64,000 nucleotides of DNA, taken from contig OX597827.1 of the NCBI GenBank assembly GCA_951406725.2, positions 60,512,001 to 60,576,000 on the forward strand, read 5' to 3'. The number at the start of each line of letters is the position of its first letter. The stretch's first letter is position 1. This document shows positions 1 to 64,000 of this stretch, one piece after another. The notes beneath the pieces were generated by a model. It was not told the origin of the DNA. It did no database searches and worked only from the letters and a program-made list of their open reading frames with translations. A program made the position numbers and the translations under genes. This stretch comes from Octopus vulgaris. Its lineage: Eukaryota.

Positions 1-1542
1 TATTATTAAAGTAACAACCTGGCACAGCAGCATTTCTGAGTTCAAATGCCACTTGAGGTCCACTTTGCCTTTCAGCCCTTTCAGGGTCAATAAATTAAGT
101 ACCAGTAAAACACTGGGGGTCAATGAAATTGACTTACCCACTCCCCAAAATTTCGGGCCTTGTGCCTACAGTAGAAAGGATTATTATTATTATTATTATT
201 AGAAAACGAATGAGACCCCTCCCTCCCAGTTAAAATGTTCAAACCCAAATCATCTGTCACCCAGTCACTTTGTTAGCTGATATAAATATAATGCCCTCTT
301 ATGAACTGTGAAATAAATAAACTAATATGAAAAATAAATCGATGGGAAATTGTTTAAAAATGAAAGTTTTAAATGAAGAGACAACCCAAGTGACATTTCT
401 TTTAAATTACAAAAAAAAAAAAAATAATAATAATAAGGAATCAATAAAATCTAAACAATTTGTATTGTTTGTGTGTTATATTTTCATTCTAAAGTTAGTA
501 ACGTAAGTATTGTCTCGAGTTCTAGGACTCATGGGGCTGGTTATGCAGTTTCCATGGTTTATGAGACCAAGATCACAATATTCATTCTGAATGGAATGCC
601 AGTCCATCACAAAGTTATTCCTTTACGGTAATTTCCTATTTGATGTTTGTAAAATTATAGTGTTTTATTTCAATAAAACATTTCATAATTATAAGTGATA
701 CACACTGCAAATAGTCACTAAAAAGAGGCAAGGTGTTTGAGTTATTTTGAATAGGAGTTATTTTTGAAGGCATAGGAGTGGCTGCTTACAAACCACATGG
801 TTCCGGGTTCAGTCCCACTGCGTGGTACCTTGGGCAAGTGTCTTCTACTATAGCCTCGGGCTGACCAAAGCCTTGTGAGTGGATTTGGTAGATGGAAACT
901 GAAAGAAGCCTGTTGTATATATGTCTGTGTGTGCATATATATATGTATATGTGTATATGTTTGTGTGTCTGTGTTTATCCAACATCGCTTGACAACCGAT
1001 GTTGGTGTGTTTACGTCCCCATAACTTAGCGGTTCGGCAAAAGAGACCAAGAGAATAAGTTCTAGGCTTACAAAGAATAAGTCCTGGGGTCAATTTGCTC
1101 AACTAAAGGCAGTGCTCCACCATGGCCACAGTTAAATGACTGAAACAAGTAAATGAGTAGAGTTTCACCCTGGGCACATGCGAGAATTCTTCAACAGTCC
1201 ACAGCAGGCACACCAAGCAATACAAGTTGCTAGATCTGACAAAGATTGAGTCGGTGTCATAATTGCGTGCCTTTCATTGAATTATCTCCTAGTATTTTGT
1301 TACTATTCACAATAAAACGAGGAGCAGCAGGATGTCCATGAGACAGGCTAAATGAGTTGAAAGAGGTCTGCTACCCAACCACATGGTTTCTAGGTGCATG
1401 GAATCTTAGGTGAGTGATTTGTAGTGCTGCTCCTGACTTGACTGAAGCTTTGTGAGTGGATTTGGTAGATAGAAACTGAAAGAGACTATTCATCTATCCA
1501 TCCATGTGTGTGTGTGTGTGTTTCCATCTTGCCATGATATAG

Positions 1543-1791
1543 AAGCATGGAACAAACTGCCGGCATCAGTTGTTAGCTGTCGGAGCACTGCATCCTTCAA
1601 AACTTCCATGCTTTCTGAGATTTGCCAACACTACACCTGATTTTCTCCCCTCCATACACACACAAGCATGTATCTGACTCATACATTGTCCGCTTTCCAG
1701 ACATTTGTACATTACTGCATATACTTTATACGCACTTTCTGACTAGTTATGGTGCACCTGAGCACTGTATACAATAATTTCATTATTATTA
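1543..1791 (+). mobile_element. CR1 LINE 3' fragment; further copies at ~11401-11730 (+), ~15177-15338 (+) and a degraded one at ~5140-5568 (-)
   Basis: Near-identical to 3510-3760, including the tail CTGAGCACTGTATACAATAATTTCATTATT. Confidence 0.88.
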
Positions 1792-3012
1792 TAAATGAAA
1801 TTAAAACTAAAATTCGATTTTATGAACATCAAATACGAAATTTCGCTCCTTTATCACTGACTGAATTGGAGCAACATGAAATGATGTGTTTTACTTTAGG
1901 ATACACTACCTGGTCTGTGAATTGAAACCACGATCTTCCGATTGTGAGCACAATACCTTAAATACGTAGATAAACAACAATGCACTGGAGGTGCTATGAC
2001 AACAACGGTTTTGACGTCTACTTGTGAGGACAGACTTATTTCATTGGCTAAAATTACATAACTTTAACTGCATCCAACTTGTTTTACTATTCATTTTTCG
2101 AAAGAATGAATTCAAATTTTCACCATCAGCATGCAAAACTACATCAGGAGGAAACTCGAAAACAATCCATTGAAAAACCTTCAAGTGGTTGGATAAAAGA
2201 AAAAGATACCTTCTGCCTTTATCTCAAAGTTAGATTCCTCTAATTTATTTACTACATTACATGGTCATTCAAACTGTTAGAAATAACAGCCAACCCCCTC
2301 CTCCCCAAATCACACTCTTTCGTCTTTAAAGAAAAGTCAAGGACACGTTAGATAAAATAATCCTTGGCACTTTATTTACTACACTGTGTGACCATTCAAA
2401 TTGTTGGAAATAACAGCCAAACTCCCTCAAATTACACTGTTTTATATTTAAAAAAGAAGTTGTTTTCCAATAATGAAACAGCAAATCTACCAGAAGATAT
2501 TGAGAACCAATATGCAAATCATTTTCATTCTCACTGTTCCCATGCATATAACGATTTATTTGTCAATATTTTGTTGTGTCTGGGAGAGTCGTTTTCTTTT
2601 TGTGGCTTATAATTTAACACACTCACCGGTAAAATTTCCCCTTATTTCTTATATTCCTAAAATTTTCGTTGCGTCTTGCCGGTGAATGTGTTAAATTATA
2701 ACCACCACCCCCTGCCAAAAAATGACTTCCCCTAGACACAACAGAATATGCTTCAACACACGAACTCACATAAAGAATATTGCAAACCAAATACAAAAAC
2801 AAAATATCGATATTTGTCGAGCAAGTAAGGGAGACAACTCCAGCAGGTATTAAGACGTTCTGGATGGTGTCCCAGTTTTCTTTATCGGTCAATTCAGTCT
2901 TACTACATACATTAAAGCTTGGTGAAAGCAGCCTTCACTTTCTATACATATTTTACATTCGTAATAACTACCTGAGTCATGTTCGTTTTCATCACCATCC
3001 TTTACGTTGTAA

Positions 3013-3760
3013 ACATTACCTGGGCGTTATTGTCGACAGCGATTTGCGTTGGACAAAACACATCGCTAAAATTGCCAAGAGGGCTGAGGGTGTCTTGGCA
3101 TCATTCACCAAGTCCTTTGTGAGCCGCTCTCCGGCTATCTATCTGCGGCTTTATATAGCTATGGTACGACCTCACCTGGAATTTGCATCACCGGTCTGGA
3201 ACCCCTATCTTGCCCAGGATATCAATCGTCTGGAAGCCGTTCAGCGATGTGTAACCAAGAGAATACCCTCCATTAGGCATTTGCCATATTCTGAACGCCT
3301 TACTTCCCTGGGCATGGATACATTGAAACTCCGACGTCTGGCAGCTGACTTGGCAGACACCCATAAAATTATTAATCATCTTACAAACAATAACTCTGAG
3401 CACCTTTTCAAACTCCATCTGTCTAACACCCGTGGACATGTTTACAAAGTCAGAAAACAGCACAGCTCCCATGACTTTCGGAAACATTTTTTCATGCTAA
3501 GAGTTGCTGAAGTATGGAACAAACTGCCCGCATCAGTTGTTAGTTGTCGGAGCACTGCATCCTTCAAAACTTCCATGCTTCATGAGATTCGCCAACACTA
3601 CACCTGATTTTCTCCCCTCCATATACATGCAAGCATGTATCTTACTCATACACTGTTCACTTTCCAGACATTTGTACATTACTGCATATGCTTTATACGC
3701 ACTTTTGACAAGTTGTGGTGCACCTGAGCACTGTATACAATAATTTCATTATTATTATTA
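3013..3760 (+). mobile_element. 5'-truncated CR1-clade LINE (ORF2 C-terminus, 3' UTR, (ATT)n tail)
   Basis: YLGVIVDSDLRW...MVRPHLEFASPVWNPYLAQDINRLEAVQR...YSERL..LG...LRR...TRGH...FF..RV..VWNKLP are typical CR1 RT thumb and C-terminal motifs. Confidence 0.9.
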
Positions 3761-4661
3761 TTCCCTAAAACTGTTTCCTGTTGACGCCATCAACATGAAC
3801 AATATTATTGTTAAAGGCACGAAATTAGGATTTTTGGACGAAGGTGTTAAATGCTCATGTACAAAATATATGTGTAAACACAAGAAGTGCAGTGAGACAT
3901 AAGATAAAGCCACCAAGCGATTAAACCCCTTGGCAATTAGAAAGGGTTCTGTTATTTCCATATACCCTCCAGAAAGGCTCACACTTTTAATAATGGTGTA
4001 TGTTTCTTGAGACCGTATTTTGACAATACAGTCACTACTGCAATCCGTAGAGATGGTACATTTCAGTCGCTCTTAAAGGAATTCTTGTCTGAGAATTAGA
4101 CGTCTAACAGACTGCAACGATATGTACACACTGGTTAACTGCCCCACCAAAAAGGAGGATATTGATGTACGAAATACTCTGCAATAAAAATGGCAGTTCC
4201 TAGATCTGGAGCACCGTCAAAAAATTGCAAATTTGTATTTAGGAATCTGTCCATGCAAATACATCTTAAGAAAAGCTGGAGAAATGTTACATTCACGACC
4301 GGGTTATAGCGTACGCGTAAATCAACGAGGGGAGACAACTCGTTCTGTGAGATTTATCTGCACTTGCTTTGTCGCTGCTGAAATTGAAAGTTATTACATT
4401 TGATGACATTTGCATATAGGGCCCCCTAGGTCCTATATGCGAATGAATATGTGCTGCATAATAGATGCCATTGTGCCTTTCACGTGGTCGAATGCAGTTT
4501 AGTGAGATGTGTTGGAGTTAAAGCAACAATATGCACAATTATAGATGTGATTAATTCAAATCAAGTTATTGGTGAAAAGAAACAAAATCTTGGTTCAATG
4601 ACACATACAAAGGAAATACCACCTTTTCCAGAAGATTAATATTTCTGAGAACAAACAAATA

Positions 4662-5112
4662 TTGGGTTGTCCGGAAAGTTCATGCCGATTTATAGTATCT
4701 TACCTTTCGACTTATTTTAGAACATGGTTGAGTCCATAAAATAGGATTTGACTACACCTCCATTTAGAGCATAGTTTAAGCTATCTTTATGTGGAAGAAG
4801 GTTTATGTTCCTATAACCTGTGTTAATTCTGTAACCCTTTAAAATGGAAGATAAGAAAGTTCATTTTTGGCACTTGATGCTTTGGGAACCAGACAAAAAT
4901 TGCTGCAGGTCGGCTGGGATGTGTTACCCCACCCTCCATATTCACCAGATATTGCTCCTTCGGATTTCCACATATTCAGGTCTCTGCAGAATAGTCTTAA
5001 TGGTAAAAATTTCAATTCCTTGGATGACATAAAAAGATACCTTGATGAATTCTTTGCCATGAAACCACCTCAATCCTGGGAAGAAGGTATTTTCAAGTTA
5101 AAGGAAAGATGT
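4662..5112 (+). mobile_element. Second copy of the same deleted mariner, 3' end lost at a CR1 fragment
   Basis: TA plus TIR at 4660; HPPYSPDIAPSDFHIF motif; same deletion junction as the 46470 copy. Confidence 0.9.
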
Positions 5113-5831
5113 GTAATGTGTATAGGTGGGGATCTCAGGTGTAGAGTTGGCGAATTTCAGGAAGCATGGAGGTTTTCAAAGATGCAATGTCTTGGCAACT
5201 AACAACTGATGCAGGTAGTTTGTTCCATGCTTCATGGGAGTTGTGTTGTTTTCTGACTTTGTAGGCATGCCAACGTGTTAGACAAATAGAGCTCAAAAAG
5301 GTGCTCAAGGTGGTTGTTGGCACGATGGTTAATAATTTTGTGAGTGTTTACCAAGTCAGTTACCAGACATCAGAGCATCAATGTATCTATGCCCAGAGAA
5401 GCAAGGCATTCAGAGTATGGTAGATGCCTGATGGAGGGTATTCGCTCAGTTGCACATCTCTGACAGTTTCTTGGAGGTCAATGTCCAAAGTAAGATAGGG
5501 GTTCCAGACTGGTGATGCAAATTCCAAGTGTGGCCACACCATAGCCATATACAGCCTTAAATAGATAAATATGCTACCTTTGTTCCAATTTATTTTTATA
5601 ATTAAGAAGGATTTAGTAAAATAACTTAATATTAGTGTTTATTAAAATAATTTATTATACTAGCGTTTGCGCGAGGCATCTTGGTCCTTTGTCATTTTAC
5701 CTAAAATGTTCAGTATCCAGAAGTCATTCTTCAGTATTTCATCCCATGTCTTTCTGGGTCTCTCAATTCCACGTGCTCCACCTACTTTCAGAGACTCATT
5801 ACAAAGATCATAACATTTCCAGCCACTGGTA

Positions 5832-5882
5832 ATCAAAGAAAGACAGAGACAACCAAAATTTCTATAAAGGATAAACTTTATT
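5832..5882 (-). terminator. Candidate polyadenylation site of the ABHD2-like gene
   Basis: Minus-strand AATAAA (5877-5882) followed about 25 nt later by a GU/U-rich stretch (GGTTGTCTCTGTCTTTCTTTG). Implies a ~3.4-kb 3' UTR. Other AATAAA hexamers exist, e.g. 9305-9310. Confidence 0.3.
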
Positions 5883-6208
5883 TCATCTCACTCACAACAT
5901 TAGCTATCTGTACAGAATTGGTATTTTTTTTTTTTAAATCTTTATTTTTAGCATTTATTTTGGTTTTCTTTAAAATCAGTTGTTGGTGTTTGATGAAAGA
6001 AAAATATATTTTATTTCGGCAGCATTTAGAGGTTCAAAGCATGAATGATGTATATTTTTGCTTTACATTCAATTTCTCTGAGCAATGATTCCGTTACAAT
6101 TTCCACAAATAAAAGAAATACAAAGTTTTAACTTAAAGGCAATTTTGTTCGACTTTGTTTAACAATTCTGCCAATAAATAATCATAATGCACAATATGAA
6201 CTCAGTAT

Positions 6209-6270
<62 letters not shown>

Positions 6271-8111
6271 TAATAATGATGATGATGATAATTATTTCAA
6301 ATTTTGGCACAAGGCCAGAAATTTTTGGAGGGGAGGGGTTAAGTCGATAACATTGACCTCAGTGCTTGACTGGTAGTTGTTTTATTGACCCTGAAAGGAA
6401 TGATGATGATAATAATAATAATCATAATTCTTTCTGAATTTGGTACAAGGCTTGCAATTTCTTTTAGCCAGGGGAGGAGGAGCCAGCCGATTAAATTGAC
6501 CCCAGTACTTGACAGGTACTTTATTTTATTGACCCCCCAGAAAGAAGGAAGGCAAAGTCAAACCCAGCAATATTTGAAAACAGAATGTTAATGAGTCGGA
6601 AGAAATGCCTTAAAGTATTTTGTCCAACGTATTAACAATTCTGCTAGCTCGCTGCCTTAAATAATAATAATAATAATAATACATAATTAAAAATTAAATT
6701 TTTTTTAAAAAAGTAAATGACATCGACAGAAAAAAATACTTGGTCCATATGGCTAGAAAAAAAGCTTTCATAATATTTATAGGAACTTCAAATAATGTCA
6801 TGGACAATATCTAAATTAAAATAAAATAAAAAATGAAAATTTAGCACGACCCCAGTTGTGAATATGGTTATTTGTAAATATTTGAGATTAAGGACATAAG
6901 TTCTATTCAACTTCCACAGCTAAAACATAAGCTAATTATTATTGGCATTTGTACTGTATTGAAGCTTCAATTCTAAAATGTAAGTGTACAGAATCTCTTG
7001 ATCTGTTAGAAAGAGTAGTCAATTGTCCTGGTTCTGAATATCATTATTCTGTGAGAAAAATGATAGTGATACCATTATATATGGCTTCCTAATACAATGT
7101 TTACATTATCCATAAGTCAATTAAAAAAAGAGCAAAAATGCACTGTGACTGATCAGTAATAGAAGAAAATTAAATTAAGTTGCCATTCTATTTAGCTATG
7201 TAAATTTCAAGGTGTGGCTAATATTCTGTTGTATGTTGTATTGCGCCAATAATAAACACATGCACTGGTTGTATTTCACATCTTAACCAACTGACAAATA
7301 AAATCAAATTAAGAAGTGAAATAAAACCAGTGCATATATTTATTATTGGTATAATGACCTTCCTAAGATACAACAAAACATATTTCAATATATGAGTTCA
7401 TATCAAGAATCTTGCAAACCAAATACAACAATGTGTTAATGTGTTAATGTGCATTGTCCCTTTGGAGCAGAGATGCAGGCTGTCTCTTTGCTGTGACTCA
7501 TTTTTTTATAGCTATTAAGCCTTCAGCAGTTAAAATGACCATAGTTGGTCCATATAGTCTACTTGTTTTATGTTCAAACTGGCCTCTCACACCTACTTTA
7601 CAATGTCATTCTAAACTTTACAATGTCATTCTAAACTAAACAATCACATCATCGAAATTTCAAAGATATGAGACAATGCAACATTACATTTAACAGAGTA
7701 ATCTGAATGCTTAAAGGTTTAATATTACTATGTTATTTCTGTATATTCTCTTTATATCCTTAGTCTTAACATTTACAATTTTCACTATTTTATAAATGAA
7801 AGTGGGAGGGAATGGAAGTTGAGTCATTCATACTTTTCCCTAAGGCATTAGCAACATATGTGAAATATTTTGATTTTGGTCCTAGTTCTTTAAATTCTTT
7901 ATTAAGGATATGTTCCGTCTGATGTACTTCTGAACCACATACAGCACTTGAAGCACTCCATGTAACCTTAAAAAGCATTTTTATTGCTAGCAAGTTCTTA
8001 GCAATAACCAGTTAGATCAACTCAAAAACATATCCCTATATCTAACGAACTTATGTCATAACTTTTATAATTAATGTATTAATATAACCATAATTACATC
8101 ACAGTATATCA

Positions 8112-8166
<55 letters not shown>

Positions 8167-8882
8167 TCATATTATACACCCAAATTTGGATTTGTAGTAT
8201 CAAGAGCCACTCCAGTTGGCTCACATGGAAGAGTTCAGCAGATTACATAACTTCATACACAACAACATGTACATGATTAGTGTAAAAATTGCTGTTAATA
8301 TATTGATATAACTATAATTACATCACAGTCCATTTACATATATGTATATGGAACACACACACACATATATATACAGTTTATGGAAATTATACCCAAATTT
8401 CGCCTATTGGTATCAAGAGCCTCTCTAGTTGGCTCATATACATGGAAGAGTTCAGCAGAGTACAGGACAGGAGTAATAATAATAATAACAATAATAATAA
8501 TGATGATGGTGAAGATGATAAAAATAATAATGATGTTGACAATAAAAATAATGATGATGATAATAATAATAATAATCCTTTCTATGATAGGCACAAAGCC
8601 TGAAATTTTCGGGGAGGGGATAAGTCAATTACATTGACCCCAGTGTTTAACTGGTGCTTAATTTACCGACCCCGAAAGGAAAAACAGCAAAGTCGACCTC
8701 AGCAGAATAATAATAATAATAATAATAGCAGTGATAATAATGCTTACAGCTTAGACATTGTATAGCATGGAAAGGAATGGGAGTTTGCAACACACATGCT
8801 TTTACTAGAGAGAAGGGAAGCATTGAAACTGAATTGCAGACTAAGTTTCACCAGGAATTTACTATGACTTCACAGCATTCAT

Positions 8883-8919
<37 letters not shown>

Positions 8920-9323
8920 TGATATTAATACTTTCTACTGTAGGCACAGAGCCTGAAGTTATGGGAGAGGGGTTAGTCAATTACATCAACCCCAGTGCTC
9001 AACTGGTACTTATTTTTTATCAACCTCGAAAGGATGAAATGCAAAGTCAACCTCGGTGAAATTTGAACCCAGAACGTAAAGACGGATGAAATATCATTAA
9101 GCATTTTGTCTGGCATGCTAACAATACCGCCAGCTCGCCACTTTGATATAATAATAATGATGATGATGAGGAGGAGGATGAGGATGATGATGGTGATGAT
9201 GATGATATAAAAGTAGTAGAAATAAACAGATAACAAAAGCAATAATAACAATATAATTAATAGTAGCAATAATGATATTAATTATATATATTTAACAATG
9301 ATGATTTATTTGGTCCGATTCCA

Positions 9324-9496
9324 CTAGGTTTGTAGTTCAGCAACGTTGGCCATGTGTCGTGAGATGATTGTGTCCAAATATTGAACGATAAGCTTATCCG
9401 ACCAAGAGATTTCGTTTGGAAAGAAGCTTCCACCTTCAAGGTAGCCAAGATGTCCGCCATGTGTCGTCACAGCCATAATACATTTCTCATTATTCA
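9324..9496 (-). CDS. ABHD2: ABHD2-like last coding exon with catalytic His and TAG stop
   Basis: Acceptor cattgcag. (M)NNEKCIMAVTTHGGHLGYLEGGSFFPNEISWSDKLIVQYLDTIISRHMANVAELQT*; stop at 9324-9326. Confidence 0.95.
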
Positions 9497-10715
9497 CTGC
9501 AATGAGTAGAAACAGAAATAGAAATAGAGAGGGGACTAAGTTAATGCTGGCATTTCTTCCCATCTTAAGAAATAATATCAAAATAATCAAAATATTACAC
9601 ACTTTACTCTTTAACTTGCTTCAGTCATTTGACTGTGGCCATGCTGGAGCAGCGCCTTTAGTTGAGCAAATCAACCCCAGGACTTGTTCTTTGTAAGCCT
9701 AGTACTTATTCTATCGGTTCTCTTTTGCCAAACCGCTAAGTTACGGGGATGTAAACACACCAGCATCGGTTGTCAAGCAATGTTGAGAGGACAAACACAG
9801 ATATACAAACATATACACACACATACACATACATATATATATATATATATATACAATGGGCTTCTTTCAGTTTCCATCTACCAAGTTGACTCACAAGGCT
9901 TTAGTCAGCCTGAGGCTATAGTAGAAGACACTTGCCCAAGGTGCCACGCAGTGGGACTGAACCCGGAACCATGTGGTTGGTAAGCAAGCTACTTGCCACA
10001 CAGCCACCCCAATGCCTGTTAAATAACAAACAGTAAAATAATTCTTCTTACTATAGGCACAAAGCCTGAAATTTTGGAGAAGGGACTAATTGATTAGATC
10101 AACTCCAATGCTCAACTGGCATTTATTTCATTGACTCGAAAAGGATGAAAGGCAAAGTCAAACTTGGTGAAATTTGAACTATGAATGTTAGAGAGCTGGA
10201 AGATACGCCACTAAGAATTTTGTCCAGCATGCTAACAATTATGCCGTTTGCTGCCTTAAGAATAATAATTTTTCTATCAAAGGCATAATACCTGAAATTT
10301 GGAGAGAAAGGACTGGTCAATTATGTTGACCTCAGTAATCAACAAATACTTATTTTATTGACCCTGAAAGGATGGAAGCCAAATTCAACCTCAGTAGAAT
10401 TTGAATCGAGGATGTAAAGAACTGGAAGATGTCGCTAAGCATTTTGTCTGACATGCTAACAATTCTGCCTGCTTGCTACTCTAATAATGACTTTAAATTT
10501 TGGCATAACTCTTTTATTTGTTTCAGTCATTTGACTGTGGTCATGCTGGAGCACTGCCTTTAGTCGAGCAAATCGACCCCAGGACTTATTCTTTGTAAGC
10601 CTAGTACTTATTCTATCGGTATCTTTTGCCAAACTGCTAAGTTACGGGGACGTAAACACACCAGCATCGGTTGTCAAGCGATGTTGGGGAGACAAACACA
10701 GACATATACATACAC

Positions 10716-10744
<29 letters not shown>

Positions 10745-10747
<3 letters not shown>

Positions 10748-11047
10748 TAGAAGAAATGAGGTACTCAGAAAATCGGATGGTTTATATTTACAGATATTTA
10801 TTTGTATATTACATTTTTTATATATATATCATATCACTTAGATCATTAGCACTTTCTCCCATTCTAGTGGGGTTTTCAAATCAAACAACCCCACTAGAAT
10901 GGGAGAGAGTGCTAATGATCTAAGTGATATGATATATATATATAAAAAATGTAATATACAAATAAATATCTGTAAATATAAACCATCCGATTTTCTGAGT
11001 ACCTCATTTCTTCTAATATATAATACCTGTACATCATATCCAAACCT

Positions 11048-11052
<5 letters not shown>
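10745..11052. mobile_element. Asymmetric fold-back insertion inside a SINE (TA)n tract
   Basis: ~130-bp near-perfect inverted arms (10745-10874 and 10887-11018), 12-nt loop, ~30-bp unpaired extension, (TA)n on both sides. Confidence 0.75.
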
Positions 11053-11088
<36 letters not shown>

Positions 11089-11768
11089 TATATGCAACGG
11101 GCTTCTTTCAGTTTCTGTCTACCAAATCCACTCACAAGGCTTTGGTCAGCCCGAGGCTATAATAGAAGAAATTTGCCCAAAGTGCCATGCAGTGGAACTG
11201 AACCCGGACCCATGTGGTTGGTAAGCAAGCTACTTACCACACAGCCAATCCTGCACCAGTAATTTTGGGGGAAGTGGGTAAATTGATTGTAGTGACCCCA
11301 GTGTTCAACTGATACTTATTTTATGTACTAAAAAGAGGCTTCACCAAAGAAGGTTCAATAACCAATCAGCCACGTCAAATGATCAAAGTCCAATCAGTTG
11401 CACCCGTGGACATATTTACGAAGTCAGAAAACAGCACAGCTCCCATGACTTTAGGAAACATTTTTTCACGCTGAGAGTTGCTGAAGCATGGAACAAACTG
11501 CCGGCATCGGTTGTTAGTTGTCGGAGCACTGCATCCTTCAAAACTTCCATGCTTTCTGAGATTCACCAACACTACACCTGATTTTCTCCCCTCCATGCAC
11601 ACACAAGCATGTATCTGACTCATACATTGATCGCTTTCCAGCCATTTGTACATTACTGCATACACTTTATACGCACTTTCTGACAAGTTGTGGTGCACCT
11701 GAGCACTGTATACAATAATTTCATTATTATATATTATATTATCTCATTCCAAACAGCAAAATACTTAC

Positions 11769-11853
11769 TTGCATGAGCTTTTGGTATCTTTAAAAGATCT
11801 TGAGGGACGAGAGGATCATCAGCAGCATTGAGTAACAATAATGGAATTTTGAT
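11769..11853 (-). CDS. ABHD2: ABHD2-like exon with catalytic Asp (85 bp), absent from the ORF track
   Basis: Acceptor ctctccag, donor gtaagt. IKIPLLLLNAADDPLVPQDLLKIPKAHA contains the NAADDP motif. Confidence 0.95.
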
Positions 11854-12962
11854 CTGGAGAGAAAAGAAAAAGAAACGAAAGAGATGAATCATTAATGTTG
11901 GTAGGGATTATGAGTTAAGATCATAACATGCAAATATGTATGTACAAACACATACCTATTTCTTTACTATCCACAAGGGGCTAAACACAGAGAGGACAAA
12001 CAAGGACAGACAAATGGATTAAGTCAATTATATTGACCCCAGTGCATAACTGGTACTTATTTAAGCGACCTCGAAAGGATGAAAGGCAAAGTCGACCTTG
12101 GCGAAATTTGAACTCAGAACATAGCGGCAGATGAAATACTGCTAAGCATTTCGCCCAGCATGCTAACGTTTCTACCAGCTCACCACCTTCTGTACAAATA
12201 CATACCATCATCATCAACATTTAATGGCTGTTTTCCACACTGGCATGGATATAGCTTGACAGGAATTGACAAAGTCAGGGGCTGCAACAGGATTCCCAGA
12301 GTCTATATTGACTTGGTTTCTACAGCTGGATGCCCTTCCATCATCATTTTGACATTCACTTTTTCATGCTTCAAGCAGATTTTTTATGCTTGGATGTCTT
12401 TCCTGTCACCAATCCTCACTTGTTTCCAAGCTAGGTAATATCTTCCAGTCTCTTGAACAATAAATAACCCAGACATAGTTATATGGTGAATGGGAAACAA
12501 ACAACACCGTGTAGCTGAGCCTTCTGTTCATAACGATCACATAGCATGTCGAGATATGTACAGAAGCATGGACATTTTTTGCCAGTTGACTACTAGCAAA
12601 GGACACCTGTGTTTGCAGTAAAGCTTTTTATAGTCAGTAAATGCACACAGAGACAAGAGTAATACTCACTCACTCACACAAACACACACATATTCATGCA
12701 GACATAAATATATATGTGTGAGAGAGAGAGGAGGGAGGGAGAGAGAGAAAAAGAGAGCAGGTGCGGTCCCAGGAATTTTTTGAAGAGAAGGCACAAGGTC
12801 AGAAAGGAATACAATTCCAGGAGAAAAGGGCTTAATAAAATTACTTAGAAGGTTGCATTTCTTTTCTTGAGTGGGGGCATGAACCCAACAGGCTCCCCCC
12901 ACCTTGGAGAGAAAGAAAGACAAACAGACACATAGAGCAAAATAATAGCTTTTTCAACTTAC

Positions 12963-13032
12963 ATTATCTAAATAATGAATAGAACTGCACCATCGGTAAT
13001 ATTCTTGGACACTGGAAAACCCAGCAACTCTC
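12963..13032 (-). CDS. ABHD2: ABHD2-like exon (70 bp), absent from the ORF track
   Basis: Acceptor ttctttag, donor gtaagt. RVAGFSSVQEYYRWCSSIHYLDN resembles ABHD2 KFHGYNSLKEYYEEESCMRYLHR. Confidence 0.93.
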
Positions 13033-13568
13033 CTAAAGAAAGAAGAATGAAAATTAGATCTTGCATTGTACCAGTCGACCTCTTTAGAGTTGGAAAATAT
13101 TAACAGTTCACATTAGTAAAATTTTATCTACATAACATACTTAATATTTGCATGTCATTGAAAAGTCAGAAGCTGCAATCTTTTTGTCAAGGGAAGAAGC
13201 TCACTTTCAAACCATGTGGTTTTGGGTTCAGTCCCACAGCCTGGCACTTTAGGCAAGTATCTTCTACTGTAGCCCTGGGCTGATCAATACCTTGTGAGTG
13301 AATTTGGTAGATAGAAACTGTGCGGAAGCTTATCTTATATATATATATATAAACAGAAGCTTATATATATATATAAGATAAACTTCCGCACAGTTTTTAT
13401 CTACCATATTCACTCACAAGGTATTGATCAGCCCAGGGCTACAGAAGAAGATACTTGCCCAAAGTGCAAAAACTATTCACTAATGTTATCAGGAAAAAAT
13501 AAATGTTTAAACAAAAAAAAATTTTTTTAAGTGACAAGAGGGTTGAATAGGAATTGTTTTTCACTAAC

Positions 13569-13766
13569 CGGCTGTAATATTCATCAATTTCTAGGAGAGT
13601 GGGTGAGTTAAAGATGCGATCCTCATCTAGGGCTCCATATCTGTTCTTTGCTTCATCACTGAACAATACGTCTTTATGTTCCCACAGCAGTGATTTCTGG
13701 CGAGTGGTCAACAGCAATAAGTAGGCACTGCATGGACTCAGCGTGTCAAAGTAGTGGGACACGGCT
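13569..13766 (-). CDS. ABHD2: ABHD2-like exon (198 bp)
   Basis: Acceptor aatccag after a T-rich tract, donor gttagt. AVSHYFDTLSPCSAYLLLLTTRQKSLLWEHKDVLFSDE...SPTLLEIDEYYS(R); phases fit both neighbours. Confidence 0.9.
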
Positions 13767-13912
13767 CTGGATTTGGTATTCAAAATAAAGAAAAATAAAT
13801 ATCAACAAGTAAGAGCATGTAAGTAGAAAGACAGATAAATACAAATAAGTTTAATGCATAGATATGGAATAGAAAATGCAGATTATGGAATAAATAATAC
13901 AAAATAAATGAA

Positions 13913-14315
13913 AGGCGCAGAGTGGCTGTGTGGTAAGTAGCTTGCTTACTGACCACATAGTTCTGGGTTCACTCCCACTGCGTGGCACCTTGGGCAAGTG
14001 TCTTCTACTATAGCCTTGGACCGACCAAAGCCTTGTGAGTGGATTTGGTAGACGGAAACTGAAAGAAGCCCGTCGTATATATGTATATGTATGTATATGT
14101 GTGTGTGTGTTTGTGTTTGCCACCCCCAACATCGCTTGACAACCGATGCTGGTGTGCTTACGTCTCCCTAACTTAGCGGTTCGGCAAAAGAGACCGATAG
14201 AATAAGTTCTAGGCTTACAAAGAATAAGTCCTGCGGTCGATTTGCTCGACTAAAAGGTGGTGCTCCAGCATGGCCACAGTCAAATGACTGAAACAAGAAA
14301 AAGAGTAAAAGAGAG
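13913..14315 (+). mobile_element. SINE-A: ~400-bp tRNA-derived CORE-like SINE (representative copy)
   Basis: Head with A box TGGCTGTGTGG and B box GGTTCA.TCC, then CCTTGGGCAAGT, internal (TA/TG)n and an (AAAGAGTA)n tail. Other copies, approximately: 769-1162(+), 9603-10010(-), 10508-11235(-), 15878-16291(-), 18173-18553(-), 22088-22460(-), 26660-27012(-), 35184-35900(+), 38775-39192(-), 54891-55260(+), 62038-62438(-), plus many diverged fragments. Confidence 0.88.
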
Positions 14316-14790
14316 AAAGGAGTTATAGATATGGCTGTTTATAGGTGCAGATGTTACTGTGTGGTAAGAAGTTTGCTTTCAAACTGCATGGCACCCAGTT
14401 CAGTTCCATTGCATGGCTCCTTGGGCAAGTGTCTCCAACTATAGTCTTGTTCATCATCCTTAAACAACCTTTATTCAGGGACCTTTTGAGTGAGATGCGC
14501 TACTCGACCTTAAGAAAATTCTAACTAGGCTCCACCTGCAAGGTCATGCACTGTTTATCTTGATATGAGATCATTTATGGAGTAGAGAGAGAATTCAGCT
14601 ATTAAGAACTTTTCTCTAAAGATTTTCTCAAGAAGGGATCCTAAATCTCAAATATTGAAATACCAGGTAAAACTATTGACCTAATTATTTTTATAACTTG
14701 CTTTGTTTTGGCTTTAAATGATAAAAAAAAAATTAAAATATGAATTTTAATATATATATATATTTTGCAAGGAAAATATATGGTACTTAC

Positions 14791-14974
14791 AAATTAGCAT
14801 CATATCCTTGACAAATTGACAGGCCACAGAGAAAGCGCTTCTGATTTTCAAAATTCTCTCCGAGGTACTTGAGAACAATATTGGCCCCCATACTAAAACC
14901 AACTAAACTCATTTTAGTATCCGGATAAAGTTTTTGTATCTCAAGTGTGATGCTATGGAAATCGTCAGTGTTAC
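14791..14974 (-). CDS. ABHD2: ABHD2-like exon with nucleophile elbow GFSMG (184 bp)
   Basis: Acceptor cctacttag, donor gtaagt. NTDDFHSITLEIQKLYPDTKMSLVGFSMGANIVLKYLGE...CQGYDAN contains the GxSxG catalytic serine. Confidence 0.96.
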
Positions 14975-16069
14975 CTAAGTAGGAAAAAAAGAATATATAT
15001 ATGTATATATATATAATATAAAGTTGCAATAATTATGTAAAGATTTTGAAGTCAATTTTTTTCTAAAAATTTGATTTAGGTGAAATTTAAGCTTTAAAAT
15101 AAAAATTATTTTAAAACAATAAAACTATCCAGCTTTTTTAAAACAATCTATCTTATAATCTATCCAACACTTCACTTCATTTTCTCCCCTCCATACACAC
15201 GCAAGCATGTATCTGACTCATACACTTTTCACTTCCCAGACATTTGTACATTACTGCATATGCTTTATATGCACTTTTGACAAGTTGTGGTACACCAGAG
15301 CACTGTATACAATAATTTCATTATCATTATTATTATTATAATTAAAAAGAAAAAAAGGTGTTTTACATGAATTTAAAACATAAATTCAAATGATATTCTA
15401 CTTTAACATGAACATTTTTTGTAAAGACATAATCTTCTCAAAATAGCAGAAAAACAATCTTCAAACTACTGACTGCTTTCAAATGCTGACAATAAATTAA
15501 GTCTTAAATTTAAGAAAAGGAGGGTCATTGTCTGCCATGACAACAGTAAATCTATTTTACAGAGAGAATTGAGATTTGTCCCAATGGAATTACTATCTGG
15601 TACATAACCTTTCCTGATCAAGCTCTAAATTATGTGGCCTTTGGCCAATTGTCATGAAAGCTTTGCTACTACATCATACTAGCCACATGACAGCCGCTGC
15701 ACAGCACATCAAGCAATGCACTGCCACTGTGCATCACTGCACAACCAATGCACATAACACTGGCCAAGGGGCTTCTGTTGCACATAACACTAGTCAATAG
15801 ACTGCAACTATTTGTTTTTTCATTGGATAGTTCAGGAAAAAGGGGCTGCCCCATGACCTTTGTAGGTGCTTTTTGAAACTCTTTTACTCTTTTATCTGTT
15901 TCAGTCATTTTACTGTGGCCATGCTGGAGCACTGCCTTTAGTTGAACAAATCGACCCCAGGACTTATTCTTTGTAAGCCTAGTACTTATTCTATCGGTCA
16001 CTCTTGCCAAACCACTAAGTGAAGGGGATGTAAACACAGACACACAAACATATATAAACGTACATACAT

Positions 16070-16100
<31 letters not shown>

Positions 16101-17530
16101 TATATATATATGTGTGTATACACACACACGATGGGCTTCTTTCAGTTTCCGTCTACCAAATCCACTCACAAGGCTTTGGTCAGCCCGAGGCTATAGTAGA
16201 AGACACTTGCCCAAGGTGCCATGCAGTGGGACTGAACCCGGAACCATGTGGTTGGTAAGCAAGCTACTTACCACACAGCCACCCCTGTGCCTAAGTATTT
16301 ATATTTTTTTAGATTTTAATTATTTCCATAGGAGGTTTTGGAACATAACAGCCGCAATAGTCAAGGGATTACTATATATGTATATATGTTTGAAGCATAT
16401 TAAAAATACATATGCAAGTCATCACTCAATATTAACTGTTTCTGGTATTGATATGAGAATAGAACAGTTGACACAAATGATAATGAACTAAGTTATTTGC
16501 TTCAAGCTGTCTAGTTTAAGTCTTGCCAAACCGGACTATATTTTGCTATTCTCAGCAGTGATGTAATAGGAACTAATAATTTTGTTACACCTTGACTTTC
16601 AACTAGTTAGAAAAACAAAAACAAAAAAAATAAAACTGTAGTAGTCATAGTTCATTTATGATTGGTTAGTCCATATTACTCTGTAAGGAGCATAGGGCTG
16701 GTTTCCCAGTTACCCTGGCACATATGTGTTCCTCCCTGGATGAGATGCTGGTCCAACACAGGATTACTAATTTTTACCTGCTGAGCAGACTGGAGCAACA
16801 TGAAATAAAGTGTTTTGCTTAAGAACACAATGCATCACAAGCCCCAGGAATTGAAACCACAATCTTATGATCACGAGTCCAGCACCCTAACCACTAAGCC
16901 ATGCGCCTCCACCGTTGGTGTAATAGAAACTGATAATTTTATCAGGCGAACTGGCAGAAACGTTAGCACACCGGGCAAAATGTATAACCATATTTTGTCT
17001 GCCGTTACGTTCTGAGTTCAAATTCCACCAAGGTCGACTTTGCCTTTCATCCTTTCGGGGTCAATAAAATTAAGTACCAGTTATGCACTGGGGTCGAAGT
17101 AATCGACTTTCTTCTCCTCATAAGCACATGTATGCTATAAAGAAAAAAATTTGAAGATGTGATTTTCTTTCAGTCCTACTCTCCGCCCTAATCCTTTTGT
17201 CTGTCCTTGTTTATTCCCTCTATGTTTAGCCCCTTGTGGGCAATAAAGAAATAAGAAACTAATATTTTTATTAGGCCTCAATTTACAATTAAAAAATAAA
17301 AGAAAGAAAGAAAAAAAAACTATATTTGTCATTATTCGTTTGAAGTACCGGTACACTGTATTACTTCAAACACACAGACAAACACTTCTGAACTATGTGT
17401 AACAGAGTATGACACCCATAATTTTCCTTTAGCATTCAGATTACTCTGTAAAATGAAATGCCTATTTATTCACGTTGTTTTGAATTAATCAGGTATTATC
17501 TCATGGTTTTCGGGTTTCAATGATGTTATT

Positions 17531-17891
17531 CTGTTGTGTCTGGGGAGAGTCATTTTCTTTTTGTGCCTTATAATGTAACACACTCACAGGTAAAATTTCC
17601 ACTTATTTCTTATTTTTATTTTCCTAAAATTTTCAATGCGTCTTGCAACCTTTTCAATAAGTTTTGACTCTGTCTGCAGTGTAAATAACGGACAGAGTCA
17701 AGACTTATTGAAAAGGTTGCAAGATGCAACAAAAATTTTAGGAAAATAAAAATAAGAAATAAGTGGAAATTTTATCGGTGAGTGTGTTAAATCATAAGGT
17801 ACAAAAAGAAAATTACTCTCCCCAGAAACAACAGAAAATGCTTCAACACACGAACTCATATAAAGAATCTTGCAAACCAATCCAAAAACGA
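17531..17891. mobile_element. Fold-back element with 12-bp TSD; relatives at ~2568-2810, ~7220-7432 and ~38336-38645
   Basis: ~145-bp inverted arms plus a ~55-bp tail ending GAATCTTGCAAACCAATCCAAAAAC. AATGATGTTATT is duplicated at 17519-17530 and 17892-17903. Confidence 0.75.
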
Positions 17892-19423
17892 AATGATGTT
17901 ATTGTTTACTTTTAGAATGGAATTGTAGGGTAGGTGCGAGAGGCTGGATCTAACAAGTTTGAACATAAAACAGGTGGAATATTTGGGCCAGATATGGCCA
18001 GTTTGAATACTAAAGGGTTGAAGATTTAAGATAGAGATAAGGTGCAGGCATGGACCCTTGTAGTTAACAAGCTTGTGATTTCATGTTCAATCCTTCTGCG
18101 CAGCACAGTGGGCAAATGTCTACTACAGCCCTGGGTTGATCAAAGGCTTGTGAAATTGAATAATTTACATGTTACTCTTTTACTTGTTTCAGTCATTTGA
18201 CTGTAGCCATGCTGGAGCACCGCCTTTTAGTCGAGCAAATCAACCCCAGGACTTATTCTTTGTAAGCCTAGTACTTATTCTATTGGTCTCTTTTGCCGAA
18301 CCACTAAGATAGTATGGGGACTTAAACACACCAGCATCGGTTGTCAAGTGATGTTGGGGGGACAAAAACAGACGCACAAACATATACACACACATACATA
18401 TATACGACAGGCTTCTTTCAGTTTCCATCTAACAAATCCACTCACAAGGCTTTAGTCGGCCCAAGACACTTGCCCAAGGTGCCATGCAGTGGGACTGAAC
18501 CCGGAACCATGTGGTTGGTAAGCAAGCTGCTTACCACACAGCCACTACTACGCTAAACCTGTTAGATTAATTTATTACTTGCTTAGTCATTAATGTTGAT
18601 TTAACTTGGGAATAACATTAAGTTATGAAGTAATGATATAATAGTAAGACTTTGTTAAAAAAACATGAAAAACAAATCATAGTAATATCTCTTAATGTTA
18701 GGCATGCAGTAAACTAGCAACTGACCCACTGGAAACCTATAATCAATGATACTATTTCTCATGCAGGTGTGGCAGTATGGTGTAAGACATAAAAGGCAGT
18801 GAGCTGGCTGAAATGTAAGCACACCAGGAGAAATGCCTAGTGGTATTTCGTCTGCTGCTACATTCCGAGTTCAAATTCCGCCAAGGTCGACTTTGCCTTT
18901 CATCCTTTCGGGGTCGATAAATTACATACCTATTTCTTTACTACCCACAAAGGGCTAAACACAGAGAAGACAAACAAGGACAGACAAACGGGTTAAGTCG
19001 ATTATATCGATCCCAGTGCATAACTGGTACTTAATTTATTGACCCTGAAAGGATGAAAGGCAAAGTCAACCTCGGCGGAATTTGAACTCAGAACGTAATG
19101 GCAGACGAAATACTGCTACGCATTTCACCCGGCGTGCTAACGTTTCTGCCAGTTCGCCGCCCTATAAATTACATACCAGTTACACACTGGGGTCGATGTA
19201 ATCGAATTAATCCCTTTGTCTGTTGTTGTTTGTCCCCTCTATGTTTAGCCCCTTTGTGGGCAATAACGAAATAAGTATGGTGTAAGACATTTGCTTACCA
19301 ATCACATGGTTCTGGGTTCAGTCCCATGATGCGGTGTCTTGGGCAAAGTGTCTTCTACTATAGCCTCAAGCCAACCAAAGCCTCCTGAGTAGATTTGGTA
19401 GACAGAAACTGAAAGAAGCTCAT

Positions 19424-19454
<31 letters not shown>

Positions 19455-19838
19455 GCATGCGTGTGAGTGTCTTTGTGTATTTGTCTCCCCCTCCCACCAC
19501 TTGACAACAGCTGTTGATGTATTTATATCCCTGTCACTTAGTGGGTCATCAAAAGAGACTGATAACAGAAGTATCAGACTTTTAAAAAAATAAGTACTGG
19601 GGTTGGTTCATTTGACAAAAATAATTCTTCAAGGTGGTGCCCCAGCATGGCCGCAGTCAAAATCAAATGACTGAAGCATTTACGATAACTTGCTATATAA
19701 AAATTTACACAAATGCATAAAATAACGTCCCAGATACCAAAAATCAATTCTATTATTGAATCATACGTATATCAAGGAAATATAAAATGCAAAAGATTTT
19801 TGTAACAGATGGAGACATGCAAATGATTTGTAACCTAC

Positions 19839-20003
19839 CATAGTTAAAAACTCGTGGTGAAGTGAGCTTGACATCCTTTAGTGTCCCAAGGTGATTCTGG
19901 ATGACAACACGGTAACCTTGACTCTGTGCATGGCTGACAAATGAACCAATGTAACAGCTCTCACTGTTGCTTCCATGGCCAGGGCACACAACTATTGTAA
20001 AGT
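19839..20003 (-). CDS. ABHD2: ABHD2-like exon (165 bp)
   Basis: Acceptor cctttcag, donor gtaggt. (D)FTIVVCPGHGSNSESCYIGSFVSHAQSQGYRVVIQNHLGTLKDVKLTSPRVFNY(G); in frame with both neighbours. Confidence 0.95.
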
Positions 20004-20044
20004 CTGAAAGGAAGAGGAATAAAAATACAATTAAATAAATATGT

Positions 20045-20465
20045 TATCTATTTATCTGTCTGTCTGTCTATCTACATACACATCTATCCATGTATCTAAG
20101 TATCCATCAATCTATCAATCCCTCCATCTATTTATCTATCAATCTATCAAACAGATCTACCCATCAATCAATCAAATATATCCAGCTATCAGTCAGATCT
20201 ACCCATCAATCAATCAAATCTGTCCATCTATCTATCCATCCATCAATCTATCTATCCAGCCATCAATCTATCCATCCATCCATCCATCAATCTATCTATC
20301 CATCAATCTATTCATCCATCCATCCATCTATCCCTCAATTCATCTATCTATCCATCCATCAATCTATCTATCCATCCCGCCATCAATCTATCTATCCATG
20401 CTGCCATCAATCTATCTATCCATCCCGCCATCAATCTATCTATCTATCCATCTATCAATCAATCA
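20045..20465. repeat. Compound (TCTA/TCCA/TCAA)n tetranucleotide repeat just upstream of an ABHD2 acceptor
   Basis: Directly visible; explains the SIYL/SIHP-type ORFs. Confidence 0.95.
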
Positions 20466-21115
20466 AAACATATTCTATTCCATCCTGGCATGGGTGAGGT
20501 GAAATTTGTTCAGGCAGATTTTCTATGGCTGGATGCTCTCTCTGTTGCCAACTCCCTCCTATTTCTAAACAAAGGAAATATTTCTCCATAGCCAGGCATT
20601 GTTTCTCACAGAACACTAGACACAAACATCATTTGTATGATGATGATGCTTGTCTATAGCCATTACATGATGTCAAGATAAGGGTACACACATACAATGA
20701 GTTTCTTTCAATTTCTATCTACCAAATCTACTCACAAGGCTTTGGTTGGCCCAGGGCTATAGTAGAAGATATTTGCCAAAAGTTCTACAGTGGGACTGAA
20801 CTTGAAACCGCATTATTAAGAAGCTAAACATCTAACTATAATTATGTCGGAGCAGAAATCTGCTCCGGCAATTATTATGACAAACAAATATGCTATGCAA
20901 ATGACCGTTAAATAAAGGGAAAAAAACCCGAAAGGTAGAAAGTAAAAGACGCTCATAGAATTTGCATATGCACCCATGTGCATACATACACATGCATGCA
21001 CACACATCCACGTTCGTGTGCCTATATGCATATGCTCACTCACACTCATGTGAAACACATACATGCACACCCATGCCTATATGTGCATATATATAGTATT
21101 TATTCATATATAGTA

Positions 21116-21153
<38 letters not shown>

Positions 21154-22730
21154 TTAATGTTTGTTCTTATGTTCAGTTATGACGAAAACAATTTTACATT
21201 AATCTGATAGGTTTTGCTGTACTTTTGTAGAAAATTAATTTACCATTCTTATACAAGAATGCTGTTTAAGCCATCCTCAGATGAAAGCTTACCTGGCTGA
21301 AGCTTTGAAGTCACTGTCAACAACATTCTTGTATAAGAATGATAAATACATACATTATGTGTATGTGTGTGTATATATATATATATATATACACTGGCGC
21401 CCGTGCCGGTGGCACGTAAAAAACACCCACTACACTCTCGGAGTGGTTGGCATTAGGAAGGGCATCCAGCTGTAGAAACTCTGCCAGATCAAGATTGGAG
21501 CCTGGTGCAGCCATCTGGTTCGCCAGCCCTCAGTCAAAATCGTCCAACCCGTGCTAGCATGGAAGGCAGTCGTTAAACGATGATGATGATATATATAGTG
21601 TACACAGGCAGAGGGAAGTGAAACAACATCAATAATATATAATTAATACTAATTAAAATCAAAACATTGTCCAAAGGTCAATTTTGTCGTTATCACTGGT
21701 GCCAGCAAGCTGGTGCCAACAAGCAGGTCTGTCTGATATCATTGGCCTCCATCCACTAGACCTGCCAAAGACAGAGACAGCCAGCTCTTCAGTAACACAC
21801 CATCAATGATATTTATGTAATATTTATTCCATTTCTGCATTCTTGGTGTATATTTAAACAAGTTATACAAAGCAAATATCTAAAGCTGAAAAGAAGTGGG
21901 GGGGGAAAAAAAAAAAGAAAAATTTACAGATACAGGTATGGTCATGTGGTTAAGTAGCTCGCTTTGCAAATTGTGGTTTTAGGTTCAATCCCACTATGTG
22001 ACATCTTGGGTGAATGTCTTCCGCTATAGCCCCAGGCTGATTAATGCCTTGTATATGAAGCTGTGTAGAAGTCCATAGTATTTATATACTCTTACTCTCT
22101 TACTTGTTTCAGTCATTTGACTGCGGCCATGCTGGAGCACCACCTTTATTCGATTTATTCTTTGTAAGCCTAGTACTTATTCTATTGGTCTCTTTTGCCG
22201 AACCGCTAAGTTACGGGGACATGAACACACCAGCATCGGTTGTCAAGCGATGTTGGGAGGACACACACAAACACACATATATATATACACATATACATGG
22301 CAGGCTTCTTTCAGTTTCCGTCTACCAAATCCACTCACAAGGCTTTGGTCGGCCCAAGGCTATAGTAGAAGACACTTGCTTAAAGTGCCATGCAGTGGGA
22401 CTGAACCCAGAACCATGTGGTTGGCAAGCAAGCTACTTACCACACAGCCACTCCTGCGCCTATATGTATATTTATATATGAACACATATACAAATATACA
22501 CACATATGTACATATACAGACTCACAATCACGCACACACACACAGAGTAGAATAAGAAATAGAAAGTCTTTGATGCAGTATAACGTATTTGAAAAAAAAA
22601 ATGAATAGAAATGGCTTTTCTGATAATTTTTCTGCTTTAATAAGATGTTTATAAGTTTAATCTTATAAACATCTAATTATTAAAGTGGAAAAATTATCAG
22701 AAAAGCCTCTTCTATTCATTTTCTCAAATA

Positions 22731-23070
22731 TCTATTATATAAAATCCGTTCTGTCTGTCTGTCTGTGTCTTCTAGGTTCTTGGGCATCCTCCATCCGATT
22801 GTGCTCAAATTTGATATGTAGATACCAACGGTATCAGGGCGTTGAAGAAATTACATAAAATCGATTCCAGGTGAGAATGCAATCGATAAAGCATTCTTTG
22901 GAATAGAAAAAAGTCTATCTTTATTTCTTCTTTTGCTGGTGTCTCAAATTTAGGTCAAATCAGTGTTTCTCAAAGGGGAGGCCTATGGGACGGTCGGACA
23001 AGTTGTTTTGAGAAAATTTGGCTTAAATGTTTGACAACTCAGCACCGTCCATTGGATGAGGGGTGTTTTG
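22731..23070 (+). mobile_element. Helitron-like 5' fragment
   Basis: A|TCTATTATATAAAA start followed by (TGTC)n and CCGATT...AAATTTG; 3' end not seen. Confidence 0.5.
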
Positions 23071-23100
23071 CTCGTATATATATATATATATATATATATA

Positions 23101-23500
23101 ACATGTTGTATCGAAAAGTTCCTGGATTAGTTCTGTAGTGTGCCAACAGATGGCAGCACAAGGTTGCATGCACAGAGAGAGCCAGCAGTGACCTTCATGA
23201 AGCAGTGTGCTGAGTGACATTGCCGTGTTTACTTTGTAAGTTATGAAATTTGTGTTGTTTTGACCATGTGTATGCTGTAGCATGTGATTTTGTCTTGGAC
23301 AGGAACAAAGAGCCAAATTGAAATTTTGTTTTAAACTTGAGAAGTCTGTTACAGAGACATTTAGCATGTTTTAGCAAGCTTCAGGTGAAAAGGCAATGGG
23401 TTATACACAGTGTTTTGAGTGGCATGGCCACTTCAAAAGTGGAAGAGTGTCCCTGGAAGACAGTGAGCAATCTGGAAGGCCTGCCACAAGCGACACCTCA
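23101..23500 (+). mobile_element. Degraded mariner 5' end (transposase HTH region)
   Basis: Translates EQRAKLKFCFKLEKSVTETFSMF*QASGEKAMGYTQCFEWHGHFKSGRVSLEDSEQSGRP; follows (TA)n. Confidence 0.75.
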
Positions 23501-24237
23501 GCTTTGTGAGTGAATTTGAGGTTATTAGAAGACCCTCAAAATGTTTAACCCTAACCCCAAATTTGCAAAGCAAACTGCTTCATCACACAACAATACTTTC
23601 TTATATCCAGTAATTATATATGTTGTAATATATATAGTAATTGCAGCATAAAACAGTTTACTATGGAAAGGCTTACACATTTATTGATAAAAATATTTAC
23701 AGCTAGCACAAATTACATATAATAGTAGTAGTATTAGTATTAATAATAATAATAATAATAGTAGTATTAATAGTAGTAACCATTACACGGCACAGCCAGT
23801 AGTTGTGATCTGTGAAAGGGGAAACAAAAATAAATCAAGAAAAAGAATGTGGTATTAGAAGAGTTTTAACCCTCTGTCTGTCCAAAGCATTTCCATAAGT
23901 TTGTCCTGAACGTCCATGCTTGTTTTTAGATTGTTCATTAGCTTTTGTTTCGTATGTTCTGAGTAGCATAAAACTTTCCTTTTATTTCAAAGGTACCAAG
24001 TTACTAGTGGGGGAGAAAATATCAGGAATAGGTATAATGCTGTATTTTCAGGCATACAAGTTGAATTTTTCTGAGCAAAATTTACAGTCAAAATAAGTAG
24101 GTTGACTTATACACCAAAACGACTTTGAAGGACAAATAGTTCCTTCTGAAATGCAGCAGGATTTGGAATGGTAATGACGATGTTTGAAGGTTTACATTAT
24201 GTATTACATTGACTTGTATGCTAGAAAATATGATATA

Positions 24238-24772
24238 CTAGCAGAAATACCCGTCATTGACTGGGTTCAGAAAGAGTCTTCAAAAATTATACCCTGATTT
24301 ATGAAAGTTACTGCTTCGATATTATTGAATGTTTTGTAGCAGAATCTCCGCAACATCTTATTGCCACGTTTCGGCCCCAAAAGTTATATTTTACTAATGG
24401 GTCTGGTGATAGTCTCTTCAGCTCTTTCTCTTTTCCTACGCTGAGATTGCATAGGTAGTCCAAATCTAATTTTTTTTTGGAGGCATTGTAGTAGGGTGAA
24501 TTAATCTATATGACAGGGGACTTAACTCATGTTAGCAAACTTATGGATTTCACCGACGTAAAAATGGTAAAAGTTATGGTTGGACAGCTATTTTTACCGC
24601 TATCCAAGGTTGCCTTGGGAAAAATAAGTTGACAAAAGCACAGCCATGGTTGTGACCAATGTTCTCCTAAAATTGGAGTGACATGCATGCTAATTTGTGG
24701 ACGTGCATAAAGTACATTCCCGTACACACACACACAGATATACACACACATCCTGCCTCTTATAGATATAGA
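24238..24772 (-). mobile_element. Non-autonomous Helitron
   Basis: Minus strand begins A|TCTATATCTATAAG and ends with hairpin ACCCAGTCAATGACGGGT then CTAG|T: canonical TC...CTAG termini in an AT target. Confidence 0.8.
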
Positions 24773-27700
24773 TGATGCATGGACGCCAGAGAAATATGTT
24801 CTGTATATTACATGTGATGCACAGGAAAGGCAGAGGGTTAATTGACAGAAAAATTATCAATTAGAATAATCACATCAATTAATTATCATATATCTCAATG
24901 ATGGTTTGAAAGTAATTTAAAAAGAAAACATAGAAAAAAGAAAAAGAAAAATAGGAAAAAATATTAGAAAATACACAACTGAAGTTATTGCATGGGACAC
25001 TGGATTGAAATCAAAATTGCTTTGTGGTATTTGTTCTGGCTCTTTATGCTTTGAGTTCAAATCCTGTTGATGTCAACTTTGCCTTTCATCCTTCTGGAGT
25101 TGATTACCAATTTAGTATTGTGAGTCAATGATATTGACCACCCACCAACTTGATGTTGCAGGCCTTGTGCCTTTCTAGAAACAACTATTAAACACATACG
25201 TGGCTGTGTGGTTAGGAAGCTTGCTTTGTAATCATGTTGCTTCAGGTTCAGTCCCACTGTGTGGCATCTTGGGCGAGTGTCTTAACTATAGCCAAGAGAC
25301 AACTAATGCCTTCTGAGTGAATTTGGTAGACAGAAAGTGTGGAAGCTCATAGTATATGTGTGAGTGTGTGTGTGTGCGTGCGCATGTGTGTGCCCCCTAC
25401 CACTCAACAACTGGTGTTGGTTTGTTTACATCCCCATAATTTAGCAGTTTCAGCAAAAGAAATTGATAGAATAAGAACCTTGACCAAACCCTTCAAGGTG
25501 TTCTAGCATGGTTGCAGTCCAATGACTGAAACCAGTAAAAGATAAAAACATGACAATTAGCAAACAAACAAAAGACAATTTTGTAATTGTAACCAACAGG
25601 CAGACAGATAAGTATATCTGATCTTGAGTCAAGTACATCAACATCAAAAATCAATGGAAATTGTAGTTGTGATCCCTGTGCCGGTGGCACGTAAAAAGCA
25701 CCATCCAAACATGGCCAATGCCAGCGCCACCTCGACTGCCTTCTGTGCTGGTGGCACGTAAAAAGCACCATCCGAACATGGCCAATGCCAGCACCTCCTT
25801 GACTGGCTTCCGTGCTGGTGGCAGTAAAAAGAACCAATCCGATCATGGCCGTTGCCAGCCTCACCTGGCACCTGTACTGGTGGCACGTAAAAAGCACCCA
25901 CTACACTCACGGAGTGGTTGGTGTTAGGAAGGGTATCCAGCTGTAGAAACACTGCCAGATCACACTGGGGCCTGGTGCAGCCTTCTGGCTTCCCAGATCC
26001 CAGTCGAACCGTCCAACCCATGCTAGCATGGAAAATGGATGTTAAACGATGATGATGATGATTCTAAAACAACTTTGAGGCTACACTTCATAAAGGGAAC
26101 ATGCAGATGCAACAATTCAGTGATAAGGGTTATGATTTTTTATGCTAGTTTTGTCTTCTAATCACTTTTGTTACTGTTAGAACAGCTCCCCATGAAAAAC
26201 TAATGTATTTTTTAGCATACTATTTGACATAGTGTAAAGAAACATTGTCAGTTCTTTCCAATTCCTGCTGTATTTCACACAGGATTTTTGGTCCTCCAAA
26301 GTCATCTTGGTGTATAAGTTGACCTATCTGTTTTGGTGATTAATTTTGGTCTGAAAAATTTGACTCGTATGCTAGAAAATACAGTATTTACAATACCATT
26401 TATTATCCAGAATAAATTATCTGGTTGTAAAGATTTTGCAATCAATATCCAAAGAAATAACTAACATACTAGAGACTAGCATGTTCTCTGTAGGAGATAA
26501 TGAAAGTGCCTCTATGTAGTTGCTTAGGCTGCTAGAAATAGCAGCTTAAATTTCTCAAACCTCTTACTGTCTTAAGGAAGGAAAGGACACATTAGATCAG
26601 TGACTCTCAAGTAGAGAACATATGACCCTTAGGTCATATCTCATATATAATTTCGTTCTCTTTTACTCTTTTACTTGTTTCAGTCATTTGACTGCGGACA
26701 TGCTGGAGCACCACCTTTAGTCAAGCAAATCAACCCCAGGACTTATTCTTTGTAAGCCTAGTACTTATTCTATCGGTCTCTTTTGCCGAACCACTAAGTT
26801 ACAGGGATGTAAACACACCAACATCAGTTGCCAAGCGATGTTGGCGGGGACAAACACAGACACACAAACATATACATATGTACGACGGGCTTCTTTCAGT
26901 TTCTGTCTACCAAATCCACTCACAAGGCTTTGGTGGGATGAGGCTATAGTAGACTGAACCTGAAACTATGTGGTTGGTAAGCAAGCTACTTACCACACAG
27001 CCACTCCTGCGCCTAAAATGCTTTCTATAAAACTTTAATTAATTCATGTCTTGTGTTTTATGCAATAGATATTGATTTCTGCCATGTGTGTGCATGCATG
27101 TGTGTGTGTAATAGAAAGAGAAGGCAAGAATTTAAACCATGGAAAACAGATATATCCATTCAAGATTTCATCACTTTTAACTGTGGAAAGCAGTTTCATG
27201 TAACCAAGATATCTTTTGTCGATGAATGCCATGTTTGAAATTATTTTCTATTGAGATATGGCCAAATTTATTGGGACAATGTGACTTGCAGAAAGCACCG
27301 ATTCTATCATTTTTTTGGTGGATATTTTTAACATCATTACTGGAATAAACTTAATTTTTGCAGTTAAAGGGTTCAAAAGAATTCTAAGAATTTTACAAAT
27401 AAAATTTTAAAATAAGGAGAGAGAAAAAAAAAACTAAACTAATTTTTACAATAATGTAGATATAAAAATTTACTAAATAGACAGAAAAAAATAGCATAGT
27501 CCAAATATGGTTTGCACTGATTTTCATAAAATCTACATTAAAAAAGAAAAATTAGAGAAAAAATTTAGTTCATGTTGGAGCATGCAGCTACTGTGTCTGT
27601 GTGTGCATGAGAGAGAGAAAGAGAAAAAAGGAGGGCAGCAAAATAGTTTTCCAAGGACTAAAATAAGAAAAAGAAAAAAAACTTTCTTTAAATGAATAAA

Positions 27701-28002
27701 ACTCTTCTAAATCATGCAGATGGCTGGCGAATCATTTTATGTATAGAAGTTACAAAATTTGATGGCATATAAGATGCATTACTCCCCCCTCCCCCCCCAA
27801 ACAAACTAGAAAACAAAAGCAATACATGGTGAGTTCTATAGGTGACAATGCTCTAATTCAGAGTTTCTCAACCATTTTTTTATCAATGGAATCCTTTGAG
27901 TCCTATCTATTTCACTCAGATGCACCCCCAAAGCCATTTGTTGTTTTAAAATTCCAATAGGCATAGGAGTGGCTGTGTGGTAAGTATAGCCATATAAGTA
28001 TA

Positions 28003-28237
28003 AGGCAGTGAGCTGGCAGAAACGTTAGCACGCCGGGCGAAATGCTTTGCGGTATTTCGTCTGCCGTTATGTTGTGAGTTCAAATTCCGCCGAGGTCAAC
28101 TTTGCCTTTCATCCTTTTGTGGTCAATAAATTAAGTACCAGTTATGCACTGGGGTCAATGTAATCGACTTAATACCTATGTCTGTCCTTGTTTGTCCCCT
28201 CTGTGTTTAGCTCCTTGTGGGTAATAAAGAAATAGGT
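28003..28237 (+). mobile_element. SINE-B: ~235-bp tRNA-derived SINE (representative copy)
   Basis: GGC.G.GAGCTGGCAGAAACGTTAGCACGCCGGGCG...GAGTTCAAATTCC...TTTGCCTTTCATCCTTT.G.GGTC.ATAAATTAAGTACCAG; the central block resembles a Deu/Nin-type domain as recalled. Other copies, approximately: 11954-12188(-), 16943-17255(+), 18791-19273 (nested), 39557-39972(-), 42858-43012(+), 44760-44975(-). (ATT)n-tailed relatives at 30-200, 6295-6660, 8577-8705, 8930-9140 and 10045-10480. Confidence 0.85.
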
Positions 28238-28504
28238 AAGTATAGGCGTAGGAATGGCTGTGTCATGCAGAATCTTCCTAAGGACTATGTTAAGGGCATG
28301 CATGTCTATGGAGTCCTCAGCCACTTGCACTCCAAAGATGTATGCAATTCATCAAGTTCTCTTTATTGAACAACCATCCGAGCCACCACATCCGGGTAGC
28401 ATACGTTATCCAAAAGTCAATTTGCATTAAGTCCATTATTTGCTTGGTGCTGCTTTTATGGATAATGGGAGAATGAAAACCTAAGTTGATCTTGGTAAGA
28501 TCTA

Positions 28505-29016
28505 CCATAAATCCTCAAGTGTAGTCTGCCCTTGAGTATAATATGCAGGGGATTTTTAGGGGGCTGTACCTCTGAAAAACCTAAACCTTGTGTATAATAT
28601 GCAACCCTTCTCTAACTTGAGTCAAGGAGGTCTATATAATGTCCTTGGTTTGTAAAAATGTATACGGTAACGTCCTTTATTATTATTGTATGTATAAAAT
28701 AATGCAAATGTGTAGCTTTTTTGTGCATTCTGTTTGTGGAAAATAAATAAATACCAGTAATAACGTTTAATAAATGTTGCTTACTACAAGTTATGGATGA
28801 TTCTTTTATGATTTCATTGCTTTCAGGCTTACCTTAAGGTATTTTTGCACCCGACATCACAAAATGCATCTGAATAAACATTGCCGGACAGCAAATAGAG
28901 ACTCGGACATTGCTTGGAAAATAATTTTCATTTTAAACCTCGTATATAGTACGCACTAGGGATTTTGACCATTAAATTTTGGGAAAAAAATGCGGATTAT
29001 ACTCGAGGATTTACAG
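28505..29016. mobile_element. Non-autonomous pogo/Tigger-like DNA transposon with TA TSD
   Basis: TA-CCATAAATCCTCAAGTGTAGTCTGC ... GCGGATTATACTCGAGGATTTACAG-TA imperfect TIRs. Confidence 0.7.
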
Positions 29017-30399
29017 TAAGCCTTTAGTATTCAGATTACTGGCTGTGTGATAAAAGTTTGGTTCCCATGATTCTGGGTTTAGTCCAACTGCATAGCAGGA
29101 CCCTGGGCAAGTGTCTTCTACTAAAGTCCCTTGTGAGTGGATTTGGTGGACGGAAACTGAAAGAAGCCCATGTGCGTGTGTATGTGTGTCGTTGTGTTTG
29201 TCCTCCCCACCACCACTACCACCACTTGATAACCAGTGTTGGTTTGTTTACATCCTGTAACTTATTCTTTCAGTCTTTTCTGCTGAACTGCTAAGTTCCA
29301 GGCTTAAAAAGAAAAATAAGTGCAGGGGTTGATTAGTTCGACCAAGCCCTTAAAGATAGTACCTCAGCTTGGCCACAGTCCAATGAATGAAACAAGCAAG
29401 AGATAAATCATAGATTCAAGATTTCAAAGATGTGATTGCTTATTTTTAGAATGACATTATAGGGTATGTGTAAAAAGTCACGGGCAATTTAAATACTTAA
29501 GTGCTAAATTCAGAATGTGAAGAGCCACTACAAAATACTGCAAGGCATTTTGTTGAATGCTTTGATAATTATTTTCTACTTAAGGCATAAGGCCCGAAAT
29601 TATAGGGGAGGGGGCCAGTCGGTTAGATCGACCCCAGTACGCAACTGGTACTTAATTTATCGACCCCAAAAGTATGAAAGGCAAAGTCGACCTCGGGGGA
29701 ATTTGAACTCAGAATGTAAAGACAGACAAGAATGCTTTGATAATTCCACCCATCCAGAACCTCCTATTGTGCTCCAAGAATATATTCCAATGCAAGACCA
29801 TAAATTTATAGAAAAAGAGATAGGCACTGAGTGATATTCATGCTCTCTTCTCAAGAGACATTAGCTTAAATTAAATTAATTAGCTTAAATTCTTTCAACC
29901 AAGAATCAAAAGAAAGCTGTTGATACAGCTCATAAGAAAAAACAGGAAAAACAGCTTGTCTTAGAGTGCTCAATAAGGTGACTGGAGAAAAGTGAAAGAA
30001 GGAATGAGAAAACCAAAAAAAGGTGCCAAGTGCATTCAGTGTGTAGTTTTCTTTTACCTATTTAAAATGAAAATAATTTTAAAAATCCCTGTTTCAATAT
30101 TTATATTTACTTTATAAGCATGGCCGTGTGGTTTAGAAACTTGCTTTGCAACCACATGGTTTTGGGCTCAGTCCCACATTGCGTCACCTCGGGCAAGTGT
30201 CTTCTGCTATAACCCCGAGCTGACCAATGCCCTTGTAAGTGAATTTGATAGACAAAATGTATGTAGAAACCCTATTGTGTAAGTGTGTGTATATATAGAT
30301 ATGTGCATATGTTTTGTGTGTGTGTGTGTGTGTGTGCTTTGTATCCGTGAATGTGTGATGCGTGTATATATATATGTGTGATGGGTAAATTGTCACCAC

Positions 30400-31224
30400 T
30401 TTATATCTTTAACTTCGTGCATGTACATGGTTTGTTTTTAATTTTGTCAACTACATAGTATAGTAGGGTCAGTTGGGCACTGTCTGTGAGAAAAACAGCA
30501 CCGCGATGCAATTCACTCTGCCAGAAACTTGGAAACAACATGCTGCTTGGCATTTGCACTGAAAGTGATAAAAATCATGCCAAGAGTGATAAAAATTATG
30601 CTGGAAGTGATAAAAATCAAACATCCAGTCAACATCATAGTGTTTAGAGTGATCACTAGTGATGGCAACATTATGCCTCCATTCATTGTCACGCACAACC
30701 TCAGACTCAACCTGGAAACCCACATCAAGTGCCTGGAGGAGGTAGTGCTGCCCTGGATCAAGAAGGTGATTGCTGGAAGATCCCATGTCTGGCAACAGGG
30801 CTCTGCACCATGCCACACAAGCAAGAGAACCCAGTCATGGCTGCCAGACAATTTCTGTGACCACACCACCCCTAACATCTGGCCACCTAACTCCCCAGAC
30901 TGCAACCTCCTTGATTATTATGTGTGGGGCACAGTTGAGTGAGAGACCAACAAAACTCCTTGTCACATAAAAGATGAACTGAAGGCAAGTATTATGACAA
31001 TATTCACCAACTTAAACAAGGAGACCCTCCAGAACAGTTGCAGGAGATTCTGAAGTCATCTGGAAGCCATGGTTGAAGCCAATGGCGATTTTATTGAATA
31101 AATTTACTCAATAGTATTTCGAGATATTTTTTTGTAATTTTGGTAAATATATCTGTTAAAAAGAGATGTCAGTGTTATTTTCATTTTTGAGTAATTTAGA
31201 TGACAGTTTATTTACTACACCCTG
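30400..31224 (+). mobile_element. Tc1/mariner-superfamily (maT/DD37D-like) transposase relic
   Basis: VWQQGSAPCHTSKRTQSWL...WPPNSPDCNLLDYYVWG motifs; ends CACCCTG-TA. Left boundary approximate. Confidence 0.8.
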
Positions 31225-31558
31225 TATATATATGGAAGAGACAGAGGGGTGTGTGTGCATGTGTGTGTATAACAGTTGTAGGTTTGGACTAATCCTTTCA
31301 ATCACCTCCTTTAATTTATTTTCTACTTTCATGATACTCCTTATATATTTTATATATTTTAAGGTTTTTATGTTTATATTCTTATATTTTATTTTTATGT
31401 TTATATTTCTACATTCTTATCATCTAACTCTTAATATAAATATGTGGATATTCAAAATGGAATAATACCTCATGTCATACATCTGAATTATGAATTTGCT
31501 TGTCTGAATATTTAAGACAAATATCTGAAATTTTTATCATATACTAAATTTTATATAA

Positions 31559-31607
<49 letters not shown>

Positions 31608-31610
<3 letters not shown>

Positions 31611-32310
31611 TGCCGCTAATATATGAAGTCCCTAGTCTTATCGTTAAAGGCATGAAACTAGGTGTGAGTATTTTTCGGTTGATGACTGATGAAGAATTAG
31701 GGTCCTGGTGTCTGTCCTTCTTGTACGTTTTGTAGTATTTAATACATTTTCTATTTATGGAATATCTTAACGCCATGCAACCTGACTTTTGTTAACAGTA
31801 AGTTTGTATACATTTTTTGCAGCTCTTTCCTTCTTTCTCTCTCATCTTATTCCTTTTCTAGCAACTCTACTTCCTCTCTCCCTCTCTCTCGTCTTCTCAC
31901 ACTTAACTGTAGACTTTCTCCCTTTCTTCCCCTGTTCTCTCTCTCTCTGTCCTTCCCTTCTATCTGCTACCAACACGTAAATAGTGGCTGTCTTTCTATC
32001 TTCTGCCTTTTTTGCCACTGGATGCCTAGCGTGCTGGTCAATTTTTCTCTCTTCTCAATTCTGTTATTTATATCCATTTGAGGATCTCTCCAAGGCATTA
32101 ATCCATCATTCTTGAGCTTGGCCCCAAGGCTATATTCATTTGTTGTCATTGTCTATCATTTCAAATTACTGTATGTCCACCCAGTATTATTTTGTTTGCT
32201 CAAACCCTAATACTCCGCAAATCTTGCGGGTGCCACCAATATATGAAGTTCCTAGTCTTATCATTAAAGGCATGAAACTAGGCATAAGTATTTTTCTGTT
32301 GATAACTATA
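31608..32310. mobile_element. Element with ~78-bp diverged direct terminal repeats next to (TA)n, possibly Penelope-like
   Basis: GGTGCC.CTAATATATGAAGT.CCTAGTCTTATC.TTAAAGGCATGAAACTAGG...GTTGAT.ACT at ~31609 and ~32229. Confidence 0.5.
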
Positions 32311-33759
32311 TGCACAATGAGCTTCTATCAGTTTTTGTCTATCAATTCCACTCACACAGCTTTAAATCAGCCTAGATCTATGATAGAAGAGACTTGCTCA
32401 AGTTTCCACACAGGAGGACTGAACCCAGAACCAAGTGGTTGGGAAGCAAACTTCTTAACCACAAGCCACACCTTTGCCAAATGCACGTCTGCACCAACCA
32501 TATGCTACAATTGTTGATACCTTAGACACAAAGTGGCTATGATGAAGGCAATAAGTAAATAAAATTTAAAAAACCAGAGTAGCCTGTTTGTGAAATTAAT
32601 ATGCACGTGGTTGAGCACTCCACAGGCACATGTGTCCTTATTGTAGTTCTCAGGGAGATTCAGTGTGACACAAAGCGTAACAAAGCTAGCCCTTTGAAAT
32701 ACAGGTACTACTCATTTTTGCCAGCTGAGTGAACTGGAGCAATGTGAAATAAAGTGTCTTGCTGAAGGACACAACATGTTACTGGAAATTGAACTCCTAA
32801 CCTTGTGATCATAAGCTGAATACCCTAACCACTAAGCCACCTGCCCTCACAGAAGGCAACAAGTAATGTAGCATTAACTCTGTGTGTGTGTTTATATATA
32901 TATATAAAATTATTCTTATACAAGAATACTGCTGACAGTGACTTCGAAGTTTCAGTTATGTCATTGTTGGGCAGTCCAACAATGGCTTAACTGGCCGAAA
33001 CTTTTATTATAACTGAACACAAAAACAAATGTTAGTATATAAATTATAGCTACAGCTTGATGTAACAGAACGAGGCCTACTCTATTTTCTACCCTTCTAA
33101 AATTTCACTGGGAACATGGAGCTGGAATTAAATATCCCAACACAGGGGTCCCCAACTATCAGGTCACGGACACAGACCAGAACCAGATCGTGGATTATTT
33201 GGTACTGGGCCACACAGAAAGAACAAGTTTTTAAACTATTTCTATTTTATTGGCTATTGTGCAGTCTCCATGATGTTTTTGCCTTATATATGTACTGTAT
33301 GTGTATTAGATATAACGGAAGTGCATGGCTTAGTGGTTGGCATGTTAGACTCATGATTGTAAGATTGTGGTTTTGATTCCTGCACTGGGCAATGCATTGT
33401 CTTCTTGAGCAAAACACTTTTCATGTTGCTTCAGTTAACTCAGCGAGTAAAAATGAGTAATCTTGCAATGGTCTAGTGTCCTGTCCTGGGAAGAATATAT
33501 ACATCAGGAAAACCAGGAAACCGGCCTTATGCTCCTTATGGAGTAATGCAGACTAACCTTGTATTATACATGTAATGATTAAATTATATATTATGCACTT
33601 TATTGTGTCTTGTTATGTGCATGATCTCCAAGTCTATGGAATAATTGTCTTTCATGAAAACGGCTGAAGATAGTTGCCCTAAGGCTTTTACTTAGTATAG
33701 TAACTTTACTGTTACTGAGAACTTTGGAGTTATTTAGGACTTCCTAAGATATCCCTTCT

Positions 33760-34205
33760 TTCTTTATGCCTTTAACCCTCCAACGCGGAGTATAGGCCAC
33801 TTATAGTTGAATTCCACGTCGCATAATTTTTGGCTTCTGTACTTATACTCTGCCATGAATGTCCCCCTTTCTCTAGTTCCTTTTGTATTAATCTCCACCA
33901 CAAGTTCTTAGGCCTACCTCTCCTTCTATTAAAGCACTTCTAGTAAAGCACTTTTGGCTACATTTGGTGTGTCTTTTCTAATTGTGCTACCAATCCGTTC
34001 CACTTTTTCTTAAATATTTGCTCCCTAATCAAAACTTCATTTGTTCTTTGCCATAGCTCCATATTGCTTTTGTATTTGGGCCATCTAATTTTAAGTATAC
34101 TACGCAAGCATCTGTTAATGAATGATTGTATTTGCTTATTTGACTTAACTGTTGTTCGCCATATCTCAGCCCCGTACAATAATACCGCTTTTATGTTTAA
34201 GATGT
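33760..34205 (-). mobile_element. RTE-clade LINE 3' ORF relic
   Basis: KAVLLYGAEIWRTT...IQSFINRCLRSILKIRWP...SNMELWQRT, then frameshifted. Confidence 0.8.
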
Positions 34206-35342
34206 CCCATCCTGCAAAAAAAAAAGCTACGCTTTGAAAATACAAATACTGTTATTGTGCACTGCTAAGGACAGTATCTCTTAATGAAGAAATTAGAATT
34301 GAGAAAAAAAAAATCATAAAAATGGCTAACTTTGATTATTTACATCTGGGAGGTGTTTGAAGCATTTAGATTTCCTAAAGACTTCCTATTCCACCTCCCA
34401 AAAGCTTAACTATCATCTGTATGGAAGAAGAAGATGGAAATTAACTTTAAAACAATGGTTCTAGGCATTAAGCTGCATGAATATATATGTATTACAATTA
34501 GTTCCCAATGTGCAAGAGTGAGATGTGAAGAGAGAGAGAGGAAGAGAGAGAAAACTCTTTTAATAATAAATAACAACTGACAGACATGCAGTAAGTGGGA
34601 ATAAACAGGGCGGCAGAAGTGGAATGTACAGGAAATTTGCCCATGGCACGAACCTTTCCTGTAAGCAGAGATTTTTGAAGAACTTGGATTTTAGTCAGCA
34701 GTGTCTCTTCAAGACAGAATGCCTGCCTCACAGCAATATTTTGTATACTTTGTTTTTATATTTAGACTTTACTGAAAAAAGGAACAGAAAGCTATGACAG
34801 CTGGAGATATATATGAGTGAGAGAGAGAGACAGAGAGAGAGAAAGAAAGAGAGAGAGGAATAACATTTAAGAAAATAAAATCAGAAAAAGGAAGTACATA
34901 TACACACACGCATACATATATCTGCATACATAATCCAATGCTAGCATGCTGCTAGTTTTCTCACAGAAACTGTCAGGCGCTTCAGCCCACCATGTTTAAA
35001 AAAGAATTCATATTCAAATATTGCACACTGAAGATTTTTATGTAATTTTTATGGTGAAACAAGTATCTAACAGTGTTGGTTATAGTGAACTAAATTTAAT
35101 TAATTCATTCTCTACTTGAAGGTACTGAGTATCTTTTTTTCATTCATAGCAATTAACACACATACGTATATATATAAACACATGCAGGGGTGGCTGTGTG
35201 GTAAGTAACTTGCTTCCCAACCACTTCGTTCCGGGTTCAGTCCCACTATGTGGCACCTTGGGCAAGTGTCTTCTACTATAGCTTCAGGCTAACCAAAGCC
35301 TTGTGAGTGGATTTGGTAGATGGAAACTGAAAGAAGCCCGCC

Positions 35343-35394
<52 letters not shown>

Positions 35395-35396
<2 letters not shown>

Positions 35397-35680
35397 AATC
35401 CAAACATGAAAACACAAAGAGAAAACACAACAACGCGAGGACGTGGAACAAGTATAGTGTTACTAGACACTCAGGAAAGGAAAGACAGAAGGAGGATTTA
35501 ACGTTTCGAGCAGAGCTCTTCGTCAGAAACATAGAAAGAGGAAAGGTCCAAGGAAGGGAAGACGGGAGAAAAAAAAAATCACCAACGATACACACGCGGT
35601 CACATATTTACAGTTGGGCACAAGTGAAAAACACCATTTATCTACACACGGATATAATTGAAGAAAATTAGTAGAATTAT
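35395..35680 (-). mobile_element. Penelope-like terminal-repeat fragment inserted into the microsatellite of a SINE
   Basis: Unique ~285-bp block splitting a SINE-A copy at its (TA)n/(GA)n run; carries a minimal hammerhead. Confidence 0.55.
35497..35529 (-). ncRNA. Minimal type I hammerhead motif (Penelope-type)
   Basis: Minus strand TTT-CTGACGA-A-GAGC-tct-GCTC-GAAA-CG-TT-AAA. Confidence 0.65.
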
Positions 35681-36514
35681 ATGTGTGTGTGTGTGTGTGT
35701 GAGTGTTTGTGTGTTTGTCCCCCACCATCACTTGACAACCAATACTGGTGTGTTTACATCCCTGTAACTTAGCAGTTCGGCAAAAGAGACTGATAGAATA
35801 AGTACTAGGCTTACAAAGAATAAGTCCTTGGGTCGATTTGTTCAACTAAAAGGCAGTGCTCTAGCATGGCCGCAGTCAAATGACTGAAACAAACAAAAGA
35901 AAGAATAGAATAAAGGATGCAGGAAGGATTGCAGTCTCAGATGGTCATGCTTGAGAGTCCATCAGGAAAGTGTAATGATGCCGTGGGTAGTAAAGACCCC
36001 CCCATGGAAAGTGATAAAACCCTGTGGAGCAGGTGCTTGAGTATTCCACAATGATCCCCCAGGAATAGTGGGTGGGGATAATGGATGGACGAAATAAATA
36101 TTTCACAGTTGTACAATTTTTTCAATACTAAAACATTTTTCTCAACCTTTGAAAAATGCTTCAGCAATATATATATATACATATATATAATTATATTTTA
36201 AAATATGTACTGATATAAAATCTCTTAACTGACACAATGACCCCGCTCCCTTCTTAGTACTACTCCCCCTCCCAGCCAAGGAGTTTTGTCTAGCAAGTTG
36301 CTTGTTGACTCTGTCCAGTGCTCATGCCATGTAAAAGGCACTCAGTTCACTCTGTTAAGTGGTTGGCATCCAGCAGTAGAAAACATGCCAAAACAGACAA
36401 TGAAGCCTGGTGCAGTTCCCCACCTTATTAGCTCTTGTCACATCATTCAACCAATGCCAGCATGGAATACAGACATTAAATGATGATGATTATATATCAT
36501 ATAATATATTATAT

Positions 36515-37032
36515 GATCAGTAAAAATTTAGATTCGGATGAATATGGTACTTAAGTTGAGGCACTAAAATTCAGTCTGGTATTATCCATACAATTTCAAA
36601 ATAAGGTGATTAAAATCAAAATAAGCAACAAGGATATCCAGAGGTAATGCAGTACGATCGTTTCATGCGACTCCATTTAATTGAACAATGCAATCATTTC
36701 ATTACATCAATTTAAAATGTAGAGCAATTTTCAGCTGCACAAAGACATAGAATTTAATTAAATTAGAAGGACACATGAGTATAATTTTACCTAAAATCTC
36801 CAAGAGGATAGGGAGATAGACAAAGAACATGTTTTCTCCTTATCCTCTGGGAGATTTTAGGTAAAATTATATTAATGTGTCCTTCTAATTTAATTAAATT
36901 CTATGTCTTTCTGCAGCTGAAGATTGCTCTACATTTTAAATTGATGTAAAGAATTGCATTGTTCAATTAAATGGAGTTGCATGAAACGATCGTACTGCAT
37001 TACCTCTGGACATCCTTGTTGCATATTTTGAT
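36515..37032. mobile_element. Asymmetric fold-back insertion (Penelope-like) with ~200-bp inverted arms at 36615-37032
   Basis: Arms are reverse complements around an ~18-nt spacer; the left arm has ~100 extra bp; TA-rich flanks; hammerhead motif in each arm. Confidence 0.7.
36912..36999 (+). ncRNA. Type I hammerhead ribozyme motif with extended helix II
   Basis: TGCAG-CTGAAGA-[~59-nt imperfect stem-loop]-GAAA-CGATCG-TA-CTGCA: perfect 5-bp helix I, intact core, palindromic helix III, GUA cleavage triplet. Confidence 0.75.
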
Positions 37033-40000
37033 AATCTATCTATCTATCTATATCTATATATATAAAGAGAGGGGGGAGAGAGAGGGGGGATGGAGGGAAA
37101 ATCGAAACAAACCTTCAATGGTTTTTATTCGTTAAGTCATCATGGAAGCAATTTAATTCCCATGCACATTGTCAAGGGCAATCTAGGCTGATGAAGCTCA
37201 ACTATCCACCACAAGGTCCAGTCCTTGTTATGATGTGGTAGCTTGCATGCCTCAATGACCCTGAAAGCTATGCCAATGATGCGCAAGCTTCAGGTACGTC
37301 TTTCAGTGCTGGACAAATCAAAGGATAGAGACTAAACTAATATTGAACATCTCTTCCCAAAGGTAAAAATGGATTCACATAGGGCCAACATTCCTACCCA
37401 GATAAAAAACAAAGTTACAAAAGAATTGGTGACAATTCAAAACCACAAAGACCTGATAGGGGAAGGCTATCTCTCAGGGGTAAACATATGATACATCAGG
37501 TCCTGACTTGGAACCCAGAAGGGAGGCGGAAGAGAGAATACCATGAAAATTGCTAGATGTGGGACACTGAAGCTGAGTTTTTTTTTTTTTTAAATAAAGC
37601 AGGGATCCAATTGGAGAAAAGCAGAAAAAACACCCCAGAGTTGAGAACAGTGGAGCAAAGCTGTTGATAGTCAGTGCTCCACAGAGAGTGATAGGGGCCC
37701 AACTATCATAAGAGTGTAGCCAGATGTTGTTGGTAACTCAGAATCAAACCTGATAAGTTGAAGACGACCAGAAACTGAATATGAAATTTTAATTGCAAGT
37801 GATCTGCTAACAAACATGTATTACTGACTTGGTTCCTTATTGTCACCATGAAAGTAGCAGATGTCCACAGTACTTGCAATAACCAATAGCTCATTCAAAT
37901 AGGGTAGAGTGAGCTTCATCATTCATTATTTAATGTCCATTTTTCCATGCTTGCATGGATTGGATGGAATTAGTTGAGGCAGATTATCTGTGGCCAGATG
38001 TTCTTGCTGTCGTCAACTCTGACCTGTTCCCCATGGCCAGACAAGTATTCCATGGAAGATTGGAAGCAAATAACATTATTCCTATGATGGTGATAGTCAT
38101 TTACAAACATCATGTGATGTTTAGACAAGGTCACACAAACACACACATACACAGCAGGCTTCTTTCAGTTTCTTTCTGCCAAATTGATAAGATTTTGATC
38201 AGTTAGGGGCTAAAGTAGAAAACACTTGCCCAAAGAGCTGTGCAGTGGGACTGAACCTAAGATCACATGGTTAGGAAACTACCTTGTTAACTACACACCC
38301 ACATCCACACAATGATAAAGTTAAATAAATATTCAATTTTTGTTGTATCTTGGGAGGGCTATTATTCCAATTATAAACACACACACACACAGGTTCTATT
38401 TCACTTCTTTTAGTCAATTGGTTAGCTTTTAACTAACTAACTAACCAATTGTTTGATTAATCATTCAGTTAATCAATCCATTTATCAAAATCCTTTTGTT
38501 GCCATTCATGACCTCATCAATGACGTGCCCATTCTATTCCAAGCCAGCATCTAATCACTAGCATAATGACTCACCAAGGTACAACAAAATTTGTTTCAGT
38601 GCACTAGTTTACGTCAAGAATTTCGCAAACCAAATACAAAAACAATAACATCCAATTATTTTGACGAAATAAGAGCCATATGTTTTGAATGACAGGTAAC
38701 AGTATGTGAAGATAAATACAAAAATACACCGTTACACTAACTCATAATATTTCTCACAAATTCTCCCCATCACCTCTTTTACTCTTTTACTTGTTTCAGT
38801 CAGTTGACTGCGGCCATGCTGGAGCACCACCTTTAGTCGAGCAACTCGACCCCGGGACTTATTCTTTGTAAGCCCAGTACTTATTCTATAGGTCTCTTTT
38901 GCCGAACCACTAAGTGACGGGGACATTAAACACACCAGCATCGGTTGTCAAGCAATGCTTGGGGGACAAACATAGATACACAAACATACACGCACACACA
39001 TATATATATATATATATATACATATATACGGCGGGCTTCTTTCAGTTTCCTTCTACCAAATCCACTCACAAGGTTTTGGTCGGCCCCGAGGCAATAGTAG
39101 AAGACATTTGCCCAAGGTGCCACGCAGTGGGACTGAACCCGGAACCATGTGGTTGGTAAGCAAGCTACTTATCACACAGCCATTCCTGCGCCTATACATT
39201 TCAGTCAATCAATGGTCATGCCTAGCTAGTAAGAAAGCTGTCTCCCACCCCTAGCACCCAACAGAAAATTATTAATTTCCTTTGTTGTTTATCCTCCTCC
39301 TCCTCTTCTTTTACATTCGTTTTTCCATACTGGCATGGGTTGAACTGTTTGACCAGAGCTGGCAAGCTGGAGGGCTGCACCAAGTTCTAGTCTGATTTGA
39401 CTGGGTTTCTAAAGCTGGATGCCCTTCCTAATGCCAACCACTTTACAGTGTGTGCTGGGTACTTTTAACATGGCACTGGCATGAGTGCATTTTATGTGAA
39501 ACTGGCACACAACTCTTGCAAGCCAATCCTTTCAACCAAGAAGAGTGGCCTTAATATTTCTTATTTCTTTATTGCCCACAAGGGGCTACACACAGAGGGG
39601 ACAAATGAGGACAGACAAATGGATTAAGTCAATTACGTCGACCCCAGTGCATAACTGGTACTTATTTAATCAACCCCAAAAGGATGAAAGGCAAAGTCGA
39701 CCTTGGCAGAATTTGAACTCAGAACTTAGTGGCAGACAAAATACCTATTTCTTTACTGCTCACAAGGGGCTACACACAGAGGGGACAAACAAGGACAGAC
39801 AAAAAGATTAAGTAGATTATATCGACCCCAGTGTGTAACTGGTACTTATTTAATCGACTCCGAAAGGATGAAAGGCTAAGGTGACCTCGGCGGAATTTGA
39901 ACTCAGAACGTAGTGGCAGACAAAATACAGCTAAGCATTTCGCCCGGCATGCTAACATTTCTGCTAGCTTGCTTTAATATTTCTGCTGTGGCGGACAGGT

Positions 40001-40060
40001 CTTCTTGAGTACAGTAAGGTGCCAAAAATCAAAATCAAATAACAATGAACAAGAAACCAT

Positions 40061-40270
40061 AACCATTTAGCATTCAGATTACTGTCAAATCTAACACAAT
40101 TTTGAATTAATCATGCTTTATCTTGTAGATCCAAGATTTCAATGATGTGACTATTGAATTTTAAAATGACATTGTAGGGTAGATGTGAAAGGCCAGATCT
40201 GGCCAGTTTCAATGTAAAACATGTAGGATATTTGGGTTGGATATGCCAGTTTAAATGCTAAAGGATTAAA
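40061..40270. mobile_element. Older TTAA-type MITE family; also ~17425-18020 (interrupted) and ~7515-7722 (reverse)
   Basis: Ends ...TTTAGCATTCAGATTACT and AATGCTAAAGG.TTAA, with shared internal sequence among copies. Confidence 0.6.
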
Positions 40271-41006
40271 CCTAGACATACATCCAACAGTATGTCTTTA
40301 CATGGACACTTGATCTTCTAGAAATAGTAACCAAATTTCTCAAATCTCGTCTGACTGTCCTAATTTCTCCCCACCACAAAAAAAAATAAAATGGAAGGAC
40401 ACATTACATAATGTAGTTTTATACATGGTATCTTTAATTTTTTACCTTTTATTTGTTTCAGTCATTGGACTGTAACCATACTGGGGAACTGCCTTGAAGG
40501 GTTTTAGTTGAATAAATTGAACCCAGCACTTTTTCTTTTTAAGTCTGGTACTTATTCTATTGGTCACTTTTGCCAAACTTATGGAGATGTAAACAAACCA
40601 ACACTGCTTATCAAGTAGTGGGGGTGACACAAACACAGGCACAAAGACAAACAAACACACACACACAGAAGTTAGGCTTCCACATAGTTTCAATCTAACA
40701 AATTAACTCACAAGAGCATTTGTCAGCCACCAAGGGTTACAGTAGAAGACACTTGCCCAAGGTGCTGCGTAGAGGGAATGAACCTGGAGCTGCATGGTTG
40801 CAAGATGAGCTAAAGACAAAAACAAAAAAAAAAGGCAAGAAAAAAAAAATGGTCACAACATGAACGCTTTTTATCAAGCGTTCACAATTATGATCTGAGG
40901 CTAAACAATTGAAACAATAGCAACACATAACAAATACATATTTGTATGCCAAACTAATATTTAAAGCCTTCACCACTCCCACAAAAATACAGAAAACAGT
41001 TACTAC

Positions 41007-41182
41007 CTCCATGTGGGTGTTCTCTCGTCGGCTGGAATACATCAAACGTCAATGTTGCTCCGTCTTCCATCTTTAGTTCCCGTCTTTCTTTCCAGTTGTC
41101 CACGTCTTTGTTTCGCCCACGCACACCACAAACCAACGTCTGTATGTGGCCGTTCTTTCCCCATAGTAACAGTGGGATGTAA
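41007..41182 (-). CDS. ABHD2: ABHD2-like hydrolase, first visible coding exon (176 bp)
   Basis: Acceptor ttttccag, donor gtagta. Translates YIPLLLWGKNGHIQTLVCGVRG...MEDGATLTFDVFQPTREHPHG, matching the recalled ABHD2 segment YIPPLIWGKSGHIQT...MSDGATSTFDLFEP. Phase 2 in, phase 1 out. Confidence 0.93.
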
Positions 41183-41464
41183 CTGGAAAAGTGAAATAAA
41201 ACAATATATTAATAAATAAATAGATAAAGCAGATTGGGCAGAGTAGCTTAACCCTTTTAATATTCAGAGTACCCCATAAAATTTAATGGTTTTTGATGGA
41301 AAGGAGAAAACGAAAAGTCCAAATTACGGAGGTGTACTTGCATAGCAAGTGACCTGATCTGAGATTGTGTGCTGAAACGAAAACAATTGCAGCGTGGAAG
41401 GTGTTTGTAAGCCATTTAAGAAACACACAAAAGCCTTTCGATTCACTTCAACATTTAAGTTTAA

Positions 41465-41685
41465 CCCTTTCATTACTGTATTTATTTTGAGATGCTCTGT
41501 GTTTCATTCAATTGATTTTAAATATAACAAAGAATTTAGTAAAATAACTTAGTTATCATTAAGCTGGTGTTAGGAACATAAATTGTGAGTAAGGTTTGGT
41601 GGAAGATTTTAATTCAAAACTTAAGAAAACAAGATATTTTACCACAGAGCCAGAGCCGGTTTTGGCTGGGTTAGTAACAAAAGGG
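41465..41685. mobile_element. piggyBac-type MITE (TTAA TSD, CCCTTT/AAAGGG ends)
   Basis: TTAA at 41461-41464 and 41686-41689; same family as 43241-43460. Confidence 0.85.
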
Positions 41686-41689
41686 TTAA

Positions 41690-41740
41690 TTTGTCAAAAT
41701 ATTTTCATCACTTTAAGACCACGACCTGTTCACTGACAAA
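41690..41740 (-). ncRNA. Type I hammerhead motif, G3:C8 core variant
   Basis: Minus strand TTTGTCA-GTGAACA-G-GTCGT-ggtcttaaa-GTGAT-GAAA-ATAT-TT-TGACAAA: perfect 7-bp helix I, GU-rich helix II, palindromic helix III. Confidence 0.65.
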
Positions 41741-43240
41741 ATGTCCAAAGAAGGAAAAGAAATCACCAACAGCACATGTAATTATGTAGCAGAAGTATAT
41801 ATATATATATATACAGGGGAACAGGAAACTGGGGGTGGGACACTTAAGACCTGCCTCAGGAGACACAAACACACTAGCTAAAGCCAATCCCATTATCTCA
41901 TTGACCGACTGGAGTTGAACTCTAGATCAGACTTGACCCAATAAACCTATGATCAATGATATTCCAGCCATGGCAATGCTAACTTATTTTAGGGGTGTAG
42001 GGGTATCTAGGGCTATAATATCCAATGTGACCTTTCCTTATTTAACACAGTTGGTTGCGATTTATTGGATATTTGGTAGCTATTTCTGAGAGGTTGAGCA
42101 ACCAAGTTGTAGTGCTCTCATTGCGAGTGGAGTGGAGTGAGTGAATGTGGAATGGAGTGTGGGCAGTGTGGAGTACAAATGGTGTGGAGATGAGTGTGAG
42201 TAGCATGGAGATAAGTGTGTAACATGGAGCAAGAGTGGCACAGTGCCTAAGTGAAGCTTGAGTGGAGCATGAGTGGAGTTTGAGCAAAGTGTGTATGTGA
42301 GATGTTTTACTGCTTGTGGGGTACATGTTTTTCATATGAACACGTGTGCTCACCTACACAGCCTCACCCCATTACTACACACCCACCACCACCACCACCA
42401 ACAAAGAAAAGTAGATTTAAAGAAAGAGCTATCACAAAGGAATGAGGCAACCCAAATATTGCAGGGGGGGCATGTAAGCATAAAAAGTACAGTAGCAAAA
42501 GTGAGGAAGATAGGGTAGGAAGTGTATCAAATATTTGTTGATAACCTAGAAACTAAAACAGATTTAGACATGTTCTAGATTATAACCCTGTTTAGCTTGC
42601 TTAAGATAAAAAAAAAAAAATTTTTAAACCTTCCTGTCTGGCCTCAAATAGACTTATGATCAAAAACATTCCAACTGTGCCCATCTTGTCTGGTCTTTTT
42701 CAAGTATGGCAGGTACAGAAGTTGTGTGGTTAAGAAGCTTGCCAGGCAATCACATGGTCTCAGGTTCAGTCCCATTACACTGCACCTAGAGCAAGTGTCT
42801 ACTACAGCTCCAAGCTGATTAAAGCTGTGCGAGTGGATTTGATAGAATGAAACTGAAAGGCGGCGAGCTGGCAGAAACGTTAGCACGCCGGGCGAAATAC
42901 GTAGCCATATTTTGTCTGCTGTTACATTCTGGGCTCAAATTCTGCCATGGTTGACTTTGCCTTTTATCCTTTTGGCGTCGATGTAATCAACTTAATCCCT
43001 TTGTCTGTCCTTGACACACAAACATATACACACATACGTATATATATATATACATATATACAACAGGCTTCTTTCAGTTTCCATCTACTAAATCCACTCA
43101 CAAGGCTTTGGTCAGCCCGAGGCTGACCAGTTTTCTGGGTTCCAGGACTCAGAAATATACTGGAAGTTATTTTACGTAAAGGATCTTGTACATAACTCAA
43201 AAACATTTGTGTTACAATGGACTGTTTTCACAATATTTAA

Positions 43241-43460
43241 CCCTTTCGTTAACATATTTATTTTGAGATGCTCTGCGTTTCCTTCAATTATTTTAAATAT
43301 AACAAAGAATTTAGTAAAATAACTTAGTTACCATTCTGCTAGTGTTACGAACATAAATTGTGACTAAGGTTTGGTGGAAGATTTTATTTCAGAACTTATG
43401 AAAACAAGACATTTGTACTTAGAGCCAGAGCCCGTTTCAGCCAGTTTGGTAATGAAAGGG
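43241..43460. mobile_element. piggyBac-type MITE, second copy
   Basis: TTAA-CCCTTTCGTTA ... TAATGAAAGGG-TTAA. Confidence 0.85.
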
Positions 43461-46400
43461 TTAAGGTATGAACTTTAACATTATATAGAAATACAAGAAT
43501 GTAATTAGATACTAAAAGATATTGAGATCTAATACTTCACCATACTTGTATTTCATAACCATAGTTCACATCATCAGGCATAGTGGGACAACATTCAAAT
43601 ATGTACCTGTATCTTATTACATTACATACCAGTCTTTTACATAATTTGAAGAAAAATTTGACCCAATATTAAGCAAAATGTCAGTGAATGAAAACAAAAA
43701 GGAAAATTTTCTCTATAACTATCGCTATAGCTACCATAGCTAAAAGGAGCTGTTGTTGCTATGTACTTATGTGTGAGCATGTCTGAACATATTTGTACAG
43801 CTTTTCATCTTTTCTTTGTCTCTTGGGGTTTTTTTTTTTTTGGTGTAAATGATTGGTTTCTGCATATAACAAGTGGCTCATCTAAAATATCCTCATCAAC
43901 ATCACCATCATCATGAACATCACTACCACCATTATCAATGTCAGTTTACCAATCCACTTTTCCATGCTTGCACGAGGCAGATGAAGGGCACATGGCTCAG
44001 TGGTTAGAACACCAGGTTCACAATCATGAGTAATGGGTTCAATTCTCAAACCGGGCTGTGTTGTGTTCTTGAGTAAGACACTTTATTTCACATTGTTCCA
44101 GTTCACTCATCTATAGAAATGAGTTGTGACATCACTGGTGCCAAGCTGTATTGGATAACATCAATGGTGTGGTGGTGCCAAACTGTATTGGATAACATCA
44201 GTGGTGTGAAGAGAGGCTGGTATGCATGGGTAACTGCTGGTCTTCCATAAACAACCTCGCCTGGACCTGTGCCATAGAGGGTAACTTTCTAGGTGTAATA
44301 CCATAGTCATTCATGACCAAAGGGGTCTTTTATCCTACTCTACAACCAAATTCCCTTTTGTCTTGCTAACCTTCACCTGTTTCCAAGTAAGGCAATAATT
44401 CCCCCAAGGCAAGACATGTTTCTTATGGAAAGCTGGAAACGAACAACCTTGCTTGTATGATCACATGGTGTGTTGACAAGAGTAAGGGTACACACACACA
44501 AACACGCAGACAACAGGCTTCCTTCAGTTGCTGATAACAAATTCACTTACAAGGCTTTGGTTGGCCTTGCACTTGTCCAAGGTGCTGCACAGTGGGACTG
44601 AACCCAAGACATGATTGGGAAGCAAGCTTCTTAATCACACATGCCTGTGCATTACTACACACACACACATGCGCACACATGCAGACACAGGCATGCACAC
44701 ACTGATGGCAAGCTTCCTTCAGTTTCTTATTTTTTTAATAATTATTTAAAAAAAAATTTTTTATTGCCCACAAGGGGTTAAATATAGAGGGGACAAACAA
44801 GGACAGACAAATGGATTAAGTTGATTACATCGACCCCAGTGCATAACTGGTACTTAATTTATCGACCCCGAAAGGATGAAAGGCAAAGTCGACCTCAGCA
44901 GAATTTGAACTCACAACACAGCTGTGAACAAAATACCACAAAGTATTTCACCTGGCATGCTAACATTTCTGCCAGCTCTGTCTACCAAATCCATTCACAA
45001 GCTTTATCCAGTCCAGAGCTATAGTAGAAGACATTTACCTCAGGTGCTACACAGCCACACCTGCACCTATCATGTATGTTAAATGTCAGTCATTTTGTTA
45101 TGGTGATTGCTTCAATGGTGGTCCAATCTTGTAGTTTGCGCTGAAGTGAAGTGTCAGAATGGCTTTTACACAAATTGGCCTGTGCTCTCAAACTTTTGGG
45201 GAGAACCTGGCCTTGAGGATTGTACTTCTTTGGATAAAACGTTTGGTAGAGCATTTTGCTTTCTATTCTGTATTTGGTTTTATTTTGGAAACACTGCTCC
45301 ACAGAAACCTGAATGCCATCTTTGTGATTGCTGCTGTCATTATCACAAATAATTGACTCACCTACATTATTATGCATTACCATCAAACCAACACGATTTA
45401 TCATTACAATCACCTTATCAGTACTACCATCACAACATCAATATCACAGGTATCACCATTATCATCATCATTGCTCTTACCATCATCATCATAATCATTG
45501 TTGTAATTACCAACACCACCACAACTACCACCACCACCACCATCATTGTCATCTCATTTCAATGCCTGTTCCTTGAAGTTTACACACTTTAAACAAGTAC
45601 GGTCACCTTAGCAACAGTGGTATGGAGATGGCGACCTGTTAAGTATATAGAGCTTTACAAGTGTAGCTTTATGGTGAGATAGATATCTTTTCTCTTGTCC
45701 AGGTACTGAGAAAAAGAGAGTGTATGGGGGGGGTGAGACAGAGAGAATGATAAGAGAAAATGTTACTAAGGGAGTTGAGAACATTAGGAGAGCAGGTGAG
45801 GTGGAGAGTAAAGAGGGAGGGAAGGAAGGGTTTAGAAATACTGACAGCAACCATTTCCTACTGAAAAAGCATTTGCCAATCAGTCCAAGGCAGTTGCATT
45901 AAGAATTGTAATTTATTTTCTTATTCTTTGGCTAATGGTTCTGCTTTCTACTTGAATTAGTGGCCAAGCCTATCTGGTGGTCAAACAGGCAACAAAGAAA
46001 GCAACAATGCTACTCATTGTAAATGTCGAAATATATTCTAATAACTGCGTACACATGTGGCTTAGTGGTAAGGGTACTTGGCTCATGATCATAAAGCCGG
46101 GAGTTCAATTCCCAGTAGTGCATTGTGTTCTTCAGCAAAACACTACATTTCATGCTACTCCAGTTCAGTTTGCTGGTAAAAATGAGTGGTATCTGTATTT
46201 CAAAAGGCCAGCCTTGTTACAATCTGTATCATGCTGGATCTCCTTAATAACTACATTAAGGGTGTACACAGGTCTGTGGAGTGCTCAGCCACTTGCACCT
46301 TTAATTTCATGAACAGGCTGTTCCATTGATTATATCAACTAGAACTTTCATCATCGTAACTGACAGGGTGCCAATAATTCTAACAACTACCACACAGAAA

Positions 46401-46469
46401 TAGACACACACATGAGTCAATAAAGGAATATTTATATGGGAAGGACACACTAGATAACATATTCTTCTA

Positions 46470-47035
46470 TTGGGTTGTCTGGAAAGTTTGTGCTGATTTT
46501 TAAAGGAAAGAAAAAGGTCAATAACTACTTGCCATTACATTTTTAATCAATCAAATATGAACCATTTTGTTGCACAATGCATCTCTATATTTCCTTTAAC
46601 TTCAAAATACCCTCTTCCCAGAATTGAGGTGGTTTCATAGCAAAGAATTCATCAAGGTATCTTTTTACGTCATCCAAGGAATTGAAATTTTTACCATTAA
46701 GACTATTCTGCAGAGACCTGAATAAGTGGAAATCCGAAGGAGCAATATCTGGTGAATATGGAGGGTGGGGTAACACATCCCAGCCGAGCTGCAGCAATTT
46801 TTGTCTGGTTCCCAAATCATAAAGTGCTGAAAATGAACTTCTTTATCTTCCATTTTAAAGGGTTACAGAATTAACACAGGTTATAGGAACATAAACCTTC
46901 TTCCACGAAAAGATAGCTTAAACTGTGCTCTAAATGGAGGTGTAGTCAAATCCTATTTTATGGACTCCACCATGTTCTAAAATAAGTCGAAAGGTAAGCT
47001 ACTATAAATCGGCACAAACTTTCCGGACAACTCAA
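46470..47035 (-). mobile_element. Internally deleted mariner transposon with TIRs and TA TSD
   Basis: ~30-bp TIRs TTGGGTTGTC.GGAAAGTT.GTGC.GATTT flanked by TA. N-terminal MEDKEVHFQH is joined directly to the C-terminal HPPYSPDIAPSDFHLF region. Confidence 0.92.
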
Positions 47036-49292
47036 TACATCACTTTAAAATGAGATGGTTGTGTCTAGAATACTTTAGATCGTCGGTATCTTTATTGTAC
47101 ATCCATCAGTTGACTTGATATCAAGCATATTTGAGCTCACCTGTATCATATTAAATTAGTAGAGGACAAATACAGTATGGGTTATGAATAAATAAATATA
47201 CAGACCTATGTCTGTATGTATCTAGTTTTGCTTTGAAATTTAGTTCTCAGGAGGATAATTTTAATACCTCGGGATAAAGATCAAACTCGGTGCCTTCCTT
47301 GTTATTTTATAATTCATCAAAATCTCCTTACCTCTCTCTATCTTCAAGCAGATCTTCATGAATTATAAATTAACAATGAAACCAGTTAGTTTAATCTTTT
47401 GTCCCAAGTTGTCAAAAAGTCTCCATTGAGACCTATTTTCACAGCATGACTGAATATATAGAGACAAGTTCTATACTTATTTATTAACCACATTTTTTCT
47501 CTGGTGATGGGATGGTTTGAGGTAAAGTTATCATAATTTTCTCTCTCTTTCTCTCTCTCTCTCTCTCTGAGACATTAGATGCCACACACACACACTAATA
47601 TGTGTGTGTGTGTTTAATAGCTAATGTCAGTGAGAGGTAAAGTGACAGAAGAAAGCCAACACTACCTCTCTGAGGTGCTAACTATCAAGTGTACTTTTAT
47701 ATACTCATTTTATATACTCATTTTAATGTCCTCTTTTCCATGCTTGCAAGGGTATTGCAGATTGAATTTGTTGAGGTGGATTTTATATGGTTGGATGCCC
47801 CCACCGTTACCAAAACCCACCTGTTTTCAAGTAAGGTGATATTTCCCAACAACCAGATGTGTTTTCACACATTGGAAACGAAAGTCACTGCTTACATTAT
47901 GCTAATATACATTTACAACTATCAAGCAATACCGAGGCAAAGAAAGAGTAAGACACACACACAAAGCACACAAAATCATACACACACACACACACACAAA
48001 AAAAAACACAAACACACACACACACACACAAAAACACACACACACACACACACAAACCCCAAAACACACACAAACACATACACACATACAAACACATACA
48101 CACACACACACTGGATGGACTTCTTTCATTTTCCACCTACCAAATCCACTCACAATGCTTCAGTTGACCTGGAGCCTTAAAAGACACTTATCCAAGACAC
48201 CACACAGTGGGATTGAAAACAATACCATGTGGCTGGGAAGCAAACTTCTTAACCACACAGCTATGCCTGTTCCTGTGCTGACATATATGTATAAATAATT
48301 CAAAAGTGGAATAAATTGGTTTGACATGAGGAAGCAGAAGAAGAGAAAAAAACGAAAACATTTTAGATAGTTCTCTTCACTGCGTGTGTCTAGTACTTCC
48401 CTTCTCTACTTACATCTCACCACATCTGTGATAAGTCAAATCTTTACACGTGGTTCACACATGCGTTCAGTCACATGTATGACACTGTACATGTGGCTGT
48501 CTGTTTGATAGCTTATGTCACATGCAACTTAGTCCTCCCACATGATATTAACACAAAAATGAAATGCTCACCCAAAAACTACCTTTATATATTAAAACGT
48601 AAGTAGATCGACCCACAAGGGATTTCGTTTATATGATCTTACTCGCCCAGACACTCAGATTAAAAAAGGTGTATGTGTGTGTGTGTGTGTAGGAGGAGAC
48701 TCTGTTAGACGTGGTCTATCTTTTGACCTTTGTAGATCTATGTCTAAGTGGCAGTAAGTAGCGAGCAGTCATGTGACTGACATCATACTTAACTTAGTCT
48801 CGTTTGCTAATAATAGAAATGTGAAACTTTCCAAACTAACCTCACCGTCTTTTGTCTTTTACTGGTTTGAGTCATTGGACTGCACCCATTGAAAGGTTTG
48901 CTTGAAAGAATCAATCCCAGTATTGATTTATCAATGTTTTTTGCTGAACCACTGAATTACAGGGGTGCAAAGAAGTCAACACTGCTTGTCAAGCGAGGAT
49001 GGGGGACAAAAACATACACATAATATATATGCTTATAAAGGCAGTGAGCTGGCAGAATCATTAGCAATGCCAGGTGAAATGCTTAGCGGCATTCAAATTC
49101 GGCTGAGGCTGACTTTGCCATTCATCGTTTCGAGGTTGATAAAATAAGTACCAGTTGAACATTAGGGCCGATACAATAGACTTGACCCCTCTCACAAACC
49201 TGCTAGCTTTGTGCAAAAATCTGAAACACACTCAAACACATTATATATATGTATATATATATATATATATGAATATATATATATGTATATGT

Positions 49293-49586
49293 GGAGGCAA
49301 ATGGCCTAGTGGTTAGAGCAGTTGACTCGCAGTCGAGGGATCGTGGGTTCGAATCTCAGACCAGGCGATGTATGCATTTATGAGCGAAACACCTAAGCTC
49401 CACGTGGTTCTGGCAGAAGGTAGTGGTGAACTTCTGACTCTTTCACCACAACCTTCTCTCACTCTTTCCTCCAGCATCTTGCAGCTCATCTGCAACGGAC
49501 CGGCATCCCGTCCAAGTGGGAAACCTATATGCCAAGAAAATCGGGAAACTGGCCCTTATGAGCCAGGCATGGCTCAAGAAGGAACA
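49293..49586 (+). mobile_element. SINE-C: tRNA-Arg-derived SINE; copies at 51180-51473(+) and 62489-62787(-)
   Basis: GGAGGCAAATGGCCTAGTGGTTAGAGCAG..GACTCGCAG...GGGTTCGAATCTC (A box, TCG anticodon-like loop, B box) followed by a ~220-bp non-tRNA body. Related heads at ~33318, 43985, 46050 and 52213. Confidence 0.8.
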
Positions 49587-49598
49587 AATAATATATAT

Positions 49599-50735
49599 CA
49601 TCATCATCATCATCATCATTTAGCGTCCGTTTTCCATGCTAGCATGGGTTGGACGGTTCAACTGGGGTCTGGGGAGCCCGAAGGCTGCACCAGGCCAGTC
49701 AGACTGGCAGTGTTTCTACAGCTGGATGCCCTTCCTAACGCCAACCACTCCGAGAGTGTAGTGGGTGATTTTATGTGCCGCCGACACAGGTGCCAGACGA
49801 GGCTGGCGAACGGCCACGCTCGGATGGTGTTTTTATGTGCCACCGACACAGGTGCCAGACGAGGCTGGCAGACGGCCACGCTCGGATGGTGTTTTTATGT
49901 GCCACCGACACAGGTGCCAGATGAGGCTGGCGGACGGCCACGATCGGATGGTGTTTGTTACGTCCCCAAAGCACGGAGGCCAGTCTATGCGGTACTGGCT
50001 ACGGCCACGTTCGGATGATTTTCTTGTGTGCCACCGGCACTGGTACCACAAAGATACAAATTCCATTGATGTTCATCTATTTTGATTTGTTTTGATTTGA
50101 TTTGATTTTCACTTGCCTCAACAGGTCTTCACAAGTGTCACAAGAAGGAAGGTATGCACAGGTGGACTGACTACGTTCCAGGTAGGGGCCACGGGTTATG
50201 GCCTGACTAGTCTTGCCGGGTCTTCGGATGGTGTTTTTATGTGCCACCGACACAGGTGCCAGATGAGGCTGGCGAACGGCCACGATCGGATGGTGTTTGT
50301 TGCGTGCCCACAGCACGGAGGCCAGTCGATAGCGGTACTGGCTACGGCCACGTTCGGATGGTTTTCTTGTGTGCCACTGGCACTGGTACCACAAGATACA
50401 AATTCCATTGATGTTCATCTATTTTGATTTGATTTGATTTGATTTTCACTTGCCTCAACAGGTCTTCACAGGTCTTCACAAGTGTCACAAGAAGGAAGGA
50501 AGGTATGCACAGGTGGACTGACTACGTCCCAAGTAGGGGCCATGGGTTATGGCCTGACTAGTCTTGCCGGGTCTTCGGTTGGTGTTTTTATGTGCCACCG
50601 ACACAGGTGCCAGATGAGGCTGGCGGACGGCCACGATCGGATGGTGTTTGTTATGTGCCCACATCACAGAGGCCAGTCGATGCGGTACTGGCTACGGCCA
50701 CGTTCGGATGGTTTTCTTGTGTGCCACCGGTACTG
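49599..50735 (-). mobile_element. (ATG)n-tailed retroposon (probably an RTE-type LINE 3' region) with nested tandem repeats
   Basis: (CAT)n on the plus strand at 49599; shared 3' block GGTTGGC.TTAGGAAGGGCATCCAGCTGTAGAAAC; ~60-bp GTGCC/GGCAC-rich units inside ~350-bp units. Confidence 0.8.
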
Positions 50736-51473
50736 CACCGTCTTTTGTCTTTTACTGGTTTGAGTCATTGGACTGCACCCATTGAAAGGTTTGCTTGAAA
50801 GAATCAATCCCAGTATTGATTTATCAATGTTTTTTGCTGAACCACTGAATTACAGGGGTGCAAAGAAGTCAACACTGCTTGTCAAGCGAGGATGGGGGAC
50901 AAAAACATACACATAATATATATGCTTATAAAGGCAGTGAGCTGGCAGAATCATTAGCAATGCCAGGTGAAATGCTTAGCGGCATTCAAATTCGGCTGAG
51001 GCTGACTTTGCCATTCATCGTTTCGAGGTTGATAAAATAAGTACCAGTTGAACATTAGGGCCGATACAATAGACTTGACCCCTCTCACAAACCTGCTAGC
51101 TTTGTGCAAAAATCTGAAACACACTCAAACACATTATATATATGTATATATATATATGAATATATATATATGTATATGTGGAGGCAAATGGCCTAGTGGT
51201 TAGAGCAGTGGACTCGCAGTCGAGGGATCGTGGGTTCGAATCTCAGACCAGGCGATGTATGCATTTATGAGCGAAACACCTAAGCTCCACGTGGTTCTGG
51301 CAGAAGGTAGTGGTGAACTTCTGACTCTTTCACCACAACCTTCTCTCACTCTTTCCTCCAGCATCTTGCAGCTCATCTGCAACGGACCGGCATCCCGTCC
51401 AAGTGGGAAACCTATATGCCAAGAAAATCGGGAAACTGGCCCTTATGAGCCAGGCATGGCTCAAGAAGGAACA

Positions 51474-51508
<35 letters not shown>

Positions 51509-52552
51509 TTTCAGACATTGACCCCAATGTTCTACAAAAAGCTTTTTTCAGTTTCCATTTACCAAAACCATACCCAAGGATTTGGTGGGCCTGAATCTAT
51601 AGTAGAAGACACTTGCTCAAGGTGCGACACAGTGTGACTGAACCCAATACCATGTGGTTGCGAATCAAGCCTCTTACCACACAACCACATGTCAAAACAA
51701 AAAAAAATGTAATAACCCACATGGTGCTTGGTAATAAGATCACTTTCCTCATTTCATGCTCAAATTAAAAAACAACAACAATAGTAAAGAGTTTTAATTA
51801 CATCGCTGCAATGCAGCCTATCTTTTGACCTTTATGTCACTAAGGTGTTTGTATATACACAAGCATATGACATAACCATTGTTAAAAATGTAACCAAGGT
51901 TACATGAAATGATGTTTTCAGTGGAGGAAAAGGGGTCATATTTTTTAATCTTTTATTTGTCCCATTCATTGGTCTCTGGCCATGCTGGGGTACTACCTTG
52001 AAGTGTTGGTCAAACAAATTGACCCCAGTACTTATATCTTCTTTAAGCCTGGTTCTTATTCTTACAGCTGTTTTTTTTTTGCCAAACCACTAAGTTATGG
52101 GAATGTAAACAAACCAACACTGGTTGTGAATCAGTGGTGGGGGATAAACACAAAGACACATATACACACACACACACATACATACATATATGTGTGTGTG
52201 TGTGTGTGTGAAGACACATGGCTTAGTGGTTAGAGCATCGGGCTCACAATCGTAAGGTAGTGAGTTTGGTCTCCGGACTGAGCTGTGTTGGGTTCTTGAG
52301 CAAGACACTTTATTTCGTGTTGCTCCAGTTCACTCAGCTGTAGAAATGAATTGCAACGTCACTGATGCCAAGCTGTACCAGCCTTTGCCTTTCCCTTGGA
52401 TACCATTGGTGGCATTGAGACGGGAGGCTGGTATACATGGATGACTGGTGTTCTTCCTTAAACAACCTTACCCAAACTTATGCCTCAGAGGGAAATTTTC
52501 TAGGTTCAACCCCATGGTCATTCATGACCAAAAGGGGTCTTCATGCTTTTAA

Positions 52553-52591
<39 letters not shown>

Positions 52592-53610
52592 TTATGTGGT
52601 AAGTAGTTTGCTTCCCAACCATATGGTCCTGGGCTCAATTCCACTGCATGGTACCTTGGGTGAGTGCCTTCTATTACAGCCTCAGGCTAACTAAAGCGTT
52701 TGGTAGACAGAAACTGAGAGAAATCTGAAATCCATTGTGTGTGTGTGTGAGACTGTATGTGTGTGTGCGTATGTGATCATGTGTTACTATTTTCATTCCT
52801 TGACATTTTGTGATAGTTATGAGACTTGCGAGTTGTCTTTATACAATTGTGGTGGTGGTGGTGGGTCTTTTATTTCTAGTCTTCTGAGTTTGGTCATGGT
52901 AAAATATTGAGTTCAAATATTGATTTTAGCCACAAGGCCAGCAATTTCAAGGAGAGGTTAAGTTGATTACATCAACTCAAGTGCTCAACTGGTATTTATT
53001 TAGTTTATCAACTCTGAGCGTATGAAAGGTAAAGCTGACCTTGGTAGAATTTGATCTGAGAATGTGAAGACAAATGAAATGCTGCTTAGCATTTTGCCAG
53101 GTGTGCCAATGGCTCTGAAAGCTCACCACCTGAAATATTTACCTTGGATACAGATGAGATGAAGGTTTGCAATACAAAAGGCAGCGAGCATGAATTGGTG
53201 GATGTTAAATGATGGTGATGATGATGAATGCATCAAGACCCAGGTTGTCCAATGTATTCATTTCCAAATCAACAGAGCATGATTCGAAGATTTAGCTGCT
53301 CTTTCTAGCAGGCTGAGCAAGTATGTCAAGAGAAGCTCTTTCCTTTTGAATTTAATGAAAATGAACACAATTGAATGTAGCGTTTCCCATACAAATTTCT
53401 GTCTGTCCTCGTTACTAATGGATTATAAACCATTGTGTTAATTACTATTAGAGCTCTTTTCAATGAGAATCATTAATTACCAGTTTTATTTTATTTTATT
53501 TATATATTAATTTTTATTGCTTCCCATTCATTTTCCATTTCCTTTTATGTTGGTAACCCAATAGCTAGGATGGTTTGTCTTATTTTTTCCTCTCGTCTTG
53601 TTTTGTTTAG

Positions 53611-53763
53611 CAGTGGAGCAATTGTTTTCACAGCTATATGGAATTGCTTCTTCCCAATTAACCACTACAGAAGTACTGAAGTGGACAAAACCAGTTCTGT
53701 TGAATCAAATGGTACAACTCAAACACGAAATGTTGTTCGCTGTTTACCTGGTTGTCAGACCAG
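53611..53763 (+). other. Possible isolated plus-strand exon (153 bp) of an unknown transcript
   Basis: Pyrimidine tract ending ttag, CAG|gtagat donor, length a multiple of 3, two open frames, non-repetitive sequence. No homology recognised. Confidence 0.3.
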
Positions 53764-56700
53764 GTAGATATAGGCATTGAATTCAGATAGAATAAAAGAT
53801 CCATTAATGAGAAAATATTTCTATTGTTTTACATATGTTTCGTTTTTAACCTGTTGTTTATCTCAGTCATCATTCGAGTGGCATCATCACCATCGACATC
53901 ATTGTCTTCCGTGCTAGATGGGCCAGATGGAATTTACTGAAGCAGATTTTGTACGACTTGACGACTTTGCCATTGTCAACCCTCACCTGATTCCAAGTAA
54001 GGTAATATTTCCCCGTCACCAGATGTTTTGACTAAAGACTGACAGTGAATGACACTCCTGGCATGATGGTGACACTCATTCACAACAATCACATGGTGTC
54101 AAGACAAACACACACACACACACACACAGAAAGGAGGAATTACAACCGTGTTTCATGGTCTGCTACCACAACAGCTCCTTTATAGGATCCAGTTAGCTCA
54201 AGACATCATCAGGAGGAACCACGTCCGGTTTCGGCCCCTACTCCTCTACCGTTTTGACGTGGCGGGGGCCCCCCACTTTCGGAGGTATCTTCAGCTCTGG
54301 TGTTGGGTGCATGTCTTCTTTCTTCTGTTCCCTGGCCTCTTCGATGTATCGTCAGCGAGTGTCAGCCAGTGACTGAATGTCTTGTCAAATTTCTCCCTTT
54401 AAATACCTGCTGCATAGGGGACTTCTTACAGTTTCCATCTCCCAAATTCATTCACAAAATTTTGGTTGAATCTGAGCCAGAAAAGATATTTGCCCAAGGT
54501 GCCACGCAGTGGGATTGAACCCAAAACCATGTTGTTGGGAAGCAAACTTCTCATAGCCACACCTGCATCTAACTCCTTTCCACTTGTTGTTTATTCCAGT
54601 CATTATTCAAGACATTTATAATAAAAAAATATTCTGGCCATGACCATGATTGAATTTGGTTAGCAGACAGAAACTATGCTGAAGCCCATTATATACATAT
54701 ATATGTATATGTCTATCTCTCACACACTGCAATTGACAACCAGTGTTTGTTTATGTTCCCCACAGCAGTTTGGCAAAAGATTTTCCAAGAATAAGAATAA
54801 GGTCGGTTTGCTGGCATAACCGCTAACACAGATGTGTTAACAAAGGGATGTGGGTTCAAGTCCCACGAGTACAGGAAAGCCTACATTTTAAGCGCAGGAG
54901 TGGCTGTGTGGTAAGTAGCTTGTTTACCAGCCACATGGTTCTGGGTTCAGTCCCACTGCGTGACACCTTGGGCAACTGTCTTCTACTAGAGCCTTGTGAG
55001 TGGATTTGGTAGACGGAAACTGAAAGAAGCCCGTTGTATATATGTATATATATATGTGTGTGTTTGTGTTTGTCACCCCAACATCGCCTGACAACCGATG
55101 CTGGTGTGTTTATGTCCCCGTAATCTAGCAGTTCAGCAAAAGAGACCGATAGAATAAGTACTAGGCTTACAAAGAATAAGTCTTGGGGGTCAATTTGCTC
55201 GACTAAAGGCGATGCTCCAGCATGGCCGCAGTCAAATGACTGAAACAAGTAAAAGAGTAAACCCAAAAAGCAAAAACAAAACCAAAAAAGTACAGGGATT
55301 GATTTGTGTGACTAAAATCCTTCAAGAGAGCACTCCAGCATGACCATAGTCCAATGACTGACAGCAGTAAAAGACATACAAATAATTACATAAAATCTCA
55401 AACAGGATTGTCTCCCACCCCACCAGATACACACCCCTTTCAGAAAGAGAGACTTCAGCATTTTAGTCATCAATTGGCTGCTTTGTAACTGGAAATGACT
55501 CACAACAACAGCTATGACCGTTACTTAATGTTGACCATTACTTAGTAAGAGCTTTGTGATTCAGTACTTGAAATTCAAATAAATAAATTAATAAAATTTT
55601 AAAAAATAAATAACTTATCTACAGATACTAGCATGGCTGTGTGGTAAGAAATTTGCTTCCCAACCACATGGTTCCAGGTTCAGTCCAGTCCCACTGCATG
55701 GCACCTTGGGCAAGTGTACTTATAGCTTCAGGCTGACCAAAGCCTTCTGAGTGGATTTGGTAGATGGAAACTGAAAGAAGCCCATTGTTGTATGTCTTGT
55801 ACTCTGTATTTTCGTTGTTTGAAAAAAAGTTTGTTTCAATGTTTTTGTTTTTATGTTTTCGTTTCTCATTGTGTTCCACATTTTTTTGATGTCCTGTACC
55901 CATATATGCATGTTTATATACATATATATGTAGGTATGTATATATGCATATATTTATATATTATTTATATTATTATATGATCAAACACCACGCATTCTTT
56001 TCCAAGTAAGTTTTATCTATCTACATACATACATACATACATACATACATACATACATACATGTATGTATGTATATGCCTATGTGTGCATGTCTTTGGGT
56101 CTGTGTTTGTCCCCTCCACCACTGCTTGACAACCAGTACTGGTGTGTTTATGTGACTGTGACTTAACAGTTCAGCAAACAAGACCAATAGAATAAGTACC
56201 AAGCTTAAAAAAAATAAGTCCCAATGTTGATCTGTTGTTTGACTAAAACCCTTCAAGACAGTGAGTTACTCCAGCATGGCCGCGATCAAATGACTGAAAC
56301 AAATAAAAGATATTGCTAATAGGTACAGGCATGACAGTGTGGTCAAGAAGCTTGCTTCCCAACCGTGTGGTCCTGAGTTCAGTTTTGACTTGGGTAAGTA
56401 AGTGTCTTCTACAATGGCCCTGGGCTCACCAAAAGCCTTGTGACTGAATTTGGTAGAAACCCATCACGTGTTGCATCCATGTGTGTGCGAGTGCACACAC
56501 ATTCACACAATATACACACATTTATAATATACATCTATAATATATATGCACATATTTATAATATGCACCTCCAGGCACGTAAAAAGCACCATCCGATCGT
56601 GGTAGTTTGCCAGCCTCGTCTGGCACGTAAAAAGCACCCACTACACTCACGGAGTGGTTGGCATTAGGAAGGGCATCCAGTTGTAGAAACATTGCCAGAT

Positions 56701-57634
56701 CAGACTGGGCCTGGTGCAGCCTTCTGGCTTCCCAGACCCCAGTTGAACCGTCCAACCCATGCTAGCATGGAAAGCGGACGCTAAACGAAGATGATGATGA
56801 TGATATATAAAATATATATATATATATACACACACATACACACAGAATATACATATATGATATCCTCATCATCATTTAACATTCGTTTTTCATGTCAGTA
56901 TCTGTGTTTGTTCCCCCCACCATCGCTTGACAACCGATATTGGTGTGTTTACATCCCCATAACTTAGCAGTTTTGGCAAAAGAGACTGATAAAGTAAGTA
57001 CTAAGCTTACAAAAAATAAGGCCTGGGGTCAATTTCTCGAACTAAAAAAAAAAAACTTTAAAGCAGTGCTCCAGCATGGCCACAGTCAAATGACTGAAGC
57101 AAGTTTCAGAATAAAAGAATATTATCCAGGATGCATTGTGCCTGATAGATGAACAAAAAACAAAAAAAAAACCAATGTTCATTAGACGAATGATTTTAAT
57201 CCAATCAAGGTTACCCAGATTCCAAACAATAATAACAAGAGCAGCCAGAATAATAAACATACAAGAAATTTTCTTCTCTACCAATTTGCCCTTTGCAACT
57301 CGCGAAATTGCAGGGGGTTGGGGCGGGTGGGTGGGTGTAACGCTAAGCAAAAAATAAAATAAAATAATAATAACAATAATTTAACGTAATTTTCCATCAA
57401 AATTTGTTATTTTGCGATTTCCACTCCATGAGCTTGCAGAAACCAATCCTAGCGAGTTAGCATCCTTTGATCGATATAAACTGAACTATAAATTCTTGTT
57501 TATTCCTAGCCCTCTCTCTTATTTGCCCAAGTTGTTCAGTCTGTGGCTATTTATAAAGGAAAAGTCGAAGCACTTTTATAAATATCATTAATCATTAATT
57601 TATTCAATCAAGCCTAAATTTATACACCTGATTA

Positions 57635-57958
57635 ATATACACACACATACACACACACATATACACACACACATATGCACACATAGACATATACATACAC
57701 ACATACACACACATACATACACACACATATACACACACACACATACGTACACATATATACACACGTATGCACACACATACAGATCTACACACATACATCT
57801 ATACACACACACACATATGCATACACATACATCTATACACACACACATATGCATACACATATACTCACACATACATCTATGCACACATATGCATACACAC
57901 ACACATATGCATACACATACTCACACACACATCTATTACACACACATATATATATATG
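57635..57958. repeat. Degenerate (CA/TA)n microsatellite; others include (AAT)n 6207-6292, (TA)n 8115-8163 and 31564-31607, (CA)n 47955-48110
   Basis: Directly visible. Confidence 0.95.
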
Positions 57959-58359
57959 AGCTTTAAACAACGATTAGACACAGCTCCTTTCTCTCTCTCA
58001 TTTAAGCCTATTCATACACATAACCACACACACACACACACACACTCAATCATATACAGACTCAAAACAGACTAAACTACTTCAGGTCTTAGTAATAACA
58101 TAGGCTGCTATGAAGCTTGCATGCACACACACACACACATCAATTCACTTGAGGTTCTTGTAATAAACATACGCTGTTATTGTATGCTCTCTGTACGCAA
58201 TTTATATTATGGTTTTAGAAAACACACACACACACGCACCTTGCCAATAAATATAAAATATAAAACAAACCACAGAAACTAATTAACTAGAAGCATATAC
58301 ATGTCTTTATAATCAGCAATTGATACATTATTAATTTTATTAATAACAAGAACAATAAC

Positions 58360-58790
58360 AACTTGCTAGAAATAACAGCCAAATAACCCTCAAATCACAT
58401 CCTATTATCAACAGCAATGACAACTTGCTAGAAACAAGAGTCAAATTGCCCTCAGATCACACCTTGTTAACAACAGCAACAATAACAACTTGCTAGAAAC
58501 AGCAATGAAACCACCCTCAGATCACATCCTCTAAACAACAGCAATAATAACTTGCTGGAAATAACAGCCAAATAACCCTCAAATCACACCCTATTATCAA
58601 CAGCAAATAAAAACTTGCTAGAAACAAGAGTCAAATTGCCCTCAGATCACACCTTGTTAACAACAGCAATGATAACAACTTGCTAGAAACAACAATGAAA
58701 CCGCCCTCAGATCACATCCTCTAAACAACAGCAATAATAACTTGCTAGAAATAACAGCCAAATCATCCTCAGATCACAGCGTACTATCTT
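58360..58790 (+). repeat. Minisatellite of ~62-65-bp units with a 3-unit (~190-bp) higher-order repeat
   Basis: AACTTGCT.GAAA starts at about 58360, 58422, 58487, 58549, 58612, 58677 and 58739; variant order A-B-C-A-B-C-A. Confidence 0.9.
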
Positions 58791-59335
58791 AAGATGGAGT
58801 GTTCATAGCCAGAAAAACCATTGATCATAGGCCTGTTCAATTAGAGCTGATCTGGGACCACACAGCGAGGAAAACCAAAGTAAATTGACAACAGGTTTAA
58901 ATAAGAACTAATTTGATAAGATTATTGAAACCGGATTTTTTGAGCAGCAGCAGTAGTAGTGGTGGTGGTGGTGGTGGTGATGGTACAGTGTTGTAGTAAT
59001 GGTAGTAGTGATTGTGTGTGTATAATAGTGGTGACAGTTGCAAAAGTAGTTTGGTGATAGTAGTTGTAGTAGTGGTGGTGGTGGTGTGTTGTAGCAGCGG
59101 TGTAAAATAATGGTAGTGTGTGGTGTGGTTGCATGTCATCGTAATGGTGGCAGTGGTTGTTCAGTGTTATAGAAGTAGTGATAGTTGCAGAAATTAGTTA
59201 GTGGTAGTTGTGACAGTAGTAGTAGCAGCAGCAGCTTTGGTGGTGGTGGTGGTGGTGATGAGTACAGCCCCTCTATTAGGCTTCCATACAGTTTCCATCA
59301 ACTCAACTTTACTCACAAGACTTAGGTTAATTTGA

Positions 59336-59985
59336 GGTCGTGGCCTATGCCAGGGGTGTAACCAGCCCACTTATGCGTACCTTTTCCTTCTTTGGACACT
59401 GAACTCTGCTTGCGTAGACCTATTGAGGCAAGTGTAATTGAAATCAAATTCGATGACTGGCATCCGTGCTAGCGGGGTGCAAAGAGCACCATACGAGTGT
59501 GATCGTTGACAGAGCGGCTAACCGGCTTCCGTGCCAGTGACACATAAAAGGTACCATTTGAGTGTGATCATTACCAGCGTCGCCTTACTGGCACTTGTGC
59601 CCTGTGCTAGTAGGCTGCTAAAAGCACCATCCGAGCGTGATCGTTGCTAGAGTGGCTAACCAGCTTCTGTGCCGGTGGCACATAAAAGGCACCATTCGAG
59701 TGTGATCATTACCAGCGTCACCTTACTGGCGCCTGTGCCGGTGGCATGTGTAAAAAGATTTGAGCGAGGTCATTGCCAGTACCGCCTGACTGGCCCACAT
59801 GCCAGTGGCACATAAAAGCACCCACTACACTCTCGGAGTGGTTGGCATTAGGAAGGGCATCCAGCTGTAGAAACTCTACCAGATCAAGATTGGAGTCTGG
59901 TGCAGCCATCTGGTTTGCCAGCCCTCTGTCAAATCGCTCAACCCATGCTAGCATGGAAGGCAGACATTAAACAATGATGATGAGG
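59336..59985 (+). mobile_element. Same (ATG)n-tailed retroposon family; shorter 5'-truncated copies at ~21393-21590, ~25622-26062 and ~56570-56803 (all +)
   Basis: Common 3' end CCAACCCATGCTAGCATGGAA...TAAACGATGATGATG with a variable number of ~60-bp units upstream. Confidence 0.8.
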
Positions 59986-60250
59986 AGGAGGGGGACTAGA
60001 AACTTGATCAAGGTACTGTGCAGTGGGATTGAACCTGAAGCTAAGGGATTGCAAAGCAAATATCGTAAACTGCACAGACATGTTTGTCACTAATATAATT
60101 TGAGATTTTGATGATGTTATTATTTATGTTCAGAATGACTTGTCTTCCACAGGTACAGGCTTGTCCTTTCAGGTGCTGGTACCACATAAAAAGCACCTAT
60201 GTCAGTGCTGAGTAAACAGCACCCTTGCTGGTGACATGTATATATATATA

Positions 60251-60503
60251 ACGGGAAGGTTTACGAAAATAAACAAAAGACGAAGGCAGGTGGAGTACAA
60301 ACAAACAAAGGTATTAGTATGGTGCTCAGGAATAGAAATAGAACAAGTCTTTTACGTTTCGAGCCTACGCTCTTCGACAGAATGATACACAGAAAAAAAC
60401 AAGGAGAGAAAAAAAATGCGTGTAGGAGCTAACGATCTATCATGGCGTCCTGACTTCAGACAGTGGTCAGGGGAGATAACAGGGTCAAGTAACTTCCAAT
60501 AGA
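60251..60503 (-). mobile_element. Penelope-like terminal-repeat fragment next to (TA)n
   Basis: Starts at a (TA)n run, carries a hammerhead-like motif, and has a layout similar to the 35395 insert. Confidence 0.5.
60350..60382 (-). ncRNA. Minimal hammerhead-like motif with A6U core change
   Basis: Minus strand TT-CTGTCGA-A-GAGC-gtag-GCTC-GAAA-CG-TA-AAA; same helix II arms as the 35497 motif with a different loop. Confidence 0.5.
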
Positions 60504-61294
60504 TATACGATGGGCTTCTTTCAGTTTCTGTCTACCAAATCCACTCACAAGGCTTTGGTCGGCCCGAGACTATAGTAGAAGACACTTGCACAAGGTGCCA
60601 CGCAGTGGGACTGAACCTGGAACCATGTGGTTCGTAAGCAAGCTACTTACCACACGGCCACTCCCACACCTAAATACGCCTGAATCTTATTGGATTCTCA
60701 TCAAGGTCATCAATGTCAATTTGACCAATCCTAGAGAAAGAAGCAGCCTATCTGTTTCTATACTCAACAGTTATGGCAGCTACAGAAAACTGGTGCTATT
60801 AATTTGCATATTGTAAGTGTTAACACTTTATCTTAAATATCAGAAAACTGTCAGAGGTCTGTCAAAGGGGATCTCAGCCCACACAGTACCAAGGTGTGAT
60901 ATTATTTACGTAACTTATAAAGTACCTTTATAGACTGGGCTAATTTAGCTGTAAACCAGCTGTTTCAATAGTTTATGGAAATTTGTAGATTTACAGAGCC
61001 AGCCAACCTCATTTAAGGTGCAGAAATAAAAAGATGTGAATTCATAATTATTGTAAGAACTTTTTTTTGCTTTTGTAGGTCTTTAGTGCAGGATATGTAA
61101 TTCTTCTTCAACTCAGGTAGTTTATCTCCTGGCGATATTAACTGAGTTAAGCTGGTGTCCTATTCAAGGGATGATTGATCTTGTTAGCTTAGAGCCATGG
61201 AATAAGAGAAACGTGTACGCTCAACACTATAGATGAACAGATTTAGAGAAGTTGAGGTAATAAGAGAAATAAGTGAACAAGAAAGCATAAGAAA

Positions 61295-61700
61295 TGAGAA
61301 AAGAGAAGAGGTAGAGAGAGAGAGAACAAAGAGAAGAGGTAGAGAAAGAAAACAAAAAGAGGTAGAGAGAGAGAACAAAGAGAAGAGGTAGAGAGAGAGA
61401 GAGAGAGAACAAAGAGAAGAGGTAGAGAGAGAGAACAAAGAGAAGCGGTAGAGAGAGAGAACAAAGAGAAGAGGTAGAGAGAGAGAGAGAGAACAAAGAG
61501 AAGAGGTAGAGAGAGAGAACAAAGAGAAGAGGTAGAGAGAGAAAATAGAGATAGAGAGAGAGAAGTAAAGACAGAACAAAGAGAAGAGGTGAAGAAAGAG
61601 AGAAATGAAAAAAGAGAAGAGGTAGAAAAAGAAGAGGTAGAGAGAGGAAAGGAAAGAGAGAGAGAGAGAGATGGAGAAAAATGAGGAAGAGAAAAGGAAG
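61295..61700. repeat. Purine-rich tandem repeat of ~30-bp units GAGAACAAAGAGAAGAGGTA(GA)n
   Basis: Directly visible; explains the three overlapping Leu/Ser/Phe ORFs. Confidence 0.95.
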
Positions 61701-64000
61701 AGTGACAGATTTGTACACAGAAGTAAATCGGGGGGAGGAGGAAGTTGCTCGTATTTAGATTTGAAACCTTGATACATTTCAGAAACATTAATTATTTAAA
61801 TGAAAAGTTCTTCTAGAAAGATAACGGATTCATCCACCTGTCAGAAATTTGCCCCGTGTGGGTGATAACAAAATCATATCAGTGGTATGCCACCCTGGTG
61901 GCCAACAGGGATTACATAAAACATCACAGCCAGAAATATGAGTTTTACACCCCGTGTGAAGATTCTCTTAACCAAAATATAAACAGCTTTACAGCTGATC
62001 TGAAAGAAGATAAAGCTGAGATGTATGATAGACCCATACTCTTTTACTTGTTTCAGTCATTTGACTGCGGCCATGCTGGAGCACCACCTTTTAATCGAGC
62101 AACTTGACCCCGGGACTTATTCTTTTGTAAGCCCAGTACTTATTTTATCGGTCTCTTTTGCCGAACCGCTAAGTAACAGGGACATAAACACACCAGCATT
62201 GATTGTCAAGCAATGCTAGGGGGAAAATACAGACACACAAACACACACACGCATATATATATATATACATATATACGACGGACTTCTTTCAGTTTCCGTC
62301 TACCAAATCCACTCACAAGGCTTTGGTCGGCCCGAGGCTATAGTAGAAGACACTTGCCCAAAGTGCCACGCAGTGGGACTGAACCCGGAACCATGTGGTT
62401 GGTAAACAAGCTACTTACCACACAGCCACTCCTGCGCCATAATGTAGTTTATTTATAAATTTATGGTTTCATATTTTATTCCAGTATGTTTGTTCCTTCT
62501 TGAGCCATGTCTGGCTCATAGGGCCAGTTTGCCGGTTTCCATGGCATATAGGTTCCCCACCTGGATGGGACGCCGGTCCGTCGCAGGTGAGCTGCAAGAT
62601 ACAGGAGGAAAGAGTGAGAGAAAGTTGTGGCGAAAGAGTCAGCAGAGGTTTGCCATTACCTTCTGCCGGAGCCACGTGGAGCTTAGGTGTTTTCGCTCAT
62701 AAACACACACATCACCCAGTCTGAGATTCGAACCCATGATCCCTCGACCATGAGTCTGCTGCTCTAACCACTAGGCCATGTACTTCCACTTATTCCAGTA
62801 TACTAACACAATATTGTATTACATTCATAAAATCCTACATTCTCAGCAAAACCACTTTACTATATCTTTCAGTAACTGTATAATGAAATATAGTTTGTGG
62901 AAAAACAAACTTAGAATATTTGTAAAGGTGGGGTACATCTTAAGTAGAGTGCACCTTATACACTGGCACTTACGATATATCTAATTAGATTTTTTTTTTA
63001 TGCTGACTACATTAAAGGTAAACACTAATTTAGTTTTCTTAACCACAGTAATATAAGCTTGTAGTTGTTTAGCTACAGGTCAGCTTAGGTCAAACAGGTT
63101 TTTACAGACAGTTTATCTTGGACACAGACAGTTTACATTGGACAATGCTAAAAGAAGTGAAGGAAACATCATAATAAACTATAAGATTGGATTTGAGAAA
63201 TATTTGGCTGCTGTTTTTAGTAGGTTGAATAACCATATAGAGGCTCCTTCATTGGCTCAGTGTTTTAATATGTTGCACAGATATAAGGAAATCTGAAAAG
63301 AAAAGGGAATAAGAAGGAAGGAATATAATATTCAAACCTTTGAAACTGCAAGTATGCTTTAACACAGGGATTCTCAACCATTTTATGCCTTTGGCCCCTT
63401 TAATTCCTGTTTTACTCAAATGGAGTGCCACAGTCATTCACTATACATACCATTGTTGTTTAACTTCCACTTTCCATGCTGGCATGGGTTGGACGGTTTG
63501 ACATGGAGCAGACTCCAGTTGTCTGTTGTGGTATGGTTTCTGTGATTGGATTCCCTTCCCAACGCCAAATATATCTTACTGCATTTTTGTAATTAAATAT
63601 TATTAGGAATTGTATAAAATGCATAACCAGCTTATTGCACATAAATTTTAGCAAAATCTTACATGGACCCCTAAGGGGGTCATGGGTTAGTGGACCCCAC
63701 TTGAGAACTACTGCTTTAACAGGTGCAGTTTTGTTTGATTACATCCCTGGAAGCTGCAGATATAGGTGAGCATATAATTTTGTGCTTATGATTGAAAATA
63801 ATGATATTTTTGCCAATTAGCAAACCATAAACACAATACTGTGTAGCTTTTGTATCTTCCAGGGATACTATCAATCAAAATTGTACCCTCTGAACTATAT
63901 TCTCATCACAAGGTCGTCCTTGCTGTATGGCAGATTGTGTACCTTAAAAAAAGGTACAAAAAAAAAAAAAAGCGGCAAGCTGGTAGAAATGTTAGCACAC

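Follow-up and report, generated by a model that had tools for sequence, protein, structure and literature searches.

Introduction

This locus raises the question of why several short inserts of different sequence should each carry a hammerhead ribozyme motif with its own tertiary pair between core positions 3 and 8, and what selection, if any, has preserved in them. The window is a stretch of 64,000 nt from Octopus vulgaris (assembly GCA_951406725.2, contig OX597827.1, positions 60,512,001-60,576,000, forward strand). The initial annotation, made from the letters alone, had assigned the motifs to non-autonomous Penelope-like families under selection for self-cleavage. Reading the sequence, we found the layout and the 3:8 pairs of the five named motifs to be as described, each at its coordinates, together with a sixth copy that had been overlooked (36648-36740, minus strand).

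Motifs and elements of the window

The features of the window are as follows (PLE, Penelope-like element):

17527..17896, minus (17527-17674) and plus (17676-17896): paired truncated 3' ends of the U3:A8 PLE, head-to-head, from blastn against a family copy; the plus arm has the tail extension
17623..17661, minus: U3:A8 minimal hammerhead motif, inverted arm; helix II is damaged in this copy
17704..17742, plus: U3:A8 minimal hammerhead motif, forward arm; carries a G12A copy mutation
35393..35608, minus: copy of the 'short' family, about 215 nt, with a microsatellite at its end
35497..35529, minus: C3:G8 minimal hammerhead motif of the 'short' family (family majority C:G)
36504..37032, minus (36504-36834, with tail extension) and plus (36835-37032): head-to-head insertion of the 'long' family
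36648..36740, minus: the 'long' motif a second time, in inverted orientation, bearing the copy mutation G8A
36912..36999, plus: C3:G8 hammerhead motif of the 'long' family
41322..41464, minus: remainder of the G3:C8 PLE end (initial ORF codons and tail extension)
41465..41685: short high-copy element with terminal inverted repeats (MITE), unrelated to the PLE
41690..41740, minus: G3:C8 minimal hammerhead motif of the autonomous PLE family (family all G:C)
60236..60500, minus: copy of the A6U family, with (TA)n at its end; 5' end approximate
60350..60382, minus: C3:G8 hammerhead motif with the family-fixed A6U (core CUGUCGA)

Both U3:A8 arms were read with the core UUGAAAA, AAUU and U17. At 35497-35529 the core CUGACGA is accompanied by an extra A, a helix II of 4 bp, GAA, ACGU and U17. 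The motif at 36912-36999 combines the core CUGAAGA, a U.U-closed helix II of 3 bp with a 51-nt insert, ACGAUCGU, A17 and a helix I of 5 bp, and the one at 41690-41740 combines the core GUGAACA (G3:C8), a helix II of 5 bp, AAUAUU, U17 and a helix I of 7 bp. Directly after this last helix I, the MITE, which we take to be piggyBac-like, sits at a duplicated TTAA. The window copies are solo or head-to-head, with no head-to-tail tandem non-coding repeat array among them.

In four of the five window families, the majority sequence has the complete core (N3-U4-G5-A6-N7-N8-A9 ... G12-A13-A14), a Watson-Crick 3:8 pair, A15.1-U16.1 and H17; the 60350 family departs from it at A6 and is filed as a core variant. 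Helices I and II, the extra nucleotide after A9 and the palindromic helix III are also present, helix I being merely 3-4 bp long in three families. A descriptor with A6 fixed, which was written after the motifs were known and misses those at 36912 and 60350, gave three window matches with a Watson-Crick 3:8 pair, against a mean of 0.017 (maximum 1) in 60 block shuffles; with a non-Watson-Crick 3:8 pair, it gave 0 in the window against 0.12 in the block shuffles. No hammerhead family was present among the 120 Rfam matches of the window at E<=10, which consisted largely of miRNA models placed on inverted repeats and on microsatellites. The monomer folding energies of five window copies were ordinary (z from -1.73 to +0.43), that of a G3:C8 copy from the intact family reached z=-3.6, and minimum-energy cofolding of two copies did not recover a clean helix-III dimer.

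Every window motif belongs to a genome-wide repeat family, with 681-3061 first-look candidates each, and 4-10 matches per 600 kb correspond to a copy number per family on the order of 10^4. With so many copies, the co-occurrence of several motifs in one locus, which had been presented as notable, needs no special explanation.

Two families are the ends of autonomous elements

The G3:C8 pair occurs in all 75 distinct contexts of its family. Intact frames lie upstream of the motif in three loci (L263-L265); in L264, with an open frame of 1025 codons, and in L265 (839 codons), the frame ends about 1000 nt before an intact G3:C8 motif. In L302 the motif is found at both 2742 and 7003, flanking a 777-codon frame (ATG frame from 2834), so that pLTR, ORF and pLTR form a tandem unit of 4261 nt. 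The start codon of this PLE is located 57 nt downstream of the predicted cut site. Its protein, with the motif YVDD and an endonuclease region at the C terminus, aligns to P0002, a PLE protein with Pfam RVT_1 and GIY-YIG (E=3e-15); queried directly, the family protein (P0015) gave no Pfam match and 0 matches in a PDB sequence search. A single ORF with a reverse transcriptase (RT) and, at its C terminus, a GIY-YIG endonuclease is what characterises EN+ PLEs, and the tandem pLTR layout, the inverted 5' arm and the optional tail are all seen here, the 3' ends falling at 131-144 in 9/30 copies and at 190-211 in 15/30. Judged from sequence, the G3:C8 motif represents the pLTR hammerhead of a PLE that is autonomous and retains intact RT-endonuclease frames; a fixed-5'-end, non-autonomous family was ruled out by the longer copies and the intact upstream frames. 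An in-frame link between motif and PLE ORF in L182 was discarded, the ORF belonging to another young PLE inserted in the (TA)n after the motif. An intron is predicted just upstream of helix I. On L264:370-1000, neither clustered starts or ends nor a splice joint appeared in four public contig sets; as contigs only, they are uninformative about expression, splicing and cleavage.

The U3:A8 family has the majority core UUGAAAA, with U:A in 42 of 50 anchored contexts. An upstream frame was found in 3/30 loci (L077, L078 and L079); it covers the endonuclease side, the RT core not being recovered from these loci. With this upstream RT-endonuclease ORF (endonuclease-side frame), inverted arms and a tail, the family has the features of an EN+ PLE, and its 3' ends lie at 134-147 in 14/29 copies and at 184-208 in 10/29. 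The U3:A8 motif is assigned to a PLE that is sister to the G3:C8 one. 'Nematis-like' and 'Neptune-like' are labels that we presume for the PLEs described here; the relatives in the tree carried no such reference names. For these two families the description as non-autonomous has to be given up, their window copies being truncated 3' ends of autonomous RT-GIY-YIG elements, and the linked Penelope ORF that the initial annotation proposed to look for is present.

The 'short', 'long' and A6U families

For the three other families, a parent ORF was not found: neither an in-line upstream RT-endonuclease ORF nor a PLE protein match was seen in the loci examined, which mostly covered 1.5 kb of flank each, and the upstream region of L378, in the A6U parent search, had no PLE match. 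PLE fragments beside a 'short' copy in L138 and after an A6U copy in L261 were treated as neighbours, not parents. The 3:8 pair is C:G in 35/37 contexts of the 'short' family and in 42/43 of the 'long' one. In the A6U family, U6 occurs in at least 42/45 contexts, whereas N7 takes all four bases, and we rejected copy decay as its origin; the A6U that had been listed for 60350-60382 is indeed there, but it is the state of the whole family, in which a change predicted to weaken cutting has been fixed. All three families terminate at microsatellites, the 'short' one with a single 3' end and the 'long' one with inverted arms and two 3' ends (19/30 and 10/30).

These three families could consist of genuinely non-autonomous elements derived from pLTRs (solo-pLTR or retrozyme-like) that depend on PLE proteins for their mobility, a possibility that we take seriously while leaning against it. 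It would account for the lack of an in-line upstream PLE match in any of them and for the start of most 'short' copies at roughly the same position, some 75-80 nt ahead of the core, beyond which only L129 and L148 were seen to extend; moreover, another part of the genome (L304) contains a tandem hammerhead repeat of 359 nt. However, the G3:C8 family likewise looked short before longer copies were sought, most loci covered a flank of 1.5 kb only, and the 'long' family, whose 5' ends vary, reaches upstream by more than 1.6 kb, although no recognisable frame was found in this shared, AT-rich region. Head-to-tail tandem non-coding repeats with hammerheads, which define retrozymes, are found only in the unrelated L304 array and not in the window. 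This alternative concerns autonomy alone and is compatible with the explanation of the ribozyme that we favour below.

Covariation of positions 3 and 8

When positions 3 and 8 were left free, a scan of 600 kb elsewhere in the genome returned 22 matches, all 22 with a Watson-Crick pair, and none in eight shuffles. Likewise, the pair is Watson-Crick in 14/14 families (permutation p about 1e-4), it being understood that neither the families nor the copies within one are mutually independent; the covariation first noticed in the window is thereby borne out at the family level. In the tree of protein-linked families, the G:C, U:A and C:G (A9C) families make up one clade (98/99) with 48-58% identity, and a second clade contains both U:A and C:G families. 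Bimodal 3' ends are a feature of three families. That the covariation is an artefact of descriptor choice, or of chance matches multiplied by repeat expansion, appears very improbable. The descriptor was admittedly made post hoc, copies within a family are not independent, and one cluster with an A:A pair (three copies inside an ORF, with U4G and a 68-nt loop) had been discarded as a chance match when families were counted; yet the shuffle scan with both positions free and the family tree largely refute this reading, and six protein-linked families, spread over two clades, have the motif where a pLTR lies.

Two further observations were set aside. U4C is not counted as fixed in a third intact family because two counts disagree (2/2 contexts in one, 1/2 in the other). 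Core/flank conservation within families (0.997/0.916, 0.987/0.974, 0.997/0.833 and 0.987/0.975) was not accepted as a test of selection, because the loci were picked by core-containing queries, truncated ends are among the flanks, and dead copies are subject to neutral drift.

What is selected, and a possible mechanism

That the 3:8 pair is selected shows the fold to be under selection, self-cleavage being only a candidate for the selected trait. The fold might instead serve a non-catalytic role at the pLTR-ORF junction, for instance in protein binding, splicing or the start of translation, cleavage being vestigial. We think this unlikely, even though A9C (41/41 contexts) and A13C (27/27) are fixed in intact-frame families and A6U in a large one, A6C is reported to lower activity strongly in Mg2+ (PMC3088659, PMC7151607), genomic copies keep the uncut motif, and in vitro insertion is normal with catalytic mutants (PMC11167929). 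The 3:8 pair kept in all the families is a feature of the active conformation (PMC3884650), and G5, G12 and A14 are unchanged in all 14 family majorities, both of which speak against a purely structural role; H17 gives no independent support because the descriptor excludes G at 17 by design.

The motifs of all five families are genuine sequences of the hammerhead ribozyme type. We consider it likely that they are minimal type I hammerheads at PLE 3' ends (pLTRs), which is demonstrated for two families and probable for the remaining three, that the window holds dead, 5'-truncated copies, and that the active parents have been selected for the 3:8 pair. Two motifs present in tandem or readthrough transcripts would pair via the palindromic helix III and cut slowly, probably aided by the element's own protein, thereby trimming the precursor. 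A start of reverse transcription on uncut RNA, 90-200 nt downstream, would explain why genomic copies retain the whole motif. Position 8 may act through its 2'-OH, so that any Watson-Crick 3:8 pair would be tolerated. Given the A6U, A9C and A13C fixed in other families, weak or protein-gated cutting would seem to suffice. More speculatively, and with more doubt than confidence, we propose that these PLEs form a natural allelic series (G3:C8, A9C and A13C in intact-frame families, A6U in about 10^4 copies) in which 3:8 is never broken, their hammerheads being deliberately slow, protein-gated switches that cut only in the retrotransposition particle; by analogy with A6C, A6U would possibly shift the metal preference.

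Comparison with known hammerheads

Hammerheads in PLEs are an already known arrangement, and neither the RNAs nor the elements described here form a new class. PLE-linked small hammerheads that cleave as dimers were reportedly described by Lunse, Weinberg and Breaker in 2017; by title and citation, that work is said to concern the same RNA class and dimer mechanism. We found no report of a natural G3:C8 or A6U family in the sources compared here; the 2017 study may already list them.

Minimal type I hammerheads in the pLTRs of metazoan PLEs were published by Cervera and de la Pena (2014, PMC4209133), with a dimer model, low activity, the consensus CUGANGAH and a U3-A8 variant with about 1,300 hits in Schistosoma. 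The families described here resemble them in type I topology, extra nucleotide after A9, palindromic helix III, short helix I, pLTR location, mostly solo truncated copies, opposite-strand pairs and the U3-A8 variant, and the U.U-closed helix II of the 'long' family resembles the Hydra row of their alignment. In contrast, the G3:C8 family, the family-fixed A6U, A9C and A13C and the 51-nt helix II insert of the 'long' family have no counterpart in the parts of that paper that we compared. Natural core variants include U3-A8 covariation, A6C, a U10.1-U11.1 mismatch and U4C (Perreault et al. 2011, PMC3088659; PMC7151607), with G3-C8 and A6U not named in the covered parts of these sources; the published variants are rare phage, bacterial or viroid cases, whereas those reported here have become fixed in families with some 10^4 copies.

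In PAc (Poseidon of Anolis carolinensis; Frangieh et al. 2024, PMC11167929), engineered C3G/G8C partly rescues cleavage, which required protein and was dispensable for insertion in vitro; RNA-seq ends at the cut site were reported as not found, and RT starts internally and leaves a tail. Like PAc, the elements studied here have the hammerhead at the pLTR-ORF junction, copies that end in the first ORF codons at two preferred sites (the tail), and AT-rich targets. They differ in that G3:C8, a laboratory mutant in PAc, is the natural state of an intact-frame family, that the ORF starts 57 nt past the predicted cut site rather than inside stem II, and that the optional extension is about 55-60 nt instead of 30-40 nt (PMC11167929). 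The non-LTR retrozymes of animals also carry type I hammerheads related to PLE pLTRs (bioRxiv 10.64898/2026.07.22.740005, PMC7761336), but they consist of tandem non-coding repeats, whereas copies in the window stand alone or inverted, two being the ends of coding elements.

What PLE minimal hammerheads do in vivo is still termed a mystery (PMC7761336). The family-level 3:8 compensation, including a full G:C swap in an intact-frame element, provides comparative evidence of selection on active-site geometry, and the A6U, A9C and A13C families are ready natural constructs for asking how much cleavage an element needs. As had been anticipated, a CUGANGA-only search would miss three of the five window families, and hammerhead counts obtained in such genomes with CUGANGA/GAAA descriptors are therefore too low.

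Hammerhead motifs in the window

The initial annotation had described hammerhead motifs with different tertiary core pairs between positions 3 and 8 (3:8), an observation that is well supported as real. Re-reading of the sequence confirmed the position and 3:8 state of all five noted motifs, and revealed a sixth one:

17623-17661 (-) and 17704-17742 (+): U3:A8 family, inserted as a head-to-head pair
35497-35529 (-): 'short' family, C3:G8
36912-36999 (+): 'long' family, C3:G8, inserted as a head-to-head pair
36648-36740 (-): sixth motif, inverted arm with a G8A copy mutation
41690-41740 (-): G3:C8 family; its 5' side ends at helix I and its 3' side is interrupted by a 221-bp TTAA-flanked element
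60350-60382 (-): A6U family, C3:G8

A minimal type I descriptor, designed after the motifs were known, found three matches with a Watson-Crick 3:8 pair and none with a non-Watson-Crick pair, where 60 block shuffles predicted 0.017 and 0.12, respectively. Of 120 Rfam matches in the window at E≤10, none was to a hammerhead family.

The window is animal DNA, AT-rich and rich in microsatellites, from a 2.8-Gb assembly. The TTAA-flanked short element is high-copy, has terminal inverted repeats and occurs twice (41465-41685 and 43243-43464). Further U3:A8-family fragments, without the hammerhead core, lie at 2566-2805, 7353-7431 and 38565-38643. A common SINE-like repeat forms a head-to-head pair flanking a TA microsatellite (13271-13440), and matches plant miRNA models with scores under their gathering scores. 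The open frames at 2774-3604 (+) and 30490-30939 (+) are presumably remnants of a non-LTR RT C-terminus and of a Tc1/mariner transposase, respectively, as judged from their motifs.

Repeat families and covariation of positions 3 and 8

Searches of the octopus genome showed that each noted motif is a member of a genome-wide repeat family. The first-look candidates numbered 1050, 1273, 1334, 3061 and 681 for the five families (40 scored per family), and 60 stretches of 10 kb, chosen elsewhere in the genome at round coordinates, contained 7, 7, 4, 10 and 9 matches of at least 40 nt. Scaled from this 600-kb sample, the copies per family are of the order of 10^4, so that five motifs per 64 kb is an ordinary density.

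The 3:8 state is a property of the family: G:C in 75/75 distinct contexts of the G3:C8 family, U:A in 42/50 of the U3:A8 family, and C:G in 42/43, 35/37 and 42/45 of the 'long', 'short' and A6U families, respectively. Similarly, A6U is fixed in its family, as U6 occurred in the 18/18 copies with a GTAG-type loop found first, where all four bases occur at position 7, and in at least 42/45 contexts of the larger set.

The covariation proposed from the window alone was borne out. With positions 3 and 8 unconstrained, the descriptor gave 22 matches in the 600-kb sample, all Watson-Crick (15 C:G, seven of them from one tandem array; five U:A; two G:C), and none in eight shuffles. A relaxed scan of 1.94 Mb of the genome gave 14 recurring clusters, 13 of them with a Watson-Crick majority; an A:A cluster (U4G, 68-nt loop, within an ORF) was removed as chance before the family count, for which one cluster was divided into the 'short' and A6U families. 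All 14 resulting families are Watson-Crick at 3:8 (nine C:G, four U:A and one G:C; permutation p ~1e-4, which overstates independence given the kinship among families). Within-family core-versus-flank conservation, a biased measure, was excluded from this argument. Finally, when six protein-linked families were placed in a tree with four relatives, the G:C, U:A and C:G (A9C) families formed a single clade (support 98/99, identity 48-58%), and a second clade contained both U:A and C:G. These mixed states imply no fewer than two exchanges between C:G and U:A, and at least one origin of G:C.

The minimal hammerheads of Penelope-like elements (PLEs) and natural U3:A8 pairs are already published. 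In the hammerhead literature searched, including the searchable part of the PMC4209133 supplement, we found G3:C8 only as an engineered pair, and we found no report of an A6U hammerhead; neither search establishes absence from print.

Links to Penelope-like elements

The initial annotation had suggested a search for linked RT/GIY-YIG frames, and such a frame was found upstream of the G3:C8 motif, and a related endonuclease frame upstream of the U3:A8 motif. Walking upstream from the G3:C8 motif, we met a microsatellite-rich UTR of about 1 kb, then an endonuclease and RT frame. At three loci elsewhere in the genome, long open frames (615, 1025 and 839 codons in L263, L264 and L265) stop about 1000 nt upstream of an intact motif. 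A fourth locus, L302, has the order motif-ORF-motif (unit of 4261 nt), with an ATG-initiated frame that begins 57 nt past the predicted cut site and is interrupted downstream in the same copy. The family protein, which has a YVDD motif and an endonuclease region at its C-terminus, aligns to the PLE protein P0002 (Pfam RVT_1 + GIY-YIG; E=3e-15); a direct Pfam search with the family protein gave no scored match. For the U3:A8 motif, a related endonuclease frame lies upstream in 3/30 loci; no intact copy was recovered. Upstream searches of loci found no parent frame for the 'short', A6U and 'long' families.

Three families have two preferred 3' ends (9 + 15 of 30, 14 + 10 of 29 and 19 + 10 of 30) and the 'short' family a single one (25/30). 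As described in PMC8557442 and PMC11167929, PLEs are recognised by inverted 5' arms, by a tail that may or may not be present, and by insertion at microsatellites.

The loci L253, L254 and L390 share more than 1.6 kb of very AT-rich DNA on the upstream side of the 'long' motif, and no frame could be recognised there on either strand.

Proposed mechanism

PMC4209133 describes PLE hammerheads as dimers of low activity, and PMC11167929 reports no cleavage without protein, partial rescue by C3G/G8C, insertion in vitro that does not need cleavage, and no RNA-seq ends at the site. From these findings we infer that two motifs of a tandem transcript would most likely pair via helix III and cleave slowly, probably aided by the element's own protein, and that insertion would draw on uncut RNA, with priming at a point downstream of the motif. 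Genomic copies retain the entire motif, consistent with insertion from uncut RNA; cofolding of two copies did not recover the helix III dimer. As position 8 is described in PMC8495972 as acting via its 2'-OH, any 3:8 pair would be tolerated.

Strong selection for fast cleavage is argued against by two families with intact frames, one carrying A9C in 41/41 contexts (frames up to 1312 codons) and the other A13C with U3:A8 in 27/27 (775-codon frames), older relatives of which have the canonical base (L217; L144 flank), and by the behaviour of natural A6C, whose cleavage, according to PMC3088659 and PMC7151607, is poor with Mg2+ and improves with Mn2+.

Other features of related elements

The G3:C8 family has a branch-point/pyrimidine/AG pattern some 15 nt upstream of helix I (L302:2698-2725 (+)); in the 'long' family, the pattern and helix I overlap (window 36880-36916 (+)). 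This putative splice-like AG resembles the intron end at helix I of Drosophila Penelope, as described in PMC4209133. By a rough count, 28/28 short G3:C8 copies reach at most 22 nt upstream, approximately to the putative AG.

The A9C family (L272:4360-4410 (+), L293, L297) is a young PLE in tandem arrays, with the core CUGAUGC and a non-palindromic helix III of 6 nt. The A13C family (L162 3' end, L183:7320-7370 (+)) is also a young PLE, with many identical 775-codon frames and GCAA; an older relative has GAAA. L181, L182 and L184 (-) are tandem PLE units of 4271 nt with two overlapping frames (454 + 775 codons), the hammerhead of which has CCGAAGA (U4C) and a helix II closed by U.U. L304:3070-4560 (+), plus an inverted arm, is a retrozyme-like 359-nt head-to-tail tandem repeat, every unit of which has a canonical-looking type I hammerhead; related singletons have C3:G8 and U3:A8.

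Follow-up and report, generated by a model that had tools for sequence, protein, structure and literature searches.

In Octopus vulgaris contig OX597827.1, a repeat-family element lies between two nearly identical copies of about 750 bp of host DNA, and the question raised by this locus is whether insertion of the element produced the duplication. A first-pass annotation of the window (the whole 64,000-nucleotide stretch that was analysed) proposed that it did, through a recent target-primed insertion with a distant second nick.

The repeat and its junctions

Self-BLAST and local alignment both recover the near-perfect direct repeat that was noted then: 48843-49598 (756 bp) and 50736-51485 (750 bp) have sharp ends and differ by one substitution (T at 49323, G at 51210) and by a 6-bp gap within an internal (TA)n run. 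The 1137 bp between the copies (49599-50735) consist of repeat-family sequence throughout, the element occupying the minus strand, and both copies abut it to the base; the geometry of a target-site duplication (TSD), also claimed by the annotation, is exact at either junction. The block and its surroundings comprise the following features.

48843..49598, no strand: block copy 1, 756 bp of host DNA flanking the tail (3') of the element and composed of (TA)n and fragments of older SINEs
48848..49023, no strand: half of an old, abundant SINE of about 400 bp, in copy 1 (twin at 50741-50916)
49287..49588, plus strand: complete SINE of about 300 bp with A/B-box-like motifs, in copy 1 (twin at 51174-51475)
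50736..51485, no strand: block copy 2, 750 bp of host DNA flanking the element's 5' end
51478..51505, no strand: (TA)14 run, putative site of the first nick
51541..51688, no strand: other half of the old SINE of about 400 bp, just right of copy 2 and in register

Among the 685 self matches within the 64-kb window (at least 100 bp, non-overlapping and not of low complexity), the block repeat has the highest similarity (99.1%, the runner-up reaching 95.6%) and is therefore not due to chance. The 3' boundary is uncertain by 2 nt because the last AT of copy 1 (49597-49598) is common to the tail. At the 5' junction (50735/50736), the insert is flush with copy 2, and neither microhomology nor added bases are present, a pattern also expected from a mis-join. 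The second site (48842/48843) likewise lacks microhomology and is not TA-like. The tail had been described as an (ATG)n array abutting a (TA)n run; an (ATG)7 tail is indeed present, but at 49599 it adjoins only (AT)4 (49591-49598), and the long 28-nt TA run lies at and past the end of copy 2 (51478-51505).

As the annotation stated, an entire SINE was duplicated, namely, the complete 300-bp tRNA-like element, which is present in both copies and matches 62489-62793 at 86%, along with other SINE material, including half of the old SINE of about 400 bp. The single substitution falls within the complete SINE, and copy 1 probably holds the derived base. The other half of the old SINE follows copy 2 in register, and the adjacency of the block to the right flank therefore predates the insertion; when the insert and one block copy are removed, the locus becomes a coherent stretch of old nested SINEs.

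Anatomy, relatives and age of the insert

The insert consists of 2.5 head-to-tail units of 342-351 bp each, plus 62-bp subrepeats.

49599..50735, minus strand: non-autonomous retroposon, 1137 bp, internally multimeric, with no Pfam match in the three frames scanned
49599..49619, minus strand: (ATG)7 3' tail, reading (CAT)7 on the plus strand, with a 2-nt AT overlap with the target at 49597-49598
49624..49656, minus strand: 3'-terminal stem-loop, whose inner 5-bp stem is preserved in 8-9 of the 9 family copies aligned
49764..49956, minus strand: 62-bp subrepeats, 3.1 copies, the number differing in two related O. vulgaris copies (translations)
49882..50223, minus strand: unit U3, 342 bp, part of the internal head-to-tail array
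50224..50574, minus strand: unit U2, 351 bp, with 10 substitutions relative to U3 in 336 columns
50575..50735, minus strand: partial unit U1, 161 bp, its end flush against copy 2

The earlier label of a 5'-truncated element holds to the extent that the insert stops in mid-unit at its 5' side; it is a multimer of 2.5 units rather than a simple truncated element. Pfam detected no coding capacity of an autonomous LINE (reverse transcriptase, RT, and endonuclease) in any of the three insert frames and no family in seven translated frames, and the proteins matched by the insert in searches are the repeat itself, spuriously translated. The sense strand of the element, whose true 5' end may be missing, shows neither an A/B-box motif nor a tRNA prediction. 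Rfam gave no match at the gathering score across the window; an E-value scan of 48800-51600 returned 20 sub-threshold matches, mostly miRNA models on (TA)n runs and none in the insert, which thus has no ribozyme support. Folding of the starts of U2 and U3 yielded z values of 0.29 and -0.17, and no structure is claimed for them. Changes in the terminal stem-loop among the family copies are one-sided only, and because no pair is compensatory, the conservation of the stem may be that of sequence.

The family is represented in the window by 12 loci, the focal insert and 11 other fragments, all of which include or approach the 3' end and have varying 5' cut points. The common 3' end, variable 5' cuts, microsatellite tail and conserved 3' hairpin, together with the abutting target repeats, are hallmarks of non-LTR integration via target-primed reverse transcription (TPRT). 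A TA-rich target is common to other family copies: TA-rich DNA follows the tail in 4 of the 11 fragments compared with a background of 3.9% (p about 6e-4, with fragment ends placed by hand and the threshold picked post hoc). The broader suggestion, that the family generally duplicates host DNA, is not supported in the window, where none of the 11 other fragments has a long flanking repeat; all these fragments belong to older subfamilies, and the young subfamily is represented by the focal insert only. The best non-focal 30-mer flank matches (26/30 and 24/30) lie in dispersed SINE and microsatellite sequence and do not extend. An anchored short-TSD search at 6 of the 11 copies gave candidates of 5-13 bp that are weak against its random-flank null; the top null score (12k) comes from a match lying within the element itself.

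The 3' end of the insert shows no amino-acid-changing difference and one 1-nt deletion over 46 codons relative to P0001, the translation of an Octopus vulgaris gene model, and the element therefore looks young; four other local copies compared with P0001 require 4-11 substitutions and 1-4 indels. Against another O. vulgaris translation, P0012, the next subrepeat shows a difference at 1 of 20 residues. These matches agree with the earlier claim of a recent insertion. The observed/expected CpG ratio is 0.75 in the insert and 0.39 in the window. The internal units differ by 3.0-5.6%, compared with 0.13% between the flanks (Fisher p=6e-5), such that the multimer must have aged at its source locus. 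A protein search with the frame crossing the 5' junction matched only P0001, which does not extend across it. No second copy of the unit junction was found: a phmmer search with the frame across the U3/U2 junction gave eight matches, two of them octopus repeat translations without the junction, and the sense-strand frame over the same junction gave no candidate. The other six phmmer matches, long proteins with Ig-type repeats aligned by chance over about 30 residues, were dropped. That the 3' end is conserved while the units have diverged (0 of 46 versus 11 of 144 codons, p=0.07) is a contrast that is only suggestive. A leave-one-out comparison with the local copies (20 of 182 columns) would put the insert at the same age as the others; it was discounted, since most of these differences also occur in P0001 and P0012. 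The insertion event probably dates back no more than about 0.2 My (95% range 0.005-1.0 My).

Origin of the duplication

With moderate confidence, we propose that target-primed insertion took place in a (TA)n run, the cDNA being joined to a DNA end some 750 bp away with duplication of the interval, and, with similar confidence, that this was a recent germ-line TPRT event with an aberrant 5' join. The endonuclease of a partner LINE, probably one of the RTE clade, would have nicked the plus strand within the (TA)n run, as suggested by the TA-rich target and the AT overlap. The partner RT would then have recognised the 3' hairpin and copied the RNA from its (AUG)n tail over 1137 nt, stopping in mid-unit, a step modelled on LINE/SINE biology and compatible with the observed anatomy. 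The cDNA end would next have been joined without microhomology to the DNA end at 48842/48843, and fill-in or replication would have produced the arrangement of block, element and block. The ends in TPRT are usually 7-20 bp apart.

Second-strand cutting and 5' joining of non-LTR elements are still poorly understood. The distant end might have come from a second-strand nick with unwinding or from capture of a sister-chromatid or replication-fork break, as proposed for L1-bridged tandem duplications; the two routes give identical products. Thus, from the original proposal of a distant second nick, we retain the end about 750 bp away but not the nick itself: we lean towards a host break because 750 bp cannot melt passively and because the second site is not TA-like. 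Against an insertion-made duplication count the divergence of the internal units relative to the flanks, the lack of long flanking repeats at the 11 other family fragments and the fact that the 5' junction is known from this assembly sequence alone; 5' junctions without microhomology are a minority pattern among truncated LINE inserts.

An assembly artefact, which we consider unlikely, would involve a heterozygous, ordinary short-TSD insertion with mis-joined haplotype paths, the filled path (flank, block and part of the element) being connected to the empty path starting 750 bp upstream (block and flank). Such a join would yield exactly the observed geometry, including the flush 3' junction, and would explain both why a repetitively built element ends in mid-unit and why microhomology is absent; the SNP and the microsatellite length difference fit allelic differences, and a young element may well be polymorphic. 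However, indirect evidence weighs against it: the 64 kb contain no N or gap, other parts of the window include resolved low-complexity tracts of 300-420 bp, and no other repeat above 96% is found among the 685 matches, so that nothing indicates a contig join; the 2.6-kb structure is, in addition, much shorter than a long read.

Quite unlikely, in our assessment, is an earlier short-TSD insertion beside which the block was duplicated afterwards, either by non-homologous crossover of a filled with an empty allele or by templated copying that was break-induced, started from 48843 and rejoined by way of (TA)n or the old short TSD. Each internal unit carries 3-5 private substitutions over the 161 columns that the units share, most of them G/C to A/T changes of the kind seen in genomic decay. 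If even 0.5-1% of that divergence had accumulated at the present site, true TSD copies should differ at 7.5-15 positions, compared with the one seen. Conversely, the 3' end of the element has almost no private change relative to P0001 and P0012, and 6 of the 12 private unit changes cluster within 16 columns; moreover, templated copying would call for two switches and, to end exactly at the tail, would need to traverse the longer (TA)n runs at 49242-49284.

It is highly improbable that an unrelated tandem duplication came first and the element then landed precisely at its junction, where (AT)4 would be a plausible target, or that copy 2 is a local retrocopy of read-through RNA ending at an old SINE tail (the left block end lies within about 5 nt of an old SINE's end), given that the former needs a base-exact hit without a TSD of its own among about 1500 bp having longer TA runs, and the latter a reinsertion within 1.1 kb exactly at the element edge, with an old SINE piece only 70-86% like its relatives. 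A copy 2 made by RT is unsupported because the probably derived base sits in copy 1, and the block's make-up, a local host mosaic with ancestral neighbours, led us to discard a Penelope-type pseudo-LTR or a transduced flank.

The germ-line insertion with an aberrant 5' join that we favour was probably a one-off accident without function, and a single locus establishes neither rate nor mechanism. If verified by reads, it would indicate that such events occur in the animal germ line, beyond cultured or tumour cells and the dual-endonuclease Dualens; duplications of this size would also copy whole SINEs without retrotransposition, inflating the counts of apparently young copies. It is distinctly doubtful that germ-line insertions of the young octopus subfamily, mobilised by an RTE-type LINE whose only endonuclease is of the APE type, duplicate hundreds of host bases as a matter of routine. 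If they did, this would be an animal counterpart of the giant TSDs of Dualen that needs no second endonuclease, and small tandem duplications would have a hidden source, overlooked because TSD surveys were capped at 30 or 49 bp. Since the duplicated DNA is made up of old repeats and shows no hint of function, the value of the case lies in prompting a genome-wide survey.

Comparison with known systems

In RTE-clade LINEs and their non-autonomous derivatives, the 3' end is short, carries a trinucleotide tail, reported as (TGA)n, and overlaps the target by 1-2 nt; their TSDs are mostly 7-15 bp (PMC5786205, PMC2887409, PMC6007223). RTE is active in Octopus (RTE-2_OV, PMC9115989), and polymorphic RTE insertions have been reported there. 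The octopus element resembles RTE derivatives in its trinucleotide tail and AT target overlap, features that are not diagnostic because they are common to L2 and CR1, and differs in its 750-756-bp repeat. A motif search of published supplements found no match. Longer TSDs are known for C. elegans RTE-1.

R9 of the rotifer Adineta is autonomous and rDNA site-specific, with a 126-bp TSD or stagger. Both R9 and the octopus element are animal non-LTR elements with TSDs far beyond 30 bp, but the octopus family is dispersed, its repeat is six-fold longer, and its target consists of nested SINEs, with no Rfam match at the gathering score in the window to suggest rDNA.

In cancer, a read-supported somatic tandem duplication of 22.6 Mb is bridged by L1, with a model in which the cDNA captures a sister-chromatid break (PMC7058536). 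In the octopus locus, too, a short retro-insert marks the point where two directly repeated tandem copies meet, although the block is only 0.75 kb and is known from assembly sequence alone. Extremely long TSDs of 5'-truncated L1 in HeLa cells (Gilbert et al., cited through PMC2912911 and PMC4245944) are, in these secondary accounts, ascribed to host repair of an aborted intermediate and regarded as HeLa peculiarities. The truncated insert and radical alteration of the target site are shared, whereas L1 has a poly(A) tail and was followed in cell culture, and the octopus case is genomic, apparently germ-line, and has a microsatellite tail.

Of comparable size is the case of Dualen-4b_cRei of Chlamydomonas reinhardtii, for which long reads revealed de novo flanking duplications with a median of 900 bp; Dualens are autonomous, carry RLE and APE endonucleases and generate duplications of more than 50 bp at more than half of their insertions (bioRxiv 10.1101/2022.05.23.493040). 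The octopus insert similarly lies between duplications of hundreds of bp, but is a non-autonomous animal element with a putative partner LINE and accounts for one case among 12 family loci in the window, the 11 fragments without such a duplication including none of the young subfamily. The novelty implied by the annotation was thus overstated, duplications of this size beside non-LTR insertions having already been published: by analogy with these cases, a large insertion-made duplication is rare but known for other retrotransposons, and the octopus locus would not represent a new kind of event.

The duplicated block and its host origin

The locus consists of three adjoining segments, namely a retroposon between two copies of a block of host sequence:

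48843-49598: copy 1 of the duplicated block (756 bp)
49599-50735, minus strand: retroposon insert (1137 bp)
50736-51485: copy 2 of the duplicated block (750 bp)

Alignment of the two copies confirmed the repeat boundaries of the first-pass annotation exactly and recovered both of the differences it had listed, one substitution (T at 49323, G at 51210) and a gap of 6 bp within a (TA)n run inside the block. At 99.1%, this pair ranks first in similarity among 685 self matches of the window (at least 100 bp, overlapping and low-complexity matches removed), ahead of a runner-up at 95.6%; the window contains no N bases and ~46% of it is interspersed repeat. The flanking duplication is a real feature of the sequence and probably of the genome, too; the best reading of the locus is an unusually long duplication linked to the insertion. 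Its left boundary (48843-48848) falls within about 5 nt of the point where an old SINE ends.

The duplicated block is local host DNA. Portions of this abundant old SINE and of a second SINE lie in it, together with a (TA)n run and one complete SINE of 300 bp bearing A/B-box-like motifs (SINE labels here are working names, not database names), in accord with the earlier observation that a whole SINE and SINE fragments were copied. Positions 11-211 of a reference copy of the old SINE are inside the block and positions 254-400 are directly to the right of copy 2 (51542-51688); therefore, the ancestral locus had a single block copy followed by the right flank. Removal of the insert and one copy leaves a coherent locus. 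Given the ancestral adjacency of block and right flank, a transduced passenger and, on the same grounds, an element-derived terminal repeat were rejected.

The insert, its family and other repeats

As described previously, a minus-strand element with an (ATG)n tail lies between the repeats: the insert terminates in (ATG)7, preceded by a stem-loop. Its final 102 nt form a better fold than do 199 of 200 shuffled sequences (z -2.6); in 8-9 of the 9 aligned copies the inner 5-bp stem is retained, without compensatory changes. The family is represented in the window by 11 further fragments with a common 3' end and different 5' cut points. The first-pass annotation overlooked the 62-bp subrepeats of the insert and its organization into 2.5 units, 342-351 bp long and arranged head to tail, in which an identical junction occurs twice; the units differ pairwise in 10/336, 8/161 and 9/161 columns. 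Neither Pfam families (three frames scanned) nor Rfam models matched the insert, and no A/B-box motif was found on its sense strand. The insert is a non-autonomous retroposon of the LINE/SINE type, and its partner LINE likely belongs to the RTE clade because the trinucleotide tail and short (here, 2-nt) target overlap resemble RTE in the available text of PMC2887409 and PMC6007223, and RTE activity in Octopus is reported in the accessible parts of PMC13282606 and PMC9115989. The insert motifs had no match in the available portions of the supplements (one each of PMC5786205 and PMC13282606, and 8 files of PMC9115989).

Named protein matches to the repeat translations are hypothetical proteins, six from Octopus vulgaris (P0012 among them) and one from O. 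bimaculoides, which makes an octopus the probable host. Seven public Octopus 'hypothetical proteins' (P0001-P0006 and P0012) are whole or partial translations of this non-coding repeat and are therefore probably spurious gene models.

A LINE-like family whose 3' end differs from that of the insert family contributes several 3' fragments (1542-1792, 2774-3761 and 11401-11742; 93-96% identical); a frame in one of these (2774-3607), with no Pfam match, resembles a reverse-transcriptase C-terminus. A 451-bp inverted pair (4660-5110 and 46587-47037; 95% complementary) overlaps a frame (4855-5202), again with no Pfam match, that resembles a mariner transposase tail. A 79-bp direct repeat (31609-31687 and 32229-32307; 88.6%, 541 bp apart) adjoins a long (TA)n run and may be an incomplete terminal repeat from a Penelope-like remnant. 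Tandem organization is seen in a dimer of a 184-bp SINE piece (39562-39928; 88% matches) and in a minisatellite with nested periods of 62, 127 and 190 bp (58338-58788; 93% at the 190-bp level).

Age, junctions and origin of the duplication

The flanks diverge by one substitution in 750 columns, or 0.13% (95% range 0.003-0.74%); with a rate derived from the available part of the octopus repeat paper (distance 0.09 for 25 My; PMC13282606), the duplication would be ~0.19 My old (0.005-1.0 My). Both differences between the copies could be consensus errors. If the flanks are a target-site duplication (TSD), the element must be equally young. Compared with local family copies, the insert appeared old, but closer relatives of it are seen in the translations of two O. 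vulgaris gene models. The 3' 46 codons of the insert show no amino-acid-changing substitution relative to P0001, with one 1-nt deletion (4-11 substitutions are needed for four other local copies), and its next subrepeat differs from P0012 in 1 of 20 residues; by this near-identity of translations, the insert is assigned to a young subfamily. Divergence among the units is far above that between the flanks (p=6e-5), with mostly G/C-to-A/T substitutions, and even 0.5% in-place unit change predicts 7.5 flank differences; under the TSD reading, the unit changes would have come from a multimeric source element. No further copy of the unit junction turned up in the protein sets, where repeats of this kind are sparsely represented.

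The tail at the 3' junction comes after (AT)4, with the final AT common to both, and the copy 2 counterpart continues into (TA)14. TA-rich DNA follows the tail in 4 of 11 other family fragments, compared to 3.9% of window positions, with fragment ends placed by hand and a post hoc threshold. At the 5' junction, the insert halts mid-unit and joins copy 2 without microhomology or added bases, as assessed with its two other units as the template continuation; this second target site is not TA-like.

The most likely reading, which we favour with moderate confidence, is an insertion whose cDNA was joined to a DNA end ~750 bp away: a nick within (TA)n would let the tail prime reverse transcription, which would end after 1137 nt, followed by direct joining of the cDNA to the distant end and fill-in. 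The target-primed insertion proposed earlier is thus retained; its distant second nick would yield a product identical to that of sister-chromatid break capture, towards which we lean by inference. A haplotype-join artefact would account for all junction features and turn both copy differences into alleles; the signs against it are only indirect (the window is gap-free, its low-complexity tracts are resolved and it holds no further near-identical duplication). We consider such a join unlikely. Duplication of the block beside an element already in place would explain the age contrast between units and flanks but demands more coincidences, and appears quite doubtful. Duplication before insertion, or a local retrocopy, is highly improbable.

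No flanking repeat spanning junction to junction within 3 kb was detected at any of the 11 other fragments in the window, and short TSD candidates at 6 other copies are weak, so the earlier proposal of family-wide host duplication is not upheld: on this evidence, long duplication is not a family trait. Because these 11 fragments all come from older subfamilies, the young subfamily is sampled once; that it makes such duplications often seems improbable. An older member (59335-59990), nested in an abundant SINE, has a flanking repeat of at most 5 bp. A 22-bp direct repeat (27957-27978 and 28242-28263; 91%) around an unrelated 263-bp SINE is an ordinary short TSD that serves as a local control. 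Another 22-bp repeat (24209-24230 and 26360-26381; 95%, 2.1 kb apart) encloses SINEs and a family copy without abutting them and is probably unrelated.

Comparison with known systems

TSD-like duplications of this size are already on record elsewhere, and long TSDs have been attributed to RTE-1 of C. elegans. As noted in the first-pass annotation, the duplication is far outside the norm, given that typical TSDs are 7-15 bp for RTE and 7-18 bp for L1 in the available text of PMC6007223. No report of a comparable cephalopod event was found in a literature search with most subscription papers outside its coverage, and nothing on long TSDs in the accessible part of PMC12016303. Two genomic TSD surveys, in the sections available, were limited to 30 and 49 bp (PMC2912911, PMC6007223), so that long-duplication events are under-counted. 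According to the accessible portions of the respective sources, more than half of the de novo Dualen-4b insertions in Chlamydomonas have flanking duplications >50 bp, with a median of 900 bp (bioRxiv 10.1101/2022.05.23.493040); the R9 TSD is 126 bp (as cited in bioRxiv 10.1101/2022.05.23.493040, PMC6895275); 5'-truncated L1 in HeLa cells show extremely long TSDs (Gilbert et al. as cited in PMC2912911, PMC4245944); and in a tumour, a single L1 bridges a tandem duplication that spans 22.6 Mb (PMC7058536). The octopus locus departs from the Dualen kind in family frequency within the window, but would work in the same way as both the Dualen-type giant TSD and the L1-bridged duplication.
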